Below are positions 1 to 64,000 of a stretch of 64,000 bases of DNA, piece after piece; the stretch's first letter is position 1; each line of letters starts with the position of its first letter. Source of the stretch: Pseudomonadota bacterium. Lineage in GTDB: Bacteria > Pseudomonadota > Gammaproteobacteria > Burkholderiales > Burkholderiaceae_C. The stretch spans positions 9,708 through 73,707 of the forward strand of contig JAEWBU010000171.1 in NCBI GenBank assembly GCA_023390985.1, written 5' to 3'. The translations under genes were made by a program, and so were the position numbers. The notes under the pieces are model-generated. The model was not told where the DNA came from. It ran no database searches and saw nothing but the letters and a program-made list of their open reading frames with translations.

Positions 1-1370
1 AGTTCACCACGCGCGGCGAGCGCTGGAAGCTGAGCCCCGTGGCGGGCAACGCGAACCTGACCCGGGTGGAGAAGTTCGTCAACAATACCTGGGTCACCGT
101 CAGCGAAATGCCCATCGGCTTCAGCTTCGACGCCGTCCTAGGCAAGGTCGTGGTCAGCGACATGAGCGGCCACGTCGCCAATGCCGGCTGGGGGGTGGAG
201 GGCTTCACGGGTTCGCCCGGCCCGCTGGAGTCGGGCGAGATCCAGCACAGCCCCGCCATGGGCAGCAGCGAGCAGTTGATCATCGGCTTCGGCGAACACA
301 TCACGGAGGTCCAGGCCACGCTCGGCTGGTTGATGCGCGACTCCGCCTGGGTGACCGACACCGCCGGCAACCAGGCGCCCAACGGCTTGCTGGAGCGGTC
401 CAGGGTGACCTTCCTGCAGACCCGGGACGCCGGTCCGGGCGCGGTGGCGCTGGGCGCGCAGCAAGCGAGCGTGACCGCCACCGTTCAGGACGCGACGCGA
501 ATATATATGGGGATCCCAATCCCCCCTTCCAGACGTCGACGACCACCAACAGCGCAGCACAAGCCGCGCGCGGCGTGGACCAGTTCGTGGACCGACAGCT
601 CGGCCGCAGCGGTATCACCGAGACCCCCGCCACCACCGTGGCCACTGCGCGGTCGAACGTGGGGCAGCACGCCATCAGCGGCAACGTGAGCGGCGATACC
701 GTTTCGCAGTCGCGTTACGACATCAAGGTCAACGACGGCACGCTGACCATCACGCCGGCCCCGCTGGACGTGACCATCCACAACAAGGAAAAGGCCGCAG
801 GCGAGCCCGACCCGCAACTGACCTATGACACGCAGGGCTGGAGGTTCGACGAAGACCGGCAGGCGTTCGTCCTCACGCGCGAGCCGGGCGAAGGGGTCGG
901 GCCGTCCCGGATCTTCGAACAGGACGGCACGCGCATGGTCAGCGCCAATTACGTGGTTACCGTGCACGAAGGAACACTGACCATCGCCGGGCCGGTGACG
1001 CCACCAGAACCTCCGTTTACCGCCGCCATCGCCCGCACCGCCGACCGCCCAATCGGACATTGCGCGGGGGCGCGGTGCCACGGCCGTGCCACAGGCCACC
1101 GGCGTGACGTCCGAGCGCTGCAACGCATTCGAGTCGCCGTCCTCTGTGGTCGCCGACTACACGGTCAGCCCGGCCATCGTCCGGACCTACGTGGTGCAAC
1201 TGATCTGCAAGCCGCGTGCCTACGGATCGGCCGCGGAGCAGCTGCCCGACAACAGGGATTTCCTGGCCTATGCCAACGGCTTGCTGAAGGAAGGCACGTT
1301 CGAGATCCCCGACTGGAACCGCGTCGTCATCCCTCGCTCACTCCAGAACCAGAACACGCCAGCCAAGTGA
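1..1370 (+). pseudogene. Filamentous-haemagglutinin/TpsA-like adhesin C-terminal part with MBG-type repeats, broken by two frameshifts (5' end outside window)
   Basis: Three frames join into one protein. Removing AT from ATATATAT (501-508) restores IYGDPNPPF, an MBG-like motif. MBG-type text follows (VNDGTLTITPAPLDVTIHNKEKAAGEPDPQLTY). Removing one T at 1016-1018 joins the 1086..1370 frame. Adjacent to a TpsB-like gene. Confidence 0.7.
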
Positions 1371-1379
1371 GGTTTCGCC

Positions 1380-1942
1380 ATGCGCATCGGCAGCACGAAG
1401 AACACCGCCCTTGTTTCCGTACTGCTGATGCTCGCCGGCGATGCCCTCGCCCAGAGGGCGCCGCCGCTGCCCGCGGTCAACCCGGGCCGCATCGAGATCC
1501 CTGACGAGCGGGGCATACGCACCGCGCCCAACGAGATGCCCGGCACGCTGGGGCAGCAGTTCGTGGCCCCCCCCGCGGAAACGCCAATCGAGGATCCTCC
1601 CGAGCCAGGACAGCTTGCCATCGCCACGCCCTTCATGGTGCGCAGCGTGCGGCTGGAAGGCTCCACCGTCTACCCGCCGGAGACCTTCCGCGAGCTGCTG
1701 CAGACGCTGGAGGGGCGTCAGGTCACGCTGGGCGAGGTGCAGCAGGTGGCGCGGCAGATCACCCGCTTCCATCGCTTCAACGGTTATCTGCTGACGCGCA
1801 CTTTCGTGCCGGCGCAGGACGTGACCGAAGGCAACCTGGTGCTCCGGGTGGAGTCGAGGGCCGGATCAACCAGGTCTCGATCGACGGTTGGTTCATGGCA
1901 GCCGATAGTTGCATGAGGCCTGTCGCGTTCATGCGGCAGTAA
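1380..1942 (+). pseudogene. ShlB/FhaC/HecB (TpsB) transporter remnant: signal peptide plus first POTRA domain, frameshifted and truncated
   Basis: VRSVRLEGSTVY...VTLGEVQQVARQITRFHRFNGYLLTRTFVPAQDVTEGNLVLRV is POTRA-like. The expected VEGRINQVSIDG continues in another frame after 2 extra bases near 1851. No beta-barrel follows. Confidence 0.75.
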
Positions 1943-2059
1943 CAGGGACTTTTCGACCGTTGGCGCGCGATTCTCCGTGGCGGGCGCTCTGCGTTGCAGG
2001 GCCGACGTCGAGGGCACCGACCTGCGGCTCGTGAACGAGCTCCGGCGTTGGGAAGGCTT

Positions 2060-2135
2060 CTTCGGCAATGCAGCGCCAGCCGTCGTACTTGAGTTCGTAG
2101 AGCCATTCGGGATCGGAACCTGGAGGCGCACGCCG
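2060..2135 (-). pseudogene. Fragment of an ATP-dependent DNA ligase (motif I)
   Basis: Minus strand encodes DPEWLYELKYDGWRCIA, the ExKYDGxR adenylation motif. The rest of the ligase is absent. Confidence 0.6.
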
Positions 2136-2756
2136 GCCCAAGGCGAGCTCAAGCCGGAGGCCTACCCCGGCTACAAGGCGCCGTTCATCCGCCGGCCGCC
2201 GGAGCTGTCCAGCGGCGACGAGGCTGTGCCACAGCGGGAGGCAGTCGTTGGCTTGTTCGGCCTGCTACCGCTCTGGGCCAAAGACACCAAGCTGAGCCGG
2301 TCCACGTACAACGCCCGCTCAGAAACGGTGGCCACGAAGCCCTCGTTCCGTGAGGCATGGAAGCGTGGGCAGCACTGCATTGTGCCGGCGGCCGCGATTT
2401 ACGAGCCAGATTGGCGCAGCGGCAAGCACATCCCGACGCGGATCTCGCGAGCTGACGGCAACCCGATGGGAATCGCTGGCCTGTGGGAGCGCTGGAAGTC
2501 GCCGGCCGGCGAGGAGGTGTTCAGCCTCACCATGCTGACCGTCAACGCCGACCCCCACTCGTTCATGCGCAATTTCCACAGACCTGAGGATGAAAAGCGC
2601 ATGGTGGTCATCCTGGACGAGGCGCACTTCGATGCGTGGCTCGATGCACCTGCGAGCGAGAGCATGGAGTTCATGCGCCAGTTTCCCGCCGAGCACCTTG
2701 TCGGCATCCCCACAGCGAGCGGCAAGGCGTTGCAGCAGAGCGAACTGATGGGCTAG
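2136..2756 (+). pseudogene. SOS response-associated peptidase (SRAP/YedK/HMCES family), apparently 5'-truncated
   Basis: TYNARSETVATKPSFREAW, CIVPAAAIYEPDW, GIAGLWERW and FHRPEDEKRMVVIL are SRAP motifs. No N-terminal Met-Cys was found in any frame upstream. Confidence 0.7.
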
Positions 2757-2809
2757 ACTGGCTCCCGCCCGATTCCTCCCTGCGGGCGGGAGTGCAAGCC
2801 TCCCAACTC

Positions 2810-2833
2810 AGCCCGGCTCTGTCCGGGCTTTTT
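2810..2833 (+). terminator. Intrinsic terminator
   Basis: AGCCCGG-ctctgt-CCGGGCT followed by a T run, downstream of the SRAP gene. Confidence 0.6.
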
Positions 2834-2872
2834 CTTGGACGGGAGCAGACGATGCGCGCGCGCCGCGTGCGC

Positions 2873-3670
2873 TCAGCCGGACGACGTGCCCTCAGCCGGC
2901 GTCCAACGGTCGATGTGGAAGATCGCGCGCCGCTGCGCGCCCTGCAGGCCCAGGGCCTTCGCTCGGCCAGCATCGACCTGGTAGGCGTCATCTGGGCCAT
3001 AGCCCAGCGCCGTGCTGCGCAGCATGTTGCGGACCTCCAAGTGCCGGCCGCTGTAGCGGTCGCGGTCCGCGAGCTCCTCACGGAAGAAGTGCCAACGTGC
3101 AGTCAGGTAGTTGGTCGGCGTGCACCAGCAGCTGTCGCCGACCCATGCGCCGTGGAAGCCCGATGCACCTCCCTCGAAGATCTCCCGCCGGCGACCGGCC
3201 ATCCAGGCCCAGGCGCACGCGGAGGCGCACACCCCGTCTGCGGTCTTTCCGTTCGGGAACATCACGGGGACCACGCACGTGGAGACGTTCTCGGGGAACG
3301 GAGCCATCGTCGTATTGTTCTTGGCCTCGCCGCCGGCGCTGAGAAAGCACACCCACAGAGGCTTGCCTGCCGCCTTCGCGATCCGCGCGTCCAACTGCTC
3401 CCGAAGGTCACCAGGCAGCGCGGCCAGCACCAGCACCGCGGGCAAGCACTGTTCTTCGATGCACAGGCGGCCATCGTTGATCAACGGTCGGCTGGCCGCG
3501 CCGCTGGCGCTCGGCGGCGCACCAACATCCAAGGCAACTGCAATGCGGCAGGGAAAGACGGCTGCGGCCAAGGCAATGCCGGCAGCAGCGAGCAGCAACG
3601 TGGGGACGGAGAAAGACTTGCGCAGGCGCGCCCACAGGCCGGTCAGCATGATGGAATTGTGCGGCAGCAT
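2873..3670 (-). CDS. Exported protein with ClpP/crotonase-like motif
   Basis: Hydrophobic N-terminus; LSAGG and CASACAWAWMAGRRR...GFHG motifs. Confidence 0.55.
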   Translation of the reverse strand: MLPHNSIMLTGLWARLRKSFSVPTLLLAAAGIALAAAVFPCRIAVALDVGAPPSASGAASRPLINDGRLCIEEQCLPAVLVLAALPGDLREQLDARIAKAAGKPLWVCFLSAGGEAKNNTTMAPFPENVSTCVVPVMFPNGKTADGVCASACAWAWMAGRRREIFEGGASGFHGAWVGDSCWCTPTNYLTARWHFFREELADRDRYSGRHLEVRNMLRSTALGYGPDDAYQVDAGRAKALGLQGAQRRAIFHIDRWTPAEGTSSG

Positions 3671-3700
3671 TCGTCGCCTTCAACCCCGCGACGCGGAGCT

Positions 3701-4597
3701 TCAGGAAATCGGAAGAAGCGCGCTGTTCGCCGCCTGGAAGCGACTGCCGGCATACACCTGCGCCCAGCGCTCCCAGACGAAGGCCAGGAAGGCCAGCGGC
3801 TTCGGGCGATCATCGCCATACGGAAGGTATTCCAGTGTCCAGGGATCGCGCACGCGCAGCAGCGTCGTGGTGCCGTCCTCCAGCACGCCCATGTCGATCG
3901 CGACCGGGATGTCGGTCGGCAACCTGGTCACGATCCCGCTGACTTCTTCCAGATCGGGCTCGAGCGTGCCGGGCGTGACCGGCGCGATCGGCGAGTACCC
4001 GATCACCTCCCCGGACAGGACGAAATACCTCCACTCGCTCGCAAGCGGCAGCTCCGAGGCGACCCAGACATGCTCGTCGTGCGGCAAGTCGAGCAACTCC
4101 CCCAGCGCTGCAAGGTCCTGCGCTGTCATGTCGGACTCGTCCTGGCGCAGCACGAATGCGGGGAACAGGCCCGACGCCACGGGCTTGACGAACACCGGCC
4201 GCGGCGCGACCAGGGCGACGCTGGCGGTGACCTTGCGCGGCATATGCAGCATGTAGGCCAGAAGTGGCTTCGGGTAGCAATTCATCTGCGGCACGGGCAC
4301 GCCCAGCAGGGACATGCACCGGCGGGCGTATTCGGAGCCGCCCAGCGGCATGCAGCAGCCCTCGCGCAGCGCCTCAGCGTAGCGGTCGAGCTTGTTGCCC
4401 GGCGCGGTGTGTACCGTCACCGGAAGGTGGTTGTTCCAGATTGCTTTGGTGATCGGTAGCGCGGACGCACTGGCAGCGTCTGGCAGCAGCAGCTTGCGCA
4501 GCTGCAGCGGCTCCAGTGGTGTCGGAAGTGAGGATGGCGGCCCGAACACTGCCTGGGCATCCTGCTGGAGACGGGCTCGGAGCGTGGACGCGGACAT
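3701..4597 (-). CDS. ATP-grasp domain protein, R2K/DUF4343-like (start uncertain)
   Basis: RPVFVKP...F, SEWRYFVLSGEVIGYS and AIDMGVL match the R2K ATP-grasp pattern. Confidence 0.65.
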   Translation of the reverse strand: MSASTLRARLQQDAQAVFGPPSSLPTPLEPLQLRKLLLPDAASASALPITKAIWNNHLPVTVHTAPGNKLDRYAEALREGCCMPLGGSEYARRCMSLLGVPVPQMNCYPKPLLAYMLHMPRKVTASVALVAPRPVFVKPVASGLFPAFVLRQDESDMTAQDLAALGELLDLPHDEHVWVASELPLASEWRYFVLSGEVIGYSPIAPVTPGTLEPDLEEVSGIVTRLPTDIPVAIDMGVLEDGTTTLLRVRDPWTLEYLPYGDDRPKPLAFLAFVWERWAQVYAGSRFQAANSALLPIS

Positions 4598-4920
4598 GTT
4601 GTTCTTGCGTGCCGATGATGTGAACGCCATGCTAGACACGGGAGCCGCAATACCTGCGAGCGGCAAACGACGGTGAATCGGAGTTAGCACGTTCGTCGGC
4701 ATCCGGCGCTCCGGATTTGTCCACGCAACCCGTCAACAACTCTGTGCCACGTCCGATGCCGGAATATCCTGGTCACGCGCGGCAATGCGCGAGGGCGGCG
4801 CGCTTCGGCGTATCGCGGTGCGCTTCAGGCCAGCTCCGCCGGAGCGCAGCGCCGTCGTGCGCCGCAGCCCGGTGGTCGTGCGCAAGGCTGTGTGCCGCTG
4901 AAGCGTGACGCTGCGGCCGA

Positions 4921-5214
4921 TCACGCGGACTCCCGTGCGATCGCGCGCAGCACCTTCGCCAAGTGAAGTGCCCAAACGGCCTGTACGCTCCAGTAGACGT
5001 AAAGAGGGGGCTTCGCCTTGCGGAGGCTCTCCTTGGCCTTCTGCCGGGCGTGCACGCGCAGATCCTGCAGGAACAGGATCAGCCAGTCGCGAGCCTCGGG
5101 AGGCATTTCGCCGGCGCGAGCAGCGCACGGCAAACCCAGCACAGGATTGCGCACTTCGGGGCGCTTGGACCGGGAGAGAGCGCCGGACAGGTTCGTGTCG
5201 AGATCGCTGAACAT
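4921..5214 (-). CDS. Hypothetical protein
   Basis: 97-aa ORF with normal composition, co-oriented with its neighbours. Confidence 0.55.
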   Translation of the reverse strand: MFSDLDTNLSGALSRSKRPEVRNPVLGLPCAARAGEMPPEARDWLILFLQDLRVHARQKAKESLRKAKPPLYVYWSVQAVWALHLAKVLRAIARESA

Positions 5215-5229
5215 CGTCGCGGCCTTCGA

Positions 5230-5613
5230 TTACGGTTGCGCCGGCGCGCGGCTCGCGCGCGGAGGCAACTGCGCATAGAGCTTCAGGATGATCACCGCCG
5301 CATCACCAGTGAGTCGGTGTTCGCCGGCGCTGCCCGGCCCGTAGGGGCGCTCGAAAGAGAACGGGGGCGCGTCCCATGGTTCGATGAACCGCACCACCTC
5401 GAAGAAGACGTCCAGGAAATCGACGTCGAGTGACAGCAGCACCTCGTAGCCGTTGGGAAGCGTGACGGTGGACGCCAGTTGATCGCCCGCGTTGGCGACG
5501 TCGGTTGCCTGCGCACCGGGCACTTCGGCGCGCACGCGCTCCACCAGGGCCTGCAGGCGCTGTGTTCGGTGCCGCGCGATGATCTCGGCGGACTTGTTCG
5601 GGTCAGTGGCCAT
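5230..5613 (-). CDS. Hypothetical protein
   Basis: 127-aa ORF, ATG start, typical codon usage. Confidence 0.6.
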   Translation of the reverse strand: MATDPNKSAEIIARHRTQRLQALVERVRAEVPGAQATDVANAGDQLASTVTLPNGYEVLLSLDVDFLDVFFEVVRFIEPWDAPPFSFERPYGPGSAGEHRLTGDAAVIILKLYAQLPPRASRAPAQP

Positions 5614-5862
5614 GAACCCACGCTCGCACGGAAGTGCTGGAGTTCAAGGGTCCTTCGTCACTGCTGCCGCAGCTTCGTGCGGCGCGCGCCGTCAGCGCGA
5701 GCAACGGCTTCCCTGCGCGTTGTGGGGCGGCGTGTCTCCTTCCAACTCCCCTCGCGCGGGGTCATCGGGCTCCCGCTCGCGAGCTCGATGCCGCGACGAG
5801 CGGACGGCTGCCTTGAACTGCAGGGCTTCCATGCGAATGTGGGCATGAACCCATAGAGCCCC

Positions 5863-6648
5863 GTGTATCGAATGAACGCGCCCCTGCCCTCTTCCCACTT
5901 CACCCAGCAGTGCCTTCGCTGGAAAGCTCGCCGGCACTCCCACCGGCCCGCTGGCGAGCCGTTCGATCCGGGCCGCTACAGCGTCGAGGTGATCGAGGAG
6001 TCGCAGGCGAAGGCCTTCGTCCTGGAGCATCACTACTCCGGCTCGTACCCCGCGGCGCGCCTGCGGGTTGGCATGTTCGAGCACCAGCGCTTTCGGCCTA
6101 GCCAACTGGTGGGAGTGGCGGTGTTCTCGGTGCCGATGACGCAATCGGTGATCCCGAAGTACCTTGGACTGAAGCCCGCGTTCGGAGTCGAACTCGGGCG
6201 CTTCGTGTTGGCGGAGCACCTACCCGGCAACAGCGAGAGCTGGGCACTGGGCCGGGCATTCCGCATCCTGCGCCGCGAGCTCACGGTGAGCGGCGTCGTC
6301 TCGTTCTGCGACCCACTGGCGCGCTTCGACGCCGGCGGCCGCGAGGTCAAGCGATCGCACACCGGCGTGATCTACAAGGCCCACAACGCGCGGTACATGG
6401 GGACCACACTGCCGCGGACCCTCCAGCTGTTGCCCAACGGCCTGTGCGCATCCGACCGCATGCTCTCGAAGATCCGCAATGGCGAGCAGGGGATCGACTA
6501 CGCCATGCGCCAGCTGCGCACGGCTGGCGCGCCGGGACGCTACCTGGGAGAGTCGCCGACCGAGTGGCTGGTCCGGCTGAAGCAGGAACGCTTCTTCCGG
6601 CCGGTGCGGCATCCGGGGAATCACGCCTTCACCTGGTCCTGGGCCTGA
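5863..6648 (+). CDS. Mom-family (GNAT-fold) adenine-modification protein
   Basis: AKAFVLEHHYSGS, LVGVAVFSVP, VELGRFVL...PGNSESWALGRA, VVSFCDP and HTGVIYKAHN match Mom-like proteins. Confidence 0.75.
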   Translation: MYRMNAPLPSSHFTQQCLRWKARRHSHRPAGEPFDPGRYSVEVIEESQAKAFVLEHHYSGSYPAARLRVGMFEHQRFRPSQLVGVAVFSVPMTQSVIPKYLGLKPAFGVELGRFVLAEHLPGNSESWALGRAFRILRRELTVSGVVSFCDPLARFDAGGREVKRSHTGVIYKAHNARYMGTTLPRTLQLLPNGLCASDRMLSKIRNGEQGIDYAMRQLRTAGAPGRYLGESPTEWLVRLKQERFFRPVRHPGNHAFTWSWA

Positions 6649-6659
6649 GCGCGGGCCGA

Positions 6660-6701
6660 GACCCGCAGAGAGTGACAGGCCGGCAGCACGCTCCATAGAA
6701 T
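6660..6701 (+). promoter_or_regulatory. GACCCGCAG-box promoter, copy 1
   Basis: GACCCGCAG-AGA-GTGACA-N18-TAGAAT. Confidence 0.65.
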
Positions 6702-6744
6702 CGCCCCCGTCTGGCCAAAGGCCGGCAGCTGCCTTTACGACAGC

Positions 6745-6795
6745 CATCAACACCCACCCGGGGACCACATCCCCGGTTGCCGGGACGTGGTTCCC
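6745..6795 (+). promoter_or_regulatory. Conserved structured 5' leader, copy 1
   Basis: CATCAAC, then stem CCGGGGA/TCCCCGG with alternative pairing GGGACCAC/GTGGTTCCC, then GGAG RBS. Confidence 0.6.
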
Positions 6796-6817
6796 TCCCT
6801 CCCTGGAGATTCCACGC

Positions 6818-7657
6818 ATGACACCCGAACACCTTCGCTCCCTGATGCGCGAGGTGGCCAGAGATCACCTGGCCAAGAACATCCGCAACTACAGCTACTC
6901 CCGCTACGACGGCCTCGCGCACACGAACGCCCTGGGCGGCACGAGCTACCTTCGCCCGACCGAGGGCAAGGTGGTCACCGTGATCGAGGGGCACACGGTC
7001 GTCAAGACCGCTGCGAGCCAGTTCACGCTCGTGAGCAGCGAGCTGCTGAGTCAGCCGGTGCGGATCGGCGACAAGATCGGCTTGACCTTCTACAACCTGC
7101 GCCGCTTCGATGGCACGAACGCGGACGGCACGGACGATCCAGCCGCCGGTGGTGTGAAGTCCTATTCGCTCACCGGCACGCAGACCTACTTCCCCGTGAA
7201 GTGGGAAGGCCGCGAACTCGGCATCAACAACCGATTCCGCGAGGCCTACACCGAGATCAAGAACCCGTACCTGCAGGACCTGATCCGCCAACTGGAGCAG
7301 ATCCCGGTCAACGGCGGTCTGCGCAAGATCGTGAACGTCCTGGTGGACGCGAACGGACGCAACCTGCGCTTCGTGGACCCGGGTGGCTCCTCGGCCGAGA
7401 AGCCCGCCATTCTCGTGGACGTCGAAACGGCCAAGCACAAGGGCCTGGTCGACATCAGCTACGACCGGGGCGCCGACTGGTATTGCGTGCGCCTGGTGCC
7501 CGCCGACGGCACGCCGCCGCAGGACGTCGAACCGGTGTACGTCGACCAACTGGCCGACGTGCTGATCGACGGCATCGACGACGGCGAATGGCGCAAGGCC
7601 ACGGTCACCATGATCAAGGCGGCGCCGAAGGCGCGAGCGCAGCCCGCACTGATCTAA
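6818..7657 (+). CDS. Conserved plasmid hypothetical protein
   Basis: 279 aa, GGAG RBS, strong GC3 codon bias. Confidence 0.8.
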   Translation: MTPEHLRSLMREVARDHLAKNIRNYSYSRYDGLAHTNALGGTSYLRPTEGKVVTVIEGHTVVKTAASQFTLVSSELLSQPVRIGDKIGLTFYNLRRFDGTNADGTDDPAAGGVKSYSLTGTQTYFPVKWEGRELGINNRFREAYTEIKNPYLQDLIRQLEQIPVNGGLRKIVNVLVDANGRNLRFVDPGGSSAEKPAILVDVETAKHKGLVDISYDRGADWYCVRLVPADGTPPQDVEPVYVDQLADVLIDGIDDGEWRKATVTMIKAAPKARAQPALI

Positions 7658-8173
7658 ACGTCAACGCCCGCCGCATCACCTCCAGCTTGTCGCTGGCTGG
7701 CGGGTGCGGCGGCGCGGTGATCCACCTTCCTGTGGGCCTGCCAGCTCAGGCTCTCTGCTTTCCTTCTCCCCCAACCTGCCCCCTCCCGCACGTCTCGACT
7801 CTCGTTCAGAGGGGGTGCGCCATCGCGGCCCGCGCGAACAAAGAGAGCGACTCGCCCTTAAAAAATTGGCGTGCAAAGGCGATTCCTACACATGTCGTCC
7901 GGCTACTGAAGGGAGCCCCCCGAGGAGCGCGGATGTGGAGTCCCAAATGCAATCCCCGAAGCCCCTGTCGTTCTGTCTGCGCGCTGCTCAAGTGCCGGTG
8001 CTGCTCGTTCTTCTGCTCTGGCCTACCTTGGCCTGGTAGCGCGCGTGCGCTGGTATCGCCGACGGAGCTCAGCGCCGCGCGCACGTGTGGCGAACGGGCC
8101 GACCTTGGATACCATGTCCATGAAGCAACCGCCGGCGGTGCGGGCGGTTGCGTCGCCCCCTAAGAGGACTTCA

Positions 8174-8383
8174 ATGTCAATCGACAAGCTGACCGAAACC
8201 GACCACAAGAACATGGACGCCTTTCTCGAACACGTTCTCGAAGACTACAAGGCTGGCGCAATTACCAAAGAGCAGGCCATTGGTGGACTGGCTCATGTGA
8301 TGGCGGCGCTGAACCTCGGCAACGTGGGCGAGGCTCGTAGCTGGTTCCGCGAGGGACGCAAGTACATCCGCGACGCATCCTAG
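8174..8383 (+). CDS. Small hypothetical protein (69 aa)
   Basis: AAGAGGA RBS before ATG 8174; helical, globular-looking sequence. Confidence 0.65.
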   Translation: MSIDKLTETDHKNMDAFLEHVLEDYKAGAITKEQAIGGLAHVMAALNLGNVGEARSWFREGRKYIRDAS

Positions 8384-8386
8384 GCT

Positions 8387-9343
8387 TCACGGACTCGCCT
8401 GTAGCGGGAGCCGTTCAGCTTCGTTCCCCTCAATCCAGCGTTTGCGCCGTACCGTGACGGTAGGCCCCGCCGCCTTCTGCGGTTGAGCGTTGCTGGACGG
8501 CGGCTTTCTAGGGGGATCGGGTGCGGCGCTCTGCTGATTGCGTTTCAGCAGAGGTTCCCGCTCTCTGCGGGCCAGCTGCCGCTGAGTGACAACTGCCTGA
8601 ACGGCGACGCCGTACCGCGCCGCGAAGTCTATAGGGGATGAGTCAGTTCGTTCCAAGGCCTCCAGCAGCTGGCTGCGCTGCACCGGATTCAAGGGCTTCC
8701 CCTTTCGAAGGAGCTTGAGCCAAGGCGCTATCGAAACCGGATCCTCGAGCAGTTCGCGCGCACTCGCGGCTTCGGCCTCGGTGACATGGCCTTCGACCTG
8801 ACCAACCAGGTTGTACCGCGGTGCCCCGGCGACCTGAGCCTCCAGGTATGCGCGACGTCGCCGGAGAGCGCTGCCGGCTGCTTTGATTGAATTCTTCGAG
8901 AACTCTGGGTACAGCTCCGCAAGTACGGCTTTAGCGGTGTCGGCCGTCATTGGGCGAGGTGGCCTTGCGCCGAACGACTCCGGAAATCGGCGGGTGAGTT
9001 CTTCCACTGTCAGATGCAGCGCTCGCGCGCTCTCGACGGCTATCCGACCTTGTGCCCGCGCCTCCATCTCCGGCGAAACCTGGCCCACAACGTTGCCGTC
9101 GAGGTCGTGCAACGGCGCCCCCTGCCGCACTAGTGCTAGACGGTGAGCACTGCGCGCGAAGTGCTTTACGGCACGGTTTACGGAGGCGGCGGTGTACTCG
9201 GGGCAAAGCCTCACTTGCAAGGCGCGACCCACTTCGGCCTGCAGCAGCTTGGGGGGCTTTGCCTGGAACACGGGGAACATGCTCGCGAGCTCCTGAGGCT
9301 TCAGGATCTTCGGACCTGAGTTGCGGTCGTTCGTCATCGTCAT
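8387..9343 (-). CDS. Protein with two tandem ProQ/FinO-like RNA-binding domains
   Basis: Two repeats: FPVFQAKPPKLL..SVNRAVKHFARS..GAPLHDLDGNVVGQVS and FPESFGARPPRPM..SIKAAGSALRRRRAYLEAQVAGAPRYNLVGQVEGHVT. Confidence 0.7.
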   Translation of the reverse strand: MTMTNDRNSGPKILKPQELASMFPVFQAKPPKLLQAEVGRALQVRLCPEYTAASVNRAVKHFARSAHRLALVRQGAPLHDLDGNVVGQVSPEMEARAQGRIAVESARALHLTVEELTRRFPESFGARPPRPMTADTAKAVLAELYPEFSKNSIKAAGSALRRRRAYLEAQVAGAPRYNLVGQVEGHVTEAEAASARELLEDPVSIAPWLKLLRKGKPLNPVQRSQLLEALERTDSSPIDFAARYGVAVQAVVTQRQLARREREPLLKRNQQSAAPDPPRKPPSSNAQPQKAAGPTVTVRRKRWIEGNEAERLPLQASP

Positions 9344-9389
9344 TACATTGATCGCGTCGGGAGCAGCTCGATGGGCTCGCTGATCGGCA

Positions 9390-9731
9390 TTAGGAACTCC
9401 GGCCGGTGCGCGCAGCCCCCGCGGTGCCCGGCGCCGCTCGGTAGGCGTCGTGCTGCGCCTGCAGTTCCGGCCGCGTGCTGCAGGGGAATGGCCAAGTCGG
9501 GTGGGGGACCTTCGCAGGTTGCGCTGCGCCGACTTGTTGCGGCTTCGGCGGACGAGGGGGCAGCGTGGATGCGCTGGGTGCCGGAAAGCAGGAGAGATAA
9601 GCGTCGTGCCAAGCCGCGGCCGCCGAGCTCCCCTGCCCCAGTACATCGTGCCCAGCGCGCACGTCCCAGCCATGAGCGGTCTTCGTGGCCGTCGCGGCGG
9701 GGTGCAGCAGCTGAATCTTCGCCTTGAACAT
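9390..9731 (-). CDS. Hypothetical protein
   Basis: Start overlaps the stop of the upstream gene (TGATG coupling). Confidence 0.5.
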   Translation of the reverse strand: MFKAKIQLLHPAATATKTAHGWDVRAGHDVLGQGSSAAAAWHDAYLSCFPAPSASTLPPRPPKPQQVGAAQPAKVPHPTWPFPCSTRPELQAQHDAYRAAPGTAGAARTGRSS

Positions 9732-10618
9732 CAGAGCAGCGTCCCCTGCGCTGAACCGAGCCCGTCATAGCTCGCTCGCACCGTGCCTTCGCTGAGCGTG
9801 AGGCGGCGGTACTTGTCCAGCTCGCACAGGCAATTCTGGATGTCCATGGCGACCAGCTGACGTTCGTCCCAGATCTCGGTCACGCGCGGCCGCAGCAAGT
9901 CAATGAGCGCGCGCAGCTCGAGCTCGAACTGGACCTGGCTGACGGCCTTGTCCTTGGGCCGCCCGCACAGGCGGTTGATCCCGCGCGCGCTGCCCGGCCC
10001 CACGGGCGCCCAAGTCTCGCGATCAGGCCAGTCTTCCCCTGCTCGCAGGTGCGAGATGTCGGCGACCATCTGGCCAGCCAGGAAGCTGCCGATCCCGTCC
10101 AGAGCGGTGAGGCGGGCCCAGGTAGCGCGCATCGTGGGCTGGTAGATGTCGCCGGCGGCGGCAAGTGCGAGAACCTGCTGCGCGCGGCGCAGCACTGTGG
10201 CGATCTTGGCTTCGCCCGGCGCGCCGGGCACGACGTAGGCCCCCGTAAACACCTTGTGCCCGCCACCAGCGCGCACCTGCAGGCGCCGCTCGGCGTGGAC
10301 CAGGTGCTCCAGTGCAAAGGGCTCGCCCAACGTCACGGCCATGAGCGAGTCGGGCCAGTTGACCATGCGCGCAAGGCAAGCCGCCACCAGCGCGGTGATC
10401 GGGTCAGCGTCAGGCGTGTACCAGCGCTGCAGCAGCGCAACACTCACTCGGTCGTCCATCCTGCGCACGTTGCACCAGCGGTAGTCCCGCAGCAGCGGGT
10501 CGTCGGTCCACGGCTTCGGCTGACCGGCCTCCTTCGCGCGGCGCACGGACTCGCGCTCCCGCATCCAGTGCTCCAGGATGTCCAGCTGCTCGGGATCGAA
10601 GTATGGCGAGGTGCTCAT
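9731..10618 (-). CDS. 5-hmdU DNA kinase helical-domain / aGPT-Pplase1-like protein
   Basis: ERESVRRAKEAGQPKPWTDDPLLRDYRWCNVRRMDDRVS, GIGSFLAGQMVAD, GPGSARGINRL and DIQNCLCELDKY are the family signature. Confidence 0.8.
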   Translation of the reverse strand: MSTSPYFDPEQLDILEHWMRERESVRRAKEAGQPKPWTDDPLLRDYRWCNVRRMDDRVSVALLQRWYTPDADPITALVAACLARMVNWPDSLMAVTLGEPFALEHLVHAERRLQVRAGGGHKVFTGAYVVPGAPGEAKIATVLRRAQQVLALAAAGDIYQPTMRATWARLTALDGIGSFLAGQMVADISHLRAGEDWPDRETWAPVGPGSARGINRLCGRPKDKAVSQVQFELELRALIDLLRPRVTEIWDERQLVAMDIQNCLCELDKYRRLTLSEGTVRASYDGLGSAQGTLL

Positions 10619-10634
10619 GGGCCGCGACGCCCCT

Positions 10635-11900
10635 TCATTCCAGGAATCGCCTGAACCCTGGCATGCGCGAGAACCGCTCTGCCGAGCCGACGCAGTATTC
10701 CCCCATGTGCTCCGTTGCGATCCAAGGGCGGCCGTTGATCTCCGCCGCGTAGGCCGTCGTGCCGTAGCCAGAGAAGAGGTCCGCGACCAACCCATCCTCC
10801 GGGCACAGGTAGCGCACCAGGAAGTCAGCCAACCCGAGAGGCATTGCAGCGCCGTGCACAGGGAGGCATCGCTCACGCGCCTTCTCGCGGGCGCGGCGCA
10901 GATCGCCATCGGCCGCCGACTGGACGAACTGCAGCACATTGCGGGGGATGCGCCCGGGCGTCGGATTCCCGAACGAGCCCTGGCGCAGGCTGTAGGCACC
11001 GTCGTTGCGGCGCGCGTACTTGTCCACTCCGCCCTTCTGGATCAGGCGCAACTGCCGCTCTGTGTGCTCCTGCAGCACGCGGCGGTTGTCCGCGAGGCAC
11101 GCGTGTGGGTCGTTGCAGAAGATGTAGACCGGCTCCCACGCGGCATTCAGCTGCATGCGTTCGACGGAAGCCCAGCGAACCGGCCCAGGCGGCTTCGTGG
11201 GGTTGTGCCAAATGAGCTGGTCCATCACGTGCAGCCCAAGTCGGTCGCACATGGCGATCACCAGGCGCTCACGGTAGGTCGATCTGGCAGGCGAGCCGGG
11301 CTCGAAGATGTCGGCGCCGACGTTCAATGCCAAGGTGCCGCCACGCACGAGATTGCGCGCGATCGGCTCCAACTGTCTGCACAACCAGTCAACGTAGAGC
11401 GAAAGCGGAACATTGCCGTAAGCGCGCGGCTTGGCCAACGGATACGGCGGACTTGTCAGGCAGAGCGTGATGGGCTCGTTGATCTTGCTGAACACGTCCT
11501 CGGCTGCGCCCCAGAGGCACACCCCGAGGTCGGTGGAGTAGGCGACCAGGACCACCTTGGGTTTCTGCGGCGTCAGGGCACGGCGCGCCTTGTCCGTCAG
11601 CTGCCACGCGCCGCGGCGGCCAGGCACCGGCGCAAGCCATCCATGCACCTTCGCCGTCTGCTGGTGCCATCGCACGCGGCGCGCCTCCACGCTGTGCACC
11701 TGTCCGGATCGCCCGATGGGCTGCTTCTGCATGAACTCGTTCAGCGGCTTGCCCGCTTTGCGCGCCACCTCGCGATACAGGCTGTCGTTGGTCAGCGTTC
11801 CATCCGGCGAGCGGTCATAGGCCTTGATGACCTCGCGCAGGCTTTCGGGCAGCGCATCGAGGTCCGGCTCTTCGGCAGTATCGCGGGCAATGGTCGGCAC
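10635..11900 (-). CDS. N4-cytosine/N6-adenine DNA methyltransferase (beta class, SPPY) with N-terminal winged-helix-like segment
   Basis: LCLTSPPYP precedes LVADLFSGYGTT. N-terminal RRVRWHQQT...RRGAWQLT resembles Mrr-N. GTG at 11900 lies just after the upstream stop. Confidence 0.85.
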   Translation of the reverse strand: MPTIARDTAEEPDLDALPESLREVIKAYDRSPDGTLTNDSLYREVARKAGKPLNEFMQKQPIGRSGQVHSVEARRVRWHQQTAKVHGWLAPVPGRRGAWQLTDKARRALTPQKPKVVLVAYSTDLGVCLWGAAEDVFSKINEPITLCLTSPPYPLAKPRAYGNVPLSLYVDWLCRQLEPIARNLVRGGTLALNVGADIFEPGSPARSTYRERLVIAMCDRLGLHVMDQLIWHNPTKPPGPVRWASVERMQLNAAWEPVYIFCNDPHACLADNRRVLQEHTERQLRLIQKGGVDKYARRNDGAYSLRQGSFGNPTPGRIPRNVLQFVQSAADGDLRRAREKARERCLPVHGAAMPLGLADFLVRYLCPEDGLVADLFSGYGTTAYAAEINGRPWIATEHMGEYCVGSAERFSRMPGFRRFLE

Positions 11901-11902
11901 GT

Positions 11903-12529
11903 TCAGTACCCCGTGCGCCAGTCGCGCCCGATCTGCCACCGGCTCTCCCAGTGGCGCAGATAGCCGGTGGCCACTGCCTGGTTGCCCCAGAGGACGATCA
12001 CGTTCTCGCTGTTGGACTTGGCCGCGGCCGCGCTGTAGTTGAAGCTACCGGTTTGGACGGTTAGCTGGTCGCTCACGATCACCTTGTCATGGTGGGCCGC
12101 GAACGCGTCAACCGTGCGGACCGGAACACCGGCGTTGACGAGGGCATTGAGGGCAGCGCGCGCCCTGCCCCCGCCGCTGTCGCCGGTGTTCTGTCGGTTG
12201 TCTGCGACCACCGCCACATCCACGCCGCGCTTCTTGGCCGCGATCAGCGCGGAAACCACCGGGGCGCTCGTCAGGGCGTAAGCCATCATGCGGATCTGCT
12301 TCTTGCTGGTGCCGATCACCTTCAGCACCAACTTCTCGGCGCCGGCGTCGGGAGAAAACGCATATTCCACGGTGCCGGCGCTGGGGGCACTGCCGGTCGG
12401 CGTCAGGGCGGACACGACGGCGTCGGCGATCTGGTTTCCCACGTTCGGGAACGCGTGCGCGCCGCCCCAGAGCAGCCCCGCCACCACTACCAACAACGGG
12501 CGAAAGCCCTTGCGCAAGAACATCTTCAT
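11903..12529 (-). CDS. Exported phospholipase-D-family nuclease (Nuc-like)
   Basis: Signal peptide ending AHA; single HxK(x4)D motif HDKVIVSD..GSFNYS..NSEN; AFSP motif. Confidence 0.85.
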   Translation of the reverse strand: MKMFLRKGFRPLLVVVAGLLWGGAHAFPNVGNQIADAVVSALTPTGSAPSAGTVEYAFSPDAGAEKLVLKVIGTSKKQIRMMAYALTSAPVVSALIAAKKRGVDVAVVADNRQNTGDSGGGRARAALNALVNAGVPVRTVDAFAAHHDKVIVSDQLTVQTGSFNYSAAAAKSNSENVIVLWGNQAVATGYLRHWESRWQIGRDWRTGY

Positions 12530-12721
12530 CCTCCTGTATGCCTAGAGCTTGCCTGAGGTCGGGTGGGATTCAAGGCGGCGAGCCTCCCCCAAGTTTCATC
12601 GCGCGCGTTTCCTTCCAGCCTGCGCCAAACCTCCGAAATCGGCATTTGCCGCCCCGCTGGGAAGCGGACACGCCTTCCAAAATAGGGCAACGGGGATTCA
12701 AGTCCCGCATGGAGTACCTGA

Positions 12722-13339
12722 ATGTCAGCCAGGCCGCCGAGCCGCCCGCCGCCTGTTGTCGAGTGGACCCCCGAGCAGATCGACAAGATCGCATCGGAGA
12801 CGTCCTGCTTCCCACTGGGGCCTGCCTTGGACGATCTGATCGCCCTCCTGCCGGATACGGCCAGCCGGTGCGACCGCACGACGGTGCTGACCTGGGCCTA
12901 CAAGATGAACGGCCTCATCGGGTTCAACCAGGTGTGGCAGCGCATGACCGGCTATCGCGACGAACGTGCCGCGCGCAAGGCCGTCACCGGCGTCCTGCGC
13001 ACGATGGAAGCCCACGCGCTGGTGACGTTGGTTCACTTCGGAGCGGACGCGCCCAAGAAGAGCGCTGACGGGGTGAACGAGGGCACAGCGGTCGAGCTCA
13101 CCACGCGCGGAATGATCTGGCTGGCCCACGCCTGGACCGCACGCAAGCAGGTCGCCAAGAACGTCGGCCTGATCAACGCGCACCAGCAGCTGTGCGAGGA
13201 AGAGGAAGAGGGGAAAGCCCCGCTCCACTACGTCACGCCCGTGGTGGTCAAGGCCGCCCCCGACAAGCAGAAGGCGCCGCCGGTCGCCAACTTCGTCTTC
13301 AACCTGGGCGCGCCTGCGACCAACCGGCGCGAGCACTGA
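12722..13339 (+). CDS. Hypothetical protein
   Basis: 205 aa, GGAG RBS, good codon usage. Confidence 0.7.
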   Translation: MSARPPSRPPPVVEWTPEQIDKIASETSCFPLGPALDDLIALLPDTASRCDRTTVLTWAYKMNGLIGFNQVWQRMTGYRDERAARKAVTGVLRTMEAHALVTLVHFGADAPKKSADGVNEGTAVELTTRGMIWLAHAWTARKQVAKNVGLINAHQQLCEEEEEGKAPLHYVTPVVVKAAPDKQKAPPVANFVFNLGAPATNRREH

Positions 13340-13456
13340 CCAAGCGCTGAATCGCGCGCCAAACGCCGAAAAACCGGGTTTGTCGCGCGATGGTCCGGGC
13401 AGGACCGGCTCCACACTGAGGTTTCTCGATGAGACCGCCGTGGCCGGAGCCACACA

Positions 13457-14866
13457 ATGCCAAACAATCCGCCGACCTCACCCCAGCCGAACGGCGCCAG
13501 CGTGCTGATCGCCGGCGCGCGCGTGTCGCAGGCCCAGCTTCGCGACCGATGGGAGACGCCCGACCTGCAGCAGCTGCTGGTGCAGGCCCGGCAGCAATTC
13601 GGCAACGCCCTATGCTGCTGCCGCCCCGCGCAGCTGAAGCTGCAGATCCGCACGCGCGCGGGGAAGTCGCACCTGGCTGTGTGGCCCGAGCAGGGAGCGC
13701 TGCATGACAGCGAGTGCGCCTTCTTTCGAGACGAGTTGCTCGAGCAGGCTGCCGTCGCTCCGCGCCCTCCCGCCTCGCCGCCGCCCGGCCCTGACACCAC
13801 GGCGCAGCAGCAGCGCATCCGCCTCTTCATGCCGCGCCCAGGCGAGCAAGCACCCGAAGGTGCACAGCTCGTGAGCGTTCGCACCCTCGCCTATCTGCTG
13901 TGGGAAGCCGCCTCCCTATGCCGCTGGCACCCCACCTGGACCAGAGATTGGGGCCGCACCCGCTACCAGCTGCTCAAGGCCGCCGAGGGCTACGAGATCA
14001 ACGGCCGGCCCGGGGAGCGCGTGCTGTTCGTTCCACGCGTGTTCCGCGCCGAAGCGGCGGCAGGCCTGAATCGGGAACACGAAGACTTCGTGCGCGAGAT
14101 GATGACGGCCAACGACGGCCAGCCGCGCATCATGATCGGTCAGGTCCGCAGCTTCGTCCCGGAGCGAGACGGCCAGCCTGGTCGCGTGATGCTGCGCCAC
14201 CTGCGGCACCCCATCGGCCTGCACCGCGCCTGCCACGACTTCATCTCACGCGAGTGCCGCAGTGTCCTCAGCAACACGTCGCTTTCCACTCGACTAGATG
14301 AACGTCGCCCGCAGCCGGGACCTCGCCGGCCGGATGTGGTCGGGATCTTCTCCGTCGAAGCGAATTCGCGCGGCGGCCTGTGGGCTCGCGCCGGCTGGCT
14401 GCTGCCAGTGCATCGCAGCACCTACCTGCCAGCGGCGAACCATGACGCAGTTCTCCTGATCGAAGCCCTGGTCAATGCGCGGCACGCGTTTCAGTACCTC
14501 CTGAGCGAGCGTCAGCCGAGCCAGCGACACGCCAGTGATTGGCTGGTGCGGCACGTGCTCGATCCGCAGGGCAACCCTGTGGCGCGCGCCGCGCTGGAGA
14601 TCCTGGACCCGGGCAGCAGCCCGCAGTTCCTGCAGGCGCGCGCCGCCATCGCGCAGCGCATGGCGCAGCAGGGCATCCCGACCTGGACCTGGGTGCCCAG
14701 CGGACCCTGCGGCGAACGCCAGCTGCCCCCGCTGCCCCCGTCCGACCAGTTGCCGCAGCAGATCGCCCACCAGGCGCTGCAGGCCCTTGAGCAATCGCCC
14801 CATGCCGAGTATCGGTATGGCCCCCTGAGACAGCTTTTCAACGTGGAGAGGAAGACCGCAGCATGA
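13457..14866 (+). CDS. DUF1173-like protein
   Basis: N-terminal CxC...LAVWPEQGALHDSEC pattern; 469 aa. Confidence 0.65.
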   Translation: MPNNPPTSPQPNGASVLIAGARVSQAQLRDRWETPDLQQLLVQARQQFGNALCCCRPAQLKLQIRTRAGKSHLAVWPEQGALHDSECAFFRDELLEQAAVAPRPPASPPPGPDTTAQQQRIRLFMPRPGEQAPEGAQLVSVRTLAYLLWEAASLCRWHPTWTRDWGRTRYQLLKAAEGYEINGRPGERVLFVPRVFRAEAAAGLNREHEDFVREMMTANDGQPRIMIGQVRSFVPERDGQPGRVMLRHLRHPIGLHRACHDFISRECRSVLSNTSLSTRLDERRPQPGPRRPDVVGIFSVEANSRGGLWARAGWLLPVHRSTYLPAANHDAVLLIEALVNARHAFQYLLSERQPSQRHASDWLVRHVLDPQGNPVARAALEILDPGSSPQFLQARAAIAQRMAQQGIPTWTWVPSGPCGERQLPPLPPSDQLPQQIAHQALQALEQSPHAEYRYGPLRQLFNVERKTAA

Positions 14867-15432
14867 ACCAAACCGACAACCGCAAGGCACCCGTTTTTAT
14901 CGGGCCGGACGTGATCGTGGAGGGCACGATTCGCCGCAAGGACGGTGGCGACCCGAACGAGGCCGCGATCATCACCGGCGTCTTCAAGGGCAACATCGAC
15001 TGGCCCGGCATCGTGCACGTGGCCGCAGGCGCCGAGCTCGTCATCGAATCCAAGGTGAGCTGCCGCGAGATCGAGGTGGCCGGCAAGATTTCGGGCAGCG
15101 ACCAGAACGTCATCCTGGAGACCGGCATGCTGCGCATGTGCGACTCCGCCAATGTGGAAGTCGGTCTGCTCAGCCTGGCGCCCGGCGGCCTGGAGCAGGC
15201 GCGCGGCGCCGTGGTCAACGCGAACCTGCGCATGACGCAGGAGCATCCCTACGCCAGCCAGCAGCCGCAGTCGCAGACCAAGCCCGTCCTGGCGGTGGTG
15301 AGCAACGAAGCGCCGGCGGCGAGCAAGGACCAGATCCCCGCATTCCTCACCGCCGGGGCCCAGGCCGCAGGCACGACGCAACAAGGCTCCGGCCAGGCGC
15401 TCTCGCTGGCCACCGGTACCGGCCAGCGCTGA
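14863..15432 (+). CDS. Bactofilin (polymer-forming cytoskeletal) family protein
   Basis: FIGPDVIVEGTI, IITGVFKGNI and EIEVAGKISG beta-helix repeats; ATGA coupling. Confidence 0.7.
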   Translation: MNQTDNRKAPVFIGPDVIVEGTIRRKDGGDPNEAAIITGVFKGNIDWPGIVHVAAGAELVIESKVSCREIEVAGKISGSDQNVILETGMLRMCDSANVEVGLLSLAPGGLEQARGAVVNANLRMTQEHPYASQQPQSQTKPVLAVVSNEAPAASKDQIPAFLTAGAQAAGTTQQGSGQALSLATGTGQR

Positions 15433-15528
15433 TCTCGTCGCGCATCGCGGCCTAAGCGGCCAGGTTGCAGCTCGTTGGGGGCGCGACCTGGCCGCTTCGC
15501 TTTAGTAGCAACAGAAGTGGGGATGCAG

Positions 15529-15569
15529 GACCCGCAAGAGTTGACGCCGAAGCCGCGGTCCGCTGAAAT
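15529..15569 (+). promoter_or_regulatory. GACCCGCAG-box promoter, copy 2
   Basis: GACCCGCAA-GAG-TTGACG-N17-TGAAAT. Confidence 0.65.
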
Positions 15570-15614
15570 GCAGTCTCTTTCGGAGTAATCCGATCGGTCG
15601 CGCCTCAGTGCCGA

Positions 15615-15668
15615 CATTCAACCAACCCGCGCGGGAACCTCTGTTCCCGCCGGGGACAGGGGCCGCGC
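15615..15668 (+). promoter_or_regulatory. Conserved structured 5' leader, copy 2
   Basis: CATTCAAC, stem GCGGGAAC/GTTCCCGC, and loop-side CCTCTGT pairing with downstream ACAGGGG. Confidence 0.55.
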
Positions 15669-15693
15669 TCTTTTCTCTTTAAGGAGAGCTGAG

Positions 15694-16008
15694 ATGTCCC
15701 TGAACCACAATGCCTTCCGTCCCACCTACTCGGAGTTCTACTCCGCGTTTCAGGCCAGCCTGCAGTTCTACTGCAAGGCCCTGACCGAGCGCCCCAACCG
15801 GGCGGTCATCATCGCCGCCGAAACCGGCGGTGACAACGCGGTGCAAGCCCTCTTCGACGCCGTGCTGGATAGCGGCTACCGCAACGTGCTGGTCCAGGCT
15901 CTCAACTCGCCGAACCTGCCGCAGTGGGTGCGCGACAAGCTGAGCACGCTCCTGTACGGGGGCGCGCGCCAGAATGTCTGCGCGCTGCTGCAGAAGCCGC
16001 TGCACTGA
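15694..16008 (+). CDS. Hypothetical protein
   Basis: AAGGAG RBS, 104 aa. Confidence 0.75.
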   Translation: MSLNHNAFRPTYSEFYSAFQASLQFYCKALTERPNRAVIIAAETGGDNAVQALFDAVLDSGYRNVLVQALNSPNLPQWVRDKLSTLLYGGARQNVCALLQKPLH

Positions 16009-16029
16009 TTCATCAGCCATCGGCACAGC

Positions 16030-16061
16030 AAGCCCACCTCCGAAAGGAGGTGGGCTTTTCT
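16030..16061 (+). terminator. Intrinsic terminator
   Basis: AAGCCCACCTCC-GAAA-GGAGGTGGGCTT followed by TTCT. Confidence 0.8.
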
Positions 16062-16127
16062 GTTTCTACGTGGCTTCGCGCCACACAGCCGCTGCCACAC
16101 CGCAGCTGCTCAACCTGGAATTCATCC

Positions 16128-16478
16128 ATGAACAAACCCAACATCCCAAGCAGCGAAGCGCCCGGCGCCTTCCTGTACAAGGTCGACGCCTCCGAACGAG
16201 CGATCTTCGGCGACGCCTGGTGCGGCCCGGCTCAGTTCGAGTACGGCACGCAAACTCTGGTGGCGCGGTACCAGCGGGACCAGGAAGAAGGCTACGACGT
16301 CGAGGTGCTGTGCACCGCGATGCCGGCGCGCACCTTCACGATCGTCGCGCAGGCCACCGACGTCTCCGGCGGCTTCATCATGTCCACCGGCAGCGGCATG
16401 GCCGAACTGGTTGCCAGCATGGCCCAGGCCATCTCGAGCGGCATGCTGACCATCACCTGGTCGGGAGTCCCGAAATGA
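16128..16478 (+). CDS. Hypothetical protein
   Basis: ATG 16128; stop overlaps the next start. Confidence 0.65.
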   Translation: MNKPNIPSSEAPGAFLYKVDASERAIFGDAWCGPAQFEYGTQTLVARYQRDQEEGYDVEVLCTAMPARTFTIVAQATDVSGGFIMSTGSGMAELVASMAQAISSGMLTITWSGVPK

Positions 16479-17008
16479 GCGGCGCCCCCGACCTCGCCTT
16501 CGTCCGCCTGGAAGTCCGGCCGGTGCCCGGCCTCAAGTGCATCGTCATCGCCCCTGTCGGCATGATGCACGCGCTCGCTCACGTGACGACGGCCACGGAT
16601 ACCCCGCAGCCGCTCACCGAGCGCGAACTGGCGATCGCCAATCGGCTGGTGCTGGCCTGGAACATCCACGGCAAGCTCCGCACGACGCTGCGCGAGCTGG
16701 TCGACTGGTGCCGTGAGCACACCTCGCCGCGCGATGCGAGCTCGCCGCACCAACTGCTGGTGAACGCCACTGCCGTCCTCGATGCGGCCGCCGGCGACAG
16801 CCAGCAGCCGGACGAGCCCGACCAAGCCGCGGTGCTGCGGACCCGCTACTCGCAGATCCTGGCCAGAGCGCAGGCCCTTCGCGACTGCAGCTGGCTCGAC
16901 TTCGACCCGGCGGCATCCGCCGAGTTGGCGCAGGCGAAGCAGAACATGCTGGACTTCCTCACCGAGGTCGATCGCGAATCCGCCGCCAGTGCGGCCGTCC
17001 GCGCGTGA
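16475..17008 (+). CDS. Hypothetical protein
   Basis: ATGA and GTGA coupling on both sides. Confidence 0.65.
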   Translation: MSGAPDLAFVRLEVRPVPGLKCIVIAPVGMMHALAHVTTATDTPQPLTERELAIANRLVLAWNIHGKLRTTLRELVDWCREHTSPRDASSPHQLLVNATAVLDAAAGDSQQPDEPDQAAVLRTRYSQILARAQALRDCSWLDFDPAASAELAQAKQNMLDFLTEVDRESAASAAVRA

Positions 17009-18117
17009 GCGTCGGCCACGCAGGGGCAGCGGCGCTGCCGACCATCCGAGTGGGGATGCCACTTCCCGCGGGGCGCCTGCTCGAGTACGGAATCATGAGT
17101 GGGCTCCCGCTGATGTTCTCGGCGAACGCATTCGCCAAATACCGGGAGGGCTGCTTTCGTGGCTTCCGCCTCAACGCCGCCAGTGCCATCCCACCACAAG
17201 TGGACGCGGCACTGGACAGCGCCGGCTTCACCGCCGCCGCACACTACGGGGACTATCGCTTCTCGGTATCTGCATACCTGGACCTGGTCGCCTCTCGTGA
17301 CTGGGCGTTCTGGTCCGCAATGGACTACTGCGTGGAGCCAGCGATCGCCCAGGACGCAGCGATGCGTCGCCTTCGCATCGATGCGACCATCGCACGCTAC
17401 TGGGAGTGCGCCGACAAGGCGGCCGCGCGGAAGCTGAAGCCGCCGCTGCCGGTGATCCAGGGGCTGATGTTCGACGAGTACGCCCGGTGCGCCGAGCAGA
17501 TGGGCATCAGCGAAGCAACAGCGATGGTGGGGATTGGCTCGGTCTGTCGGCGCCACCTCTACGGCCCGGACGGCGTCCTCGCCATCGTGTCCGCGCTGGA
17601 CGAGATCCTTCCGAAGTCATCCAAGCTGCACCTGTTTGGCCTCAAGGGCGCCGGAACCCTAGGCGTGCTAGTGAGCCTGTTCCCGCATCGGATCGGGTCG
17701 ACCGATTCCATGGCGTGGGACCTTGGAGTCCGCCGCAGCATGCCTGTTGGCCGAGACCAGGAGCTGCGTGCCCAGGCGATGATCAACTGGCACCGGCGCG
17801 AGTCCGACCAGCTGCAGGCCTACCGGCCCCGAGAGGGGGCGGTGGCCTTGCCCCCGCACCGGGAGCGGACGGGTGAGGATCTCGCAATGGAAGCAGTTGG
17901 CGCCGCGCTCGGAGAGCTGCTGATGTCCAACGATGCGTCCTACCGTATGTGTCGCAGCTTGCTGCAGCAGGACACGGTGATCGTGCAGTACCTCCTGGCC
18001 ACAGAAGGTGTTCACGCCTTTGCCGAGGAGGACCCCGACGACGATCGAGGCCTCGGCATCGTTTACAGGGTGGTTCGTGACGCCTTGATCGACCACGACT
18101 TGCTGGCAGTTGCTTGA
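17005..18117 (+). CDS. TGT-like / DpdA-family 7-deazaguanine DNA transglycosylase candidate
   Basis: LDSAGF, AMDYCVE, PVIQG, VGIGSVCRR, KLHLFGLKG and STDSMAW follow the TGT/DpdA motif order. Confidence 0.75.
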   Translation: MSVGHAGAAALPTIRVGMPLPAGRLLEYGIMSGLPLMFSANAFAKYREGCFRGFRLNAASAIPPQVDAALDSAGFTAAAHYGDYRFSVSAYLDLVASRDWAFWSAMDYCVEPAIAQDAAMRRLRIDATIARYWECADKAAARKLKPPLPVIQGLMFDEYARCAEQMGISEATAMVGIGSVCRRHLYGPDGVLAIVSALDEILPKSSKLHLFGLKGAGTLGVLVSLFPHRIGSTDSMAWDLGVRRSMPVGRDQELRAQAMINWHRRESDQLQAYRPREGAVALPPHRERTGEDLAMEAVGAALGELLMSNDASYRMCRSLLQQDTVIVQYLLATEGVHAFAEEDPDDDRGLGIVYRVVRDALIDHDLLAVA

Positions 18118-18152
18118 TGCCTGCAGCGACACCGAGTTAGACCGCCTTACCC

Positions 18153-18188
18153 AGCCCCTCCTGCTTCTGCAGCGAGGGGCTTTTCTTT
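18153..18188 (+). terminator. Intrinsic terminator
   Basis: AGCCCCTC...GAGGGGCT followed by TTTCTTT. Confidence 0.6.
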
Positions 18189-18226
18189 GGCCTTCCCCGT
18201 CCGACAGCGCGGTGCGGTGCCAGCTG

Positions 18227-18616
18227 TCAGGTCTTCGTAGACTGCTGCCGGCAATGGAAGAAGTAGTTGACGTTCGAGGTGGTCTCGTTGATCACCGTGC
18301 CACCGCCGGCGCCCGATATGTGCCTGGGCAGCGTCTGGGTCACGATCCGAGCCTCGCGCTCGACCGCTTCCTTACCGTCCCTGGCGCACCAGGCGGTCGC
18401 CAAGGCCTTGCCCTTCACGCGCGCCTTCTCCACGACGCATTCGTTGTGGTCGGCGCCGTCCCTGAGGAAGCACCCCATCTGGTTGTAGGGCAGCCTGTAG
18501 ACCGAGTAGTCCGCGGACGCCGCGTACGGCTTTTCCACCGCGGTCGTGGCGCAGCCGGCGAGTACAGCCAGGGCGGGGACGAGGAAGACGCGGGCGGTCT
18601 GACCGATGGTTTCCAT
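18227..18616 (-). CDS. Small lipoprotein
   Basis: Lipobox LAGC after a hydrophobic stretch. Confidence 0.65.
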   Translation of the reverse strand: METIGQTARVFLVPALAVLAGCATTAVEKPYAASADYSVYRLPYNQMGCFLRDGADHNECVVEKARVKGKALATAWCARDGKEAVEREARIVTQTLPRHISGAGGGTVINETTSNVNYFFHCRQQSTKT

Positions 18617-18687
18617 CGTGAGTTGTCTTTGTTCTTGGTTGATCCAGCCGCGAGAGCCAACGCGGCCACTGCGCGCCGCGTCGATTG

Positions 18688-19446
18688 TCAGCTGATCGCT
18701 TCGTTCGGTTTGCGTGCCATCACGATGATGGTTCGTCCGAGCAGCATCTTTCTGCTGTTCATCGCGTCCACGATCTCCCGGTTATCCGGCGTGATGGTCT
18801 TGTAACGACGATGCTCGCGATTCGAAGCGAGCCAGCTGAAAAAGCCAATGAAAGGAGCCAGGATCGCCAGCTTGACCACTGCAGAACGCTGGACCTTGTC
18901 GATCTGAAAATCAGTCAATTCGAGGCCCGCTTCCGCGATCGCATGCGCGAGATAGAAATAGGACACCGGCGTGATGTGGCCGCCCGTGGAGAACGTCTCA
19001 GTTCGGCCAATCGGCAAAGGCCCGAACAGATTCCAGAAACCGAACCACAGGAAGCGGAGCCGAGACTGCAGATTCAGAACATTGGGCGTGGAGAAAACAA
19101 CCGCTCCTCCAGGGCGAAGTACGCGGGCAGTTTCTCTGACCAAACGCCGGTAGTTTTCCAGATGCTCGATCACTTCCGTGCAGGTCACAAGATCGAAACT
19201 GTTGTCGACATAAGGCAGGCGGTCTTCGTTCAGGTTGGCTACGTCGACCTTCTGCCCTTGCAGGGCCATGAGCGAATCCGTGTAGTCACACGCCGAGGTC
19301 TTGACGCCTGGCAGCATCCGACGCAGCCTCGCCAGCAGCGCCCCGGTTCCTGAGCCGACATCGAGTACATGGCCTTGCGCCGGCAAGCTGGCCTTATGCA
19401 CCAGCGAAACAACCGCATCGAGAATCTTGTCCGTACTTAGTTCCAT
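18688..19446 (-). CDS. Class I SAM-dependent methyltransferase
   Basis: VLDVGSGTG, LPYVDNSFDLVTCTEVIEHL, RVLRPGG..STPN. Confidence 0.85.
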   Translation of the reverse strand: MELSTDKILDAVVSLVHKASLPAQGHVLDVGSGTGALLARLRRMLPGVKTSACDYTDSLMALQGQKVDVANLNEDRLPYVDNSFDLVTCTEVIEHLENYRRLVRETARVLRPGGAVVFSTPNVLNLQSRLRFLWFGFWNLFGPLPIGRTETFSTGGHITPVSYFYLAHAIAEAGLELTDFQIDKVQRSAVVKLAILAPFIGFFSWLASNREHRRYKTITPDNREIVDAMNSRKMLLGRTIIVMARKPNEAIS

Positions 19447-19642
19447 GCGCGCATTCTCGGGCAGAGCGACAGAGGTCCGATCTCGGGAGTGCAAGCGGGC
19501 ACCCCGAATCGGGAGAAGTTGACCAAATCGTGACGTCGGCCAGGACCATGCCGGCGCACGTGCTCGCAATCTGCGGCAGCGCACAGGAGCGAAAACGGCC
19601 CCGATCGGGAGCCGTTCTCGCTAGGCCTTGGGAAAACAGAGC

Positions 19643-20071
19643 CTACGCGCCGCCGCCGCGCACGGCCCTGAGCGGGGTGACCACGGCACCGGGCGCGCCG
19701 CTCTCGCGCAGGAACTCCTGCAACTGCTCGGCCGAGGGAAACGTGCCGTGCTTCTTCATGTACTCGTCCTGGGCGCTGGTCAGCGGGAAGTTGATCTCCC
19801 CGTTGGGGCCGAACTTCATCGCCTCGACGGCGACAGCGTGCATTCCGCCCATGCCTTCGACGTTCTCGTGCAGGTAGCGAGCGGCCGCCAGGTCGCACAT
19901 CGCGTTGAACTCCAGGATGGAGCGCGGCTTGTAGGGGGCGCCGGTGGCGGCAACGAACTGCTGCCACTCGCTCTGGGACATGGTGATCATGCCGTCCACC
20001 GTGCCGGTGAACACGCTGTGGCGGGTATCGGAGACAAGCATCGTACTTCTCGTGTTGGCTGCATGGCTCAT
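19643..20071 (-). CDS. Hypothetical protein
   Basis: About 140 aa, strong codon bias, followed by a hairpin at about 19592-19617. Confidence 0.7.
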   Translation of the reverse strand: MSHAANTRSTMLVSDTRHSVFTGTVDGMITMSQSEWQQFVAATGAPYKPRSILEFNAMCDLAAARYLHENVEGMGGMHAVAVEAMKFGPNGEINFPLTSAQDEYMKKHGTFPSAEQLQEFLRESGAPGAVVTPLRAVRGGGA

Positions 20072-20143
20072 TGAGCCGATGCCATCAGCTTAGCAGCGGC
20101 CCTCGATCGCGCAAGCCGTGCGGGCCGGCCGCGGCCGCAGGTG

Positions 20144-20184
20144 GACCCGCAGCGCTGGTGCACCGGGAACTGCGAGCGCAAAAT
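20144..20184 (+). promoter_or_regulatory. GACCCGCAG-box promoter, copy 3
   Basis: GACCCGCAG-CGC-TGGTGC-N17-CAAAAT. Confidence 0.55.
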
Positions 20185-20231
20185 CGACCAGGTAACGCCC
20201 CTTGGCGTCTACGGGTGCGCACGTCGCACCC

Positions 20232-20288
20232 CATCAACATCCCCTTGCCGGGCGCCTATGTCGCCCGCTGGGCGCTCTGGTGCTTCCG
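20232..20288 (+). promoter_or_regulatory. Conserved structured 5' leader, copy 3
   Basis: CATCAAC, stem CGGGCG/CGCCCG, alternative downstream GGTGCTTCCG. Confidence 0.5.
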
Positions 20289-20310
20289 CGAGGATCTACC
20301 GGAGAATTCC

Positions 20311-20787
20311 ATGAATCATCCCCAGATCGCCAGAGCGGCGAGGCTGGACACCTCCGCGCTCGGCTCCATGCCGGCGCGCCTGGAGGCAAACACCGATCAG
20401 GAACGCGCACCCATCACCTTCGGCTGGTGGGCCCAGACCACGTGCGAGCGTGTGTCCAAGCACTTCCACCTGGAGACGCTGTACCGGCTCGATCGTGTGC
20501 AGCACGGCTCCCAGGCGATGCTCGTGCCCAGCCAGTTCTATGGCATGGGCGAAGCCGAGGCGCGCCAGTACCTGGCGCCCAGGCAGGCTGCCCTGCTTCC
20601 CAAGCTGCCCACCGGCTATCGCTGGATCGGGCCGCAACTGATCGAGAACGTCCCGGGCCTGCCGCGCACGGTGGCCGGCGCGTTCCCCGAAAACCTGCTG
20701 TCGCCGGCGGCTCGCCAGCGCCTGACTACCGCCAGGAACATCGCGGCCGCGGTGCTGCGCCGTCGTGGCGCACCGGCCTTGGCCTGA
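20311..20787 (+). CDS. Hypothetical protein
   Basis: GGAG RBS before ATG 20311. Confidence 0.7.
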   Translation: MNHPQIARAARLDTSALGSMPARLEANTDQERAPITFGWWAQTTCERVSKHFHLETLYRLDRVQHGSQAMLVPSQFYGMGEAEARQYLAPRQAALLPKLPTGYRWIGPQLIENVPGLPRTVAGAFPENLLSPAARQRLTTARNIAAAVLRRRGAPALA

Positions 20788-20848
20788 CGCTGTGGCCTGC
20801 TTAAGCAACGCAGCCAGCGACGAGCTGCTGGAGCGCGAAGGGTTCGAC

Positions 20849-21859
20849 ATGAACCTGCTGCGCGCCACGGCGACGCCGCCGGCCGACGCGCGGCCGAACT
20901 TGGCAAGCTACTCGCGAATCATCGTCGCCTTCAGCGGCGGCAAGGACGCGACCGCGCTCGTCCTGCGCCTGTTGGATGAAGGCGTGCCGCGCGAGAAGAT
21001 CGAGCTGCACCACCACCTGGTGGACGGCAACGAAGGCTCCACGCTCCTAGACTGGCCGATCACGGAGGGCTACTGCAAAGCCTTCGCGCAGGCTCTCGAT
21101 CTGGACATCACATTCAGTTGGAGGGTCGGAGGCCTGGAGCGGGAAATGTTGCGAGAGAACGCGCCCAGCGCACCAGCGATGGTGCCCGCCGAAGGAGGCG
21201 GCTACATCGCGGTCGGCGGCCGCGGCCCACTCGGCACGCGGCGCAAGTTCCCACAGGTCAGCGCCGACCTGAACGTTAGGTGGTGTAGCGGACGCGGGAA
21301 AATCGACGTCCTCGACGCGTACCTGCGTAACCATCCGAAGTTCATCGGCCAGCGCACGTTGGTGCTCACCGGCGAGCGTGCGGAAGAGAGCGCCGCGCGC
21401 TCGCGCTACGCGACCTTCGAGCCGCACCGGGCCGACACCCGCAACAGCAAGAAGGTGCCGCGCCACATCGATGTATGGCGCGCGGTGCACAGCTGGAGCG
21501 AGTCGCGCGTCTGGGAGATCATGCGCCAATGGCGCATCTGCGCGCACCCAGCCTACTGGCTCGGGTATGGCCGCTGCTCGTGTCGCGGCTGTGTGTTCTC
21601 CACGAAGAACCAGTGGGCGACGATGCGCGTAATTGCGCCCGCGCAGTTCGAGACCATCGCCACCTACGAGCGCGAGTTCAAGGTGACGATCCATCGCAGT
21701 AAATCGGTGACGCAGCTGGCCGACGCCGGCTCGCCGTACACGGCGCTGGACCCGAAGTGGATTGCGGTGGCGAACAGCCGCGAGTACACCCAGCCCATCT
21801 TCATCGACCCGTGGGTCCTGCCTGCTGGCGCATTTGGCGAAGCGGCCGGCCCCACCTGA
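20849..21859 (+). CDS. PAPS-reductase-family (PP-loop) protein
   Basis: IVAFSGGKDA PP-loop, RWCS, GERAEESAARS, HPAY..GYGRCSCRGC. Confidence 0.85.
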   Translation: MNLLRATATPPADARPNLASYSRIIVAFSGGKDATALVLRLLDEGVPREKIELHHHLVDGNEGSTLLDWPITEGYCKAFAQALDLDITFSWRVGGLEREMLRENAPSAPAMVPAEGGGYIAVGGRGPLGTRRKFPQVSADLNVRWCSGRGKIDVLDAYLRNHPKFIGQRTLVLTGERAEESAARSRYATFEPHRADTRNSKKVPRHIDVWRAVHSWSESRVWEIMRQWRICAHPAYWLGYGRCSCRGCVFSTKNQWATMRVIAPAQFETIATYEREFKVTIHRSKSVTQLADAGSPYTALDPKWIAVANSREYTQPIFIDPWVLPAGAFGEAAGPT

Positions 21860-21892
21860 ATCAACAACGCTCAACTACCGGAGAGAGCCCGC

Positions 21893-22141
21893 GTGAGCAT
21901 CATCATCGAAACGAACATCCCCGCGAGCACGCAGCGCACCGACTGGCCGAACGGCACCCGGTACATGGCTGGCGCTGGGCTGCACACCTTCACGATCCAG
22001 ACGCACGTGACGGTGCCGCACCACGTCGACGAGAAAGGACCCCTCGCCGTGGCCGAGTTCATCCGCGACGAGATCACCGCCGGCCGCGCCGACTTCACCA
22101 TCCTGGTGGGCGAGGCCGACGAGGACGAACACGGCGAGTAA
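21893..22141 (+). CDS. Small hypothetical protein
   Basis: GGAGAG RBS, GTG start, followed by a terminator. Confidence 0.65.
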   Translation: MSIIIETNIPASTQRTDWPNGTRYMAGAGLHTFTIQTHVTVPHHVDEKGPLAVAEFIRDEITAGRADFTILVGEADEDEHGE

Positions 22142-22159
22142 GCCGACCCCAACGAGTTC

Positions 22160-22190
22160 AAAGCCGCCCTTCGGGGCGGCTTTTCTTTTT
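22160..22190 (+). terminator. Intrinsic terminator
   Basis: AAAGCCGCCC-TTCG-GGGCGGCTTT followed by TCTTTTT. Confidence 0.85.
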
Positions 22191-22426
22191 GAGGCCCTTC
22201 TCGCTCGTCGGGTACTGCTACTGGATCTTCGTGCACGAATCGCAGGCCCGTGATACCTTGGCTCTCGCGTTCTGGAAGGAGCCACGTAATGCCGGAAGAC
22301 GATGTGGCGGCCGCAGCGACGACTGAGGCGCACCAAAGGAAAAAGGCCGCGGTCCCGGAGGACAGCGGCCTTTTGCTCATTGATGAAGGTGAAGCGTGCG
22401 AGATCGCCGCGGCGGGCCTGAGCGAA

Positions 22427-22633
22427 TCAGGCAGCGCGGCGCGCACGTGCGGGTGCAGGAACGGTGGCCAGAAACGTCTCCACCTTGCGGCGGATGTTGT
22501 TCAGGCGGACCTGGTCCTGCGGGCCGTCGCCGGCGCGCTTGGCTGCGAACAGCCACTGCGCATCAGCGATCGACACACCCGCTTTGGCCAGAAGGGCAGC
22601 GCCCTTGAGGCAAGGATCGTTGGCGGCAACCAT
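22427..22633 (-). CDS. Small hypothetical protein
   Basis: GGAGAG RBS before ATG 22633; minus-strand terminator-like hairpin at about 22340-22374. Confidence 0.4.
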   Translation of the reverse strand: MVAANDPCLKGAALLAKAGVSIADAQWLFAAKRAGDGPQDQVRLNNIRRKVETFLATVPAPARARRAA

Positions 22634-22976
22634 TCGGACTCTCCAATCAAGCAGGGCACGGCGCCCTGTCTGAACTCTGGAAACCCAAAGCACACACAGG
22701 ACGCCGCGACCCTTCCGCATGGAGAGTGCTGCCAATCGAAGCTGAAACGGCACGGCTGTGGAGAGTCCAAGCGCGGTTCCCGAGGGAACGGTAGCGGACG
22801 AAAGTGCCGATTCAGCAGGGAAGCTGCGCGAAGCAGCTAGAGGGTGACCGCCGGGGCGGTGAGTGGAGTCCTGAACGGAAACCACCAGTTGAATGCAGTC
22901 ACAGGGACTGCGATTGACGCAGGGTCAAACGAGCCTCAAGCATAGCAGGAATTCCCAAAGCGACGAGGTAGTTCGA

Positions 22977-23639
22977 TCAGCGCGCCGCATCCGTCAGCGT
23001 GAGCTTGTGGCGCAGCCACCGCGCGTCGCCCAGGCGGATCAGCTGCAGCGCCGCACCGCGCACTCTCCTGGGGGTCGCATCGACACCCTCGGCGAGCGAC
23101 AGGTGGCAGGCGAGGTCGATTTCCGTCATGGGCCCGTGGTGGCGCAGGACGCGCTCGACGTGCCAGGTCAAGCCTCGCACAGGGACGCTGCCGATCGAGC
23201 GAACATAGTAGGCAACGCCCTCCTCGTCCGCCAAGGCCATGAGCTGATTGACGTCGAATTCCAGCCAGCGGCAAGCCAGCCCCAGCAGCACCCCGACGAA
23301 GCGCGGCCCATGCGCCTCGTCTCCAGGCGTCAGCCGGTGAGCGAGTTCATGCAGGATCATCCAGCGGCTTCGCGTCCAGCGCGGAAGGGTGATGCGGTGA
23401 TCGGCATGGGCCAGCGCGCGGCGCTGGCCACGGTGCGGCCGCTCGATGGTGGGCGCTGCGCGTCTCGCGAGGCCCACCCGCCCGCGTTCCTTGCGCCAGA
23501 TCGGCTCTGCGTAGGAGGCGCATTCGGCGAGCGAGTCGAACTCGGCGATAGAAATGTCGCTGTGCCCGAGCTCTCTCACGCAGCGCCTCTCCCAGGCGTA
23601 GACCCTGGAGCGCTGGTTGTCTCTGCCGCGCATCTTCAT
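22977..23639 (-). CDS. SprT-like zinc metallopeptidase-domain protein
   Basis: ILHELAH...HGPRF (HExxH plus a downstream H). Confidence 0.7.
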   Translation of the reverse strand: MKMRGRDNQRSRVYAWERRCVRELGHSDISIAEFDSLAECASYAEPIWRKERGRVGLARRAAPTIERPHRGQRRALAHADHRITLPRWTRSRWMILHELAHRLTPGDEAHGPRFVGVLLGLACRWLEFDVNQLMALADEEGVAYYVRSIGSVPVRGLTWHVERVLRHHGPMTEIDLACHLSLAEGVDATPRRVRGAALQLIRLGDARWLRHKLTLTDAAR

Positions 23640-23929
23640 GCGACGGTCTCCCGCGAGGCGCGGCACTCCCGAACGTCCGGGAACACCTGCATGTCCGCGA
23701 ACGCCTCGACCTTGTTCGTGTCGCTCATGCGCATCAGCACCGCCGCCGCGCCCGGGGTGGCGCGCAGATGCACAACGCCCACGAGCACACCGCGGCGGCC
23801 GTGTTGCACGCTGCCTGCCCCAACGAAGTAAGGCACGGGTTCGGGCATGGGCTCGACATGGACCATGCGCAGGATGTCTTCGGCGGTGATTCCGCAGGCG
23901 TCCATGCGCCTTTGCAAGGCCGACGCCAC
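23636..23929 (-). CDS. Hypothetical protein
   Basis: Fills the gap between coupled genes. Confidence 0.5.
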   Translation of the reverse strand: MASALQRRMDACGITAEDILRMVHVEPMPEPVPYFVGAGSVQHGRRGVLVGVVHLRATPGAAAVLMRMSDTNKVEAFADMQVFPDVRECRASRETVA

Positions 23930-23930
23930 A

Positions 23931-24272
23931 TCAGCCCCGCGCAGCCAGCACGCGCTCGATCTCCGCGCGCACGGCGGACTCACTGAGCTCCCAGCAGTTG
24001 GCCGTCTGCGGGATGGTCGCGATCAAGCGCACCTTGACCTCCTGATACACCTGCAGGGCGGTCGCGTCGTCGGCGACCGTGGCGCAGATGCCCAGGGCGG
24101 CCTGCGCCGGGCCGGAACCGGCGTAGCCCCAGTCGAAGCCGTCGGGCGAGTGGTTGCGCAAGTCTAGCCGCGGGGCCAGTTCGCGCTCCTGGCCGGCCGC
24201 GTCCCGGACGTAGATCGTCGCACCGTCGCATTCGCGCCGGCCGATGAAGGTTTTCTGTTGTGGCATCCGCAT
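23931..24272 (-). CDS. DUF6166-like protein
   Basis: NHSPDGFDWGYAGSGPAQAAL signature. Confidence 0.7.
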   Translation of the reverse strand: MRMPQQKTFIGRRECDGATIYVRDAAGQERELAPRLDLRNHSPDGFDWGYAGSGPAQAALGICATVADDATALQVYQEVKVRLIATIPQTANCWELSESAVRAEIERVLAARG

Positions 24273-24341
24273 GTTTCTGGGAAGTTGCGATCAGGTTCCC
24301 ATGGAAGACGCGGCTGTCAACCCGACCGCGAACGTGCGAGC

Positions 24342-26480
24342 TCACACCACCAGGGCCTGCTCCGCGCCCTGTTCCCGCTCGATCAGCCGATACGGCGGGA
24401 GGCCGCGCAGGAGCCTGCGCCCGTAGCCCTTCTCGGTCAGGCGACTGTCGTAGCAGGTGATCGTTGCTGTGTCCGTCTCGTTGCGAATGCCGCGGCCGGT
24501 CCACTGCAGCAGGCGCACGCCGGCTGAAGGAACGACCACCTGGTCGAAGTAGTCGCCACCGGTTTCCTCGACGTACTCGGCCCGTGCCTCGCTCACCGGG
24601 TTGGCCGGGCTGCCGAAGGGCAGCTTCGTGATCCACAGATGCCGGCATAGATCGCCCGGCAGATCCAGACCCTCCCCGAAGGACTGCAGGCCCATGATGA
24701 CGCTTGCCTGGCCCGCCTGCACTCGGCGCCGATGCTCGGCCAGCAGCATGCTCCTAGGCATGGTGCCCTGCACCAGCACCCGCTCGCGCAGATGCTCCGG
24801 CAGCGCCTCGAACGCCTGCGTCATGTGCCGGCGGGATGTGAAAAGCGCCAGACCGCCAGCCTGAGCACCAGCGATGTCATCGGCAAGCAGCTGCGCGACT
24901 TCGGTGTTGTACGCATCCAGGTGCCGCGGAGCGCTCGCCGTCTTGCGCACCACCAACTGCCCCTGCTTGACGTAGTCGAACGGAGATTGCACCGTCGATG
25001 TACGCACCGCCGGATCGCCATCCAAGCCGGCCTCGGCCTTGAAGAACCCGAACGAGCCGCACGTGGCCAGGGTCGCCGAAGTCAGGACCGCGCCGCGCAC
25101 CCTGCCCCACAGGTTCAAGCGCAGCAGATCGCCAGGGAGGATTGGGGAGGCGTGCAGGCGGACCGCGACCATGCGGCCCGCCCGAGCATCGACCGAGACC
25201 CACTTCGCCGTCGTGCGCGCGTCCTCGCCATCGGCCAACAACATGTCCGCGGCCCGCTTCACGCGGGATAGCCGACCGGCTAAGGCGCCGAGGTCAGCGT
25301 ACATCGAGGCCAGCGCAGGCGGTGCCGTGCCCCCTGCTTCCTGGATCGCCCCACGCGCTGCCTGCCCGAGAGTCGTGCAGACCTCCAGCAGTTCGGTTGC
25401 TCGCGCCTGGGCCATCCTCAGCGGCTCGCGCAGCAGCGCGTCGATCTCCTGCTCCTTGAGCCGGCGCACGCCGTCTTTCTCGCGCATGCCAGAGGCAAGG
25501 TTGTCGAAGGTGATCTGGCCAGAGTCTTGCAGCGCCGCACGAAGCTCGCGGACGATCTTGTCCACTGGCCTGTCGACTTTCTGGGCCAACTGCCGCATAC
25601 CGGTCACGACGGCCAGCGTGGCGCGGTCCAACCACCGAAGGCGCGACAAGTCCAGCTCGCATGCGAACTGCTCGGCCGCGGTCTGGGGAAGAGCGTGAGC
25701 CTCATCCAGCACCAGCAGGCAGTTGTCCAACTCCGGCAGCAATCGCGTTCCTATGCTGGAAAGGAGCAGGTCGTGGTTCACCACGAGCACGTCGGCCTCT
25801 GCGAGTCGTCGGCGCGCGGCGAAGTACGGGCAGGCCTGGTACTGCGGGCAGGACTTGCCGGTGCACGTGTGGCGGTCAGCTGCAACGTTGTCCCACAGGT
25901 TGGGCGGCGCCGGCTCCACCAGGCTGTCCCGGTCACCATCCCATGACCGCTGCTCCAAGGCCTGGGCCGCGGAACGGTAGAACACCACGGCGGCCTCGGG
26001 CTGGGCTGCAGACACTGGCGCCGCGTCTTCTCCGGTATCGACGGACTCGTCCCCACCGCCCACTCTGGACGCAAGCCGGGTCAGGCAGATGTATCGCCCC
26101 CGCCCCTTTGCCAACGCGAACTTGGGCGCGGGATCCATCGTGGCGGCAAGCATTGGGAGGTCCTTGCCAATGAGCTGCTCTTGAAGGGCGACGGAACTGG
26201 TCGAGACCATCAGCCGCGTCTTCCTGGCCATGGCGATTGCCGCGCCGACCAGGAGGTAGGCCGCCGACTTGCCGACGCCGGTGCCGGCTTGCACCACGGC
26301 GATGCTGCGTAAAGGGGCTTCGCCGGTCTCGCCCAGCTGCGCTGTGGCCAGCGCACGCGCGACCTCCTGGGCCATCGCGCGCTGGCCTGAGCGCTCACGA
26401 AAAGACGGCAGGTTGCCCACGGCACGCTCGTATGCGGCCATGCCAACGTCGATCAGTGGTTGCGGGGCAGTGCTGGTCAC
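24342..26480 (-). CDS. dinG: DinG-family Fe-S DNA helicase
   Basis: Q motif ERSGQ, AGTGVGKS, KGRGRYIC, CTGKSCPQYQACP, DEAH, SFGEGLDLPG, QWTGRGIR. Confidence 0.9.
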   Translation of the reverse strand: MTSTAPQPLIDVGMAAYERAVGNLPSFRERSGQRAMAQEVARALATAQLGETGEAPLRSIAVVQAGTGVGKSAAYLLVGAAIAMARKTRLMVSTSSVALQEQLIGKDLPMLAATMDPAPKFALAKGRGRYICLTRLASRVGGGDESVDTGEDAAPVSAAQPEAAVVFYRSAAQALEQRSWDGDRDSLVEPAPPNLWDNVAADRHTCTGKSCPQYQACPYFAARRRLAEADVLVVNHDLLLSSIGTRLLPELDNCLLVLDEAHALPQTAAEQFACELDLSRLRWLDRATLAVVTGMRQLAQKVDRPVDKIVRELRAALQDSGQITFDNLASGMREKDGVRRLKEQEIDALLREPLRMAQARATELLEVCTTLGQAARGAIQEAGGTAPPALASMYADLGALAGRLSRVKRAADMLLADGEDARTTAKWVSVDARAGRMVAVRLHASPILPGDLLRLNLWGRVRGAVLTSATLATCGSFGFFKAEAGLDGDPAVRTSTVQSPFDYVKQGQLVVRKTASAPRHLDAYNTEVAQLLADDIAGAQAGGLALFTSRRHMTQAFEALPEHLRERVLVQGTMPRSMLLAEHRRRVQAGQASVIMGLQSFGEGLDLPGDLCRHLWITKLPFGSPANPVSEARAEYVEETGGDYFDQVVVPSAGVRLLQWTGRGIRNETDTATITCYDSRLTEKGYGRRLLRGLPPYRLIEREQGAEQALVV

Positions 26481-26529
26481 GCAACCAGAGTCGCATGCGT
26501 CCGAAGAAGTTCAAGCGCTGGAGGTTCGA

Positions 26530-26570
26530 GACCCGCAGGAGTGGCGGCGCGCGGCTGTCACCGTGAAAAT
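26530..26570 (+). promoter_or_regulatory. GACCCGCAG-box promoter, copy 4
   Basis: GACCCGCAG-GAG-TGGCGG-N17-GAAAAT. Confidence 0.55.
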
Positions 26571-26765
26571 CGAACCGCATTCCTTCTTGGAGCGTGCTGG
26601 GACCCCCCAGCCATCACCAGGCCCGTCATCAAGGGCCAGAGGACGCGCCGTCCAACGGACAGCACGCGCCTCTCCTTCCAAACTTGCGCACCGCCCGCCT
26701 CCTCGCGTGAGGCGCGGCGCAGCGCCCTCTTCCGCCCGATCTCGGGCAACAAACCGGAGAAACTC

Positions 26766-27386
26766 ATGGAAGCGTCCAAAGACGCCCCTGCCAGCGCCCC
26801 GCTGGCCAACACGCCGAGCCGCAACCTGATCGCCCTGCTGAGGGATCGGGGATTGGCTCCCTTGCTGCGCGCGCTGCTGCTGAACGAGATCAACCAGCTG
26901 CGCGGCATCTCCCCTGCCTACTTCACCTACGAGCTGGAAGGGGAAGAGATCATCGTCAGCGACGGCGACCTGGCAAGCATCCTCCAGATCCTGCGCGAGG
27001 CCACGTGCCGTCCGAAGCTGGACACCGTCGACGTGGTGTTGCCCGGCCTCAAGGGCCAGATCTGCAAGCAACTCACGGGCGACCATCGCGACGCGGTGGT
27101 CAGCACCATCCTGGACCTGTTCTTGAACGAGGACCTGACCGACCAGGTGTCGCCTGCACAGACGGAAGCGAAGACGCCGCTCAAGCCCGGCGAATACCGC
27201 CTCCTGCGCCAAGCCGCGCCGGGACGGCTCACCACCGGCGACCTGCTGGAGCACTACCGCCTGGGCGAGGTCAAGATCATCGACATCCACGCGGCGCACA
27301 CCATCGACGTGATGAGCATCGACGGCGCGGAACGCTGCTGGCGCCTGAGTGGGCTGTCCTGGGCACCCAATTCCCCGGCGGCCTGA
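26766..27386 (+). CDS. Hypothetical protein
   Basis: GGAG RBS before ATG 26766. Confidence 0.7.
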   Translation: MEASKDAPASAPLANTPSRNLIALLRDRGLAPLLRALLLNEINQLRGISPAYFTYELEGEEIIVSDGDLASILQILREATCRPKLDTVDVVLPGLKGQICKQLTGDHRDAVVSTILDLFLNEDLTDQVSPAQTEAKTPLKPGEYRLLRQAAPGRLTTGDLLEHYRLGEVKIIDIHAAHTIDVMSIDGAERCWRLSGLSWAPNSPAA

Positions 27387-27413
27387 CAACTCAACGCCTC
27401 TGCAAACTGCCAC

Positions 27414-27448
27414 AAGGCCTCAACCGGTTCCGGTTGGGGCCTTTTTTT
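27414..27448 (+). terminator. Intrinsic terminator
   Basis: AAGGCCTCAACCGG-tt-CCGGTTGGGGCCTT followed by a T run. Confidence 0.8.
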
Positions 27449-27463
27449 GTGTCGAGGAAGCCA

Positions 27464-27504
27464 GACCCGCAGGAGGTGCGCCGCCCGCGCAGAGCGGCTA
27501 GATT
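27464..27504 (+). promoter_or_regulatory. GACCCGCAG-box promoter, copy 5
   Basis: GACCCGCAG-GAG-GTGCGC-N17-TAGATT. Confidence 0.6.
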
Positions 27505-27548
27505 CCTCGCCGTACGCCTTCGCGCGACAACGCCGGCCACGCGCCGGA

Positions 27549-27603
27549 CATCACCAACCCTTCCGGGTAGCCACGCTGCCCCGGAAGGGGTGCTGGCTTC
27601 CCG
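27549..27603 (+). promoter_or_regulatory. Conserved structured 5' leader, copy 4
   Basis: CCCTTCCGGG/CCCGGAAGGG stem; CGGGTAGCCA alternatively pairs with TGGCTTCCCG. Confidence 0.6.
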
Positions 27604-27620
27604 TCTTTCGACGAGGAACC

Positions 27621-28085
27621 ATGAACCACAACCCCGCAAGCGCCGACTCGGCCGATGACGATGCGGTAATCGCACGCGCCCTATCCATCTTGGAGGCGCG
27701 GATGCGCAGGGCCAACTTGAGCGCGCCCAATGCGGCAAAGGACTACTGCCGCCTCCAGCTGGGCGGACTGGACCACGAAGTGTTCGGCGTCATCTTTCTC
27801 GACGCGCAGAACCGGCTGATCGAGTTCCGGCGCATGTTCGCCGGCACGCTCACGCAAACGAGCGTGTACCCGCGCGAGATCGTGAAGGCCGCGCTGAAAG
27901 TCAATGCCGCCACGGTCGTCCTGACGCACAACCACCCGAGCGGCACCGTGATGCCCTCGCGCGCCGACCAGGCGCTCACGCAGACGTTGCGATCGGCGCT
28001 TGCGCTGGTGGACGTGAGGGTGATGGACCACATCGTGGTCTCCGCATCCGATACCTACTCGTTCGCCGAACGGGGGCTGCTCTGA
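27621..28085 (+). CDS. radC: RadC-family JAB domain protein
   Basis: HEVFGVIFLD, GTLTQTSVYPRE, HNHPSG..PSRAD, DHIVV. Confidence 0.92.
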   Translation: MNHNPASADSADDDAVIARALSILEARMRRANLSAPNAAKDYCRLQLGGLDHEVFGVIFLDAQNRLIEFRRMFAGTLTQTSVYPREIVKAALKVNAATVVLTHNHPSGTVMPSRADQALTQTLRSALALVDVRVMDHIVVSASDTYSFAERGLL

Positions 28086-28135
28086 TGGCCCCCCTGACCG
28101 CGACTACGACACCGCCGGCCGCGCGCCTGCAGTTA

Positions 28136-28187
28136 CCCAACCCGTTCGGGGAGCCTCACGCTCCCCGTTGGGATACGTGCGATTCCC
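28136..28187 (+). promoter_or_regulatory. Conserved structured 5' leader, copy 5
   Basis: CGGGGAGC/GCTCCCCG stem; loop CACG pairs with downstream CGTG..TTCCC. Confidence 0.55.
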
Positions 28188-28210
28188 TGTCCAACCAACA
28201 AGGAACGCAA

Positions 28211-29965
28211 ATGCACCAGATCTCCATGGTCTCGGCACCCGTACCCGCCGCGCCCATGCTGAGCGATCTGTTCTCCAACGAAGATGCGAAGAGCATCGAG
28301 CAGCAGCTGGTGGAACTCTCACCGGTCGATCGCGCGATGCGATCCATCGAGCGAGTACTGAAAGATGGATTGACTGCGGTCGTTGCCTTCTCTTCGGGCA
28401 AGGACTCCAGCGTGACGGCAAACCTCACGCTGAATGCAGCCATCAACGTCATCCGCGAAGGCTTCACCTGTCCCCCGGTGGTCATAAGCCACTCGGACAC
28501 GATGGTCGAGAGCCCCGTGGTCAGAGCACTCGCAGACGGCGAGCTCGCGAAGATGAAGGCCTTTGCCGACAGGCACGGCATTCCAATCGAAGTGCGCGTC
28601 GGGCGTCCGTCGCTCAGCGCGTGCTTCGCCACTCGCATCATCGGCGCACGCGCGCTGCCGCCCTTCCCTCAACTTGGGGTCAGGGACTGCTCCACTTCGT
28701 GGAAGGCCCTGGTCAACCAACGAACCATCCGCAAGGTGACCGCGCGCGATGCCAAGGTGGTCACCCTGATCGGCACGCGCCGCGATGAATCACAGGCACG
28801 GGCGGTCAACACCGCAGCGCGCGGTGAAACAGCAGACGAGCCGTGGGCCAACTCGGACGGAGACCTGATGCTCAGCCCGATCCTTCATTGGTCGAGCGAC
28901 GAAATCTGGACGTACATCGGCGAAGCCTCGGCCGGCCTGCACCTGTCCTACTCGGACTTCGCGGAGGTCATGGACTTCTACCGCGACGCTGGCGCGAGTT
29001 CTTGTGTGGTGGTTGCGGACATGAAGTCCGCGGCGACGAACAAGGCATGCGGAGCCCGCGGAGGTTGCTGGACGTGCACTGCCGTCCAAAACGACCGTTC
29101 GGTGGAGAACATGCTGGAGCAGAACCCTGGCAAGTACCCCTATCTGGTTCCACTGCTGAGGCTCAGAGACTACCTGGCGGGAAGCCAGTGGGACTGGTCT
29201 CTGCGAAACTTCATCGGCAGGACCATCTCACCCGAGGGGCGCATCAAGGTGCAGGCGGATCAATACTCGCCCAAGATGGTTGAGGACCTGCTGTACTACA
29301 TCCTGGCTGCCCAGGACGAAGCCAATCGCCTCGGAGCGCCGGCGCCAGTGCGCGCGGTGGGACTGCGCGAGCTCATAGCCATCGACTTCTGGTGGTCTGC
29401 GCGCGCCATTCACCCGCCCTTCCACGCGTTGGCGATCTACTTCGACCACTGCGCCGGCAACGTGCGCTTCGCGCCGAAGATCGAGCGGCCATGCCGGCCG
29501 AGTCCAACGCCCGTGATCGGAGAGATCTACGTAGGCAAGGACTGGGACGACGACACCAGTGCTCTCTACCCAAACGGTCTGCGTTACGTGGAGTGGGAGT
29601 TGCACAGCGACAGCTGCGGGCCCGGCCTACGCTCGAACAAGGCTGGCAAGGTATTCCTCGACCTGGAGGAAGCGCCGGAGCTGGATGTGGACGAACAATC
29701 TGCAGCGGACTTCCTGGAGTTCATCGCTCCGGAGAAGATCGAGCAGTACCACCGCAAGGACTGCCGCGATTGGACGCTAGGCGCCCTGATCTACCTGCAG
29801 TACGGCACGGTGAGCATCGGCACCGGCCAGAGCAGCATGGTGGATTCCATCATGCGGCGTAGCCAGTGGCTGCAGCATCATGGCTTGCACGGCCATCAAA
29901 CTGCCGAGGCTCTGCGGCCCAGGTGCTGTGACCTGGCCGAGCAGCAAGCAGAGTTGTTCACCTGA
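28211..29965 (+). CDS. Large PAPS-reductase/DndC-like protein
   Basis: VAFSSGKDSS, SDTMVESP, RDCS, IGTRRDESQAR, ARGGCWTCT; AAGGA RBS before ATG 28211. Confidence 0.8.
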   Translation: MHQISMVSAPVPAAPMLSDLFSNEDAKSIEQQLVELSPVDRAMRSIERVLKDGLTAVVAFSSGKDSSVTANLTLNAAINVIREGFTCPPVVISHSDTMVESPVVRALADGELAKMKAFADRHGIPIEVRVGRPSLSACFATRIIGARALPPFPQLGVRDCSTSWKALVNQRTIRKVTARDAKVVTLIGTRRDESQARAVNTAARGETADEPWANSDGDLMLSPILHWSSDEIWTYIGEASAGLHLSYSDFAEVMDFYRDAGASSCVVVADMKSAATNKACGARGGCWTCTAVQNDRSVENMLEQNPGKYPYLVPLLRLRDYLAGSQWDWSLRNFIGRTISPEGRIKVQADQYSPKMVEDLLYYILAAQDEANRLGAPAPVRAVGLRELIAIDFWWSARAIHPPFHALAIYFDHCAGNVRFAPKIERPCRPSPTPVIGEIYVGKDWDDDTSALYPNGLRYVEWELHSDSCGPGLRSNKAGKVFLDLEEAPELDVDEQSAADFLEFIAPEKIEQYHRKDCRDWTLGALIYLQYGTVSIGTGQSSMVDSIMRRSQWLQHHGLHGHQTAEALRPRCCDLAEQQAELFT

Positions 29966-29972
29966 GAATGGA

Positions 29973-30013
29973 AAAGGCCCGGCGCACGCACTAGCGTGCC
30001 CGGGCTTTTTTTT
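29973..30013 (+). terminator. Intrinsic terminator
   Basis: GCCCGG-GCACGC stem-loop followed by T8. Confidence 0.75.
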
Positions 30014-30119
30014 GGTCGGACGGTCGCTACGCCGACGGTCGCTTTGAATGGCGAAATGCTCCGAAGGAGCCACCAATCAAAAAGCCGCCCATAGGCGGCT
30101 CCCTTTGGAACGTGGCGAG

Positions 30120-30251
30120 TTACAGAACTCTGTTCAGCACGAAGGCAAGTAGGACCAGCCCGAAGCCCACGGCGCCCATGAGCTCAGCGCTCAGCACCAT
30201 CTTGCCGAGCGTGTCTTCCTTGCGGAAACGCGTTTTGACCCAAGTAGTCAT
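30120..30251 (-). CDS. 43-aa single-pass membrane peptide (not in ORF track)
   Basis: MTTWVKTRFRKEDTLGKMVLSAELMGAVGFGLVLLAFVLNRVL; AAGGAG RBS; terminator-like hairpin at about 30079-30100. Confidence 0.55.
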   Translation of the reverse strand: MTTWVKTRFRKEDTLGKMVLSAELMGAVGFGLVLLAFVLNRVL

Positions 30252-30266
30252 GGCTTCGTCGCTCCT

Positions 30267-30728
30267 TCAGTTGAAGTGTACCAGCGCGTAGGAAATCGCG
30301 GAGAGCACCGTCAAGATGAGGGAACCCTTGAGGGCCTTGTAGTGCTGGTGCCAAGGCACATCGTGCGGCCGTTCAGGGGCTGGAAATGCCGCGCCTCCAC
30401 CAGCAACGACGCTGGAGGCGCCGAGCACAACAACCAGCCCTGCCAAGAGAATACTCTTCAATCCCGGCTCAAGCGATCGCGTCGGCTCGAACAGTTCGTA
30501 GAGCGCAGACGCACAAAACGCGATGGCAATCCAGCAGAGCTGCCCGTCTTTGATCGGAGTGATTTGCCTCAGGCGTGCGGCATCCTCCCTCGAGATATGC
30601 GTCCAAGAGGCCCACATCCAGAGCACCAGATTGGGCGCAAGGATAGGCACCAGGATCGTTGTCATGAACCAGCCCACAAAGAATGTCTCCTTTCCTGATG
30701 AGCCTACCCGAGTTCGCTGCTGGGGCAA
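30267..30728 (-). CDS. Integral membrane protein (about 4 TM; start uncertain)
   Basis: Four hydrophobic segments. Confidence 0.6.
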   Translation of the reverse strand: MPQQRTRVGSSGKETFFVGWFMTTILVPILAPNLVLWMWASWTHISREDAARLRQITPIKDGQLCWIAIAFCASALYELFEPTRSLEPGLKSILLAGLVVVLGASSVVAGGGAAFPAPERPHDVPWHQHYKALKGSLILTVLSAISYALVHFN

Positions 30729-30856
30729 GGGCTAAGTTGGTAGTGCCTGAAGGCGATCCAAGGGCTTCGGACCGCCTCCGCGCGCGATGCGGTCGCACCC
30801 GCACACCAGCCCCGCAGAACTTGCAGACGCAACGGCTCACCATACGATGGTGTGCA

Positions 30857-31140
30857 TGTACGTTGCTCAACCATCTGTCGCCCGCGCAGCTGAAAGCTGG
30901 GGGGCTTACTTCGGGATTGCCGGTGCGCTTCTTTTAGCTACGGCACTACCGCAGGCCCGGTGGGGCTGGGTCCTGTTCCTCGGATCGAATTTCGCTTGGC
31001 TGCTGTTCGCGTTCTTGTTCGGCTACCGCAAGCTCCTGGTGCAGACCGCGGTATTCACGCTCACCAGCCTTCTCGGCATCGCCAACAGCTTCTTCCCCGG
31101 CAATCCGCTCCAAGCGGGCATTCAGGGATTGCTTCAGTAG
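30857..31140 (+). CDS. Small membrane protein (3 TM)
   Basis: Hydrophobic helices WGAYFGIAGALLLA, WGWVLFLGSN and LLVQTAVF. Preceded by a variant box GCCCCGCAG-AAC-TTGCAG-N16-TACGAT at 30809-30848. Confidence 0.6.
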
Positions 31141-31182
31141 CTCAGCAACCTTCCGGGAACTCGCTCGCCATAATGCCGAGCC

Positions 31183-31653
31183 ATGCCCAACCTCTCCATC
31201 GTCCTGAAGCAGGAGATCGCCCGCATTGCCCGAAAGGAGCTGCGAACAGATGTCGCAGCTCTGCAAAAGGCGAACGCTTCACACCGGCGCGCACTTGCCA
31301 CTCTGCGTCGTCAAGTCGACGCGCTCGAGCGGCAGCTGCGCCACAAAGAGCGTGGCGGCGCGGGCCGCAGCCAGGAGAGCGAGGACGATCACGCGAGCCC
31401 TTCCCTGCGCTTCTCGGCGAAGGGCCTGGCGTCCCAGCGTAAACGCCTGGGGCTATCCGCCGCCGCGGTGGCCAAGATCCTGGGTGTCTCGGCCTTGTCG
31501 ATCTACAAATGGGAGAGCGGTACAACTCGCCCGCGCGCCCGGCAGCTGGAGGCCATCGCGAGCCTACGCAAGTTGGGCAAGAAAGAGGCACAGGCCAGGT
31601 TGGAAGCGGCAACTCAACGCCCCGGCAAGGCACGCCGGGAAAAGGCTGCCTGA
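31183..31653 (+). CDS. XRE-family HTH transcriptional regulator with N-terminal coiled coil
   Basis: RKRLGLSAAAVAKILGVSALSIYKWESGTTRPR. Confidence 0.85.
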   Translation: MPNLSIVLKQEIARIARKELRTDVAALQKANASHRRALATLRRQVDALERQLRHKERGGAGRSQESEDDHASPSLRFSAKGLASQRKRLGLSAAAVAKILGVSALSIYKWESGTTRPRARQLEAIASLRKLGKKEAQARLEAATQRPGKARREKAA

Positions 31654-31738
31654 CCGGCCACCCCTCACCCGGAGCGCTCCAGCGAGACCCTGCGCGCACG
31701 GATGCCCACACAGTTCTTGCATCGATGCAAGACCTACA

Positions 31739-32209
31739 TCAATACTGCATTCGCTGAGTCCGGTCCTGGCCGGTATCCGAGAGGCTGTCTGTGTCCTGGC
31801 CGTGCTCGATCTCGATGACGTCTCCAGCGGCATCGCCCCCGAGGACCTCGAACTGCACGACGAAACTGCCGCCCTGGCTGCGCACGGCGATCACTGCAAG
31901 ATCAGTTCCCTCTTCTGGCCCGAGGCGGTTGGTCTGCGTGACGAACACCCTCCCCGCCGGATACATCTCAGGGACAGCCCACTTCTTCGCGCGCGGCTTC
32001 TTCTTGTGGCGAGCCTCGAGAACGACCTCCACCTGGGAGCGTTGCAGCAACCCGCGGAATGCGTCGTCATAGACGCGTGGCCGCTCGCGCGGGTTGTTGA
32101 TCAACCAGGACACGTAACTGGTGCCGTGCCCCCAATGCGCAGCCAGATCGGTATTCGACCATCCTCTAGCACGCATCAGCGCACGCACTTCTCTAGCGGA
32201 GGCAGGCAT
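31739..32209 (-). CDS. Hypothetical protein with N-terminal HTH-like segment
   Basis: LMRARGWSNTDLAAHWGHGTSYVSWLI; AGGAG RBS. Confidence 0.65.
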   Translation of the reverse strand: MPASAREVRALMRARGWSNTDLAAHWGHGTSYVSWLINNPRERPRVYDDAFRGLLQRSQVEVVLEARHKKKPRAKKWAVPEMYPAGRVFVTQTNRLGPEEGTDLAVIAVRSQGGSFVVQFEVLGGDAAGDVIEIEHGQDTDSLSDTGQDRTQRMQY

Positions 32210-32225
32210 TGGGACTCCTAGGGGC

Positions 32226-32293
32226 TCGACTATAGTCGATGCGCAAGCAGACGCGAAGCGGTCTCAGCGGCGGCCAGCATCGACTATAGTCGA
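32226..32293. repeat. Two perfect 14-bp palindromes TCGACTATAGTCGA
   Basis: Copies at 32226-32239 and 32280-32293, directly upstream of the minus-strand HTH gene. Confidence 0.85.
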
Positions 32294-32975
32294 CGTTTCC
32301 GCCGTGGCCCAGTCACCTGGCAGGTCCTCGAACATCCCCCATGGCGCAGACGGCGCGCAGGCCTAGCCTCTCGCGCAGCGGCTTCCGCCGCCAGGGCCGA
32401 AAGGCCGGCCGCGTACTTCGCGGCCTCGAGCGGCAAATGTGCGGTCCCGGCGCGGCGGGGTTGCGACTTCACCGCAGCGGCGTGTCCCGCGGGGACTTTC
32501 CTCCATTCGCGGCACGCGTCGCGTCCCCGGCTTGCATCGATGCAAGCAGCCACGAGGTGCTGGGGGCGCCTAGTGCGGCATCCTCTCTTCAGGGTTCGAT
32601 GCGCAGTCCCACAGCTTGCATCGATGCAAGCATCCACTAGGCGCTGGCGAATTGCCTGGTGGCTCACGGCAACAGTCCTCCGTCTGGCGCCCCAAGGCTT
32701 GCATCGATGCAACCGTTTCTCGCGTCGTTCCAATCCGGAGCGAAACATCCCGGCAAGTGAATTGCGCTTGATATTCGAAGACGTTCGCATCGAGGTCACT
32801 TGCATCGATGCAAGCGCGATAGCGTGGTGCCAGACGAGTTGCATCGATCCAAGCCGGTGCGTGTTTCCTTTACGCCACCAAGTGCTTGCCAAGAGAAGCG
32901 TTGACACGTCAAAAGGTTGAGGCAAGCTTAGTTGGCCCGTAGACTTCGGACGGGCCAACTTTGGAGGAGAGATTC

Positions 32976-33647
32976 ATGGTGATCGTGATCGGAGCGGAAA
33001 AGGGTGGCGTGGCAAAGACTCGTCTTGCCACGCACATCGCTGCCATCGCTGCCGGCGACGGCGTAGACGTCGTTCTTCTGGACACGGACAAGCAAGGCTC
33101 CGCAACCAGTTGGTCTCGGATTCGAAACGAAGAGAACGTGCAGCCCCCGATCAAGGTCTTCGCACTTCCGCCGAATCCTGCGCGTGAAGTGGCAGATTTG
33201 GCCGCTAAATACGAATTGGTTGTCGTCGACATCGGCGCGCAGAACTACCGGACCATGCTGGAGTGCGCATTGGTCAGCGACCAGGTGCTCGTGCCCTGCG
33301 GCGCCGACCAGCAGGAGATCGAGTCGACGCTGAACGTCTTTGATGCCCTAAAGGAGATCGGTCCGAGACATCCGCGGAAGTCTGTTCCTGCAGCTGTCGT
33401 TCTCACTCGAGTGTCGCCGCTGGAGAACGCGAAGGCCACGGCCGATTTGCGCGCGTACTTCGCCAGCGAGGGCGTCGACGTGTTCAAGGCTCACATCGCG
33501 AACCGGTCTTCCTGGCTCGCCACGGGTCGCTCAGGACGGGCGGTGCACGAGCTCCGTGGAAAGGAGCGATCGCAGAAGGCTGTCGATGAAATGCGCGCCG
33601 TCTATGACGAGATCATCCGCCGCGCCGGCCAAGTGGAGGCTGCGTAA
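32976..33647 (+). CDS. parA: ParA-family partition ATPase
   Basis: KGGVAKT deviant Walker A, LDTDKQGS, VVVDIG. Confidence 0.92.
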   Translation: MVIVIGAEKGGVAKTRLATHIAAIAAGDGVDVVLLDTDKQGSATSWSRIRNEENVQPPIKVFALPPNPAREVADLAAKYELVVVDIGAQNYRTMLECALVSDQVLVPCGADQQEIESTLNVFDALKEIGPRHPRKSVPAAVVLTRVSPLENAKATADLRAYFASEGVDVFKAHIANRSSWLATGRSGRAVHELRGKERSQKAVDEMRAVYDEIIRRAGQVEAA

Positions 33648-34597
33648 TGGCAACTGCAGGATCTTCTGTCTTCAAGCGGCGCGCCGTCAGCCCTGAACTA
33701 GTCGCCGCTGCCGAAAGTGCCGCTGCCGGCGCTCCGATCGTTGGTGACCCGCGCATTCCGGCCGCTCCCGCCGATGGCAGCGGGGCAGCGGCCTATGAGG
33801 TCGGGCAGGTGTATGAGGTCCCACTGGAGCGAATTCGATCCAACCCGGTCAACCCGCGCGCGGTGTACACGCCCCAGGCTGTCGACGATATGGCGGTGTC
33901 GCTGCGCGAGAGCGGCCAACACGTTGCTGCCACCGGGTTCCTGGAAGACGCGGACGTTGTCCTCATTGAAGGTGAGACGCGCCTCCGTGGCGCGCGCCTC
34001 GCCGGCCTCAAGACGCTGCGCGTCGAGATCAAGAGCAAACCGAATAGCGAGCGCGAGCTGTACAAACGCGCTCGCGCCGCGAACGTGGAACGCCGCGACC
34101 AGACGCCGCTGGACGACGCCATCAAGTGGAAGGAACTGCTGGCGAGGAACGTATTCGACAGCCAGGCCGCGCTCGCTCAGGAGCTTGGCATCAAAGGAGG
34201 GGAGTCCACCGTCAGCCGCACGCTGGGCCTCGCCAGCCTGCCGCAGCCGGTGGTGCTGGCACTCTCCGAGCACCCGACGTTGCTCACGTTCCAAATGCTC
34301 AATGCGGTGCGCGCGTACTGGGATGCCCTCGGCGACGAGAAGACCCTCGACTACATCCCGCTGATCGAGAAGAACGGCTGGGGCTATCGCAAGGTAGCGG
34401 AGGACGCTGCCAACTCGAAAAAGGGGCCGGTCAAACGACCACGCGGTTCCAAGGAACCACTCACGTACGCGGGGGGCAAGGGCGAGATCAAGGTCTTCGA
34501 CGGGGGCCGGCGCCTGGAGGTGAGCCTCAAGGGAATCACCGACCTGGAAAAAGCAACCAGCTTCATCGAAAGCCTGAAGGCGCTCACGCGCGCGTGA
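33647..34597 (+). CDS. parB: ParB/RepB/Spo0J partition protein
   Basis: NPR, LIEGETRLRG, ANVERRD, HTH SQAALAQELG..STVSRTL. Confidence 0.9.
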   Translation: MATAGSSVFKRRAVSPELVAAAESAAAGAPIVGDPRIPAAPADGSGAAAYEVGQVYEVPLERIRSNPVNPRAVYTPQAVDDMAVSLRESGQHVAATGFLEDADVVLIEGETRLRGARLAGLKTLRVEIKSKPNSERELYKRARAANVERRDQTPLDDAIKWKELLARNVFDSQAALAQELGIKGGESTVSRTLGLASLPQPVVLALSEHPTLLTFQMLNAVRAYWDALGDEKTLDYIPLIEKNGWGYRKVAEDAANSKKGPVKRPRGSKEPLTYAGGKGEIKVFDGGRRLEVSLKGITDLEKATSFIESLKALTRA

Positions 34598-34757
34598 TGA
34601 AGCCCCCCGCGAGGCGCGCGGGGCCGAGTCAACTCGATGCCGCTTGGACGGGGCAGGGGAGAGTAGGGCGGACCTCGGCGCTGCGCAACGCGAAGGCCGG
34701 ACGAGCATCAAGAGGGTTCATCACGGGGAGCTGACGAATGGTCGCAGCTCCCCTAAC

Positions 34758-35466
34758 TATTAGCGGAACGCGCACGTGCCTCGCGAGCAGTAACGCCTAA
34801 GTTGTTGTCGCAAAAGACTATTTGCCGCAGTTAGCGCCTACTCTCACGCCTGGAAAAGCACGCCAACTAGCACGCTTGACCTGTCGCGGAACCAGCGCCA
34901 AACCGAACTGAATCCCCGTAAGTGCCCGGCTCGGCGCGCCGCGTGCCCGTTCCGCTAGTATCGAACGCGTACTTTTGGACTCATGAGGATCCATCCCTAT
35001 TAGCGGAGCGGGCACGCACGTGCTGATTGCCCCTCCCGCGACATAGCGGATCAGGCACGAGGGCCACGACCCAGGCGCATGAAGTAGCCACGTATTAGCG
35101 GAGCGGGCACGGTCCAGCCGCGGCGGCCGCCACTAGCTGCTCCAGGTACTAGCGGAGCGGGCACGGAAGGCGCGACTGAGGTTGTCCACAACACACATAG
35201 CGGAACCAGCACGCGTGCCTGCACCGCTAATAGCGGTGTGCCTCTTGCGCTATTAGCGTGTGCGCTCACCGCTAATAGCGGGTGCCGCACTATCCACAGG
35301 CTGAAACCCGCGCCACAGCTTGCTCTCCGGACTTTCCTAGTCTTGGTTTTAGTCTTCTTCTTTAAGTCATTGAGCCGCCACAGCCCCACCCACGCCCGCG
35401 GTCGATCACGAGCTGCCATTTTTTTGAAGAAATGAAAGCCCGAAAACCGTGCCTGCTCCGCTAATA
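34758..35466. repeat. Replication origin: about 19-bp iterons TATTAGCGGAGCGGGCACG, DnaA-box-like sites, AT-rich tract
   Basis: Forward copies at 34758, 34998, 35041, 35093, 35147 and 35195; reverse copies at 34942, 35214 and 35448; TTGTCCACA at 35182 and CTATCCACA at 35290; T-rich tract about 35331-35372. Confidence 0.85.
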
Positions 35467-35526
35467 GTTGCCCTTGTAGCCAACTTGCTCAGCAGGGCAT
35501 ACTCCCGCCCAGCAGAAGGAGCCTTC

Positions 35527-36519
35527 ATGGCGAACAAGCGCGCAGTGCCGGCAGAAGTAGACCAAGACATTCCTGAAGAAGCGTCGAAGCTGTCCGAGCC
35601 CGCAATGCCGATCGCCACAGGCAAGCGAGTGCGTGGCGGGCCCAACGGGTCGGTAGCCTGGGTGCGAGCACGGGCTGCAGAAGCTCTCGCCAAGCGCCGC
35701 AGCGAGCAGGAGATGATCGTCCTGCAGCAGGTGCTCCCGCTCTGGTCCGAAGAGCATCGCGGCGTGCCGAACCCGATGATTCGATCGGGGCTGTTCGGCA
35801 CCAAGACCGTAGCGAGCCGCAAACTGGTGAAGGACAAAGAGATCGCCTCTCTGTCCAACTTCAGCATCGTCTACAAAGGCGAAGAACTTCTTCAGGACGA
35901 CCTTAGCGTCTGGCTGGCACTGCTGCACAGGGCTTCCCGCCAAGCGATCGGCGACACGCTGTTCTTCACAGCCTACGAGCTGCTGAAGGATCTGGGTTGG
36001 CGCATGCACTCCGAATCCTACGAGCGGCTGAAGCAAAGCATCTCGCGCCTCAAGGCCAACGAGCTGAAGATCCAGGTGAAGTCCGGCAAGTCCGGCTACG
36101 CCGGCTCCCTCATTCGTGAATACGCCTGGGACGCAATCTCGCCAGACGGCGACAAGAAGTACATGGTCCGCTTCGAGCCCATGATCGCGGAGCTGTTCCG
36201 CGACGACTCGGTGACCTTCTTGGCATGGGAGCAGCGGAAGATGATCGGCTCCCGCGCGACGCTCGCGCTCTGGCTCCACGCCTTCTTCACGAGTCACCGC
36301 GATCCGCTGCCCATCACGGTTCAGAAAATTCACGAGCTCACGGGAAGCGAAGCGAAAGAGATCCGATTCTTCCGCCGCAAGGTGCGGGAGTCTCTGGACC
36401 GCTTGAAGGAGATTGGATTCCTGGTGGGATACGAACTCGTGGGCGACACTGTCCACGTGAAGAAGGCTCAGCAGAACCTTCTGAATCTCAAGCGCGCGGC
36501 CACCCGGGTGCTCATCTAG
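35527..36519 (+). CDS. trfA: TrfA-family plasmid replication initiator
   Basis: LPLWSEEHRGVPNPMIRSGLF, YKGEELLQDDLSVW, GYAGSLI, LALWLHAFFTSH; AGAAGGA RBS. Confidence 0.88.
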   Translation: MANKRAVPAEVDQDIPEEASKLSEPAMPIATGKRVRGGPNGSVAWVRARAAEALAKRRSEQEMIVLQQVLPLWSEEHRGVPNPMIRSGLFGTKTVASRKLVKDKEIASLSNFSIVYKGEELLQDDLSVWLALLHRASRQAIGDTLFFTAYELLKDLGWRMHSESYERLKQSISRLKANELKIQVKSGKSGYAGSLIREYAWDAISPDGDKKYMVRFEPMIAELFRDDSVTFLAWEQRKMIGSRATLALWLHAFFTSHRDPLPITVQKIHELTGSEAKEIRFFRRKVRESLDRLKEIGFLVGYELVGDTVHVKKAQQNLLNLKRAATRVLI

Positions 36520-36529
36520 CCCCGAGCAC

Positions 36530-36548
36530 TATTAGCGGAGCAGGCACG
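36530..36548 (+). repeat. Isolated iteron downstream of trfA
   Basis: TATTAGCGGAGCAGGCACG. Confidence 0.8.
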
Positions 36549-36679
36549 CTCCGCTACCCTCCTGTGAGTTCACCGGCGGCCCGCAAGCCGGTCGGCGGCT
36601 GCTCGCCCTCCGTTCAGTGCAGCCGCCGCGCGTCGCGCTTTCAACGCAACAATCGCTACGACTCCTAAATGCGGCGACT

Positions 36680-37603
36680 CTACTGGCGCGAGCTCAGACG
36701 GCCCTGCCAGTTGTCCTGAGGCCGGTACTGCGCCCACGGCTCGATGGTCAGTTCGCCCTCGGTGCCCAGGTCGGGCCAGTGATCGGCCTGGGTGCAGGCG
36801 ACATAGGCTGCCACGCAGCTCTTGAACTTCGCCGCGCCGTTGTCAAGGAATTCCTGACTGGCTGTGAGCACGCTCACCGAGTGCGGCTCGTCGCTCTCGG
36901 CCGCGATGAAGGGGAACGGCTTCGGGGTGTCGGCCCCCTCGTACAAGCACCGCGCCAGGCTGTACATGAATGCCTGCAGGTCGTAGCCCTTGTCGTTGGC
37001 GTCGCGCGCGAAGGCCCGCGGGCAGCCGAACCGCGTGGACTTCAGGTCGAAGCTGAAATCAGGATGAAACATGTCCAGGCGCACGCGCATGCGCAGGCCG
37101 GTCGTCGGCTCGGTGAAGTAGATCGTGGCCTCCAGGATCGACTCTTCCACGAACAACTGAATCGCGCGTCCCTTGAACCTCGTTTCCATGATCTTGCTGG
37201 ACAGGCGCCGCGCTGTGGCGAAGGTCGGCTCGTCCACCACCAGCCGGTCGGGGAAGCTCGCTTCGAACTGCTTGAATTCGTCCTTGCGGCGATTGGCCAC
37301 GCCCGGAAAAACCGAGACCTCGTTGGCGATCTCGCCGGGTTGCAGGACCAGCAGGTGCACCAGCGTGCCGAAGTCCATCGGCCGCGAGGACGTGCCGGGC
37401 GCAAGCAGCGCCGCTTGGAAGTGGGCAGGGGAGACGAGTAGCGGCTTGAGCATGGAGCAGCTGAGCGCATCGCGGTCGCCGTGGTACTCGTGCGCAGGCA
37501 TGTCGCGAATCAGGCAACTATTCCCAGCCAGGCCGGGCAGCGTAATGGCAGCGTCACCGGCGAGGGCGCCGACCTGTTGCAGCGCGTCGAATGAAGGGGT
37601 CAT
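36680..37603 (-). CDS. PD-(D/E)XK exonuclease VIII / RecE-like (DUF3799-type) protein
   Basis: EYHG..LSCSMLK, MDFGTLVH, RVRLD..FDLKST, YDLQAFMY. Confidence 0.8.
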   Translation of the reverse strand: MTPSFDALQQVGALAGDAAITLPGLAGNSCLIRDMPAHEYHGDRDALSCSMLKPLLVSPAHFQAALLAPGTSSRPMDFGTLVHLLVLQPGEIANEVSVFPGVANRRKDEFKQFEASFPDRLVVDEPTFATARRLSSKIMETRFKGRAIQLFVEESILEATIYFTEPTTGLRMRVRLDMFHPDFSFDLKSTRFGCPRAFARDANDKGYDLQAFMYSLARCLYEGADTPKPFPFIAAESDEPHSVSVLTASQEFLDNGAAKFKSCVAAYVACTQADHWPDLGTEGELTIEPWAQYRPQDNWQGRLSSRQ

Positions 37604-37749
37604 CTTCGATCCATAGGGTCCGTGGAACTCATGTCCATGGAAACATGAACGCCCCCTGTGTCAAGGGGCCGAGCCTGCGGCAAACAGCCGAATTCCGCAG
37701 TTATCGCGGGTTGACGCGAAGAGGCCCCGTGCTACCTTCAACAGCAAAC

Positions 37750-38682
37750 ATGACTTCCAACGACATTGCCTCCCGACCGGGACCCGTGAACTGGCTTCTC
37801 GAACTGGACTCCGCCATCGCGAAGGGCGACGAGGCGCGCATGTGGGAGGCGGTCTACCGTCATCCCGACCAGGTGGAGGTGCAGCAGAAGCTGGCCGACA
37901 CGGTGCCGCGCCTCTGCTACAGCGTGGCTCGCCGGAAGAATCGTTTCTCCGAGATGTTCCTGTCGCCGGTCGTCGTCACTGGTGATCAGGAGCTGTTCAC
38001 CGACCAGCAGGTATGGAAGGCGGCGAACCTGTGCATCGAGGATGCGCTGCGCAGCTGGTTCCAGTCCTCCGACCGCCTCAGCATGTTTAGCGGCATGCGG
38101 CCTTACGACTGGATCGGCACATGGCGGCCGTCCACCATCAGGGGGCACTTGCTCAGCGTCGTGCCCGGAAGCAGCAGTCGCAAGACGGAGTTTCTGGCCG
38201 AGTGGATCGACCTGCCGCCCGAGGCGCCGCGCCTGGGTTTCATCAGCATGGTGGCCACCGCCGAGACCGGGTGGCCGAAACTGCCTGGCGGAAACGGCTT
38301 GCGCGACAGCCGCTACGCGGCCGTTGTGTCGGGCATCCTGTGCCGCGAGAACGTACCGCCTCCCGTGGTTCGTCCGCCCGAGCATGTGCAGTTCGCGATC
38401 GTGGATGGCCTGGCCATTTGGCTGCAACAGCTGCATGAGCGCGTGCCGATCGTCGGCTGGATGGCTGCTCCAGATCCGCAGAGCATGGATGTGGTGCGCG
38501 TGTCGCTGAAGCTGGACCACAAAGAGGTCCCCTACACCCAGTTCACGCTGCGCCGGCATCAGCTGGGACCGAACGGCGTGCACGAGGTCCTCGTGGTGCT
38601 GGAGAGCATCGCCCCGATGATGGACACGCCCATGGACGTGCCGCAGCGCATGCCGCAAAGGGTGGTGCTGGACTTGACGTAG
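37750..38682 (+). CDS. Hypothetical protein
   Basis: 310 aa from ATG 37750; TTGACG-N17-TACCTT upstream. Confidence 0.7.
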   Translation: MTSNDIASRPGPVNWLLELDSAIAKGDEARMWEAVYRHPDQVEVQQKLADTVPRLCYSVARRKNRFSEMFLSPVVVTGDQELFTDQQVWKAANLCIEDALRSWFQSSDRLSMFSGMRPYDWIGTWRPSTIRGHLLSVVPGSSSRKTEFLAEWIDLPPEAPRLGFISMVATAETGWPKLPGGNGLRDSRYAAVVSGILCRENVPPPVVRPPEHVQFAIVDGLAIWLQQLHERVPIVGWMAAPDPQSMDVVRVSLKLDHKEVPYTQFTLRRHQLGPNGVHEVLVVLESIAPMMDTPMDVPQRMPQRVVLDLT

Positions 38683-38726
38683 TGCGGTTTCGTGGTTGCA
38701 TGTAAGCAGCAACCCCGGAGAGACCC

Positions 38727-39749
38727 ATGAATCTGCAAAACATCGTCATCGCCCCGCACGCCGAAGGCTTCATCAAGGTGGCCTGCGAGACCGACCCGCT
38801 GTTTTCGGAGCAGCCGCGCACCCGCAACGAGTTCCTGATCACGGCTCGCCACCACACCGGCGAGCAGCCGGCATCGGTCGAAACCGCGCCTCCGCTCGCG
38901 GAGCACCCGATCCGGGCCAAGCTCACCCAGCAGCCCGAGGGTGGCGAGCCCACGCCGCTGCGAGAAATCCCGATCACGCTGTTCTTCAACAAGGCCGACA
39001 AGGCCATCAAGATCAACTACCAGGCCTTCGACACGACCAGCAACCTGCACGCGCCGGTGTGCAGCGGCGATGGCCGCAACGCGAAGCGCGTCATCGTCGG
39101 GGCGGACAGTGCACCGACGCTGCAGGAAGTCGCATGCCCCGGCCCGGAACGCTGCGAGTTCGTCAGCAGCGGCCAGGCGGTGTGCCGCCGCCAAGTGCGC
39201 ATGAGCGTGCAGATCAAAGACCAGGAGAACCCGTTCTCCGTCTTCGAGGTCCGCACGTCTTCGATCAACTCCTATCGCGCCTTGCGCGCCCAGCTGGCCG
39301 TGATCGAGAAGCGCTTCGGCGGCCTGCGGCACGTCCCGCTGAAACTGACCCTCTGGCAGGCCAGCAATGAAGCCAGCGGCTACCAGCCGTTCACGCTGAT
39401 GCAACTGGCGCTCAACGCGGCGAGCGAAGTCGAGGCTATGCAGACCGCAAAGACTGCGCGCGATCAGCTCAAGGCCGCCGGCCTGGACGACGACGTGGAC
39501 GCCGCCCTGGACCCGATGGATTCGGCCGAAGAGTTCGGCCTACCCACGCTCGAATACCAGGGCGTGAGCGAGTTCTACTCCGAGCCGGTCAGCCGCCGGC
39601 CCGGCACCCAAGGGGCCGCGCCCGCGCAGCGCTCTATCCGCTCGGGGGCTGCCGCCAACATGATCGGCCAAGCACTGAACCTCTCCGGCAAGGCAGCCGG
39701 CGCCACCGCGGGCGGCGATTCGCCCCCGTTCCCCGACGCACCGCAATGA
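38727..39749 (+). CDS. Gp3-like / recombination-associated Cys-containing protein
   Basis: CSGDGRNAKR..CPGPERC..C..FEVRTSSINSYRAL resembles the ICE/phage Gp3-like family. Confidence 0.6.
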   Translation: MNLQNIVIAPHAEGFIKVACETDPLFSEQPRTRNEFLITARHHTGEQPASVETAPPLAEHPIRAKLTQQPEGGEPTPLREIPITLFFNKADKAIKINYQAFDTTSNLHAPVCSGDGRNAKRVIVGADSAPTLQEVACPGPERCEFVSSGQAVCRRQVRMSVQIKDQENPFSVFEVRTSSINSYRALRAQLAVIEKRFGGLRHVPLKLTLWQASNEASGYQPFTLMQLALNAASEVEAMQTAKTARDQLKAAGLDDDVDAALDPMDSAEEFGLPTLEYQGVSEFYSEPVSRRPGTQGAAPAQRSIRSGAAANMIGQALNLSGKAAGATAGGDSPPFPDAPQ

Positions 39750-40765
39750 ATCAGGATTACGTCACCCGCCTCGTTGTAGGTCCCTCGATCTCCGTGGCCT
39801 TGGGCCAGCCCGTGGTGACCACCGCCCGTAGCAGGGAAGGGCTGCGCCTGGATGGCGCAGATTGGGTTCCTGCGGGCAGCAAGCAGCTGGCCGCCGACGG
39901 CACGCAGCCGACTGGTCCCGCACGGCGCTGGCGGAGCGTCTTGTCCGGGCGCGCAGCGCAATACGGGGCTGCTGGCGTGGTTCTCGTGCTGATCTCAGCC
40001 ACGTGTGCGGCCCTGTTCTGGCCGGCGATGCCCGCGACCAAGCCGGCGGCCGACACGCTGCCCATTGCGCCGGCGCCGCAACTGGCTGGACCGACGGCTG
40101 CAGTGACGATGGTTCCAGCTCCCTACGAGCCGGCGCTGCCGCTGCCCACGGCCGGTAGCCCGTCAGGGCAGGGTGGTCCTTCGGGTCCTATGCCGTCAGA
40201 GGCCGGCGCGGTCGCAGGCGAGGAGGCGCAGGCGGCCAAGCCGGCACCCGTTCTCCTCGATGCGCGCTCTCCGACTTCCACCGCGGCCGCGCCCGTCGTG
40301 CCGACACCTGTGCGGGCCCAGGCATCGCAACCGGTGGAGGCTGCGCGCGCCAAGCCGTTGCCGCCAGCGGCACCGGTGCGCTCGGACAAGGAGAAGGCGG
40401 AGAAGGCCAACGAGGACAAGGCCGTCAAGGCAGTCATCATGGACGATGCGCCGGCGCCAAAGGCCAACCCGACTCCTGCGCCTAAGGCGCCCGCCGCCGC
40501 GCAGACGTCAGCGAAAGCGGCTGCTCCTGCTCCTGCCGTGGTGCCGGTGGTGGCGCCGACCGCCCCCAAGCCCACTCAGCCGCGCGGCATCGGCCTGCTC
40601 GCGATCGCGCCGGACGGCAAGTCCGCCGCCTTCACCAACCCGAAGACACGCCTGCCCGAGCAGTTCAAGATCGGCGACCAGCTCCCCAATGGTGAGACGG
40701 TGCGCAGCATCGACCTGAAGGAGGGGCGCGTGGTCACGAATACGAAGGAATATGGCCTTGAGTGA
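39746..40765 (+). CDS. Membrane-anchored Pro/Ala-rich protein with small C-terminal beta domain (PilP/GspC-like)
   Basis: One TM segment, long P/A linker, FKIGDQLPNGETVRSID. Confidence 0.6.
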   Translation: MNQDYVTRLVVGPSISVALGQPVVTTARSREGLRLDGADWVPAGSKQLAADGTQPTGPARRWRSVLSGRAAQYGAAGVVLVLISATCAALFWPAMPATKPAADTLPIAPAPQLAGPTAAVTMVPAPYEPALPLPTAGSPSGQGGPSGPMPSEAGAVAGEEAQAAKPAPVLLDARSPTSTAAAPVVPTPVRAQASQPVEAARAKPLPPAAPVRSDKEKAEKANEDKAVKAVIMDDAPAPKANPTPAPKAPAAAQTSAKAAAPAPAVVPVVAPTAPKPTQPRGIGLLAIAPDGKSAAFTNPKTRLPEQFKIGDQLPNGETVRSIDLKEGRVVTNTKEYGLE

Positions 40766-41183
40766 TGCCAACGAAACGCTGACCATCGACCCGGTCAAAG
40801 AAGGGGTCGTCAATCGCATTGCGGCCGGTACGGTCCACAAGGGTGATCTCGCCTGCAGCGGGGGCCTGTGGGTGGAAGGGACCGTGATGGGCAACCTGGA
40901 CGTGGATGGCGTGCTCGTCCTCTCCCCCGGCAGCACCGTGAGCGGCCGCATCGTCGTGCGCGGCTCGCGTGCGGTTCTCGCCGGCGCGGTGCTGCCGGCA
41001 AATGAGAACGAGCTGTCGGAGATCTACGTGCTCGGCACGGCCCACCTGGCCAGGACGCTTGATGCCAAAGCGAACATCACCGCAGGCGAGCTGATGTTCT
41101 ACACGGGCGCCCAGATCGAGGGCCGCATTCGCACCGGCCCCATGCCGGCCGCGGACCACCAGGACGGCCACGCGACGGCGTAG
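40752..41183 (+). CDS. Bactofilin family protein (second copy)
   Basis: IAAGTVHKGDLACSGGLWVEGTVMGNLDVDGVLVLSPGSTVSGRI..GAQIEGRI. Confidence 0.8.
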   Translation: MALSDANETLTIDPVKEGVVNRIAAGTVHKGDLACSGGLWVEGTVMGNLDVDGVLVLSPGSTVSGRIVVRGSRAVLAGAVLPANENELSEIYVLGTAHLARTLDAKANITAGELMFYTGAQIEGRIRTGPMPAADHQDGHATA

Positions 41184-41188
41184 CAGTG

Positions 41189-41992
41189 ATGGTCAGCGGG
41201 CGGCAGGTCATCGACACGCTGCGCGCGCGCGGCGCGCACGTTCCCGAGCAGGCGGTGGTGGACCACTACTTGCAGTTGCTGGACGAGGAGGCCCTGCGCG
41301 ACCTGAGCGTGATCGTGCGCAAGATCCGCAGCGGGGTCGAATCTCCCGGCGAGTTTCAGCAGCTGGTGAACACACTTCGCGCGCTGCCGTCCGCCGCGGC
41401 GGAGCGCCCGCCTGCACCCGAACCCAGTCACGTTCCATCTGTTCCGGCGGGCGGCACTGCCACCCGCGAGCAAGGCCTGAAGCTGCTGCGCGCGCATGGC
41501 ACGCACGTCTACGCGTCGTCGGCGGCGATCAAGCTGGAGTTGGCGCAGCCGCGCGCAAGCGAGGCGGGTGGGGAGGCCCAGTACACCGTCCAAGTCGAGG
41601 GCACCCGCAAGCAGGGTGCCAGCTTCGATTGGAGCCGCAAGATCGCCTTCCAGTTGACGCGCAGAGAGCTTCCACTCCTGACGGCGTTCCTGCTCGGGCT
41701 CGCCGGCAAGAAGGTCGAATTCCGCAACCACGGCGACGCTCGAGACAAGGCGCTGACGCTGGAGGACCAGGATCAGAAGGTGTTCCTGCGGCTGGTGCAG
41801 AGGGATCAGCCGCCGATCGCGCTTCCGGTCGAGCCGGAGGACCTGTACTACTGCGGCGAGATCTGCATGGTGGCGCTGCAGCTGAACCGGCCACTGCTAG
41901 GGCCTGAGGACAGGCTGGCGCTGCTTCGGCGCGTAGGTGCGATGCACGCCGCGGGCGCGGGACAGGACAGGGCCGAGAGGGAGCGCGCGTGA
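41189..41992 (+). CDS. Conserved plasmid hypothetical protein
   Basis: Coupled ORF; HVY..FDWSRKIAFQLTRRELP..EFRNHG looks like a conserved globular domain. Confidence 0.7.
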   Translation: MVSGRQVIDTLRARGAHVPEQAVVDHYLQLLDEEALRDLSVIVRKIRSGVESPGEFQQLVNTLRALPSAAAERPPAPEPSHVPSVPAGGTATREQGLKLLRAHGTHVYASSAAIKLELAQPRASEAGGEAQYTVQVEGTRKQGASFDWSRKIAFQLTRRELPLLTAFLLGLAGKKVEFRNHGDARDKALTLEDQDQKVFLRLVQRDQPPIALPVEPEDLYYCGEICMVALQLNRPLLGPEDRLALLRRVGAMHAAGAGQDRAERERA

Positions 41993-43209
41993 GCATGCGC
42001 CAGTTGCTCCCGGCGGCGCTTGTCGCCGCCAGCGCTGTCGCCGGCACCGCGCTGGGGTGGGCGGCATGGGGGGAGGGCAGAGCGCCGGTGCTGGCCATCC
42101 TGTTGCCGCTGGCCATCGCGATGTGCCGAAACCGCCTGCAAGCCTTCGCACTCGCCGGGGGCTACGCGATCGGGGTGCTGCGCACCGCAGGGGTCTTCAT
42201 CGCGGGGTGGTTCGACAACAATCCGGCCGTCGCGATCGGCTCGCTGCTGGTCTATGCGGCCGTGGCCGGTGCAACGTGGTGCATCGGCTGGAGCGCCAAC
42301 CGTTCGCCGGCGGCGCGCGCCGCCTGGATGGCGCTCGCATGGCTGCTCGCGCTCGCACCGCCCTTCGCCTTGGGAATGCCGGGGCATCCGCTGGTGGCCG
42401 CCGGCTACTTGGCGCCTGGCCTGGGCTGGGTCGGTGTCGTGCTGGCGCTGGCGGTCGCCGCTTTCTCTGGAGCCGTGCCGGCGCTGATCGAACGGCTCCG
42501 CCCGGCCTACCGCGCGGCTGGGGTGGCGGTGATGGTGGCGGCGCTGGCGGTCACGGGGCAACTGGCCGCTGGCCCGCCGGCCGCGTCCAAGGGCGTCCAT
42601 GCCCACCAGACCAGGTGGGGGAAGCTGGAGTCCGCTGAGCAGGCCATCGATCGCATGCAGCTGATGGGCAGGCAGTCCGCTCCTGAGGGCACCGTCCTTT
42701 CCCTCTGGCCGGAATCCATTCTTGGGCCGTGGGACCCCGCGATGCACCAGGTGCTGGACCTGGAGCTGCTGGCACGCGCCAAGCGAGCAGGGCGGATCGA
42801 GGTCGTTGGGATGGACATCGTGCTGCCCGGCCGGCGGCTGCTCAATGGCGCTGTCGCCTTTCACCCTGACGGCTCGACCCAGACGGTGGTCGCGCGCCAG
42901 CCCGCGCCCATTTCACTGTGGCGTCCCTGGCGGTCCAGTGACACCTTCCTGGCCGACTGGCGGGCTTCCAACGTCCTTGTGCTGGGACCGGACGAGCGCG
43001 CCGCGGTGATCTTCTGCTACGAGGAGTACCTGCCGGCCCTGTACCTGCTTAACGAGCTGGGCGACCGGCCGACGATGTATGTGGCGCTGACGAACACCTG
43101 GGCGGCGCGCCACCGGACCGCAGCTGCCATCCAGACATGGCATTCCCTCGGCATGGCTCGGTTGTTCGGCCGACCCTACGTCAAGGCCGAGAACGGGCCG
43201 CTCGACTGA
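41989..43209 (+). CDS. Conjugal-transfer TraB-like membrane protein (Lnt/CN-hydrolase-like)
   Basis: Multi-TM N-terminus, WPES, RAAVIFCYEE, ARLFGRPYVKAEN. Confidence 0.7.
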   Translation: MSMRQLLPAALVAASAVAGTALGWAAWGEGRAPVLAILLPLAIAMCRNRLQAFALAGGYAIGVLRTAGVFIAGWFDNNPAVAIGSLLVYAAVAGATWCIGWSANRSPAARAAWMALAWLLALAPPFALGMPGHPLVAAGYLAPGLGWVGVVLALAVAAFSGAVPALIERLRPAYRAAGVAVMVAALAVTGQLAAGPPAASKGVHAHQTRWGKLESAEQAIDRMQLMGRQSAPEGTVLSLWPESILGPWDPAMHQVLDLELLARAKRAGRIEVVGMDIVLPGRRLLNGAVAFHPDGSTQTVVARQPAPISLWRPWRSSDTFLADWRASNVLVLGPDERAAVIFCYEEYLPALYLLNELGDRPTMYVALTNTWAARHRTAAAIQTWHSLGMARLFGRPYVKAENGPLD

Positions 43210-43256
43210 ACAGAGCACCTGGGCGGCCGGAGACGGCGGTTCACCGCGGGCAGTTG

Positions 43257-43297
43257 GACCCGCAGGAATTGCGGCAGCGCGGGGGCCGATCCAGAAT
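43257..43297 (+). promoter_or_regulatory. GACCCGCAG-box promoter, copy 6
   Basis: GACCCGCAG-GAA-TTGCGG-N17-CAGAAT. Confidence 0.65.
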
Positions 43298-43347
43298 CCT
43301 CCCCGCCTACCTCTTCGTGAGGAAGCGTCGCGCGCCTGCCGCGCGAC

Positions 43348-43404
43348 CATCAACCACCCCAACGGGATTCCACGAGTCCCGGTAGGGGTTAGCCGTGGAA
43401 TCCC
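43348..43404 (+). promoter_or_regulatory. Conserved structured 5' leader, copy 6
   Basis: CGGGA/TCCCG stem versus perfect 11-bp GGGATTCCACG/CGTGGAATCCC, followed by T6. Confidence 0.65.
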
Positions 43405-43420
43405 TTTTTTCGGAGATTCC

Positions 43421-45217
43421 ATGGAACAGATCGAAAGCGCGTCCGGGGACGGCACGCCCGTTCGGATCGCCTGCAGCCGAGTGAGCCGGAAGGCGAACTA
43501 CCGCCGCAAGTTCTCTCAGCAAAGCCTCAAGGACCTCGCGGAGGACTTCAAGCGCAACGGCCAGCTGCAGGAGATCCTGATCCGGCCTCTGCACGGCACC
43601 TTCGAACCGCCTGTGGACGGCATCCTTCAGGCCAACGGCCAGCAGGATTTCGAGTTGGTCGTCGGAGGTCGCCGCATCCTCGCGTGCGAGATCAACGGCG
43701 GGCCCGACGCCTTCATCAACGCGAAGGTTCGGATCATGACCGAGGCCGAGGCCATCGCGGCCATGCTCTCGGAGAACATGAACCGCGAGAACCCTTCCGT
43801 GATCGAGGAAGCCGAGGCCGCCGCCCGCATGCTGGGCGTCTGCAATGGCGACCGCGACGAAGCCGCTGGCCGCCTCGGCTGGGAACGCAAGCTGTTCGAC
43901 AAGCGCCTTGCGCTGATGAACGCCACGCAGTCCGTGCGCGACGCCTACATCGAGGGACACCTGGATGTGGGCCACGTCGAGATCCTGGCCGCCTTCCGCA
44001 AGGAGGTGCAGGACAACATCATCGGCAAGCTGCGCCAGACCAACAACTGGCCGACCATCGTGCAGCTCAAGGCGATGGCCGAGCAGGCGCTGTGCAACCT
44101 GGAAGCCGCGATCTTCGATCGCACCGAATGCCAGGGCTGCCAGCACAACTCGGGCTACCAGCAGCAGATGTTCGAGCAGTCGTTCGAAGGCAGCAAGTGC
44201 GCCAACAAGGCCTGCTACGAGTCCAAGACCGAAGGTGAACTGGAAAAGCGCCGTGCTGCGCTGACCAGCGACTACCAGGTGGTGCGCATCGTTCGCCCGG
44301 GCGAGAACCACACCCTGATCCAGCTGCGCGCCGAAGACGACAAGTACGTCCAAGGCGTCGGCCCCGAGCAGGCGCAGGCCTGTCGCACCTGCGGCGACTT
44401 CGGCGCCTGCGTGTCCGCCGTGCCCGACAAGTTGGGCAAGACGTTCAAGGACATCTGCTTCAACAAGACGTGCCATGACGAGAAGGTCAAGGCCTTCAAG
44501 AAGCAGCAGCAGCAGGCCGCGGCCCCCGAGCAGCAGGACACCGGCGGCGACACCAACGCCCGGTCCACGAACGCGAAGTCGAGCAATCGCACTTCCGCGC
44601 CGGCGGCCAAGCAAAGCTCCTCGCAGGCGTCCGCGCCCAAGGCGAGCCCGGCCACGTTGCGCAACGCGATCAAGGAGTACCGCGAGCACATCTGGCGCAA
44701 GGTGTTCCAGCGCGCCGCGCTGAAGCTGACCGTCATGCCCTCGCGGGCGCTCCTGGCCGCGGTGCTGCTGTATCGCTCGTCGTACATCGACGGTTCGGCC
44801 GCAGCGGACGCGATCAACAAGGCTCTGGGAACCGACCTGTCGCGGATCAGCGGCAACCCCACGGAGCGGCTCCTGAGCGAACTGTTGGGATTCGACCAGC
44901 AGAGGCTGGCCACGGTGTTCAACCACCTGGCTGCCAGCATCACGAAGGAGATGCCCATCAACGACGTCGTAGGCCTGCTCAAGGCCCTGGGCGTCCGGAT
45001 CGAGGACTACTGGAAGGTGAACGAGACCTTCTTCGACATCCTGACCAAGACCGAGATCGATGCCGTGTGCAAGGAGATCGGTCTGGACAAGGCTGCCGGC
45101 AAGACCTACACGAGCCTGTTCAACGGGCCCAAGAAGGACTTCATGGCGGCCATGCTCAAGGTCGACGGCTTCGCCTACGAAGGCGCGGTCCCGAAGATGA
45201 TGCGCTGGGACAGCTGA
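43421..45217 (+). CDS. PRTRC system ParB-family protein
   Basis: LVVGGRRILA, SENMNRE, Cys clusters (CQGC, CANKAC, CRTC, CFNKTC); heads the PRTRC cluster. Confidence 0.88.
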   Translation: MEQIESASGDGTPVRIACSRVSRKANYRRKFSQQSLKDLAEDFKRNGQLQEILIRPLHGTFEPPVDGILQANGQQDFELVVGGRRILACEINGGPDAFINAKVRIMTEAEAIAAMLSENMNRENPSVIEEAEAAARMLGVCNGDRDEAAGRLGWERKLFDKRLALMNATQSVRDAYIEGHLDVGHVEILAAFRKEVQDNIIGKLRQTNNWPTIVQLKAMAEQALCNLEAAIFDRTECQGCQHNSGYQQQMFEQSFEGSKCANKACYESKTEGELEKRRAALTSDYQVVRIVRPGENHTLIQLRAEDDKYVQGVGPEQAQACRTCGDFGACVSAVPDKLGKTFKDICFNKTCHDEKVKAFKKQQQQAAAPEQQDTGGDTNARSTNAKSSNRTSAPAAKQSSSQASAPKASPATLRNAIKEYREHIWRKVFQRAALKLTVMPSRALLAAVLLYRSSYIDGSAAADAINKALGTDLSRISGNPTERLLSELLGFDQQRLATVFNHLAASITKEMPINDVVGLLKALGVRIEDYWKVNETFFDILTKTEIDAVCKEIGLDKAAGKTYTSLFNGPKKDFMAAMLKVDGFAYEGAVPKMMRWDS

Positions 45218-45292
45218 GCCCGACGCGAACCCCCTGAACCCGCTCGGCACCCCTTCGTGGGTGCCGGGCGTTCACAGAGAGAGAAAACGAGA

Positions 45293-45871
45293 ATGAAACT
45301 GATTCAGTCGCTCAGCGCGCTGCTGGCCCAAGGCGTTCAGATCAAGATGATGCTGCAGGCCAATGGCGATCAGATCCAGCTGGACATCCTGCCCGCGGGC
45401 AAGGAAAACAAGGCGGGCATCAGCCTGCCGCCCAAGTCGGTGACCGGAACGGCCGCCGAACTGGACGCGAACCTTGAGGCGTTCATGGAGAAGTACGGCC
45501 AAGGCGTGGCCAGGATCTCCAGCATCATCGCCGCTTCCGACGCCGACCTGGACCAGGCGGAGAAGGACGCCCAGGAGAAGGCGAAAGTCGCTCTGGACGA
45601 GAAGCGTGCGAAGAACGCAACGAAGCCGACCCCCAAGCCGGGCGCCGGGACCAAGGCGGGCGCCAAGCCTGCTCGCGATCTGGACGCCGGCCTCTCCGGC
45701 TCGGACGAAGACAACGAGGACGGCGAGAACGGCGGCCAAGGTGAGGAACCCCCTGGTGGGGAGACCGGCTCGGCCGGCGGCGCGCCGGTGGTGACTGGCG
45801 ACTCGCAGTCGTCCGGCGCCGCCGAAGGCGGCCAGCCGAACGCGCTGACGTCCGACATGTTCACCGTCTGA
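45293..45871 (+). CDS. PRTRC system protein E
   Basis: PKSVTGTAAELDA motif and low-complexity tail. Confidence 0.75.
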   Translation: MKLIQSLSALLAQGVQIKMMLQANGDQIQLDILPAGKENKAGISLPPKSVTGTAAELDANLEAFMEKYGQGVARISSIIAASDADLDQAEKDAQEKAKVALDEKRAKNATKPTPKPGAGTKAGAKPARDLDAGLSGSDEDNEDGENGGQGEEPPGGETGSAGGAPVVTGDSQSSGAAEGGQPNALTSDMFTV

Positions 45872-45886
45872 CGGGAGGTCACCGAC

Positions 45887-46279
45887 ATGCAAGTCGTCGA
45901 CCTGAGCAGGGAGTTCAAGTACAACTCCATCAAGCTGTCCGATCCGAACCCGGCGCTCACGCCGGAAGCGGTGAAGGATTTCTACCAGGCCCTGCAGTTC
46001 CCCGAGTTGAACAACTCGGTGGTCGAGGGTCCGGTCACGAAGGACGGCGTGGCGACGTACACCTTCACCCGCGCGGTGGGGTCCAAAGGCGCCACGGCAC
46101 GCGAGCTGATCGAGCGTACCCTCAACGCCGACCCTGCCACGACGCAGGAAAAGGCGCTGACGTTGATGGCCGCCTGCCAGCCGTTCACCGAACAGGCCAG
46201 GACGCTCGCGTCTGTGGTCGAAAACCGTTCCGGCAATCCGCTGCCGCTGCCAGCCTCTTCCTTCGGGATGTGGGGCTAG
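45887..46279 (+). CDS. PRTRC system protein C (ubiquitin-like) with C-terminal extension
   Basis: REFKYNSIKLSDPNPALTPEAVKDFY..PELNNSVVEGP..YTFTRAVGSKG followed by 62 more residues. Confidence 0.85.
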   Translation: MQVVDLSREFKYNSIKLSDPNPALTPEAVKDFYQALQFPELNNSVVEGPVTKDGVATYTFTRAVGSKGATARELIERTLNADPATTQEKALTLMAACQPFTEQARTLASVVENRSGNPLPLPASSFGMWG

Positions 46280-46306
46280 CAGGGACCGGACACACAAGCC
46301 ACTTCC

Positions 46307-46342
46307 AGCCCCGTCACCGCCTTGGTGACGGGGCTTTTTTTT
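46307..46342 (+). terminator. Intrinsic terminator
   Basis: AGCCCCGTCACC-gcctt-GGTGACGGGGCT followed by a T run. Confidence 0.85.
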
Positions 46343-46343
46343 G

Positions 46344-46384
46344 GACCCGCGAGAGTTGACCCCCATCACCTGCGCGCAAACAAT
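46344..46384 (+). promoter_or_regulatory. GACCCGCAG-box promoter, copy 7
   Basis: GACCCGCGA-GAG-TTGACC-N17-AACAAT, immediately after the terminator. Confidence 0.65.
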
Positions 46385-46442
46385 CAGGCTGTTTTCGCAT
46401 CTTGCGGACTCGCGCGGGGCTCTTCGCCACCGCGCCTTTCTA

Positions 46443-46488
46443 AAACCCGCGCGGGGCCTAGGTCCCGCGAGGGAGTCCGGGTCCTCGC
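46443..46488 (+). promoter_or_regulatory. Conserved structured 5' leader, copy 7
   Basis: GCGGGGCC/GGTCCCGC stem versus downstream GGGTCCTCGC. Confidence 0.5.
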
Positions 46489-46503
46489 TCTTAGGAGAAC
46501 CCG

Positions 46504-47601
46504 ATGACACACATCCAGGCAGCGGTGACGCAACCGGCTTGGCCGGGCTGTTTCCTGCTTCCCGCATTCGACGAGCAAGTGCCTGTCGCGATTGGCTCGG
46601 AACACGTCCGCGCGCGCATCCTGGCACGGCTCGCCAAGATCTCCGCTGAAGAGGGCGTGCCGCTGCCGGCGGGCGCGGACTTCAGCTCCGTCGAGAAGGT
46701 CGTAGCCGCGCAGTGGCAGCAGCATGTAGATGCCGCCTTCGGCGACCGGCCGATGGTTTCGGGCAAGCCAACTGTCGTTGTTCGCGACGACTGCATCGGC
46801 TTCCGCATCGACGCTCTGTCGAATCTCAACGTTTTCCAGCTCAAGCCCGTCATCACGGCGCTGGAGAAGAGCTGCAGCGGCCTCGGCTGGTTCGTGCTGT
46901 CGGTGCTGGACACCTGCCGGAGCCACGGGCACGAGTTCTACGACATGTGCCTTGCTGCCTGGGTGCTGGATCCGCACCACGGCGAGCTAGACAGCTTCAC
47001 CGATGAAGCCTACGTCCGCTTCCTGATCAACCACGAGGGGCTAGACCTCTCGGAGGATGACATCACGCCCGAGGTGATCGAGCAGATCAAGCCGGACCAC
47101 ATGTTCTGGCCGAGCGATGTGCTGGAAACCGTTGACGGTCATGCGCACTTGCTCGGCCGGGGCCGCGCCCCGAAGCCGCTGAGTGCTCGTGGTGCAACGA
47201 AGTGGCTCGCCGATCATGCGCGAGATCCCTTCGCACCCGTCGTGCAGCTGGCAACGAAGCTCAAGGCGGAGTTCACGGCCGACAAGGACCGGGCGTTCGT
47301 CTGGAGTCGATCACTTACCGACCAAGACGAGGACGTTCAGCCGATCGGGGCCGCGGCATTCCTCGCATGGGATGACCCGGGCCTGCTACTCGAGCTGGTC
47401 CAGCACCACGAAGAGTACGCCTACAACGGCGGCGGCGGCGCGGAGGAATACGCCCGAAGCCTGGTGGTTGGCATTGACCTGGAAGACGACGCGGACCTGC
47501 GCAAGTTGGTGCGGGACGCGAAGCGCTATTTCAAACGATGGGGGCTGATCAATCAGCTCCTGACTCACTTTCCGACGTGGGAAGGGAACGACGAGACATG
47601 A
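46504..47601 (+). CDS. PRTRC system protein F
   Basis: LEKSCSGLGWFVL motif; position between proteins C and B. Confidence 0.7.
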   Translation: MTHIQAAVTQPAWPGCFLLPAFDEQVPVAIGSEHVRARILARLAKISAEEGVPLPAGADFSSVEKVVAAQWQQHVDAAFGDRPMVSGKPTVVVRDDCIGFRIDALSNLNVFQLKPVITALEKSCSGLGWFVLSVLDTCRSHGHEFYDMCLAAWVLDPHHGELDSFTDEAYVRFLINHEGLDLSEDDITPEVIEQIKPDHMFWPSDVLETVDGHAHLLGRGRAPKPLSARGATKWLADHARDPFAPVVQLATKLKAEFTADKDRAFVWSRSLTDQDEDVQPIGAAAFLAWDDPGLLLELVQHHEEYAYNGGGGAEEYARSLVVGIDLEDDADLRKLVRDAKRYFKRWGLINQLLTHFPTWEGNDET

Positions 47602-48368
47602 ATGTCGACATCGACAACCATGGCGACAGCTACAAGCTGTCCGCCGCGGTGCTGGTCTACACGAATCAGCATCGACATCACGCAATCGCCACCAAGCACA
47701 TGGTGGAAGTGGACAACGACAGTCCCCGCATCCGGCCCGGCTCGCCCTTCAGCGTGGCCGACTACAAGGTGCTGACGAGGGCACTCGCGCCGCACGAGCA
47801 GAGGATGGTCTGGCAGGACCCGAGGCTGCTCGCCTCGGGCCAAGGACGCATGCTGTGGTGGACGCCGCCGCAGAAGCGCCCCTTGTTCTTCCAGAAGAGC
47901 AAGTACAACGCCGACACGTTCGACGGCAAGGGCGTCTGCCCGTGCCCCGGGCTTGTCTGGATGGCAGAGACGGGTCAGCAAGCTGCCCTGTACGTGTACG
48001 CCGTCTCCGGCAAAGAGAAGCCGTCCAAGGCGACGAGCCTGTTCCAGGCACCGTTCTTCAACGTGTGGTCGCAAGGCAAGGTCTGTGTCGGCAATGCGGC
48101 TCTCCCTCAGGAGGACGCCCGATCAGACCCCGACGCGTGGGAGCGCATGTTCTTCGGCTCCCGGTTCACCCACCCGAACTTCACCGAAGCCGACCGCCTG
48201 ACCAAGGGCGTGAAGCCGACGGAGTTCTGGAGGGGGCAACTGGCAAGGCCCAGCAAAGCGTTCCCCGAACGCGTGCTGGTCTCGCTTGACCTAACAGTGG
48301 GCGATCTCTGCGAGATCGACTTCGATAACAAGCTGGGGGAGATCCCCCGAGCACAAGGAGAGTTCTGA
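47598..48368 (+). CDS. PRTRC system protein B (prokaryotic E2-like)
   Basis: LWWTPPQKR, LFQAPFFNVWSQGKVCVGN, FFGSRFTHPN. Confidence 0.85.
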   Translation: MNVDIDNHGDSYKLSAAVLVYTNQHRHHAIATKHMVEVDNDSPRIRPGSPFSVADYKVLTRALAPHEQRMVWQDPRLLASGQGRMLWWTPPQKRPLFFQKSKYNADTFDGKGVCPCPGLVWMAETGQQAALYVYAVSGKEKPSKATSLFQAPFFNVWSQGKVCVGNAALPQEDARSDPDAWERMFFGSRFTHPNFTEADRLTKGVKPTEFWRGQLARPSKAFPERVLVSLDLTVGDLCEIDFDNKLGEIPRAQGEF

Positions 48369-48988
48369 TGTCCACGATGGACGAAGCAATCCTGACGACG
48401 TTCCCCTCGGTGGCGGTGCCGCCCAGCGGGAATCTTCCGCCGGCGTTGGCCGGCGGCATTCGCTACCTGGTCGCCAGAAGCGGCCTCTGGCAGGAGATCA
48501 GCCTTCCCTGGATTCGGGTAGTGCGGCCGTTCACCGGCCCGGGCGAAAGCCCGCTGCCCTATGGCGAGCTGCAGCCGGTCATCGACCTGCGCTGCGGCCC
48601 GCTGCCCATGGGGCTTGTGCGCGAGTTCATCGCTGGCGCGCGCGAAGCGGCTCCCCTGGAGTGCGCCGCGGCGCTGGTGTGGTCGGACGAAAGCAGCTGG
48701 CGGCTGGCGTGGCGAGAAGCCAAGTCGGCAGGAAGCGGTCACATCGACTACAACGAGGTGACGCTGGCGGACGGGGAGCACCTGGTCGTGGACATGCACA
48801 GCCATGGCCACTACGAAGCGTACTTCTCGCTCGAGGACAACGAGGACGATCGCGGAAGCATGAAGTTCAGCCTGGTGGTTGGCAGCTTCAACGGAGACGC
48901 GCCCACATCTGCGATGCGCCTGTGCATGCTCGGCCTCGTCCGAAATGCAGTGGCGGACCGCGACGGAAAGGTGGAGGTGAGCGCATGA
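48368..48988 (+). CDS. PRTRC system protein A (JAB peptidase)
   Basis: PLECAA, DMHSHGHYEAYFSLEDNEDD. Confidence 0.85.
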   Translation: MSTMDEAILTTFPSVAVPPSGNLPPALAGGIRYLVARSGLWQEISLPWIRVVRPFTGPGESPLPYGELQPVIDLRCGPLPMGLVREFIAGAREAAPLECAAALVWSDESSWRLAWREAKSAGSGHIDYNEVTLADGEHLVVDMHSHGHYEAYFSLEDNEDDRGSMKFSLVVGSFNGDAPTSAMRLCMLGLVRNAVADRDGKVEVSA

Positions 48989-49869
48989 GCGCGCAGCTGC
49001 ATCGGATACCGGCGGAGCTCGTCGTCAAGCAGGTCAACGTACTGCTCGTCGGAGCAGGCGGCACCGGCAGTCGCATCCTGGAGCGCCTTGTGTGTCTGCA
49101 CAAGGCGCTGCTGGCCCTCGGCCACCCGGCGGGACTCGCGGTGACGGTGATCGACCCGGACAAGGTGTCCCCCTCCAACATCGGGCGGCAGCTGTTCTAT
49201 CCGGGCGACGTGGGCCACTACAAGGCCGACGTCCTGGTGAACAGGGCGAACATGCAACTGGGCAACACCCGCTGGGAAAGTCAGCCGCACAAGCTGGGCA
49301 CAGCATCGTCGGGACTGGACGGCTTCAGTCTCGTGATCGGTGCGGTGGACAACCGCTCGGCACGACTGGCAATCCTGCGGTGCCTGGAGAACTGCGCCGG
49401 CGGCGTCCGCTACTGGCTGGACTGCGGCAACCGCGCTGAGGACGGCCAGGTCGTGCTCGGTCAGGTGGTTTCGCGCAAGCGAGCGACCGAGGACAAGCTG
49501 CGCCTGCCCCACGTTGGCGAGTTGTACCCGGAGCTGGTCGACCCGGCGGCCGAGGACCCCGACGATGGGCCGTCGTGCTCGCTGGCCGAAGCGCTGGAGA
49601 AGCAGTCGCTGTTCATCAACCCGGCCGTGGCGGACTTCGCCATGGTGCTGCTCTGGAACCTCTTCACCAAGGGCCAGATCGACACCCACGGCGCCTTCAT
49701 CAACTTGCAGCGGATGGTTGTATCGCCGCTGAAGGTGGATCCGGAGGTCTGGGCGCGCTTCGGCGTGATCCGTGACGGCCGCCGGCGCAAGCTCGTGCGA
49801 CCTTCGGTGATCGCGAAGCATGCGCTCAAGAACGCTGCCAACGACAGCAAGAAGACGATCGCCGCGTAA
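48985..49869 (+). CDS. PRTRC system ThiF/E1-family protein
   Basis: VGAGGTGS, DPDKVSPSNIGRQLF, AVDN, WLDCGN, PSCSLAEALEKQSLFIN. Confidence 0.9.
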   Translation: MSAQLHRIPAELVVKQVNVLLVGAGGTGSRILERLVCLHKALLALGHPAGLAVTVIDPDKVSPSNIGRQLFYPGDVGHYKADVLVNRANMQLGNTRWESQPHKLGTASSGLDGFSLVIGAVDNRSARLAILRCLENCAGGVRYWLDCGNRAEDGQVVLGQVVSRKRATEDKLRLPHVGELYPELVDPAAEDPDDGPSCSLAEALEKQSLFINPAVADFAMVLLWNLFTKGQIDTHGAFINLQRMVVSPLKVDPEVWARFGVIRDGRRRKLVRPSVIAKHALKNAANDSKKTIAA

Positions 49870-49882
49870 GCGGCACCCTGAG

Positions 49883-49919
49883 AGGGCCTGGTGCGAAAGC
49901 GCCGGGCCCTTTTCTTTTT
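49883..49919 (+). terminator. Intrinsic terminator
   Basis: AGGGCCTGGTGC-GAAA-GCGCCGGGCCCT followed by a T run. Confidence 0.75.
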
Positions 49920-49921
49920 GG

Positions 49922-51700
49922 TCAACCGGAAGCGCTAACGGACGCCAACAGTTCTTTCCAGTTGGCCCTGACCTGCAGGTCGGCTTCCGCGATGTTCGTG
50001 TGCGCCGTGGAGCTGACCCAGAGGACGGCGCAGTTCTTCGCACGCGTCATGGCAACGTACATCAGGCGTCGCTCGGCCTCCGGGTGCAGGAGCGTCGAAC
50101 CGTCCTCGACCTTGTTGGCGTCGATGATGTGCACGGTTTCAAACTCCAGGCCCTTGGCTCCGTGCATGGTCATGAGGGTGATCTTCGCCGCCTCGTCGCG
50201 CTGCTTGCGCTGGACGGTCTGGAGCCTGGCGGACAGCGTGCCTTTGAGGCGGTTGGCCAGGATCTCGGAACACAGGGACAGCAGGTACTTGTGGTGATCG
50301 TTGCGCGTCCAGCTGCCGTAGACCTGGGCGACTTCCAGGACCACCTCTCGAACCGACCCGCCGGCGTGAGAGCCACCGGCGCGCAGCTGGCGGCGCCAGT
50401 AGCTCAAGTCCTTCGCGATTGCCTGAAGCGTTGACTTGTCCGCGGCGGTGGCCGAGCCGAGGTCGGGGACCGTGCCGTCCAGGAAGGACGCCACGTTGCC
50501 GCGGTGAACATCCAGCAGCTCATGCCGAGTGCTGGGGTCGATGTTTCGCAGCTGCAGCACCGACAGCATGCCCGCGGGGGAGCCATCGAGCAGAGTTTGC
50601 AGGAGACCCAAATAGCCCGCGATCGCGGATTGCTCCCAGATCGACTTCCCCAGGCGGGTGTAGCTGATGCCGCGGCCGCGCAGGACGATTTCCAATGCGT
50701 CGAGCGAGCGATTCGTGCGCGCGAGGACTGCCGCGTTGGTGTGCTTCTCCGGCAGGGCCTCCATCAGGTCCCCCACCATTTCGTTCTGCTTGGCGCCGGC
50801 CATGAAGGCTGCCATGCAGCCGCCGCTTGCCCGCTTGGCCACCAGGTGCTTGACCAGCCGTTTTTGGTTCCTAGAAATCAGGGTCACCGCCGGCGTCAGC
50901 ACCTCAGAGCGGCAGCGGAAGTTGTCGCCCAGTTCGATGCGGCGCGCCTGGAATGTGTCGAGGAACGACTTCATGCCCTCGTAGCCCAAGGCGTTGCGCC
51001 ACTCGTAAATGCTCTGGTCGTCGTCCCCTACGATCGTCACGCGGCAGCCCGCGCGCGCGTGGGCGAAGATCCACATGCGCTGCAGGCCGTCCGTGTCCTG
51101 GCCCTCGTCCACCAGCATGTCGGTGTAGGGCAGAGGGGCCAAGCTGCCGTCCGTGGCGCGCAGGGCCACATCCCGCATGACGGTGTACAGGTCGATGTTC
51201 CCGGTAGCTGCAACGAGCTTGCGGTAGTGGGCGACGACGCGGTGGGTCAGTGAGCTCACGTCCACGCTGTCCGGGTCGGCGGCGTACATCACCTGCTCGA
51301 ACCCCTTCTGGACGTCCGCCCAATCGTCCTTGTCCACGTTGCAGGCGAACGCGGCATCTCGATACAGGAAGTCCTGGGCCTGGGGTCCGAGCAGCTTCTT
51401 GGTGAGGCCGTCTCGCTTGAGGTGTCGCAGCGCGATGCTGTGGAACGTGCCGATCAGCACCCGGCTCTCGTCGGGGGCGCGGAGATTCGCTGCGGACAGT
51501 GCCGTCAGGAGGCGCTTGCGCATCTCCTCGGCGGCCTCCTTCGTAAAGGTGACCATCACCAGGGACCGGTCGGGATCGCGAAGGATGCGCCGTGCTTTGG
51601 CGATGGAGGTGGAAGTCTTGCCAGACCCAGGTCCGGCCACGATCAACAGGTGTCCGTCGTGGTTGACGGCCTCGAGCTGGGGCGTGGTGAGTTTGGACAT
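49922..51700 (-). CDS. UvrD/Rep-family SF1 helicase
   Basis: AGPGSGKT, VDEGQD, VGDDDQSIYEWR, NFRC, TMHGAKGLEF, ERRLMYVAMTRAK. Confidence 0.92.
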   Translation of the reverse strand: MSKLTTPQLEAVNHDGHLLIVAGPGSGKTSTSIAKARRILRDPDRSLVMVTFTKEAAEEMRKRLLTALSAANLRAPDESRVLIGTFHSIALRHLKRDGLTKKLLGPQAQDFLYRDAAFACNVDKDDWADVQKGFEQVMYAADPDSVDVSSLTHRVVAHYRKLVAATGNIDLYTVMRDVALRATDGSLAPLPYTDMLVDEGQDTDGLQRMWIFAHARAGCRVTIVGDDDQSIYEWRNALGYEGMKSFLDTFQARRIELGDNFRCRSEVLTPAVTLISRNQKRLVKHLVAKRASGGCMAAFMAGAKQNEMVGDLMEALPEKHTNAAVLARTNRSLDALEIVLRGRGISYTRLGKSIWEQSAIAGYLGLLQTLLDGSPAGMLSVLQLRNIDPSTRHELLDVHRGNVASFLDGTVPDLGSATAADKSTLQAIAKDLSYWRRQLRAGGSHAGGSVREVVLEVAQVYGSWTRNDHHKYLLSLCSEILANRLKGTLSARLQTVQRKQRDEAAKITLMTMHGAKGLEFETVHIIDANKVEDGSTLLHPEAERRLMYVAMTRAKNCAVLWVSSTAHTNIAEADLQVRANWKELLASVSASG

Positions 51701-51755
51701 AGGCTAGGAAAAAAATGAAGCCGCCCGGGGGCGGCTTTCAAGCTGCTACTGCAGA

Positions 51756-52685
51756 TCAGGCGCTGGTCGCACCGGCCGGCGCGACCTCGCCAGCAGGCGC
51801 CGCCGCGGCAACGGAGTGGGCGGGGTCGTCCGCGGCGGGCTTCTTGCGCGCGCTGCCCGTCTTGCGGGCCGGCGCGCCGGCGGCGGCTGCAGAGGCGGCT
51901 GCAGCGTCGGAAAGCATCTGGGACGCGGCATCACCGGTCATCGGGGTGTCGCCGTCCTGCGTAGCCTCGTGCTGGGATTCCTGGGAGAACTTCTCGATCT
52001 CCTTGCCCTGCTCGGCCAGCAGCTGGTCGCGTTGCGGATCGGCCTGGCCCTTGCTGTGCTGCTCGCGCTGGAGGCGCTGTGCTTCGCGGTACAGCTTGAA
52101 GACCTCCTGCTCCATGGTCGCCCGGAAGGCGCGCAGAGCCTTCTTGCAGGTCCATTCCACCTGCGCGCGTTGCTGCGAATCCAGCAGACCCCACAGGTTG
52201 GCGCTGCCGGAGAGGATGTAGACGCGATCCATCAGCATCAGCATTTCCAGGTACACCCGCGCCTGGGCCGCGATGATCGGCACGTCCACCTTGAGGGTCT
52301 GCGGATACAGGCTCAGGGCCTCGTCGCGGTGCTTGCCGGCCTGCTCCAGGATCTTCTTCAGACGCTGGTCCCAGTTGCCGATCAGCGTCTGGATGTTCTG
52401 CAGCTTCGCGGTGCCGAGGGTGGCGAAGCGATCCAGAAGTTCGGTGTTGAAGCCGTGCCAGGAGCGGTACTGGTACTCCATGTACAGCTGCTTGGACAGG
52501 TAGGCGAAGTCCTTGCGGAAGAAGCGGATCGCCACGGGCGAGGCGAGCGTCTGGTCTTCCAGGACGAGGACGGGGCTTTGAAACGTGTGGACGAACTTCT
52601 CGTCGAACAGGTTCTGGATCGCGCTGACGTGCCGCGCACGGCGCTCCGCCAGGGCCGTGTCGACGGCGGGGGGATTGGTGGTCAT
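51756..52685 (-). CDS. AcaB/DUF1845-like transcriptional regulator candidate
   Basis: YPQTLKVDVPIIAAQARVYLEMLMLMDRVY..LWGLLDSQQR resembles, from memory, the IncC AcaB helical domain; same divergent position relative to an AAA/ssb/DUF3150 operon. Confidence 0.55.
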   Translation of the reverse strand: MTTNPPAVDTALAERRARHVSAIQNLFDEKFVHTFQSPVLVLEDQTLASPVAIRFFRKDFAYLSKQLYMEYQYRSWHGFNTELLDRFATLGTAKLQNIQTLIGNWDQRLKKILEQAGKHRDEALSLYPQTLKVDVPIIAAQARVYLEMLMLMDRVYILSGSANLWGLLDSQQRAQVEWTCKKALRAFRATMEQEVFKLYREAQRLQREQHSKGQADPQRDQLLAEQGKEIEKFSQESQHEATQDGDTPMTGDAASQMLSDAAAASAAAAGAPARKTGSARKKPAADDPAHSVAAAAPAGEVAPAGATSA

Positions 52686-52853
52686 GTCGGGACTCCTGAA
52701 CAGAAAAGACTGCCCAGTGAATCTAGGCTCGGGGCTGGCCTACCCTGCGCGCGCCAAACTGCTATTTCGGGCGATTGGCGCGCGATGTGAGCCTCCGGCA
52801 CGCAAGGGACGGCGGCCGGCGAATGGGACGCGATGCCTCGCTGGGGCAAGTTG

Positions 52854-52895
52854 GACCCGCATCCGTTGACCGCCGCGCCAAGGCGATTTCATAAT
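52854..52895 (+). promoter_or_regulatory. GACCCGCAG-box promoter, copy 8
   Basis: GACCCGCAT-CCG-TTGACC-N18-CATAAT. Confidence 0.7.
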
Positions 52896-53009
52896 GAGCG
52901 CGTCACTCGGTAGCCGAGGGGCAGTGCACCTGGGACACTCAAACCTTCCGAGGCACGACAGGCCCTTCGCGACGGCGGATGGCAGCCGCAAGGCAGAACT
53001 AACAAGAAG

Positions 53010-53208
53010 ACGGCCGCTGCAACCATGGCGGCCCATGGGGGGCGCCAAGTGCGTCCCGTCCATGAAAGCGCAGGGCAAGACCTGACGGCTAGCGAACTAG
53101 CTGTGAGGTCTTTCTCGACGCAAGTCGGTAAAGGCTGCGAGCAATCGCAGTTGCAGACCAGGTGTCTGCCATCAACTAGGTGAGACGCACCCTTCGGGTG
53201 TCCTCATC
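53010..53208 (+). ncRNA. Candidate structured non-coding RNA (tandem hairpins with stable tetraloops)
   Basis: Hairpins at 53077-53112 (CGAA loop), 53116-53127 (GCAA), 53133-53152 (GCAA), 53153-53169 and 53179-53208 (cTTCGg); no credible ORF. Confidence 0.55.
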
Positions 53209-53210
53209 AA

Positions 53211-53266
53211 CATCGTCAACTCCCTCCAAGGGCACTCCCATGCCCTGAGGGCGGAGCGCTTTTGGG
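53211..53266 (+). promoter_or_regulatory. Conserved structured 5' leader, copy 8
   Basis: AGGGCA/TGCCCT stem versus CCAAGGGCACTCC/GGAGCGCTTTTGG. Confidence 0.55.
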
Positions 53267-53288
53267 ATCACTTCGTTAAGAGGTCATC

Positions 53289-53411
53289 ATGAAAGCTGCT
53301 GTCGTCAGCATCGCCGTCGCCATCGTGGGTTACTTCGCTGTCGGCACCCTGGATACCGGCAAGGCGATCCAGGCCAAGCGCGCTGCAGCCATCGAGGCCG
53401 CTGCGCAGTGA
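53289..53411 (+). CDS. 40-aa membrane/secreted peptide (not in ORF track)
   Basis: MKAAVVSIAVAIVGYFAVGTLDTGKAIQAKRAAAIEAAAQ; AAGAGG RBS; typical codons. Confidence 0.6.
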   Translation: MKAAVVSIAVAIVGYFAVGTLDTGKAIQAKRAAAIEAAAQ

Positions 53412-53606
53412 ACGAGACTCGGGAAGGCCTGTGGCCTTCCCGCGGTCCCATCTCTCTTCCCACTTCCACCCTTCGCGCTCCACCGCCTTCAACGGCCATT
53501 GCCAAGTCGCCCACCACAGGGCATTTCGCAATGTCCGGTGTTCAACACCGCGACCGTCTGCCTCAGTGCAGACATTCACCGCCGGGCGCTTCCTGCGCCC
53601 GCGCAT

Positions 53607-53652
53607 CATCAACCCGACCGGGGCTCCACGCCCCGGAAGGGTTGTGGGCTCC
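53607..53652 (+). promoter_or_regulatory. Conserved structured 5' leader, copy 9
   Basis: CATCAAC, CCGGGGC/GCCCCGG stem versus GGGGCTCCAC/GTGGGCTCC. Confidence 0.6.
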
Positions 53653-53712
53653 AGTCGAAAGCTGGAGGCCTAACGATGCAAGTCATCACCGCCTGCTGGC
53701 CGGAGAAATCCG

Positions 53713-54339
53713 ATGCAGGCCACAGCCGCTAGCGGCGGCTACCAGCTGCACCTTGCCCTCTTCCCGCACCACGTCATCCAGGCTGTGGAGCAGGAGGCAG
53801 AGCGCAAGGCCCAGCGCCGCGAGCACCGCGCCGCGGCAGCCCCCGCGCGACGCCGACCACGCATGTGGTCGGACACGCGGGAGCTGTTCGACGCGCTCGA
53901 TCCCCAGCAGCTGCAAGAGCCGCTGCTGGAGACCGGCGGCACCAACGAACTGGACTGTGACCCTTCCCTGGACCTGTACGAACCGGTAGAGGTCGAAGCC
54001 GCGCAAGCGGTCGAGGACTCCGCCGGATGGTCGGACCAGGCGATGCTGGAGCTGCACGAAGCGGTGCTCATGCACTCGCTGGAGGCGCTCAAGTCTCGGG
54101 GTAACGGTGCAGAGAAGCGCGACGTCCTCAAGTGGATCTTCGCGCCCCAACGCTACGTGGCCACGCTGACGGTTGGCGGCCACGCCGAGGAGGTTCTTCT
54201 GCCTCCTGAACTCACCCCCTTCTCCTTCGAGATGTGCTGTCGCATCTGCAACTACCACTCGGATGCCTTCATGGACGGTCTGAAGTACGTGTTGCGCAAG
54301 AAGGGGCTCGGACACCTCTTTAACGAGATTGCCCAATGA
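53713..54339 (+). CDS. Hypothetical protein
   Basis: GGAG RBS; coupled to the AAA ATPase gene. Confidence 0.7.
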   Translation: MQATAASGGYQLHLALFPHHVIQAVEQEAERKAQRREHRAAAAPARRRPRMWSDTRELFDALDPQQLQEPLLETGGTNELDCDPSLDLYEPVEVEAAQAVEDSAGWSDQAMLELHEAVLMHSLEALKSRGNGAEKRDVLKWIFAPQRYVATLTVGGHAEEVLLPPELTPFSFEMCCRICNYHSDAFMDGLKYVLRKKGLGHLFNEIAQ

Positions 54340-55337
54340 ACGAGAACCAAACGACGGCGGCGCCTGCGGCGCTGTCCGCACCCAAGGCGCGCGCGTACAC
54401 CGTGCGCGACACCTTCGGCCTGACGAGCGCACCGCCCACGGCGGTCATCGCGGGCCTGGAACCCGGCCTGGCCAACGTGCCGCCGGCGAACCAGCACTAC
54501 GTCTTCGAAGAAGACACGCTGCGCCAGCTGCACATGTTCTGGGCCAGCGGCAACCGCGCGCTGCTGATCGAGGGGGACCCCTCGGCCGGCAAGACCTCGC
54601 TCTTCGAGCAGTTCCACGCGCGCCTGAACGTGCCCCTGTACAAGGTGGCCTGCTCCCCGAGCACGGAGACCTACCACCTCATCGGCCAGTACGTGCCGCG
54701 CGAGGACGGACACGGCCTGCGCTGGGTGGATGGTCCGGTCGTGCGGGCGTGCCGTGAGGGCACCTCGGTGCTGCTGGACGAAGGCAACACCCTGGACCCT
54801 GGCGTGGCCACTGGGATGAACATGCTCCTGGAGGGCTACTCCTGGACCATCCCGGAGACTGGCGAGACCATCATGCCTGCCAGGACCACGCGGTTCTTCA
54901 TGACGCAGAACGCGGTGGACAGCAAGGTCATGGTGGCCGGACGCCAAGTCCAGGACGCCGCCTTCGATGACCGCTGGTCGTACATGCGTGTCACCTATCT
55001 CCGCCCCGAGCTGGAGGAAGAGCTGATCGTGAAGTACCTGAGCAACGGCAAGGTGCCGCCGGAGGTGGTGCAGAACACCGCCAAGATCGTGGTGGCTGTG
55101 GCCAACAAGGTGCGCGAGGCGTTCCGCAACGACGCCCCGGGCATCGACAAGCCGCTGTCCACGCGCGTGCTGATGCGCTGGGCCATGTACACGCTGATGT
55201 ACACCGGCCCGATGCGCGCCAAGCGAAAGAGCGCGCTGCACTACGCCGTCAACCAAGCGGTCCCAATGTCGCGCGACATGGCCGCGGCGCTGCAGGAGCA
55301 GATCACGCTGGTGGCGGGCTACGGCCCGGACCTGTGA
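54336..55337 (+). CDS. MoxR-like AAA+ ATPase (CbbQ/NorQ/CobS type)
   Basis: GDPSAGKTS, WVDGPV, LLDEGN, MTQN, QDAAFDDRW, LSTRVLMRW. Confidence 0.88.
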   Translation: MNENQTTAAPAALSAPKARAYTVRDTFGLTSAPPTAVIAGLEPGLANVPPANQHYVFEEDTLRQLHMFWASGNRALLIEGDPSAGKTSLFEQFHARLNVPLYKVACSPSTETYHLIGQYVPREDGHGLRWVDGPVVRACREGTSVLLDEGNTLDPGVATGMNMLLEGYSWTIPETGETIMPARTTRFFMTQNAVDSKVMVAGRQVQDAAFDDRWSYMRVTYLRPELEEELIVKYLSNGKVPPEVVQNTAKIVVAVANKVREAFRNDAPGIDKPLSTRVLMRWAMYTLMYTGPMRAKRKSALHYAVNQAVPMSRDMAAALQEQITLVAGYGPDL

Positions 55338-56065
55338 TGAGCGAGCTCTACACGATCTACCAGCACCCCGAGAGGGGTGACTGGGGATTCGCCAGGGCCG
55401 CGGGTGGCCAGAAGGTGCGCACGGCAGCAGTCGAGCGCGCCGGACGGCTGCGGATCGTCGACGTCCATCCGGTCAGGCTGGGCGCCATGTTGCAGGACAA
55501 GGTGCGCAGTGGCTTCAAGCAACTGCCGCAACCGAAGTACCTGCACGTGGCCGGCGAAGGCGACGCTCTCCAGGGCGAATTCGTCACCGAGCACCCGGAC
55601 CTGCGCGTCGTGCACCTGCACGGCGAGCGGATCTTCTTCGTCGCGATCCCCAGCAACGGGGACGTGGGCGAGTTGGTCGCGTCGTGGCGCCAGGCTCTGG
55701 ACGACGCACCCGGGCCGGCCGAGCACGAGCGCGAGGCGTGGTTGCAGCACTGCAGCCGCGCAACGCAGTACGTGCCTGCGCTGAGCAACGACCCCAGCGC
55801 AGCCCTCGTGGTCGCGCAGTGGGCGAAAAGCGGTGGCCATCCGATGGTCGCCGGCGAGATCTGTCTGCCCACCGGGGCGCCGGAGAAGCAACGCTACGAA
55901 TGGCGTGCCTACCTGGCTAACTGGATGAAGGCCGACCTGGTCGCGGAAGCGCTGGCCCACCTGGGCTGGCCGCTCCATGAGGTGCTGGCGGTCACGCCTG
56001 CACCAGTCACAACAACCGAATCTGCCGAGGACTGGTTCCAGACCTCACAGCAGTGTTCCTTCTAG
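55337..56065 (+). CDS. Hypothetical protein
   Basis: Coupled ORF of about 242 aa. Confidence 0.7.
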   Translation: MSELYTIYQHPERGDWGFARAAGGQKVRTAAVERAGRLRIVDVHPVRLGAMLQDKVRSGFKQLPQPKYLHVAGEGDALQGEFVTEHPDLRVVHLHGERIFFVAIPSNGDVGELVASWRQALDDAPGPAEHEREAWLQHCSRATQYVPALSNDPSAALVVAQWAKSGGHPMVAGEICLPTGAPEKQRYEWRAYLANWMKADLVAEALAHLGWPLHEVLAVTPAPVTTTESAEDWFQTSQQCSF

Positions 56066-56075
56066 GAAAAACCAG

Positions 56076-57089
56076 ATGGACAAACTGTTCTACTACCTGG
56101 GCCTGAGCATCTTCGGCATGCTGGCCATGGGTGTGCGGATCTTCTTCATCGTGACGCGCCCCGCCGTTCGCGGCGTGGCCACCAGACTCGGCGGCAAGCC
56201 GCCGCAGCTGCGCACGGTGAAGGTGGAAACCGGACCTGCCTCAGTGCAGGTCCAGGTGCCCGAGGCGATCGAAGCCGAGGACACGGGGCCGGAGACGGTC
56301 TTCATCAACGAAAGCAACTTCGCTGGTGCTGACCGCATCGTCTCGATCAAGTTGGATCCGCCGGTCGGCACGCTGTACCTGCGCCTCTTCCACAAGGAGC
56401 GCACGGTGAAGCGGGAGCTGATCATCTGGGAGCCGAAGCTCAAGCGCCTCATGGGCGGCCGCAAGCACGAGCTCCCGGACGTGAGGTACGACGCGCTGGA
56501 CGGCCTCGACCCGATCAAGGACGAGTCGATCAGCATGGTCGAAGCGCTCATCAACGAGCGCGGCAACGAGAAGGTGAAGGGCGTCAAGCCGCCGAAGAAG
56601 GCGGACCCGCTCACTCGCCCCAAGGACTCGGAGGCGCCTGCCAGGGCGCAGCCTGCTCCGCAACCTGCGGCTCCTGCGGCTCCTGCGGCTCCTGCGGCTC
56701 CTGCGCCGGTGGCGCAACTTGCCATGCGGCAGGCGGCTCCCGAGCAACGCCAGCAGGTCACGGCGCCCGATGACCGGGTGTTCGTGCCCAAGGCGCGCGA
56801 TGGCTTCACCTACATCGGTCAGCTGCTCCAAGGTGGGCCGCGGACCGTGAATCCCCGCGGGCGCAGTCCGTACGAGGTGTTCGAGGCCACGATCAGGCTC
56901 GACAACGGAGCGGAACTGCCGCTGCGCGGCGCAGAGCTCGAGCGCGCGCTGGTGCAGGCCGGATGCGAGAAGGGCGACAGAATCTCGGTCACGCCCATGG
57001 GCAAGGTGCCCGTGGAACTTGGCAACGGCGGCAGGGGCGAGAAGAACCTGTACAAGGTCCAGAAGATGGCCCAAGCCGCGAGGAACTGA
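56076..57089 (+). CDS. Membrane-anchored hypothetical protein with PAA-repeat linker
   Basis: N-terminal TM; (CCTGCGGCT)4 at about 56664-56699. Confidence 0.7.
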   Translation: MDKLFYYLGLSIFGMLAMGVRIFFIVTRPAVRGVATRLGGKPPQLRTVKVETGPASVQVQVPEAIEAEDTGPETVFINESNFAGADRIVSIKLDPPVGTLYLRLFHKERTVKRELIIWEPKLKRLMGGRKHELPDVRYDALDGLDPIKDESISMVEALINERGNEKVKGVKPPKKADPLTRPKDSEAPARAQPAPQPAAPAAPAAPAAPAPVAQLAMRQAAPEQRQQVTAPDDRVFVPKARDGFTYIGQLLQGGPRTVNPRGRSPYEVFEATIRLDNGAELPLRGAELERALVQAGCEKGDRISVTPMGKVPVELGNGGRGEKNLYKVQKMAQAARN

Positions 57090-57093
57090 TCGC

Positions 57094-57510
57094 ATGCCTT
57101 TCGTGATGAACGCAACCGGCCGCCTGGCTCATGAACCGCAGCTGAACGTCGGAAGGGGTATGCCCTGGACGGAGTTCCGGCTGTTGGACAACCGGTTCAA
57201 GGCCGGCGAGCCGATCGTGGAAGCGGTGACGTTCGTGGCCTTCGGCGAGTTGGCGGAGCAGTTCTGCCAGCGAGTCGAGAAAGGCCAGGAGATCACCGCG
57301 TGGGGTCACCAGCAGACCGAGAAGTTCACGGGCAACGACAAGGTCGAGCGGACCCGTACGCGCTTCGTGCTCTTCGAGTTCGTGCCCGGTCGGCGCCCTG
57401 CGCGATCCCGAGCCGCGGAGAACGAGGCGCGCACCGCGGCGCCGCCGCGCACACCTTCGGGTGACGATGGCGGCAACGACGACGGCGCCGGTCGCGATTC
57501 GATGATCTAA
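57094..57510 (+). CDS. ssb: Single-stranded DNA-binding protein (SSB-like)
   Basis: GRLAHEPQL, FVAFGELAE..VEKGQEI..G..TEKF, acidic tail. Confidence 0.75.
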   Translation: MPFVMNATGRLAHEPQLNVGRGMPWTEFRLLDNRFKAGEPIVEAVTFVAFGELAEQFCQRVEKGQEITAWGHQQTEKFTGNDKVERTRTRFVLFEFVPGRRPARSRAAENEARTAAPPRTPSGDDGGNDDGAGRDSMI

Positions 57511-57558
57511 ATCAACAACAACCCTGCCGGGGGCGATCCCCGGTGGGGGACAGCCCTC
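57511..57558 (+). promoter_or_regulatory. Conserved structured 5' leader, copy 10
   Basis: ATCAAC, CCGGGGG/TCCCCGG stem versus downstream GGACAGCCCTC. Confidence 0.5.
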
Positions 57559-57581
57559 GCGCAGCTCAAAGGGAGACGCGA

Positions 57582-57812
57582 GTGTGCGTTGAACGACTGA
57601 CGCAAGCCGTCAAGAAATTCCAGGACAGCACGGGAGAGGAAGCCCTGCTGGTGGTACTGCACGACGACGAGGACCAGATCATTGGTCTTCACCGGATCGG
57701 ATTCGAGGTGGGCGCAGGCCTGCTCGTTGACGGCCGGCCCGCCGGCTATGAGTTCTACCGCCAGGTGCATGACTTCCACGCCCTGCAAGAGCCGCCCGCG
57801 CTGCTGCACTGA
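57582..57812 (+). CDS. Small hypothetical protein
   Basis: GGGAG RBS, GTG start. Confidence 0.55.
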   Translation: MCVERLTQAVKKFQDSTGEEALLVVLHDDEDQIIGLHRIGFEVGAGLLVDGRPAGYEFYRQVHDFHALQEPPALLH

Positions 57813-57829
57813 GCCCCGAAGGGGGTTCA

Positions 57830-57870
57830 GACCCGCAGCAGTTGCGGACTGGCCGGACCAATCTGAGAAT
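57830..57870 (+). promoter_or_regulatory. GACCCGCAG-box promoter, copy 9
   Basis: GACCCGCAG-CAG-TTGCGG-N17-GAGAAT. Confidence 0.65.
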
Positions 57871-58201
57871 TTCCCACGAGACACCTGAAAGGGTGCTTTG
57901 TGGAAAGCGCCTTCCCAGTGGGCAGAGGCGCTTTCTGCAGTGCATTTCCCCCGCTCTTCGGAGCGAATGCGGAGCTGGAACACCGCATGCCGCCTCACCG
58001 GCGGTCACTCCAGCCTTCAACCACGGCACCACCCGCACGCCATCTGCGTGAGCGCGGCTGCCAGCCAACTTCCTATTCGGCGCGACAGCCAGTCGTCGCC
58101 GGCTTCCTCTCGGGATCGGCCAATGCGTCTCCTCCCGTCGGGTGGGTGCATTGGCGGGTCTCGCGTGTCTTGACCCATTTCCAATCACTTAGGAGAGTCC
58201 C

Positions 58202-61126
58202 ATGAATATCGAAAGTGCGGCGACGCTCGAAGCCCTGGAGCCCCAGGCGCTGTCGACGTACGTCTTCCGCGAAAAGTACGCTGCGCCGGGGGAGCAGACG
58301 CACCTCGACCTGCATCGACGCGTCGCCAAGGCCCTGGGCCGCGACAGCGCGCAGGAACAGCGCTTCCTGTCCACGCTGGTCAACGGTTTCATCCCTGGTG
58401 GTCGCATCAACGCGTCAGCCGGCTTGGACCGTAAGACCACGCTCGTCAACTGCTTCGTCCAGCCTCTGGCCGATTGCATGACGGGCAACCTCCACGGTAT
58501 CCCCGGCATCATGGATGCTCTGGGCGAGGCCGCTGAAACCATGCGCCAAGGCGGCGGTGTGGGTTACGACTTCAGCCCGCTGCGCCCCTCGCGTGCCCGC
58601 GTCAAGGGCACGGAATCGGAAGCCTCCGGGCCTGTGAGCTACATGCGTGTCTTCGACCGCATGTGCGACACGGTGGAGTCGGCCGGCTCGCGCCGCGGCG
58701 CCCAGATGGGCGTGCTGCGCGTCGACCACCCTGACATCGAGTCCTTCGTGGACGCCAAGAAGGGACCGGACTTCACTGCCATGGGCCTGCCGCAGGCGAT
58801 GGCGGACCAGATGATGCGGATGATCCGCACCAACGACAAGTTCGGCGCGGCCGTTCGCAAGGCGTTCGCGACGCTGAGCAACTTCAACATCTCGGTCGGC
58901 GTGACGGACAAGTTCATGCAGGCCGTGGTCGACGATGCCCAGTTCGACCTGGTGCACGTCGCCGAACCCAGCTTCCCGGCCCTCGGCCAGGTTGCCGATG
59001 CCGACGGCGTGACCCGTTTCATCTACCGCACGGTGCGCGCGCGCGACCTGTGGACCAGGATCCTGCGCAACGCGTACGAGACCGGCGACCCGGGCATCGT
59101 GTTCCTGGACACGATCAATCGTCTGAACAATCTGAGGTACTGCGAAGTCATTGCAGCTACCAACCCGTGCGGGGAGCAGCCGCTTTCGCCGTATGGCTGC
59201 TGCGATGTGGGCCACGCCAGTTTGGTGCGGTTCGTGCGCAATCCTTTCACGCCGGCAGCGCGCTTCGACTGGAGCGCGTTCAAGCAGGTGGTGGCTGGGG
59301 GCGTGGAGCTGCTGGACCGCGTTCTGGACGTGACCAAGTGGCCCTTGCCGCAACAGCAAGCCGAGGCCGAAGCCAAGCGCCGCATCGGGGCGGGGTTCAC
59401 CGGCCTGGGCAGCGCGATGGCGATGCTGGGCCTGCGCTACGGCGCGGTGGAGTCGGCGGCGTTCGCCGCCGAGGTCACTCGCACGATGCGCGACACCGCG
59501 TACCGCAAGTCGGTGGAGCTCGCGCGCGAGTTGGGCGCCTTCCCGCTGTTCGACGCGGACAAGTATCTGGAGGAAGGAACCTTCGCCTCCACGCTTCCCG
59601 AGGACATCAAGGAGGACATCCGGCGGTACGGAATGCGAAACAGCCACACGCTGTCGCTCGCTCCGGTTGGCACCGGGTCATTGGCCTTCGGAGACAACTG
59701 CAGCTCCGGCGTCGAGCCGATCTTCGACCTGAATGCGTTCCGCAACGTGCGGACTGGCAACGGTGACGAGAAGAAGCTGTGGAGCGCTGAGGAGTACGCG
59801 CTGCGCGTGCTCAAGCTGGTCCGCGGCGAAGGAGCCACGGACGATGCGCTGGTGACGGCGCAGGAGCTTTCGGTTGACGATCATCTGCGCGTGCTCAACG
59901 CGGTCGCGCCGTACATCGACGCCGCCGTGAGCAAAACGGTGAACGCGCCGCGCGATTACCCGTTCGAGGCCTTCCAGGAGACCTACATGAACGCCTGGCG
60001 CAGCGGCCTGAAAGGGATCACCATCTACAGGCCCAACGACATGCTGGGCTCGATTTTGGTTTCGGCCGAGGAGCAACGCCAGAAAGAACTGCTCGCCGCC
60101 GGCGAGACCGCCTCCAACGATGACCTGGACCGCCGGGTGACGCTGAAGGACGCGCCGAACCTGCTCACGCAGATGAAGTGGCCGAGCCGGCCCGACGTGG
60201 CCGCCGAGGGCAAGACCTACCCGGTCAAGCACCGCAACGGGAACTTCGCCGTGGTGGTCAACCACTGGGTCAACGGAAGCCAGCATCCGCTGGAGGTGTA
60301 CATCGCAGGAAACGAAGCTCCGCGCGGACTCGGGGCCATCGCCAAGAGCCTGAGCGTGGACATGCGCACCGACGACGCAGCGTTCCTGGAGATGAAGCTG
60401 GATTCGCTGCTCAATACCAAGGGCGAGGACGCGTTCGAGATGCGTGACCCGGCCACGGGCCAAACGGTGCTGATGCCGTCCCTGACGGCGGGCTTCGCGA
60501 AGGTGGTGAAGCACCGTCTTGCCGAGTTGGGGGTGCTGGGCGATCAGGCCAGCTCCCCGATGATCGATGCGCTGTTCTCGCGACGCGAGCCGAAGACCGG
60601 CGCCGACGGCGCGATCGGCTGGCACGTGGACATCAACAACCCGGTGACGGGCGACGACTTCCTGCTGCACACCAAGGAGATAAAGCTGCCCGATGGGTCG
60701 ATCCGCCCCTACTCGGTGTGGCTCTCGGGCCACTACCCGAAGGTGCTTGACGGCCTGATGAAGGTGCTGTCTATCGACCTGCGCATCAGCGACCCGATGT
60801 GGGCCGTGATGAAGCTGCGCAAGCTACTGAGCTTCGGCGAGGTGCGCGGCGACTTCATGGCACCGGTCCCCGGCGAGCAGCGCCAGGCCAACTACCCGAG
60901 CACGGTGGCCTACATGGCTGCGGTGCTCCTGGCCCGGATGGAAAAGCTCGGGCTGGTGCGTGGTGAGGCCGAAGCGGCGGCATCCGACGAGGGCGCTCCG
61001 CTGCGCGGGGGCAACCTGCTGGCCGGCTCCGGAAAGCAGTGCCCCAGCTGCCACGCCATGACCTTGCACAAGGTCAGCGGCTGCGAAGAGTGCAGTAGCT
61101 GCGGGTACACCGGCAGCTGCGGCTGA
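58202..61126 (+). CDS. nrdJ: Class II (adenosylcobalamin-dependent) ribonucleotide reductase with C-terminal Zn-ribbon
   Basis: GFIPGGRI, NCFV, GGGVGYDFS, RRGAQM, TNPCGEQPL, APVGT, KGITIYRP, terminal CPSC..CSSCGYTGSCG. Confidence 0.92.
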   Translation: MNIESAATLEALEPQALSTYVFREKYAAPGEQTHLDLHRRVAKALGRDSAQEQRFLSTLVNGFIPGGRINASAGLDRKTTLVNCFVQPLADCMTGNLHGIPGIMDALGEAAETMRQGGGVGYDFSPLRPSRARVKGTESEASGPVSYMRVFDRMCDTVESAGSRRGAQMGVLRVDHPDIESFVDAKKGPDFTAMGLPQAMADQMMRMIRTNDKFGAAVRKAFATLSNFNISVGVTDKFMQAVVDDAQFDLVHVAEPSFPALGQVADADGVTRFIYRTVRARDLWTRILRNAYETGDPGIVFLDTINRLNNLRYCEVIAATNPCGEQPLSPYGCCDVGHASLVRFVRNPFTPAARFDWSAFKQVVAGGVELLDRVLDVTKWPLPQQQAEAEAKRRIGAGFTGLGSAMAMLGLRYGAVESAAFAAEVTRTMRDTAYRKSVELARELGAFPLFDADKYLEEGTFASTLPEDIKEDIRRYGMRNSHTLSLAPVGTGSLAFGDNCSSGVEPIFDLNAFRNVRTGNGDEKKLWSAEEYALRVLKLVRGEGATDDALVTAQELSVDDHLRVLNAVAPYIDAAVSKTVNAPRDYPFEAFQETYMNAWRSGLKGITIYRPNDMLGSILVSAEEQRQKELLAAGETASNDDLDRRVTLKDAPNLLTQMKWPSRPDVAAEGKTYPVKHRNGNFAVVVNHWVNGSQHPLEVYIAGNEAPRGLGAIAKSLSVDMRTDDAAFLEMKLDSLLNTKGEDAFEMRDPATGQTVLMPSLTAGFAKVVKHRLAELGVLGDQASSPMIDALFSRREPKTGADGAIGWHVDINNPVTGDDFLLHTKEIKLPDGSIRPYSVWLSGHYPKVLDGLMKVLSIDLRISDPMWAVMKLRKLLSFGEVRGDFMAPVPGEQRQANYPSTVAYMAAVLLARMEKLGLVRGEAEAAASDEGAPLRGGNLLAGSGKQCPSCHAMTLHKVSGCEECSSCGYTGSCG

Positions 61127-61346
61127 TGTGAACCAGGTGCGTTGCTTCGGCGCGCACCAACAGGCTCCCTCCGAGAGGAGGGGCCTGCCTGGAGGGTTGT
61201 GCATCAGCTCTCCAGACAGGTCGCCAGCGCCCCCACGGGGCGCCTGCATCGAATCGGCGCGCCCCTCGCACATGTCGGCCTCGGCTGCCCTTTCAGGCCC
61301 ATCCGATCGCGGGCAAGGCTGCGGGCGTGTGTTGGCAAGAAGGCCA

Positions 61347-61387
61347 GACCCTCAGCAGTTGCCAGCTGCAGCAGCCCGGAATAGAGT
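61347..61387 (+). promoter_or_regulatory. GACCCGCAG-box promoter, copy 10
   Basis: GACCCTCAG-CAG-TTGCCA-N17-TAGAGT. Confidence 0.6.
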
Positions 61388-61432
61388 CGAATCGCTCGGA
61401 CTACCTCCGATCGGCAGGCCTTCATGTGCCTG

Positions 61433-61489
61433 CATTCAACCCAACCCACACGGGAACCTTCGTTCCCGTAGGGGGCGTGGGTTCCCGTG
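61433..61489 (+). promoter_or_regulatory. Conserved structured 5' leader, copy 11
   Basis: CATTCAAC, ACGGGAAC/GTTCCCGT stem versus CACGGGAACC/GGTTCCCGTG. Confidence 0.65.
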
Positions 61490-61508
61490 ATCCTTTTACG
61501 GAGAACCC

Positions 61509-62585
61509 ATGGAGAAGATCCACACCAAGGAGGCCAAGGGCCTCGTGTGCGTGACGCTCGACGTCCACCTCTGGTCCGGCCGCAAGCGGCTGCGCCGCGA
61601 GGTGCTGGTGGAGCAGAACCCGCAGTTCAGGGACTTGCCGCCCGAGTCGCTTGCGACCCTGGGCGCGATCAAGATCTGCGACCCGGACGACCTGGCGCCG
61701 TTCAACCGCATCAAGCGCGAGGCGGAAAAGCTGATGCTCACCGCGGGCCTCCCGCTGCTGGGCACCATCGGCATCCCGGAGCCGAAGCTGCCCCGGGTGT
61801 TCAAGAAGTTGCAGGAGCTGCAGGCGGACTTCAACGCGCAGCGCGACACCCTGCACAAGAACTTCGAAGAGCGCATCGACGAGTGGCGCGCCAAGCCCGA
61901 GAACGAGGACTGGGAGCACCTGATCAAGGACATCCCGACCCCCGAGTACGTGGCCGGCAGGCTGTCCTTCGGCTTCCACATGTGCCGCGTGTCGGCACCC
62001 TCGGACGGCGACGGCGCCATCAACGAGATGTACGGCAAGCAAGTCGGCGGCCTCAAGGGCGAACTGTTCGCAGATGCTGCTCGCGAGGCGCAACTGCTGA
62101 TGGATCGCTACCTGATGCGCCGCGGCGAGAGCGGCAAGCAGGAGCGCGAGAAGATCACCAACAAGACGCTGCGTCCGCTGCGTCGGGTGGCCGAGAAGCT
62201 GCGAAGCTTTGCTTTTCTCGACCCCACGGTGGAGCCGATGGCACAGGTCATCGAGCACTGCCTGAGCCTGCTGCCGGCCGAGGGGCCCATCGAAGGTGTG
62301 CACCTGGTGCACATCTGGACCCTCGCCCGAACGCTCGCCAACGAGAAGGCGTCCGAGGAAGCCGCGCTGCTGGCCATGCAGATGGGCTCGGCTGCACAGG
62401 CCTTCGAGGACCTGCTGGCCAAGTCGCCGAACGTGGTGGCCTCGCCGGCGGTGCCGGTTGCGGCGCCCGCACCGAACGCGCAGCAGGCGCCTGCGCCGAT
62501 GGCTTCTGCCCCGGCGCCCGCGCCCGCGTTCGCGCTCAGCCCGATCGACTTCGAGCCGGACCTGAGCGGCGCGACGGCGTTCTAA
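61509..62585 (+). CDS. DUF3150-like protein
   Basis: LDVHLWSGRKRL..LPPESLATLGAIKICDP..KLRSFAFLDP. Confidence 0.75.
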   Translation: MEKIHTKEAKGLVCVTLDVHLWSGRKRLRREVLVEQNPQFRDLPPESLATLGAIKICDPDDLAPFNRIKREAEKLMLTAGLPLLGTIGIPEPKLPRVFKKLQELQADFNAQRDTLHKNFEERIDEWRAKPENEDWEHLIKDIPTPEYVAGRLSFGFHMCRVSAPSDGDGAINEMYGKQVGGLKGELFADAAREAQLLMDRYLMRRGESGKQEREKITNKTLRPLRRVAEKLRSFAFLDPTVEPMAQVIEHCLSLLPAEGPIEGVHLVHIWTLARTLANEKASEEAALLAMQMGSAAQAFEDLLAKSPNVVASPAVPVAAPAPNAQQAPAPMASAPAPAPAFALSPIDFEPDLSGATAF

Positions 62586-62590
62586 ACCAC

Positions 62591-62620
62591 GGGTCGGCCT
62601 TCGGGCCGGCCCTCTTTTTT
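62591..62620 (+). terminator. Terminator-like hairpin between co-oriented genes
   Basis: GGGTCGGCC-TTCG-GGCCGGCCC followed by TCTTTTTT, 11 nt before the next ATG. Confidence 0.7.
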
Positions 62621-62631
62621 CAAAGGGATCC

Positions 62632-64000
62632 ATGACACACAAGGTCATGCAGGCCATGCGCCTGATCGAGGCGTTCGCTGCCCTCATGCGGGGGCAGCGC
62701 GTGCCGATCACGTGGGCCGATCGTGCCAGCACCAACATTGCGTCAGGAGGCATCGTCCTGCCTCGCCCGAAAACGGGTGAGGCGGCGGAAGTGGCGCTTC
62801 TGACCAGGCTGGCGGTGCACGAGACGGGACACCTGGACCACACAGAGCCGCTCCCCGCGGGGAAGCTCACAGAGACTGCGTACGAATACTGGAATGCGAT
62901 GGAAGACCCTCGCATGGAGCGCGCGCAGTGCGATACCTACCCGGGCGCGAAGATCATTCTGGCGCGCGGGCTGGACGAAATGCTGGCGCAGCTGGACGTG
63001 CCGACGCTCGTGGAACACCTTCCGCACGCGGCGGTCAGCCTGCAGCTGCTGATGCGGGGCTTTCTGGCCCTCGCACCCCATGCTCCGGTGCAGCGGCATG
63101 CGCCCGCAGTGCTGGAGCAGACCGGCCGCGTCCTCACGCAGGGAAAGATCGAGGCCATCGAGGCTGCTGTCTCCAGACTGCAGCGTGCGACCTCAAGCCT
63201 GGACGTGGAGCAGATCGCGAGCGAGCTGGATGTCGAGCTGAAGAAGCCCGAGCAACCCGAGCAGCAGCAGCCGCAGCAGCAACAGCAGGAGCAGCCGCAG
63301 CAGCAACAGCAGGAGCAACCTGCAGAGCAGGACCAGCAGGACCAGCAGGACCAGCAGCAGGATCAGGAGGAAGATTCTTCCGCCGACAGCGCTGGCGGCG
63401 GTGATGGCCAGGACCAGCAACCGGGCGGCGAGTCCGACGAGGACCGCGGCGAGCAGTCGCAAGATTCCAGTGGTGCTTCCACCGGCGTCGACGACGACGG
63501 CGAGTCGGAGCAAGGCGGCGAACGCGAAGAGGCGCGGGCCAGCGAGGGCGCCGGAGGACCCGGCGATCACGAGGCCGAGAGCGACCACGCCGACACCGGC
63601 GACGACAACGGTTCGCACCAGCAGGGCGCCGACGGCCAACCGCAAGGTGACGGCCTCGAGGCGACCGGCCAGGAGGAGCAGTCGACGGCAGGCCAGCTGC
63701 CCACAGGCGGGAACGGGCAAGCCGCGCAGGCGGACCGGCCCGCCGCGAACGAGTCGGGCGACCAGGTAGGCGACCAAGGCGCGCAACCGCAGCAAGCGGG
63801 GGCCGACGAGGAAGCCGAGGGCGACCATTCCGGCAACCAGCAGACCGACCAGCCGCACGGCGAGTCCCGAGAGCAGGAAGCGCAGCAAAGCTCCGATGCC
63901 GGCCAGAACCCGGCACCAGGTCAGGGGGAAAATTCCCTGGATCTCGGCGCTCTCCTTCGGGAGGTGTTGGCCGCGGCCTACGGCACCGGCGACGGCGAGC
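62632..64000 (+). CDS. CobT-like / vWA-partner protein, N-terminal part (runs off window)
   Basis: Open frame from ATG 62632: IVLPRP..AVHETGH..WNAMEDPRME..YPGA, then a long Q/E/D/G-rich linker. A vWA domain is expected beyond the window. Confidence 0.7.
   Translation, partial: MTHKVMQAMRLIEAFAALMRGQRVPITWADRASTNIASGGIVLPRPKTGEAAEVALLTRLAVHETGHLDHTEPLPAGKLTETAYEYWNAMEDPRMERAQCDTYPGAKIILARGLDEMLAQLDVPTLVEHLPHAAVSLQLLMRGFLALAPHAPVQRHAPAVLEQTGRVLTQGKIEAIEAAVSRLQRATSSLDVEQIASELDVELKKPEQPEQQQPQQQQQEQPQQQQQEQPAEQDQQDQQDQQQDQEEDSSADSAGGGDGQDQQPGGESDEDRGEQSQDSSGASTGVDDDGESEQGGEREEARASEGAGGPGDHEAESDHADTGDDNGSHQQGADGQPQGDGLEATGQEEQSTAGQLPTGGNGQAAQADRPAANESGDQVGDQGAQPQQAGADEEAEGDHSGNQQTDQPHGESREQEAQQSSDAGQNPAPGQGENSLDLGALLREVLAAAYGTGDGE

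Follow-up and report, generated by a model that had tools for sequence, protein, structure and literature searches.

Orphan methylases are the only plasmid DNA-modifying anti-restriction genes that we found described in the literature. In the recipient, M.EcoGIX works together with PolI and prevents restriction (PMC7736820), and the dcm gene of IncC plasmids gives protection from EcoRII (PMC11602122). Among phage enzymes, Mom works as a single-enzyme system (PMC13219725), in E. coli the DpdA of phage 9g is enough to modify plasmid DNA with dPreQ0 (PMC6884629), and PAPS reductases have been proposed as anti-PT factors (PMC10853773, PMC13551039). The thymidine hypermodification pathway of phages M6, ViI and phiW-14 includes an HhH-fold aGPT-Pplase with a Cys-Glu pair that catalyses group transfer in clade 2 (PMC8989533).

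The window analysed here, a stretch of 64,000 nucleotides, lies on a large conjugative element that resembles a plasmid and belongs to a Burkholderiales bacterium. Six unrelated genes of DNA-altering enzyme families lie at 5863..29965, every ORF intact and uninterrupted, and Pfam profiles and an ORF check placed all six within this 24-kb span. They are not one pathway. Our gene caller, which overlooked a few genes such as FinO, predicted 27 genes in the span, and the six modifiers among them are spread over both strands (four on +, two on -) in at least four separate units, whereas leading-region anti-defence islands keep to one strand (PMC11541004). The main features are as follows.

5872..6648, + strand: Mom-family GNAT-fold enzyme, predicted to acylate DNA adenine (PF25680; ORF opens at 5863)
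8387..9337, - strand: ProQ/FinO-family protein with two ProQ stretches (PF04352)
9731..10618, - strand: stand-alone aGPT-Pplase clade-1 HhH-glycosylase-fold protein (Pfam HMUDK_hel, fold model)
10635..11900, - strand: orphan beta-class N4-cytosine methyltransferase, M.PvuII-like, with an N-terminal Mrr_N-like domain (1boo, Pfam)
11903..12529, - strand: PLD-family nuclease of the Nuc/NucT type, whose gene opens the methylase operon (HMM)
17005..18117, + strand: DpdA-type guanine transglycosylase, a singleton that has an additional helical domain at its C-terminus (PF23859, fold)
18688..19584, - strand: Class I SAM methyltransferase that probably does not methylate DNA; its GC3 is low at 0.68 (profile searches)
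20792..21859, + strand: PAPS1, PP-loop (SGGKD) PAPS-reductase/SspD/BrxP-like enzyme with CxCxxC (profiles)
24342..26480, - strand: DinG helicase (NF008729, 663 against a cut-off of 598)
27702..28085, + strand: RadC/JAB protein whose stop abuts the PAPS2 ORF, start uncertain (Pfam, NCBIfam)
28085..29965, + strand: PAPS2, DndC-like PP-loop enzyme (SSGKDS; PAPS_reduct 39.8, TIGR03183)
32961..36519, + strand: ParA, ParB and TrfA, for replication and partition (Pfam)

The element carries plasmid-type genes (TrfA, ParAB, PRTRC, a MOBH relaxase, a T4SS and an FlhC-like gene), and the relatives of its TrfA are those of Burkholderiales plasmids. These genes agree with the plasmid location proposed in the initial annotation, although the contig is not shown to be circular and its left end holds catabolic genes of higher GC. 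Like the IncC DNA-metabolism region, the element has a MOBH relaxase, and orthologues of PAPS2, DUF3150, VWA and primase occur together on IncC plasmid NC_019065.1. Unlike IncC, it has a TrfA replicon, a PRTRC set and a VirB-type T4SS.

Six families and their described relatives

The methylase aligns with 1boo over residues 120-410 (E=4.9e-38), matches N6_N4_Mtase (69 against a cut-off of 26.7), and carries the catalytic motif SPPY ahead of its SAM motif, FxGxG. PADLOC and NCBIfam scans of 29 proteins revealed no endonuclease beside it, which bears out the initial annotation's view that a cognate restriction module is missing. The adjacent PLD protein was rejected as a restriction partner, with a DrmC score of 40 against a cut-off of 133 and a hydrophobic, signal-peptide-like N-terminus. 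Orphan plasmid methylases (M.EcoGIX/M.BceJIII, IncC dcm; PMC7736820, PMC11602122, PMC11541004) likewise have no cognate endonuclease and reside on large conjugative elements, and replication-coupled protection of the recipient is proposed for both. The present locus differs in pairing an M.PvuII-like N4C enzyme with five non-methylase families and in a coupling suggested by a clamp tag rather than PolI. The enzyme would modify DNA alone with host SAM.

The Mom protein matches PF25680 at 83.7 bits (cut-off 27.1). Aligned to phage Mu Mom (8bv8), it keeps H58, Y59, R111, S124, D149 and Y159, six of the seven active-site residues compared (taken from PMC13219725), but Leu occupies the position aligned with the essential R151 of Mu, with an Arg two residues on in this weak pairwise alignment. 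Overall similarity to Mu Mom is weak (E=0.49), and the clade here is plasmid-borne. The enzyme would use aminoacyl-tRNA to modify adenine.

DpdA matches PF23859 (50.8 against 27) and is encoded by the third and final gene of the 16128-16475-17005 operon. Residues D54, D217, Q135-G136 and H192 are invariant, and D54/D90/D217 presumably map to the TGT catalytic residues. A bacterial dpd island was rejected (bDpdA NF041059, 16.6 against 200), and NCBIfam and PADLOC models of dpdB-K gave nothing in the span besides a weak PLD/DpdK match. The host has a queD-queE-queC operon on contig C178, as well as tgt, so DpdA could obtain preQ0, which it would swap for guanine. Singleton phage DpdAs (9g, Orion, 7-11) share the TGT fold, the conserved Asp residues and, with no preQ0 genes of their own, the dependence on host queDEC. 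Orion, tested in a host without preQ0, had no 7-deazaguanine, and phage 7-11 had just 50 per million (PMC6884629). The copy here is set apart by its conjugative element, by its extra C-terminal helical domain, by a clamp-like linker motif in many homologues, and by an identity below 33% to any phage copy, the nearest being mycobacteriophage singletons. Streptomyces and Mycobacterium plasmids bear a DpdA gene too.

PAPS1 scores 21.8 with PAPS_reduct, slightly below the cut-off of 22.5, and matches PHROG424 (E=6e-28). Across 101 representatives, PAPS2 conserves C160, C265, C280, C286 and C289 (numbered from the ATG at 28211). The PP-loop and cysteine cluster resemble those of DndC/SspD/BrxP enzymes, and a setting next to Mom-like genes within mobile anti-defence operons recalls the phage PAPS reductases (PMC10853773, PMC13551039). 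Nevertheless, a Dnd system was rejected, and phosphorothioation of the backbone is not supported: TIGR03183 scores were 145.9 (PAPS2) and 32.7 against a cut-off of 290.4, and PADLOC and NCBIfam found no DndD/DndE or Ssp partners in the span. Two paralogous families and the terminal clamp-like tags of PAPS2 are further differences. The two PP-loop Fe-S enzymes would be ATP-activated and would probably transfer sulfur onto an unspecified DNA target.

The HhH-fold protein matches HMUDK_hel (PF18723, 139.1 against 25), and the initial annotation had named it 5hmdU-kinase-like. That identity was rejected because the protein has no Walker A and no PF18748 match and consists of an all-helical HhH fold only. 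It was the one exception, as profiles placed the Mom, methyltransferase, DpdA and PAPS-type proteins in the families first proposed. Searches of the 85%-complete host genome with PF18748 (for which no control gave a match) and 13 phage-locus queries found no kinase, amino-acid transferase (AADT) or dUMP hydroxymethylase, and the sole thyA is linked to folA. The proposed modification of hmU/T is therefore unlikely by the known route. Cys265-Glu266 is invariant in 102 aligned sequences, and we infer that it corresponds to the clade-2 pair. The protein departs from the thymidine pathway in belonging to clade 1, for which we found no activity described, in its missing kinase domain and partners, and in its clamp-like tag. 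It would act alone as a Cys-Glu enzyme.

Clamp-like motifs and a shared promoter box

The beta-clamp consensus is QL[SD]LF. Using a QxxL[LF] tag pattern defined after viewing the sequences, and counting homologues that are kin, we found such motifs at the N-terminus of 107 of 120 methylase homologues, at the C-terminus of 92/120 HhH-protein homologues (against 32/4008 genome proteins), at either end of 54 of the 101 PAPS2 homologues (against ~3% per end), and in the post-barrel linker of DpdA homologues (45/111). Backgrounds ranged from 0.8 to 3.4%. Four of the six families usually carry the tag outside the catalytic domain, which makes clamp docking most likely for them; the prediction, from motif enrichment, is that they dock on the host beta-clamp. 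In the window itself the tag is retained in only two of the six proteins.

9734..9748, - strand: QGTLL, beta-clamp-binding-like motif at the C-terminus of the HhH protein
29945..29959, + strand: QAELF, beta-clamp-binding-like motif at the C-terminus of PAPS2

QGTLL falls within a flexible tail to which the model assigns low confidence (pLDDT <50 at 293-295). The family motif is degenerate in the window methylase and lost in the window DpdA, scans of the window PAPS1 and Mom found none, and the IncC and IncHI1 copies of PAPS2 do not match the pattern.

Part of the set had been assigned to a GACCCGCAG regulon. Six matches to this box, which sits directly upstream of the -35 element, were found against 1.59 expected, and none of 100 shuffles reached six. 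Since the genome contains 179 copies of the bare 9-mer, specificity requires the extended box together with its -35/-10 spacing.

6659..6701, + strand: GACCCGCAG box, -35 GTGACA, 18 bp, -10 TAGAAT; 3' of Mom, driving orf 6818-7657
15528..15577, + strand: variant promoter with GACCCGCAAG and -35 TTGACG (score 18.3, by a score-only criterion without background control)
16030..16057, + strand: strong hairpin resembling an intrinsic terminator, 3' of the 15528 promoter and 5' of the DpdA operon
20143..20192, + strand: regulon promoter 5' of orf 20215 and PAPS1
26529..26578, + strand: regulon promoter 5' of orf 26766
27463..27512, + strand: regulon promoter 5' of RadC and PAPS2
43256..49869, + strand: regulon promoter, then the PRTRC gene set
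57829..61126, + strand: regulon promoter, then ribonucleotide reductase

The assignment holds for both PAPS genes. It is doubtful for DpdA, given the terminator, and fails for Mom, the methylase and the HhH gene, which have no upstream site. The 15528 promoter had been overlooked by the initial annotation. No regulon sites preceded the relaxase, T4CP or T4SS genes at the thresholds used. AcaCD and SetCD are FlhDC-like activators whose box lies just upstream of -35. The element here has both an FlhC-like gene (Atlas features 0.91) and a box in that position, but the box sequence is not theirs; as a lead, FlhC is on 33-50% of cluster members.

Competing explanations and recurrence on other plasmids

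We favor the explanation, at a probability of roughly 0.55 taken as a whole, that the span belongs to the DNA-metabolism region, variable in content, of a large conjugative element of MOBH type that is found in Burkholderiales and distantly related to IncC plasmids, and that the set comprises independent, replication-coupled anti-restriction modifiers. The element would have gathered single-gene DNA modifiers, each working alone on host substrates. Given the clamp-like tags, the modifiers probably mark newly copied DNA: clamp-docked families would act during copying, as when a new recipient synthesises the complementary strand, and modification at that stage would lower cleavage by restriction enzymes.

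It is possible, if doubtful, that there is no shield and that the span corresponds to an insertion hot-spot of the usual kind, holding common backbone genes plus a few phage-derived ones, some idle or drifting, with only the methylase mattering for restriction. Both PAPS genes and the N4C methylase are common plasmid backbone genes (PAPS1 on 1467, PAPS2 on 2265 and the M.PvuII-like methylase on 2218 plasmid records), with DpdA (114) and Mom (90) rarer. Gene order varies among plasmids, with genes up to 150 kb apart (NC_007901.1), and the tags lost in two window copies, a motif covering only half of the set, and an HhH gene without pathway partners fit this explanation as well. However, none of the six ORFs is disrupted and their catalytic motifs are retained, one terminal tag is common to unrelated folds, and close relatives in soil metagenomes span the entire stretch (30/30 bins, runs X1 and X5). 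Moreover, five of the six families recur on the Piscinibacter plasmid NZ_CP136337.1, where PAPS, Mom, PAPS2, DpdA and methylase genes are co-oriented within 11.3 kb; the terminal tag occurs there in 4 of 28 CDS tested, all four being modifiers (two PAPS, Mom, methylase). DpdA adjoins Mom on a Sphingomonas plasmid and PAPS2 in one genome (G104), and contigs G169:C2 and G255:C2 each carry DpdA, PAPS1, PAPS2 and the methylase. Counting against the favored explanation, Mom was found in none of 300 family genomes, and the HhH gene never occurred with DpdA there.

An unlikely alternative is that some members of the set are weapons or repair enzymes and not camouflage: the HhH protein would read or remove modified bases (hmU/phage) at the fork, and rival phage or plasmid DNA would be damaged or marked by DpdA or the PP-loop enzymes. 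The closest folds to the HhH model are base-excision glycosylases, HhH glycosylases act in antiviral defence (bioRxiv 2025.10.29.685425), close homologues adjoin ASCH, DUF4326, DUF5131 and reverse-transcriptase genes rather than hmU genes, and a distant one lies within a MazG/OLD-UvrD defence-like locus (L042). Yet the Z scores, 7.5-9.1, do not tell glycosylases apart from a transferase, that of PaMx11 (8z2m, Z 7.8), no PADLOC model fits the protein, and the retained Cys-Glu, if it matches the clade-2 pair, points to group transfer.

Least probable is a tRNA target, or a role in sulfur or cofactor metabolism, for the TGT-fold and PP-loop proteins in place of DNA: by fold, the DpdA model matches mostly tRNA transglycosylases, and PP-loop enzymes include tRNA thiolases and CysH, but the top fold match (7ui4, the DNA preQ0 insertase DpdA, E=5e-6) and Pfam both indicate DpdA, PAPS2 is far nearer DndC (E=1.7e-42) than CysH (E=0.002), and the clamp-like tags point toward DNA at the fork.

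Returning to the anti-restriction explanation, we advance more tentatively a further-reaching version, in which a replisome-docked kit on proteobacterial conjugative megaplasmids places a set of non-canonical marks together on recipient-copied DNA and possibly on the host chromosome: m4C, dPreQ0, acylated dA, a mark made with sulfur or adenylate, and a new base chemistry due to the stand-alone aGPT-Pplase clade-1 enzyme. If this were true, hypermodified bases regarded as phage-specific would be a plasmid trait too, and the PAPS-type genes of more than 2000 plasmids would gain a function. The stand-alone clade-1 protein is a convenient entry point to a family for which we found no described activity, and the common clamp-like tag would supply a concrete mechanism for timing. 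If singleton DpdA, Mom and DndC-like enzymes act like the orphan methylases, plasmids would employ phage-style camouflage, and the unexplained PAPS-reductase-family genes of IncC and IncHI backbones would become testable.

Six intact genes for putative DNA modifiers

The initial annotation described a phage-style arsenal of DNA-modification genes with no accompanying restriction module. The observation itself held up: all six genes are real and intact, accounting for 6 of the 27 called genes of the span, four on the forward and two on the reverse strand, and no restriction module was found among the 29 proteins scanned. The interpretation of the set as an anti-restriction shield found support only in part, as set out below.

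5872-6648, forward strand: Mom
9731-10618, reverse strand: HhH protein, a stand-alone aGPT-Pplase of clade 1 (Pfam HMUDK_hel)
10635-11900, reverse strand: methylase
17005-18117, forward strand: DpdA
20792-21859, forward strand: PAPS1
28085-29965, forward strand: PAPS2

The methylase is M.PvuII-like (E=4.9e-38), and its predicted target is therefore likely N4-cytosine. Membership of a type II restriction-modification system was rejected, as was a role as restriction partner for PLD, the nuclease gene heading the methylase operon. When Mom was aligned to Mu Mom, with residues compared after PMC13219725, H58, Y59, R111, S124, D149 and Y159 were kept and R151 was not. PAPS1 and PAPS2 both retain the PP-loop and cysteines. 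Their assignment to Dnd was rejected because they scored below DndC and Dnd partners were not found in the span.

The modeled fold of DpdA resembles the DNA preQ0 insertase 7ui4, its invariant family residues are kept, and the host genome carries queD-queE-queC and tgt. Searching the PDB by DpdA sequence returned no match, and membership of a dpd island was rejected. According to PMC6884629, phage 9g DpdA alone puts preQ0 into DNA in E. coli, but none was seen in the singleton phage Orion and very little in phage 7-11. Among phages, DpdA has its nearest relatives in mycobacteriophage singletons (398 of 407 records). On the Rhodoferax plasmid NC_007901.1, a Type IV CRISPR locus (L004:31490-38748) lies 11 kb from the DpdA gene; in the window, DinG stands alone and no cas genes were found.

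The HhH protein had been called 5hmdU-kinase-like, which its all-helical HhH-glycosylase fold and lack of a Walker A motif contradict: it is no kinase. PMC8989533 describes the kinase as a P-loop protein in its own right and shows activity for clade-2 aGPT-Pplases only. Searching the PDB by HhH sequence gave no match, and Foldseek with the HhH model gave nothing under E 0.001. Distant phage homologues (30-49% identity) adjoin kinases, AADTs or thymidylate-synthase-like genes. No such neighbors were found in the close clade (52-66% identity; loci L043-L049 and L051, mostly on short contigs). No partners of these types were found in this genome either, where the PF18748 searches are not proof of absence since they matched nothing in control genomes. 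Close homologues at L044, L045, L046 and L049 adjoin ASCH-like, DUF4326, DUF5131 and reverse-transcriptase genes. In a contig from sequencing run X5, the HhH gene has one base inserted and another deleted (window 10198 and 10531), which is either a local frameshift in a relative or an alignment artefact.

The element and its promoter motif

The window covers bases 9708-73707 of contig C224, which spans 97.4 kb at 66% GC in an assembly that is 85% complete and divided into 429 contigs. Best hits, those of TrfA among them, suggest that the assembly is of Burkholderiales type. It encodes TrfA, ParAB, a PRTRC set, ribonucleotide reductase, SSB, primase, a TraI_2 (MOBH) relaxase, TraD and a VirB-type T4SS. 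Further genes that bear on the element are as follows.

1977-2756, forward strand: SRAP protein of abasic-site protection, close to the left edge of the element; a potential partner of base-exchange or glycosylase chemistry
3701-4702, reverse strand: R2K-clade ATP-grasp protein immediately left of Mom; a possible peptide ligase
8387-9337, reverse strand: FinO/ProQ protein carrying two ProQ stretches and encoded downstream of the methylase operon
14863-15432 and 40752-41183: a pair of bactofilin-like genes
18688-19584, reverse strand: low-GC gene for a class I SAM methyltransferase whose C-terminus has a hydrophobic stretch; it adjoins a lipoprotein gene and seems to have been inserted separately beside DpdA
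36680-39749: DUF3799 and Gp3-like genes, which may be a recombination pair
53713-64000: AAA (CbbQ-like), SSB, DUF3150 and VWA/CobT genes, a set that matches the host-defence-evasion region of IncC
L007:7445-12517, on contig C186: 1690-aa DarB-like N6-methylase-helicase downstream of a motif site; a candidate seventh modifier of the element

The promoter motif is RGACCCGCAG followed, 3 bases on, by a -35-like hexamer and, after a spacer of 17-18 bases, by a -10-like hexamer, an architecture like that of FlhDC-type activator boxes. A matrix built from six seed sites found 10 sites on C224 and 4 each on contigs C186 and C335. All 10 on C224 are on the forward strand and between called genes (coding fraction 0.81). 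Seven of them, six being seeds, were recovered by score plus -10 hexamer, the one combination that was also run on the background, where 0 sites occurred in 754 kb (60 contigs). The site at 15528 was accepted on score alone; a strong terminator-like hairpin separates it from DpdA.

It had been proposed that part of the set belongs to this regulon. This stands for PAPS1 and PAPS2, each downstream of a site, but not for Mom, where the site at 6659 follows the gene, or for the PLD-methylase-HhH operon, which has no site. The box is likely read by an FlhDC-type activator, and an FlhC-like gene adjoining the relaxase on C224 is a lead. Because no site was found before the transfer genes, a repressor or other activator is a possible reader instead.

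Ranking contigs by tetranucleotide composition lacked the specificity to delimit the element, so the promoter motif was used in its place. Since all three contigs share the motif, C186 (type IV pilus and N6-methylase-helicase genes) and C335 (tyrosine recombinases, ParM-like and Ku genes) are probably part of the same element as C224. BLAST of contig ends revealed no circle and no join to another contig, so the element may be integrated rather than free. RNA run X18 covered only a small share of the stretch and gave no support for expression. The assembly lacks dnaN, and its thyA region is present twice (contigs C124 and C376) with small differences between copies, a sign of strain mixture. 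Two-partner secretion genes (TPS and POTRA), from the window start to 1916 and upstream on C224, are broken over several frames; they are frameshifted or misassembled.

Recurrence of the families and clamp-like tags

Among 72,556 plasmid records, under E-value limits that differed between families, matches numbered 2265 for PAPS2, 2218 for the methylase, 1467 for PAPS1, 114 for DpdA, 90 for Mom and 16 for the HhH gene. By eye, 19 of 50 listed Mom records recur among 50 listed DpdA records, many being related sphingomonad plasmids. Across 300 genomes of the family, whose matches may overlap named plasmid records and were not summed with them, we found DpdA, PAPS1 and the methylase in 5 each, PAPS2 in 4, the HhH gene in 3 (distant, none together with DpdA) and Mom in 0. 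Two contigs from these genomes (G169:C2 and G255:C2) each carry four of the six families in differing orders. On the Piscinibacter plasmid NZ_CP136337.1, five genes lie co-oriented within 11.3 kb behind PRTRC: Mom, PAPS2, DpdA, the methylase and a PAPS gene from another subfamily. NC_007901.1 has three of the families scattered over 150 kb. PAPS2 also occurs in the backbones of IncC and IncHI1. Because order and spacing vary between plasmids, the association recurs as a loose, shuffled set. A related-locus search of the genome contigs returned one irrelevant locus.

The consensus for beta-clamp binding is QL[SD]LF. The HhH protein ends in QGTLL and PAPS2 in QAELF. Using a QxxL[LF]-type pattern set after inspection of the sequences, and homologues that are kin and hence not independent, we found such ends in 92 of 120 listed HhH homologues (of 372) versus 32 of 4008 genome proteins; at one end of PAPS2 in 54 of 101 representatives (those of 150 listed that remained once 49 with lengths outside 500-700 aa were removed; background 2.6-3.4%); at the methylase N-terminus in 107 of 120 listed homologues (of 1359); and in the DpdA linker in 45 of 111 homologues (9 of 120 dropped for a missing anchor motif; background 2%). 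On NZ_CP136337.1, 4 of 28 tested CDS had a terminal tag, and all 4 were modifiers. In the window, the tag has been lost from the methylase and DpdA and none was found in Mom and PAPS1, and two enterobacterial PAPS2 copies and a Sphingomonas trio had no match at their ends. Predicting a complex of the last 32 HhH residues with a same-genus DnaN gave 0.31 against a mark of 0.32, with controls not folded.

Implications for conjugative elements

Our literature search, covering few subscription journals, turned up nothing published on clusters of DpdA, Mom and PAPS genes on plasmids or on clamp tags in them. Iyer 2013 may already describe these neighborhoods.

PMC7736820 offers a precedent for replication-coupled plasmid methylation, and PMC11602122 and PMC11541004 for orphan methylases. 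The main text of PMC11541004 is without "PAPS" or "Mom", and its supplements may list such families; the accessible text of PMC5512222 does not mention "clamp". An anti-defence role for Mom and PAPS reductases in phage operons has already been proposed in PMC13551039, which cites Piel 2022 on the evasion of Dnd by a PAPS reductase of phage origin. Further related sources are PMC13458397, PMC10853773, PMC7498323 and bioRxiv 2023.04.13.536721, 2025.10.29.685425 and 399964.

Anti-restriction modification by orphan enzymes is known from conjugative elements, and the present set would extend it to base-modifying families of phage type. Most likely, each enzyme would work singly, on host substrates, and the modifier families would act on freshly synthesized duplex while docked on the beta-clamp. 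Such modification would shield the element while it becomes established in a recipient, and the modifiers may mark the host chromosome too.

Follow-up and report, generated by a model that had tools for sequence, protein, structure and literature searches.

A nine-base box in front of about twenty sigma-70-type promoters on a conjugative element

Promoters and leaders in the window

The window, a stretch of 64,000 nucleotides on contig C224, carries operons with DNA-modification, RadC, PRTRC and nrdJ genes, and these are preceded by promoters that share a nine-base box of the GACCCGCAG type, termed box A here, which lies exactly 3 nt upstream of the -35 element. Ten such sites and a variant at 30809 had been predicted from the sequence; all eleven were found at their coordinates on the plus strand, and all are intergenic according to crude, GC3-based gene calls. 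The predicted architecture was also recovered, as the order of box A, 3 nt, a -35-like hexamer, a spacer and a -10-like hexamer is the same at all eleven sites. The spacer comprises 17 nt in nine of the eleven and 18 nt at 6660 and 52854, while the variant can be read with 16 or 17 nt, and the distance from the start of the box to the -10 hexamer is 35-36 nt. Box A is asymmetric and occurs in a single orientation and at a single distance from the -35 element, in which TTG is kept. A twelfth site lies on the same contig just outside the window (C224:74737, which corresponds to window coordinate 65030).

6660..6701, plus strand: box A promoter, GACCCGCAG-aga-GTGACA-18-TAGAAT; followed by a 279-aa ORF from 6818
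15529..15569, plus strand: box A promoter, GACCCGCAA-gag-TTGACG-17-TGAAAT; operon 15694-18117 with a DpdA-like gene
20144..20184, plus strand: box A promoter, GACCCGCAG-cgc-TGGTGC-17-CAAAAT; operon with a PAPS-reductase/DndC-like gene
26530..26570, plus strand: box A promoter, GACCCGCAG-gag-TGGCGG-17-GAAAAT; followed by a 206-aa ORF (26766-27386)
about 27416..27448, plus strand: intrinsic-terminator-like hairpin and T7, read from the sequence, directly before the box at 27464
27464..27504, plus strand: box A promoter, GACCCGCAG-gag-GTGCGC-17-TAGATT; followed by RadC and a DndC-like 626-aa protein
30809..30848, plus strand: variant box promoter, GCCCCGCAG-aac-TTGCAG-16/17-TACGAT (or ACGATG), PWM score 18.9 bits; followed by a membrane-like ORF and an XRE HTH ORF (31183-31653)
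43257..43297, plus strand: box A promoter, GACCCGCAG-gaa-TTGCGG-17-CAGAAT; followed by PRTRC ParB, E and C
46307..46343, plus strand: intrinsic-terminator-like hairpin (13 pairs, 46307-46335) and T8, directly before the box at 46344
46344..46384, plus strand: box A promoter, GACCCGCGA-gag-TTGACC-17-AACAAT; followed by PRTRC F, B, A and ThiF
52854..52895, plus strand: box A promoter, GACCCGCAT-ccg-TTGACC-18-CATAAT; divergent from the acaB-like gene, followed by a long conserved leader, a MoxR-type AAA ATPase and an SSB-like gene
57830..57870, plus strand: box A promoter, GACCCGCAG-cag-TTGCGG-17-GAGAAT; followed by nrdJ
61347..61387, plus strand: box A promoter, GACCCTCAG-cag-TTGCCA-17-TAGAGT; followed by a DUF3150 gene and a CobT/VWA-like gene

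The two terminators that had been proposed in front of the boxes at 27464 and 46344 are thus both present. Most box promoters lead into a conserved structured leader (model R1), in which the Shine-Dalgarno sequence is sequestered and for which Rfam contains no match:

6745..6816, plus strand: R1 leader, ending at the start codon
15618..15695, plus strand: R1 5' leader, conserved and structured
20235..20313, plus strand: R1 5' leader, conserved and structured
27550..27624, plus strand: R1 5' leader, conserved and structured
43349..43424, plus strand: R1 5' leader, conserved and structured
46438..46506, plus strand: R1 5' leader, conserved and structured
53605..53676, plus strand: R1 leader, internal to the operon driven from 52854
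61437..61512, plus strand: R1 5' leader, best-scoring copy (67.7 bits)

Specificity and conservation of box A

Taken by itself, the degenerate 9-mer is no commoner than chance predicts: it matches 14 times in the window, and shuffled sequence yields 12.6 +/- 3.6 matches. Four of its matches had not been part of the original prediction; those at 34342 and, on the minus strand, at 46023 and 52291 lie within genes by our own calls, and the one at 809 lies within a Pfam-supported ORF that these calls do not contain. The two plus-strand matches of this group, 809 and 34342, were inspected and are not followed by a -35/-10 arrangement. A different result is obtained with the composite pattern GACCCKC-N5-KKG-N21-22-ANADT, which has nine matches in the window against an expectation of 0.01 +/- 0.10 (100 shuffles) and 16 in the whole 4.6-Mb genome, all of them on three contigs (ten on C224, three on C186 and three on C335). 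The reversed pattern, used as control, has none in the same 4.6 Mb, and among 40 related genomes 13 contain one match each and 27 none. A PWM trained on 18 sites finds 19 matches of at least 18 bits in the genome; 17 of these belong to the training set, C335 contributes a new one (32928), and the remaining one, on C231, is not followed by an A-N-A-[ATG]-T -10 pattern. On the three contigs, the non-coding DNA (34 kb) contains the 8-mer GACCCGCA 20 times and the coding DNA (127 kb) 6 times. The boxes mark a probably co-regulated promoter set that is specific to the element, as had been proposed. Two features that the search pattern did not impose are a purine directly before the box in all 18 sites and an A at box position 8 in 17 of the 18. 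We regard it as almost certain that box A is a real promoter element specific to this element.

About 20 box promoters sit on one conjugative element with a TrfA-based replicon. Besides the operons of the window they include those of a giant methylase-helicase on C186 and of ParM-like and integrase/recombinase-like genes on C335. The element had been called a plasmid, which agrees with the closed plasmids among its relatives, whereas on one contig with the motif, chromosome-like genes are linked to an integrase gene. Box A is missing from the transfer region (C224 77-97 kb), and none of the transfer genes follows a box; there is likewise none in front of the flhDC-like genes or at the trfA and parAB promoters.

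In the related elements of Hydrogenophaga, Ramlibacter, Caenimonas and Polaromonas, the position of the box is kept at orthologous promoters and its sequence is lineage-specific. The 9 nt located 3 nt upstream of the -35 are GGTCGCCAT in Caenimonas and Polaromonas, GGCCCCRGT in two Ramlibacter, GRACCGCAT in R. albus, and GGTCCGCAT and GGCCTGWWT in Hydrogenophaga, instead of the GACCCGCAG of the window. When a sigma-70 scorer that is blind to box A was run upstream of 36 leader copies, in 25 of them the best -35 hexamer fell 72-84 nt ahead of the leader. Lineage-specific boxes at a constant position fit an element-encoded DNA-binding factor that co-evolves with its sites. A point against the proposed regulators is that the box sequence does not track the overall identity of AcaB, FlhC or FlhD; Caenimonas and Polaromonas both use GGTCGCCAT, although the identity of their AcaB proteins is only 45%, which is not higher than in other pairs. 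The single RNA run that could be found consists of low-depth contigs of a relative and gives no transcript starts.

Candidate regulators and interpretation of box A

The regulators named in the original prediction are encoded on the element, namely the AcaB-family protein in the window and an FlhD/FlhC-like pair just outside it (C224 77160-78213). The acaB-like gene is preceded by a second type of element, motif B, and not by box A.

51756..52685, minus strand: gene of an AcaB-family regulator, 309 aa, with predicted tandem strand-helix-helix repeats
52720..52778, minus strand: motif B promoter of the acaB-like gene, CCAATCGCCCGAAATAGCAGTTTGG, with TAGATT 53 nt from the motif start
12625..12683, plus strand: motif B promoter, CCAAACCTCCGAAATCGGCATTTG ... 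CAAAAT, before a 205-aa ORF (12722-13339)
13359..13417, plus strand: motif B promoter, CCAAACGCCGAAAAACCGGGTTTG ... CACACT, before a DUF1173 gene (13457-14866)

The profile of the AcaB-like protein matches the AcaB structure 6N8B (E = 6e-4; next match E = 0.15), and its model, which consists of two strand-helix-helix repeats, has AcaB 6N8A as the sole significant Foldseek match (E = 4.7e-6, TM 0.76). The FlhC-like profile matches E. coli FlhC (2AVU_E, E = 2.4e-5), the three best fold matches of its model are FlhC chains, and the four-cysteine site is kept together with the FlhC fold. The pair adjoins a MobH-type relaxase gene and a TraD gene, and a cI/SetR-like gene (C224 75979-76653) is divergent from it. 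Motif B is a palindrome of about 26 bp (CCAAAC..CGAAA..GTTTG) that is found upstream of the relaxase-like gene, at three type IV secretion promoters and upstream of the acaB-like gene; its search pattern has seven matches in the genome, all on C224. It matches the conserved positions A1, A2, A9-A11 and A13 of the FlhDC half-site given as AAYGSSNNAAATAGCG in section 2.2 of PMC9962212, and it is also similar to the AcaCD boxes in Table 1 of PMC4207636. Due to this resemblance, the FlhDC-like complex, which had been named as a possible binder of box A and is indeed encoded on the contig, would more likely bind motif B.

Box A can thus be described as a cis-element 3 bp before the -35 of at least 18 to 21 sigma-70-type promoters, and that it serves as docking site of an element-encoded, co-activating factor has in our view about an even chance of being right. 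The individual parts of this interpretation differ in strength: that box A is the site of an element-encoded protein is highly probable, and that this protein activates rather than represses is moderately favored. Judged from the sequence comparison, the factor would be plasmid-borne and co-evolve with its sites. If transcription starts about 7 nt after the -10 hexamer, box A would span about -47 to -39. This is the location at which class-II-type activators act and at which the alpha-CTD or sigma region 4 of RNA polymerase makes contacts.

The opposite sign of regulation must be considered, in which box A is the operator of an element-encoded global repressor and the promoters fire upon entry and are silenced as the repressor accumulates. 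Such an overshoot or establishment logic is known from the IncP-1 KorA/KorB and IncW networks, and the genes for DNA modification, RadC, SSB-like, PRTRC and C186 methylase-helicase proteins are of the kinds needed early after entry. Three of the five box promoters between 42.5 and 62 kb match 9-10 of the 12 sigma-70 consensus positions, and a strict sigma-70 scan of 42500-62000 returned three promoter-like sites that are all box promoters (46356, 52866 and 61359, with TTGACC-17-AACAAT, TTGACC-18-CATAAT and TTGCCA-17-TAGAGT, respectively). As several of the promoters are good without assistance, repression suits them as well as activation; the -35 hexamers TGGTGC, GTGCGC and TGGCGG at others are poor, however. 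Operators of repressors are as a rule palindromes with a looser phasing, whereas box A is asymmetric with one orientation and one distance from the -35. The variant box before the XRE HTH gene would suit autoregulation, but the XRE family has 2-6 copies per related genome on several contigs and is therefore not specific to the element. The retained TTG also speaks for a repressor, as the SetCD-dependent promoters described in PMC4344509 have no recognizable -35. Altogether, we consider repression unlikely, though of appreciable weight.

That the FlhD/FlhC-like complex itself occupies box A, with motif B belonging to another factor, appears improbable. It would agree with the location beside the -35, as for the AcaCD and SetCD boxes (PMC4207636, PMC4344509), with regulated genes that are partly of the same types as the AcaCD/SetCD targets of unknown function and include the integrase-like and ParM-like genes on C335, and with the faint similarity of CAGGAG here to the CAGAG/CAGCG ends of AcaCD boxes next to the -35 (PMC4207636, Table 1). 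On the other hand, the transfer region is devoid of box A, which is a 9-bp asymmetric sequence, and it is motif B that has the AcaCD target set of relaxase, type IV secretion and acaB known from PMC8373056 and that fits the FlhDC half-site (PMC9962212) as a palindrome. Quite improbable, too, is an explanation without any dedicated factor, in which box A is a passenger of a duplicated promoter-plus-leader cassette or a UP-like contact of the host polymerase. The constant geometry of box, promoter and leader could reflect common descent of cassettes, but these have no alignable sequence between their motifs, and yet the 9-mer hardly varies within the element. The different 9-mers at the same place within one bacterial family are hard to reconcile with a host polymerase contact and favor a partner that co-evolves, and box A is G/C-rich while UP elements are A/T-rich. 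A private sigma factor, which the original prediction had offered as an option, would, with box A as its -35-type element, give a conserved upstream element confined to one replicon, but the box starts 35-36 nt before the -10, which is judged too distant for a sigma -35 to -10 pair. The TTG -35, the 17-nt spacer and the nAnAAT -10 are of the sigma-70 type, and for this reason such a factor is extremely doubtful; Pfam scans of the 71 ORFs of the window and of 92 ORFs from the rest of C224, C186 and C335 contained no sigma-factor family.

Returning to an element-encoded co-activator, the AcaB-like tandem ribbon-helix-helix protein is the leading, still tentative, candidate for the binder of box A. 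Other candidates are the XRE protein behind the variant box and the 205-aa ORF driven by motif B, which has a weak winged-helix-like model and is present in four of five relatives. In the proposed cascade, the cI/SetR-like repressor would keep the divergent FlhD/FlhC-like pair off; once made, the complex would bind motif B at the relaxase, type IV secretion and acaB-like promoters, and the AcaB-family protein would then bind the asymmetric 9-bp box A and turn on a second tier. This tier would comprise the DNA-modification, RadC, PRTRC, MoxR/VWA/DUF3150, SSB-like, nrdJ and primase-like genes as well as the ParM-like and recombinase-like genes on C335. If this is true, one regulator would switch the maintenance, DNA-modification and PRTRC operons on together.

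Comparison with known systems

In the IncP-1 KorB/KorA system, a TrfA replicon has many promoters with one operator, in some cases a few bp before the -35; a ParB-type repressor binds the palindromic KorB operators, which control trfA and partition genes. The element described here shares the TrfA replicon and the common site at many promoters, but its box is asymmetric and is not found at trfA or parAB. The phn island of Delftia sp. Cs1-4, also a Comamonadaceae element, has an FlhC orthologue, a LexA/cI-like repressor, a PRTRC cluster, type IV secretion genes, a primase and DinG and UvrD helicases, and its account in PMC3318190 is at the level of gene content, with no shared promoter box or leader described. 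With the FlhD4C2 class II flagellar promoters (PMC9962212), the likeness concerns motif B and the four-cysteine site and fold of the FlhC-like protein, not box A, and no flagellar genes are involved.

Closest are AcaCD of IncC/IncA and SetCD of SXT/R391, where many promoters have a shared box directly upstream of the -35 (PMC4207636, PMC4344509), a parallel that had been drawn correctly. Common to these systems are also the FlhD/FlhC-like pair beside MobH-type relaxase and TraD genes, the AcaB homologue, and the cI/SetR-like gene divergent from the activator genes. Differences are the short, asymmetric box A, which is unlike the published AcaCD boxes, the retained TTG, the TrfA-based replicon and the Comamonadaceae-type betaproteobacterial hosts; since the transfer genes and acaB carry the separate motif B, there are two promoter classes here, not one. 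AcaB of IncC, a ribbon-helix-helix-like activator itself switched on by AcaCD, is described in PMC8373056 at the single promoter Pacr1, where its action feeds back positively on acaDC and completes a loop, and not regulon-wide, whereas its homologue is proposed here for about 20 promoters, with no box before the flhDC-like genes. The protein nevertheless matches AcaB by profile and fold, and its gene, behind an FlhDC-type box and divergent from a regulated operon, parallels the arrangement of acaB-vcrx087 behind AcaCD boxes (PMC8373056).

Box A promoters and the element that carries them

Box A, a 9-bp promoter box 3 nt upstream of the -35 element, had been predicted at eleven sites of the window between 6660 and 61347, including a variant at 30809, and all of these could be confirmed at their coordinates, on the plus strand and, by the GC3-based gene calls made in this analysis, in intergenic DNA. 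The common layout was likewise borne out: box A is separated by 3 nt from a TTG-type hexamer, which is followed after 17 nt (nine of the eleven sites) or 18 nt (6660 and 52854) by an nAnAAT-type hexamer, and the terminators preceding 27464 and 46344 are both present. When 18 sites are aligned, the gap between box A and the -35 hexamer is 3 nt throughout and only one orientation occurs; a purine lies directly 5' of the box in 18/18 sites and position 8 is A in 17/18, and the search pattern fixed neither of these positions. The 9-bp box is asymmetric, and only 7 of the 18 sites have a -35 hexamer (TTGCGG, TTGCGA or TTGCAG) with which it forms a partial inverted repeat. Four matches to the degenerate 9-mer that were left out of the first listing (809, 34342, and 46023 and 52291 on the minus strand) all fall within genes or a Pfam-supported ORF. 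Tandem 9-bp repeats also occur in coding DNA, GAGCCGCAG four times at 56665-56700 (-) and GACCAGCAG three times at 63331-63357 (+); they are one mismatch from box A, explain several one-mismatch matches and sit within ORFs without the promoter layout of the box sites.

Specificity to the element holds for the promoter as a whole but not for the bare 9-mer. Taken alone, the degenerate 9-mer is not enriched in the window (14 matches versus 12.6 +/- 3.6 in shuffles), and it was rejected as a signal: the genome holds 179 exact copies, of which 7 lie on C224, the contig containing the window, where about 4 are expected from the genome density. The composite GACCCKC-N5-KKG-N21-22-ANADT, in contrast, matches nine times in the window where 0.01 matches are expected (100 shuffles), and its 16 matches across the whole genome are confined to three contigs, with ten on C224 (all on the plus strand) and three each on C186 and C335; the reversed pattern, run genome-wide as a control, has none. 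Among 40 related genomes, 13 contain one composite match each and 27 contain none. A PWM built from 18 training sites gives 19 genome hits at 18 bits or more, namely 17 training sites, a new site on C335 and a lone hit on another contig, which does not fit the composite pattern's -10. The 8-mer GACCCGCA is mostly non-coding on C224, C186 and C335 taken together, occurring 20 times in 34 kb of non-coding versus 6 times in 127 kb of coding DNA.

C224, with 97,407 bp, is the longest of the 429 contigs in this fragmented 4.6-Mb assembly, which is about 85% complete; the window covers bases 9708-73707 of C224. Pfam and NCBIfam matches identify the following genes in the window.

Genes of the element in the window
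32961-34597, ParA/ParB
35449-36519, TrfA
43421-49869, full PRTRC cluster
further genes: RadC, nrdJ, SSB-like, MoxR-type AAA ATPase, DUF3150 with CobT/VWA-like
DNA modification: Mom-like, DpdA-like, 5-hmdU kinase, methylase, DndC/PAPS-reductase-like

The DNA-modification genes make up a dense set for a conjugative element (5872-6648, 9731-12529 on the minus strand, 17005-18117, 20792-21859 and 28085-29965); beside the Mom-like, 5-hmdU DNA kinase, DpdA-like and two DndC/PAPS-reductase-like genes it includes an N6/N4 methylase with an Mrr_N domain and a PLD-type nuclease, and several of its genes are positioned behind box A promoters. Past the window, C224 carries a primase-like gene, a divergent cI-like HTH gene and two small ORFs, followed by a MobH-type (TraI_2) relaxase, TraD and a VirB/Trb-type secretion system. 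C186 and C335 also have genes typical of such elements: C186 encodes type IV pilus proteins and a 1690-aa methylase-helicase, and C335 encodes ParM-like, Ku, DUF7007 and integrase-family proteins. At the element edge, window positions 2-1916 hold two-partner secretion fragments (an MBG_2 domain ORF and a POTRA_2 ORF), adjoined by an SRAP (SOS-response-associated peptidase) gene at 1977-2756.

Closed circular plasmids occur among the relatives, and chromosome-like catabolic genes lie beside element genes on C335 and at the start of C224. The integrase-family gene of C335 sits behind a box A promoter. At this locus (L007, C335 12655-13066) two box A promoters stand back to back, 330 bp apart, with the integrase-family gene one way and the ParM-like actin gene the other way; chromosome-like catabolic genes lie some 4 kb off. 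This may reflect an integrative element, or L007 may be a separate island that shares the same regulator.

Structured leaders and lineage-specific boxes

Of the window's eleven box promoters, seven have a conserved leader downstream that ends at the start codon. It consists of CAUCAAC, a hairpin (ACCC..CGGGA-loop-UCCCG..GGG) and a helix GGGUUC/GAACCC, whose GAACCC adjoins a GGAG Shine-Dalgarno sequence; in the window the -35 hexamer lies 73-82 nt upstream. The parB leaders of three lineages have GGAAUC/GAUUCC in place of GGGUUC/GAACCC, a compensatory replacement. In 19 sequences, pairing is found in 86.6% of cells versus 82.5% when shuffled, and none of 500 shuffles reached the observed value; the covariation score is 0.170 versus 0.116 (1/500 shuffles), and no slid register pairs in more than 64% of cells. 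A covariance model of the leader (R1) finds nine copies in the window at E <= 1.4e-4, which are eight training copies and a new one at 57514.

Leader copies in the window, about 70 nt each
6745-6816
15618-15695
20235-20313
27550-27624
43349-43424
46438-46506
53605-53676
57514-57584
61437-61512

Weaker copies follow box promoters on C186, on C335 and in the remainder of C224, and 31 copies at E <= 0.01 were found in 16 related loci. Rfam contains no family that reaches the gathering score in the window, and the leader is unmatched. As its helix would cover the ribosome-binding site, translational control is the likely role of the leader. The element also encodes a 428-aa protein with a ProQ/FinO domain (8387-9673, minus strand), a possible RNA-binding partner of the repeated leaders. 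A further non-coding stretch of about 330 nt (52924-53290, plus strand) lies between the 52854 promoter and a 40-codon ORF and can be aligned in 14 loci from five genera; its hairpin arms vary in step, and GTGCA..TGGGACAC, GCGACGGC, GTCTTnCTCGACG and GTTGC are invariant blocks. It has no Rfam match (a search of 52800-53750 returned a chance-level IRES hit only) and may represent either a large structured RNA or a site that acts at the DNA level.

PLSDB contains no near-identical DNA, only short patches, and relatives were therefore reached through proteins. A profile of the AcaB-like protein, encoded at 51756-52685 (-), retrieved 15 loci from Ramlibacter, Caenimonas, Hydrogenophaga, Polaromonas, Sideroxydans and an unclassified Burkholderiales genome, and the gene order around acaB is conserved in the loci that were fetched. 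Over its whole backbone this element is syntenic with pPBL-H3_B2-1, a closed plasmid of Hydrogenophaga sp. PBL-H3, and the annotation of that plasmid lists 'AcaB family' and 'FlhC family' transcriptional regulators adjoining mobH and traD. Orthologous promoters (PRTRC parB, PRTRC F, DUF3150 and the acaB-divergent operon) keep the architecture, with the box directly 5' of the -35 as in the window, and have a lineage-specific 9-mer. To avoid circularity, sigma-70-like hexamer pairs were scored upstream of 36 leader copies without regard to any box; for 25 of these copies the best -35 hexamer lay 72-84 nt ahead of the leader, and the 9-mer 3 nt upstream of that hexamer was taken as the box of the lineage.

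Lineage-specific boxes
Window, seven promoters: GACCCGCAG
Caenimonas and three Polaromonas: GGTCGCCAT
Ramlibacter MAG: AGCCGCCAT
Two Ramlibacter: GGCCCCRGT
R. albus: GAACCGCAT / GGACCGCAT / GGACGTGAT
Related locus L023: GGTCCGCAT
Hydrogenophaga MAG: GAACCTGGT
pPBL-H3_B2-1: GGCCTGWWT

The box-blind search gave no clear box in L015 and L018, two A/T-richer loci. Because the place of the box is fixed and its sequence lineage-specific within one bacterial family, the comparison of sequences points to an element-encoded, co-evolving factor, and host RNA polymerase is less favoured. Naive 8-mer over-representation in the related loci was dominated by coding bias and gave no signal. As AcaB-less control, the Rhodoferax ferrireducens T118 plasmid (the best TrfA match) proved unsuitable: it lacks the R1 leader, and the protein in the position of AcaB shows hardly any similarity (hhalign E = 0.022, probability 2%). 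DUF3150 also failed as an anchor for AcaB-less relatives, since 965 plasmids match and the close ones are AcaB carriers. One metatranscriptome run contained 16% of the sampled words and yielded only low-depth contigs 90-99% alike; it gave no transcript starts or ends and bears on neither transcription nor habitat.

Motif B and the element's FlhDC-like and AcaB-like proteins

The transfer region (C224 77-97 kb) has no box A hit. Its promoters carry instead a palindromic motif of about 26 bp, motif B, with the form GCGCCAAAC-N2-3-CGAAA-N5-7-GTTTG. The pattern CCAA[AT]C-N2-5-GAAA-N5-10-TT[TG]G has seven matches in the whole genome, every one on C224.

Motif B sites
window 12625-12683 (+)
window 13359-13417 (+)
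window 52720-52778 (-)
C224 78257, outside the window
C224 83419, outside the window
C224 92030, outside the window
C224 93402, outside the window

The six plus-strand sites have a -10-like hexamer at 54-59 from the motif start, or at 55-60 in one case (hand count). They precede a relaxase-like gene, three type IV secretion promoters and the ORFs 12722 and 13457, and the acaB-like gene on the minus strand is also preceded by motif B. The motif agrees with the conserved A1, A2, A9-A11 and A13 of the FlhDC half-site AAYGSSNNAAATAGCG as given in PMC9962212, and it resembles AcaCD boxes such as TAGGTGCCCAAATAGGGCACTTCCAGAG in Table 1 of PMC4207636.

FlhDC-like proteins of the element, if any, had been named as possible binders, and an FlhD/FlhC-like pair lies at C224 77160-78213. 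The FlhC-like protein (77542-78213) has no Pfam or NCBIfam hit as a single sequence. With a profile of eight homologues, E. coli FlhC (2AVU_E) is found at E = 2.4e-5 and 8J56_C with E = 0.022, and the top three Foldseek matches of its model are FlhC chains (1.7e-3 to 2.6e-3; next match 0.49). C173, C176, C192 and C195 are invariant in 8/8 aligned homologues and align with the cysteine region of FlhC, its C-terminal zinc site. The gene is present in 5/5 relatives searched; the 124-aa FlhD-like ORF upstream, which has no family match, and the divergent cI-like gene are each present in 4/5. Complex prediction weakly supports a pairing of the two proteins, at a score of 0.50 (best control 0.02), with contact agreement between runs of at least 88% and a partner pLDDT of at least 68. 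Of 157 solved complexes, 116 reach the mark applied, as do 2 of 215 mismatches, and scores up to 0.60 comprise only 18 of the 157 solved complexes plus both passing mismatches; since structures of FlhDC complexes already exist, likeness to them and not binding may explain the pass.

The protein at 51756-52685 was also correctly recognised as an AcaB homologue. Neither a single-sequence search nor NCBIfam gave a match; the profile of 20 homologues matches AcaB (6N8B and 6N8A) at E = 6e-4, and the hit after these has E = 0.15. The model (pLDDT 75.7) is a single chain with two strand-helix-helix repeats, and its sole significant Foldseek match is AcaB 6n8a_B (E = 4.7e-6, TM 0.76; next, unrelated match 0.39).

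Candidate readers of box A and known systems

An alternative sigma factor, one of the two kinds of regulator originally proposed, is unlikely to read box A, as the promoters have a TTG -35, a 17-18-nt spacer and an nAnAAT -10; a strict sigma-70 scan of 42500-62000 returned three promoter-like sites, each of them a box promoter. Whether a dedicated factor would activate or repress is answered differently by two features: the strict orientation and phasing of box A favour activation, and the fair quality of several box promoters, which match 9-10 of 12 sigma-70 consensus positions, favours repression. An FlhDC-like complex would, to judge from the motifs, fit motif B better than box A.

For box A itself, we infer that the AcaB-like protein is a candidate binder. 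Its position as the one recognisable transcription factor under motif B would make for a cascade of two tiers; an asymmetric site of about 9 bp would suit a single chain with two strand-helix-helix repeats; and AcaB has been reported as an activator (PMC8373056). However, AcaB of IncC has been described at one promoter only, the flhDC-like genes are without box A, and box sequence does not track the overall similarity of AcaB, FlhC or FlhD. Because all lineages are about 33-64% identical to one another, comparing the boxes with AcaB strand residues or with overall identities gave no clear covariation. The XRE protein encoded behind the variant box remains a candidate, but belongs to a multi-copy family in the relatives. 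Another candidate is an ORF of 205 aa that lies under motif B, is present in 4/5 relatives and has a model with weak winged-helix likeness. If the AcaB-like protein is nevertheless the reader, a fuller scheme can be drawn, which as a whole we consider rather improbable. An AcaB-family single-chain tandem ribbon-helix-helix protein, turned on by an FlhDC-type master activator, would act as a promoter-specificity factor at some 20 promoters, where it would recognise an asymmetric 9-bp box around -47 to -39, and the conserved leader RNA covering the Shine-Dalgarno sequence would be a second gate on each operon. The outcome would be a two-tier, two-level switch of establishment and anti-defence genes in a betaproteobacterial conjugative element family.

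The regulation of conjugative elements has been worked out for a few enterobacterial and Vibrio models (IncC, SXT/R391), and for the large Comamonadaceae TrfA/MobH elements with their catabolic, PRTRC and DNA-modification genes it has been described at the level of gene content only. Here two separate promoter classes on one element would define a transfer tier and a maintenance/DNA-modification tier, the little-studied AcaB family becomes a candidate for a much wider role, and a repeated structured leader may contribute translational control. Through the lineage-specific boxes, the co-evolution of a regulator with about 20 sites could be studied in a natural series, and experiments are feasible in Hydrogenophaga sp. 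PBL-H3, a cultured relative with a closed plasmid. Literature searches with the motif string and on PRTRC, promoters and FlhC found no description of box A among the papers listed; those listed for the string GACCCGCAG were unrelated primer or variant uses. The phn island of Delftia, a related element, has been described with FlhC, a LexA-like repressor and PRTRC, and the sections of PMC3318190 dealing with them describe no promoter motif.

The closest known systems are AcaCD and SetCD, which share with this element a common box by the -35, an FlhDC-type activator and an AcaB homologue. AcaCD/SetCD boxes precede transfer operons (relaxase, coupling protein and mating-pair genes), whereas box A precedes none of these. 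Compared by eye with the boxes in Table 1 of PMC4207636 and in the parts of PMC9962212 that present them, box A is also unlike the AcaCD/FlhDC boxes, which are long, partly palindromic and about 19-28 bp. The box promoters differ from alternative-sigma promoters in having -35, -10 and spacing of the sigma-70 type, and asymmetric box A differs from the palindromic operator of KorB-type (ParB family) proteins. It is motif B that has its counterpart in IncC, where AcaCD activates the transfer operons and acaB (PMC8373056), the same target set as found here.

Follow-up and report, generated by a model that had tools for sequence, protein, structure and literature searches.

What do eleven short RNA leaders of similar design do in front of genes on a single plasmid? 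They lie on the + strand of the window, the whole stretch of 64,000 nucleotides that was analysed. The contig is a plasmid with PRTRC genes, and it encodes a MOBH relaxase (MobH-type, TraI_2) and TraD. The evidence fits a translational switch better than a pseudoknot, a terminator or an ssDNA element: each of the 11 genes appears to be headed by a short folded RNA in which the ribosome-binding site (RBS) is hidden and could be exposed by refolding.

All copies listed in the preliminary description were located, each running into a Shine-Dalgarno (SD) sequence and a start codon. From 5′ to 3′, the layout is a G-poor linker ending in (A)ACCC (segment A), a GGG arm with a loop (B), a CCC arm (B′), GGG (A′), and the complement of B plus loop (C). 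Three helices can form: P1 combines A:A′ and B:B′, P2 places B and the loop on C, and P3 places C on the SD-AUG region. Hence, C has two alternative partners, the upstream arm with its loop (P2, SD free) or the SD-AUG region (P3, SD hidden, alongside P1). P3 was absent from the preliminary description. In copy 43348, B is at 43364, B′ at 43378, A′ at 43385, C at 43389, the SD at 43412, and the start codon at 43421; the corresponding positions in copy 61433 are 61452, 61465, 61471, 61476, 61500, and 61509.

A sequence pattern, drawn up after the copies had been seen, matched nine sites on the + strand and one on the − strand of the window, and 200 shuffles gave a mean of 0.22 and a maximum of 2. 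The covariance model (R1) was built solely from leaders of DUF3150 genes, with copy 61433 in its seed (alignment A3). Its top 10 matches in the window were 10 of the 11 copies, and copy 53211 was missed. On the whole genome, with 150 of 780 candidates scored, 12 matches at E ≤ 1 were obtained, on contigs C224 (10) and C186 (2) only. A further copy lies just beyond the window and precedes a primase gene. As a loose descriptor is unspecific in this 69%-GC genome (it fires at 193 of 21951 candidate starts elsewhere), our claims rest on strict filters and the covariance model. The putative switch leaders, their predicted promoters, and one further gene are as follows (E values refer to R1).

6745..6820, + strand: leader, promoter-first, before a 279-aa ORF (start 6818) without assigned function; E 2.8e-4
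15615..15696, + strand: leader, promoter-first, before a 104-aa ORF (15694), with a DpdA-like gene farther downstream; E 3.2e-7
20232..20313, + strand: leader, promoter-first, before a 158-aa ORF (20311); weakest model match, E 0.11
27549..27623, + strand: leader, promoter-first, before radC (27621-28085), the copy already said to head this gene; E 1.5e-6
28136..28213, + strand: leader about 54 nt past the radC stop, before a DndC/PAPS-reductase-like gene (28211); E 7e-4
43348..43423, + strand: leader, promoter-first, before PRTRC ParB; E 1.1e-8
46443..46506, + strand: leader, promoter-first, before PRTRC protein F (46504); E 1.5e-7
53211..53291, + strand: divergent copy before a 40-aa hydrophobic peptide (53289); missed by the model
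53607..53678, + strand: leader before an 18-codon ORF (53676-53732); E 3e-5
57511..57584, + strand: intercistronic copy about 10 nt past the ssb stop, before a 76-aa ORF (GTG 57582); E 0.005
58110..58204, + strand: probable 12th copy, degenerate and with a long P2, upstream of a B12-dependent ribonucleotide reductase gene (58202); SD-hiding and SD-free folds
61433..61511, + strand: leader, promoter-first, before the DUF3150 gene; seed row of alignment A3
6660..6705, + strand: GACCCGCAG-box promoter, with the box just 5′ of a weak −35, then a TAGAAT-like −10
15529..15574, + strand: variant box promoter for copy 15615
20144..20189, + strand: box promoter for copy 20232
27464..27509, + strand: box promoter for copy 27549
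43257..43302, + strand: box promoter for copy 43348, followed by two hairpins and a 12-nt unpaired linker before segment A
46344..46389, + strand: variant box promoter for copy 46443, immediately past a terminator
61347..61392, + strand: variant box promoter for copy 61433
8387..9673, − strand: gene with tandem ProQ/FinO domains, named earlier as a possible partner of the leaders

The 18-codon ORF at 53676-53732 overlaps the SD of a 208-aa gene at 53713, the head of an AAA/SSB operon. The divergent copy 53211 has a weak P3 (C:SD −5.3 kcal/mol, rank 10 of 11).

Both pairings of C are copy-specific. For the window copies (n = 11), B:C reached −16.7 kcal/mol with the own partner versus −11.9 kcal/mol with mismatched partners, and C:SD reached −13.4 versus −9.6 kcal/mol (permutation p ≤ 1e-5 for each). 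In 38 copies on other replicons, the values were −15.4 versus −9.3 kcal/mol for B:C and −14.1 versus −8.8 kcal/mol for C:SD. The window set had been chosen on P1/P2 in the preliminary description, the 38 copies were taken by eye from P1+P3 folds, and the sets of 127, 181, and 34 copies used below were chosen via pairing thresholds; P3 in the window set is, therefore, the least circular test. Across 34 orthologous DUF3150 leaders, pairing amounts to 87.5% in P2 and 76.6% in P3. Both sides of a pair change in 6 of 9 P2 pairs, among them three positions that are unpaired loop in P1, and in 9 of 10 P3 pairs. For each of the two helices, 0 of 500 shuffles reached the observed number of paired cells, and both outdo slid controls, with the shuffle controls being inflated by kinship among the sequences.

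P2 might be a by-product of one duplicated sequence that gave rise to both B and the SD spacer, so that P1+P3 alone would count, as a static damper. B and its loop do resemble the SD spacer of the same copy, and for most copies, no full-length fold is more stable than P1+P3. However, P1 would be superfluous were P2 never formed, and the loop positions unpaired in P1 covary with C among orthologues that are 28-70% identical in protein. We consider such a damper quite improbable.

An H-type pseudoknot, in which A:A′ crosses B:C as in STAXI, had been suggested as the functional fold. Both helices are present in the sequence, and A:A′ never changes on both sides, so covariation is no bar. The geometry argues against it: B uses the same G residues for B′ or C, and in 69 of 127 copies, only 0-1 nt separate A′ from the position at which C begins to pair, too little to span the A:A′ helix. 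In the window copies, this linker measures 0-3 nt throughout (n = 11). Moreover, a pseudoknot would leave B′ without a role, although the P1 arms are copy-specific, and it ignores P3. This makes it very improbable. The suggested membership in STAXI (RF01728) fails along with it. Both STAXI and our element are located on mobile DNA in the neighbourhood of ssb, integrase, and antirestriction genes, but STAXI is a pseudoknot in 2-3 tandem repeats with UUCG loops, whereas the element is single per gene, linked to an SD, and without an Rfam match.

The element could also act as DNA, either as an ssDNA structure in transfer, as proposed earlier, or as a Bet/Exo recombination repeat like IncC rptI-IV. 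Its occurrence on conjugative elements speaks for this, as do near-duplicate copies in IncC and the report that IncC intergenic repeats with palindromes are repair substrates (Roy et al. 2020, PMC7498323). However, the window copies have at most 12 identical bases in common (median 7), 249 of 257 descriptor matches lie on the strand of the anchor gene (all were searched for before an SD), and G-U pairs make up 185 of 1295 pairs in P2 and 134 of 1345 in P3. The third helix, P3, is aimed at the SD-AUG region. Folding energies of sense and antisense strands did not separate, with sense favoured in 7 of 11 window copies. A role at the DNA level is, in our view, hardly credible.

Folding by transcript length was computed for 127 non-redundant copies. 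P2 was dominant before the SD was included in 100 of them, and B:B′ was back at full length in 109. Opening the RBS cost 10.1 kcal/mol; the cost was 6.2 kcal/mol with A blocked, 10.4 kcal/mol with A and B blocked, and 10.0 kcal/mol with B′ blocked. Blocking A cut the cost by more than 2 kcal/mol in 90 of 127 copies; among the window copies, it did so in only 4 of 11 and raised the cost in 2. For most window copies, the barrier from P1 to P2 fell from about 20 to 12-14 without A in a path search that excludes pseudoknotted intermediates. Even when A is blocked, the equilibrium still favours the OFF state; the model therefore depends on kinetics, which are here only bounded. The computation points to P2 being captured while the RNA is being made, with the 5′ lock segment as the gate.

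We put the probability at about 60% that every copy acts in cis on its mRNA as a translational switch, flipping mainly on nascent RNA with A as the lock. Computation gives the three helices and their covariation, the order of the energies, the role of A as lock, and the distribution; we infer that P2 forms in cells. In this model, four CCC/GGG blocks (A, B, B′, A′) and the anti-SD segment C would exchange partners. The OFF state would consist of the P1 hairpin plus P3, and the ON state of P2 with a small B′:A′ hairpin inside and a free SD. The energies appear to be tuned such that P2 is preferred once C is made but the SD is not yet out, and P1+P3 in the finished leader. Translation would therefore begin for the most part on RNA still being transcribed whose P2 forms early enough, and completed or idle mRNA would be closed. 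A:A′ pairing would set the frequency of opening. The conformational switch for translational control envisaged in the preliminary description agrees with these data, as P2 and P3 are copy-specific and covary and P3 is aimed at the SD-AUG region.

The MS2 maturation leader, hok/sok, and the ermC/cat attenuators are metastable or coupled translational switches. They likewise rely on competition between anti-SD and anti-anti-SD pairing with a transient or ribosome-gated open state. Unlike these, the element occurs in many diverged copies per replicon, each fitted to its own SD spacer, and no leader peptide or antisense RNA was found at the promoter-first copies.

Transcription attenuation had been offered as another function: P2 with a U-rich tract would terminate transcription intrinsically or make it pause, and P1 would act as antiterminator. 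In the 10-nt stretch that follows P2, the first positions are about 45% U. Six or more U occur within the first 8 nt in 36 of 181 copies, and 79 of 181 copies contain no more than 2 U. Among the window copies, a 6-U run is present in copy 43348 and missing from the other 10. Termination leaves the copy-specific P3 pairing unexplained, and bet is reported to be highly transcribed yet attenuated at translation (review, PMC4542580). As a general mechanism, termination is improbable, whereas a pause role of P2 is compatible with the translational switch.

Seven copies had been placed downstream of a GACCCGCAG promoter, and this was confirmed: the box lies 85-99 nt upstream of 7 of the 11 copies, as four exact sites and three one- or two-letter variants. 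The exact box occurs six times (1.6 expected), and the sites at 26530 and 57830 have no standard copy within 100 nt. Upstream of descriptor matches in related Comamonadaceae loci, a similar pattern was found in 0 of 77 cases; either this plasmid alone may have the box, or the search pattern may be too tight. The box next to the −35 accords with class II activation as for SetCD in the consulted part of PMC4344509. A candidate activator is an FlhC-like gene on the contig, with 32% identity by BLAST to a protein annotated as FlhC-family; a Pfam search with the fragment gave no match. The switch would form a translational layer beneath an activator-type promoter, in line with the second regulatory layer proposed before. 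Once an FlhDC-type activator has switched the promoters on, it would damp and time the production of proteins that act on DNA or evade host defence and are costly to make, a purpose that we infer together with the trigger.

If a gene stops shortly before a copy, the ribosome terminating there could cover A and open the next gene. This coupling can account for at most 1 of 11 window copies, and a stop-to-A gap of 0 is present in only 4 of 181 copies. UAA precedes CCC in 33 of 127 copies and mostly belongs to the motif itself. As 7 of the 11 copies are first in the transcript, coupling to an upstream gene cannot be the sole trigger. At these copies, the switch would probably be worked through the unpaired G-poor linker between the upstream hairpin and A, which could offer the 30S subunit a standby site or be bound by a protein. 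Inspection of the promoter-first UTRs by eye revealed no short upstream ORF. The window UTRs carry two hairpins unrelated to the radC core.

A dedicated trans factor (small RNA, protein, or metabolite) could flip the same three helices at the linker, A, or an upstream module and switch the gene set jointly. The conserved unpaired linker beside A at the 7 of 11 window copies that are promoter-first is in keeping with this, as are differing structured modules upstream elsewhere (radC RNA; a small pseudoknot in IncC/SXT). However, blastp at E ≤ 1e-3 across SXT, IncC, pCAR1, R27, pMOL28, and this genome found no common gene beyond the conjugation core and primase, and the linker sequence varies except for its last AACCC. 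The tandem ProQ/FinO protein, named earlier as a possible partner, was rejected in this general role because a search of five other plasmids that bear the element turned up no ProQ in any of them. We regard a dedicated factor as unlikely.

Outside the window, R1 gave 6-25 matches in each of 7 of 9 MOBH plasmids (IncC, IncHI1/2, pCAR1, and pMOL28 types) and 7 in an SXT/R391 ICE, and none in 5 non-MOBH plasmids. The assignment to mobile elements is supported. Relatives were sought by a contig scan with the DUF3150 alignment; a scan with a single ParB protein found nothing. The window extends the element to Burkholderiales PRTRC plasmids. The RNA family is absent from Rfam: searches found no family at any window copy (E ≤ 5), none in the IncC and SXT regions (E ≤ 1), and none at 18 relative loci besides the adjacent radC RNA. 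The DUF3577 RNA motif, one of the families suggested earlier, is in Rfam. Its name is absent from the main text of PMC5737381.

The radC RNA motif (RF01754; Weinberg et al. 2010, PMC2864571) was a close guess. Many of its published alignment rows end in the first hairpin of the element, and in ICEs of a relative, radC RNA is followed immediately by the element; in genome G105, 7 of 7 radC RNAs listed (of 9 found) run into a full switch and SD. The Rfam model ends before C and the SD, and the window copies are without the radC core that G105 copies have. In the whole genome, the best RF01754 match reached 24.8 bits against a gathering cut-off of 40, and none was at a copy. The element would provide the missing expression platform of this orphan RNA, whose 3′ end is unmodelled in Rfam.

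Single copies are already in print. A strong translational attenuator is reported upstream of SXT bet and also in IncA/C (Garriss et al. 2013, as given in the review PMC4542580). It occupies the same place, directly before bet in SXT/R391-type ICEs and IncC, in operons likewise under FlhDC-like class II activators and with AAA, SSB, DUF3150, VWA, RadC, and primase genes. R1 matches the bet leaders (IncC E 2.1e-8, SXT E 1.3e-4) with the same three helices. RBS sequestration is predicted here from copy-specific, covarying P3 and an opening cost of about 10 kcal/mol. The part of the review consulted treats one attenuator, whereas the element is a family (9 in the SXT operon, 24 in IncC, 11-12 in the window), and it mentions neither the ON helix P2 nor the lock segment A; the original 2013 paper may say more. 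In the accessible part of Roy et al. 2020 (PMC7498323), an RBS-sequestering structure is predicted before IncC vcrx089. This leader of the IncC AAA gene is a copy of the element, treated there, with rptI-IV, as a single structure or DNA repair repeats with no family or alternative fold. In the literature found, the multicopy family and the three-helix switch are undescribed, with Garriss et al. 2013 known through the review; the part of PMC3118119 consulted holds nothing pertinent to the element.

A switch for each gene would account for high transcription with poor translation and for polar operon deletions. It is conceivable, though doubtful, that the element is an interchangeable expression platform of MOBH conjugative elements, with grafted sensor modules, and that one transfer or entry signal unlocks A and switches dozens of anti-defence and DNA-repair genes. 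The grafted modules would be radC RNA (ICEclc-like), a small A-rich pseudoknot (IncC/SXT), and a double hairpin (PRTRC plasmids). If true, this would amount to an undescribed post-transcriptional regulon, possibly with orphan-riboswitch sensors. MOBH elements (IncC, IncHI, SXT/R391) rank among the major carriers of drug resistance. In the operons punctuated by the leaders are IncC genes for which evasion of restriction and of CRISPR defence is reported (PMC7498323).

For positions 43100-46700, three public runs gave small word shares, and their data, in the form of contigs only, did not cover the leaders. R1 gave no match at 58110-58204, the probable 12th copy; the Polaromonas orthologue of the ribonucleotide reductase gene has a similar leader in front.

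The analysis supports, at the level of modelled RNA structure, the reading of the folded leaders as a conserved family of per-gene translational switches on MOBH conjugative elements. All 11 copies of the preliminary description, named by their start coordinates, were found in the window where they had been placed. A pattern made once the copies were seen gave 9 matches on the + strand versus 0.22 in shuffles. R1, a covariance model whose seed comprised DUF3150-gene leaders alone (copy 61433 among them), returned 10 of the 11 copies as its top window matches. Among the 150 of 780 genomic candidates scored, its matches are confined to contigs C224, the source of the window, and C186. Two weak or partial look-alikes, one from a loose pattern search (the descriptor), were left out of the copy count:

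12640-12724 (+): descriptor match before ORF 12722
62577-62634 (+): R1 match, E 1.4

From 5' to 3', each leader consists of segments A (CCC), B (GGG arm and loop), B' (CCC arm), A' (GGG) and C. P1 is formed by A:A' and B:B'. In P2, B and the loop pair with C and enclose B':A'. Folding revealed a third helix overlooked in the preliminary description, P3, in which C pairs with the SD-AUG region. C is complementary to B plus loop and equally to the SD-AUG region of its own copy, and P2 is mutually exclusive with both P1 and P3. Because the segments swap partners, the CCC and GGG blocks are invariant. P1 with P3 is predicted to hide the SD (OFF), and P2 to leave it free (ON).

Pairing proved specific to each copy: among window copies, B:C had a mean of -16.7 kcal/mol versus -11.9 for mismatched copies, and C:SD -13.4 versus -9.6 (p<=1e-5 for each). 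Of all the pairing tests, circularity is lowest in that of P3 in the window. For 38 foreign copies (44 by-eye leaders minus 3 with no core detected and 3 duplicate or mis-parsed), the values were -15.4 versus -9.3 for B:C and -14.1 versus -8.8 for C:SD. Pairing criteria entered the choice of all these sets, as of the orthologues below, and the related sequences within them make the controls overstate significance. The orthologue set started from 56 descriptor matches before DUF3150 genes, giving 44 distinct rows and, after removal of 3 false starts, 5 near-duplicates and 3 uncertain starts and addition of the window copy, 34 leaders. Across these, P2 pairing reaches 87.5%, and 6 of its 9 pairs, three loop positions unpaired in P1 among them, change on both sides; P3 pairing reaches 76.6%, with 9 of its 10 pairs changed on both sides, in an alignment degraded by indels. 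Copy-specific P2 and P3 pairing and this covariation argue for the proposed conformational switch with a probable role in translational control.

The alternative of a pseudoknot is disfavoured because just 0-1 nt separate A' from C in 69 of 127 strict, non-redundant copies; these derive from 257 descriptor matches (181 once near-duplicates were dropped). Terminators are unlikely, with at least 6 U after P2 in 36 of the 181 copies and 1 of 11 in the window, and so are recombination repeats, as at most 12 identical bases are common to the window copies. The suggestion of an ssDNA element found no support. None of five other element-bearing plasmids examined has a ProQ, the proposed partner, and no dedicated protein factor was found in common among element carriers beyond the conjugation core and primase.

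Equilibrium folding of lengthening transcripts gave the order A:B, B:B', P1, P2, and P1 with P3. P2 formed before the SD emerged in 100 of the 127 copies, and 109 returned to P1 with P3. In this model, A acts as the lock and B as the anti-anti-SD, because blocking A lowers the mean cost of RBS opening from 10.1 to 6.2 kcal/mol, while blocking A+B or B' leaves it unaltered. For most window copies, removing A lowers the P1-to-P2 barrier from about 20 to 12-14 kcal/mol, with pseudoknotted intermediates ignored; at equilibrium, only 4 of the 11 show a clear gain when A is blocked. The default state would be OFF, and ON would be caught on the nascent RNA if A:A' forms late or is opened. A terminating ribosome would be the obvious agent opening the lock in intercistronic copies; the stop-to-A gap is below 30 nt in 37 of 181 copies. 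Within the window this route fits copy 57511 alone, and promoter-first copies would therefore need another, such as standby binding of the 30S subunit to the G-poor linker, pausing of the polymerase at the U-rich tract, or a trans factor. We infer all of these triggers, the ribosome included.

As proposed, a GACCCGCAG box, exact in 4 cases and variant in 3, precedes seven copies by 85-99 nt. It lies just 5' of a weak -35, followed by a TAGAAT-like -10, a position next to the -35 that a passage of PMC4344509 describes for SetCD sites. On folding, the UTRs of all seven promoter-first copies form two hairpins and then an 11-15-nt unpaired linker ending in A. Long, hairpin-rich untranslated stretches, possibly non-coding RNAs, follow two box promoters:

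26530 (+): about 200 nt before the start codon, without a standard switch
52854 (+): about 350 nt ahead of copy 53211

By its gene content and megaplasmid relatives, C224 (97 kb, 66% GC versus about 69% in most other large contigs) is a conjugative plasmid or ICE of the MOBH type from a Burkholderiales host. The window carries trfA, parA/parB, a PRTRC cassette, radC, ssb, an AAA ATPase, DUF3150 and a B12-dependent ribonucleotide reductase; a VWA gene, primase, TraI_2/MobH relaxase and traD lie just past it. Among plasmids, the nearest relatives of C224 are megaplasmids of Hydrogenophaga, Polaromonas and Cupriavidus, e.g. pMOL28. Also just outside the window lies a FlhC-like gene (32% identity to a protein annotated as FlhC-family, without Pfam hit). 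Contigs C186 and C335 (loci L004-L006) bear more switch copies and box promoters, which points to the same plasmid, or a sister plasmid, as their origin. Several DNA-modification-like genes form a cluster within the window:

5863-6648: Mom-family
9734-10999 (-): 5-hmdU kinase helical domain
17005-18117: DpdA-like
20765-21859 and 28211-29965: PAPS-reductase/DndC-like

The family is real and conserved.

Whole-record R1 matches (E<=0.05); the IncC and Polaromonas DUF3150 leaders belong to the model seed
IncC pKAZ3: 24, all inside 65.7-92.8 kb
Polaromonas plasmid 1: 25, one partial, reverse
pMOL28: 10
IncHI2 R478: 8
pCAR1: 8
R27: 7, one partial
pHG1: 6
E. coli chromosome: 7, all in an SXT/R391-type operon
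MOBH Rts1 and pP50213-1: 0
Non-MOBH F, R64, R46, pWW0 and R751: 0

R1 also matched 14 of 150 other genomes of the bacterial family, with a TraI_2 relaxase on the same contig in all five multi-match genomes checked. About 33 of 42 DUF3150 loci without a descriptor match lack a leader by eye, mostly in distant relatives. The MOBH Providencia plasmid pP50213-1 (L021, genes 5621-15517), without the switch, has another repeated leader before the same gene set, running from a hairpin through an AT-rich TTTAAATCTATT-like stretch to the SD.

The leader precedes 9 of the 13 SXT operon genes inspected. According to a review (PMC4542580), SXT bet is preceded by a strong translational attenuator, also present in IncA/C, that hinders expression despite high transcription; the switch family is homologous to it. 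For IncC vcrx089, part of Roy et al. (PMC7498323) gives a predicted RBS-sequestering structure and notes intergenic repeats. Weinberg et al. 2010 (PMC2864571) published an alignment of the radC motif, many rows of which end in the first hairpin of the switch. In a relative's genome, nine radC RNAs (RF01754; L196-L204) occur across two MOBH ICE regions, and a full switch with SD follows 7 of 7 inspected, directly or past a pseudoknot-like unit. The family is uncatalogued; searches of titles and abstract beginnings gave no account of a multicopy family or the P2 state.

In operon-first copies of IncC and SXT, the switch is preceded by a small H-type pseudoknot, which is not present in the window:

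L019:9021, 10064, 14899, 18731, 23145, 26927 and L164:9810 (IncC)
L123:10955 (SXT)
L040:13179, L085:11737 and L137:456

It comprises a covarying 4-5 bp stem, a loop UAGCU(G/A)G, an A-rich linker and (C/U)AGC pairing with the loop; that of SXT carries a compensatory change. Its shape is reminiscent of preQ1-I aptamers, and the IncC and SXT regions holding it gave no Rfam match.

Two small units were noted in the window:

53676-53732 (+): 18-codon ORF directly after the leader, overlapping the next gene's SD
2763-2836 (+): unit resembling a small RNA, with a terminator and a CUCCCU anti-SD loop

The latter scored 37.2 bits against Rfam anti-hemB, under the 49.5 cut-off. The ORF looks like a two-cistron relay, and Hydrogenophaga plasmid locus L007 has an 18-codon ORF with similar residues at the matching position.
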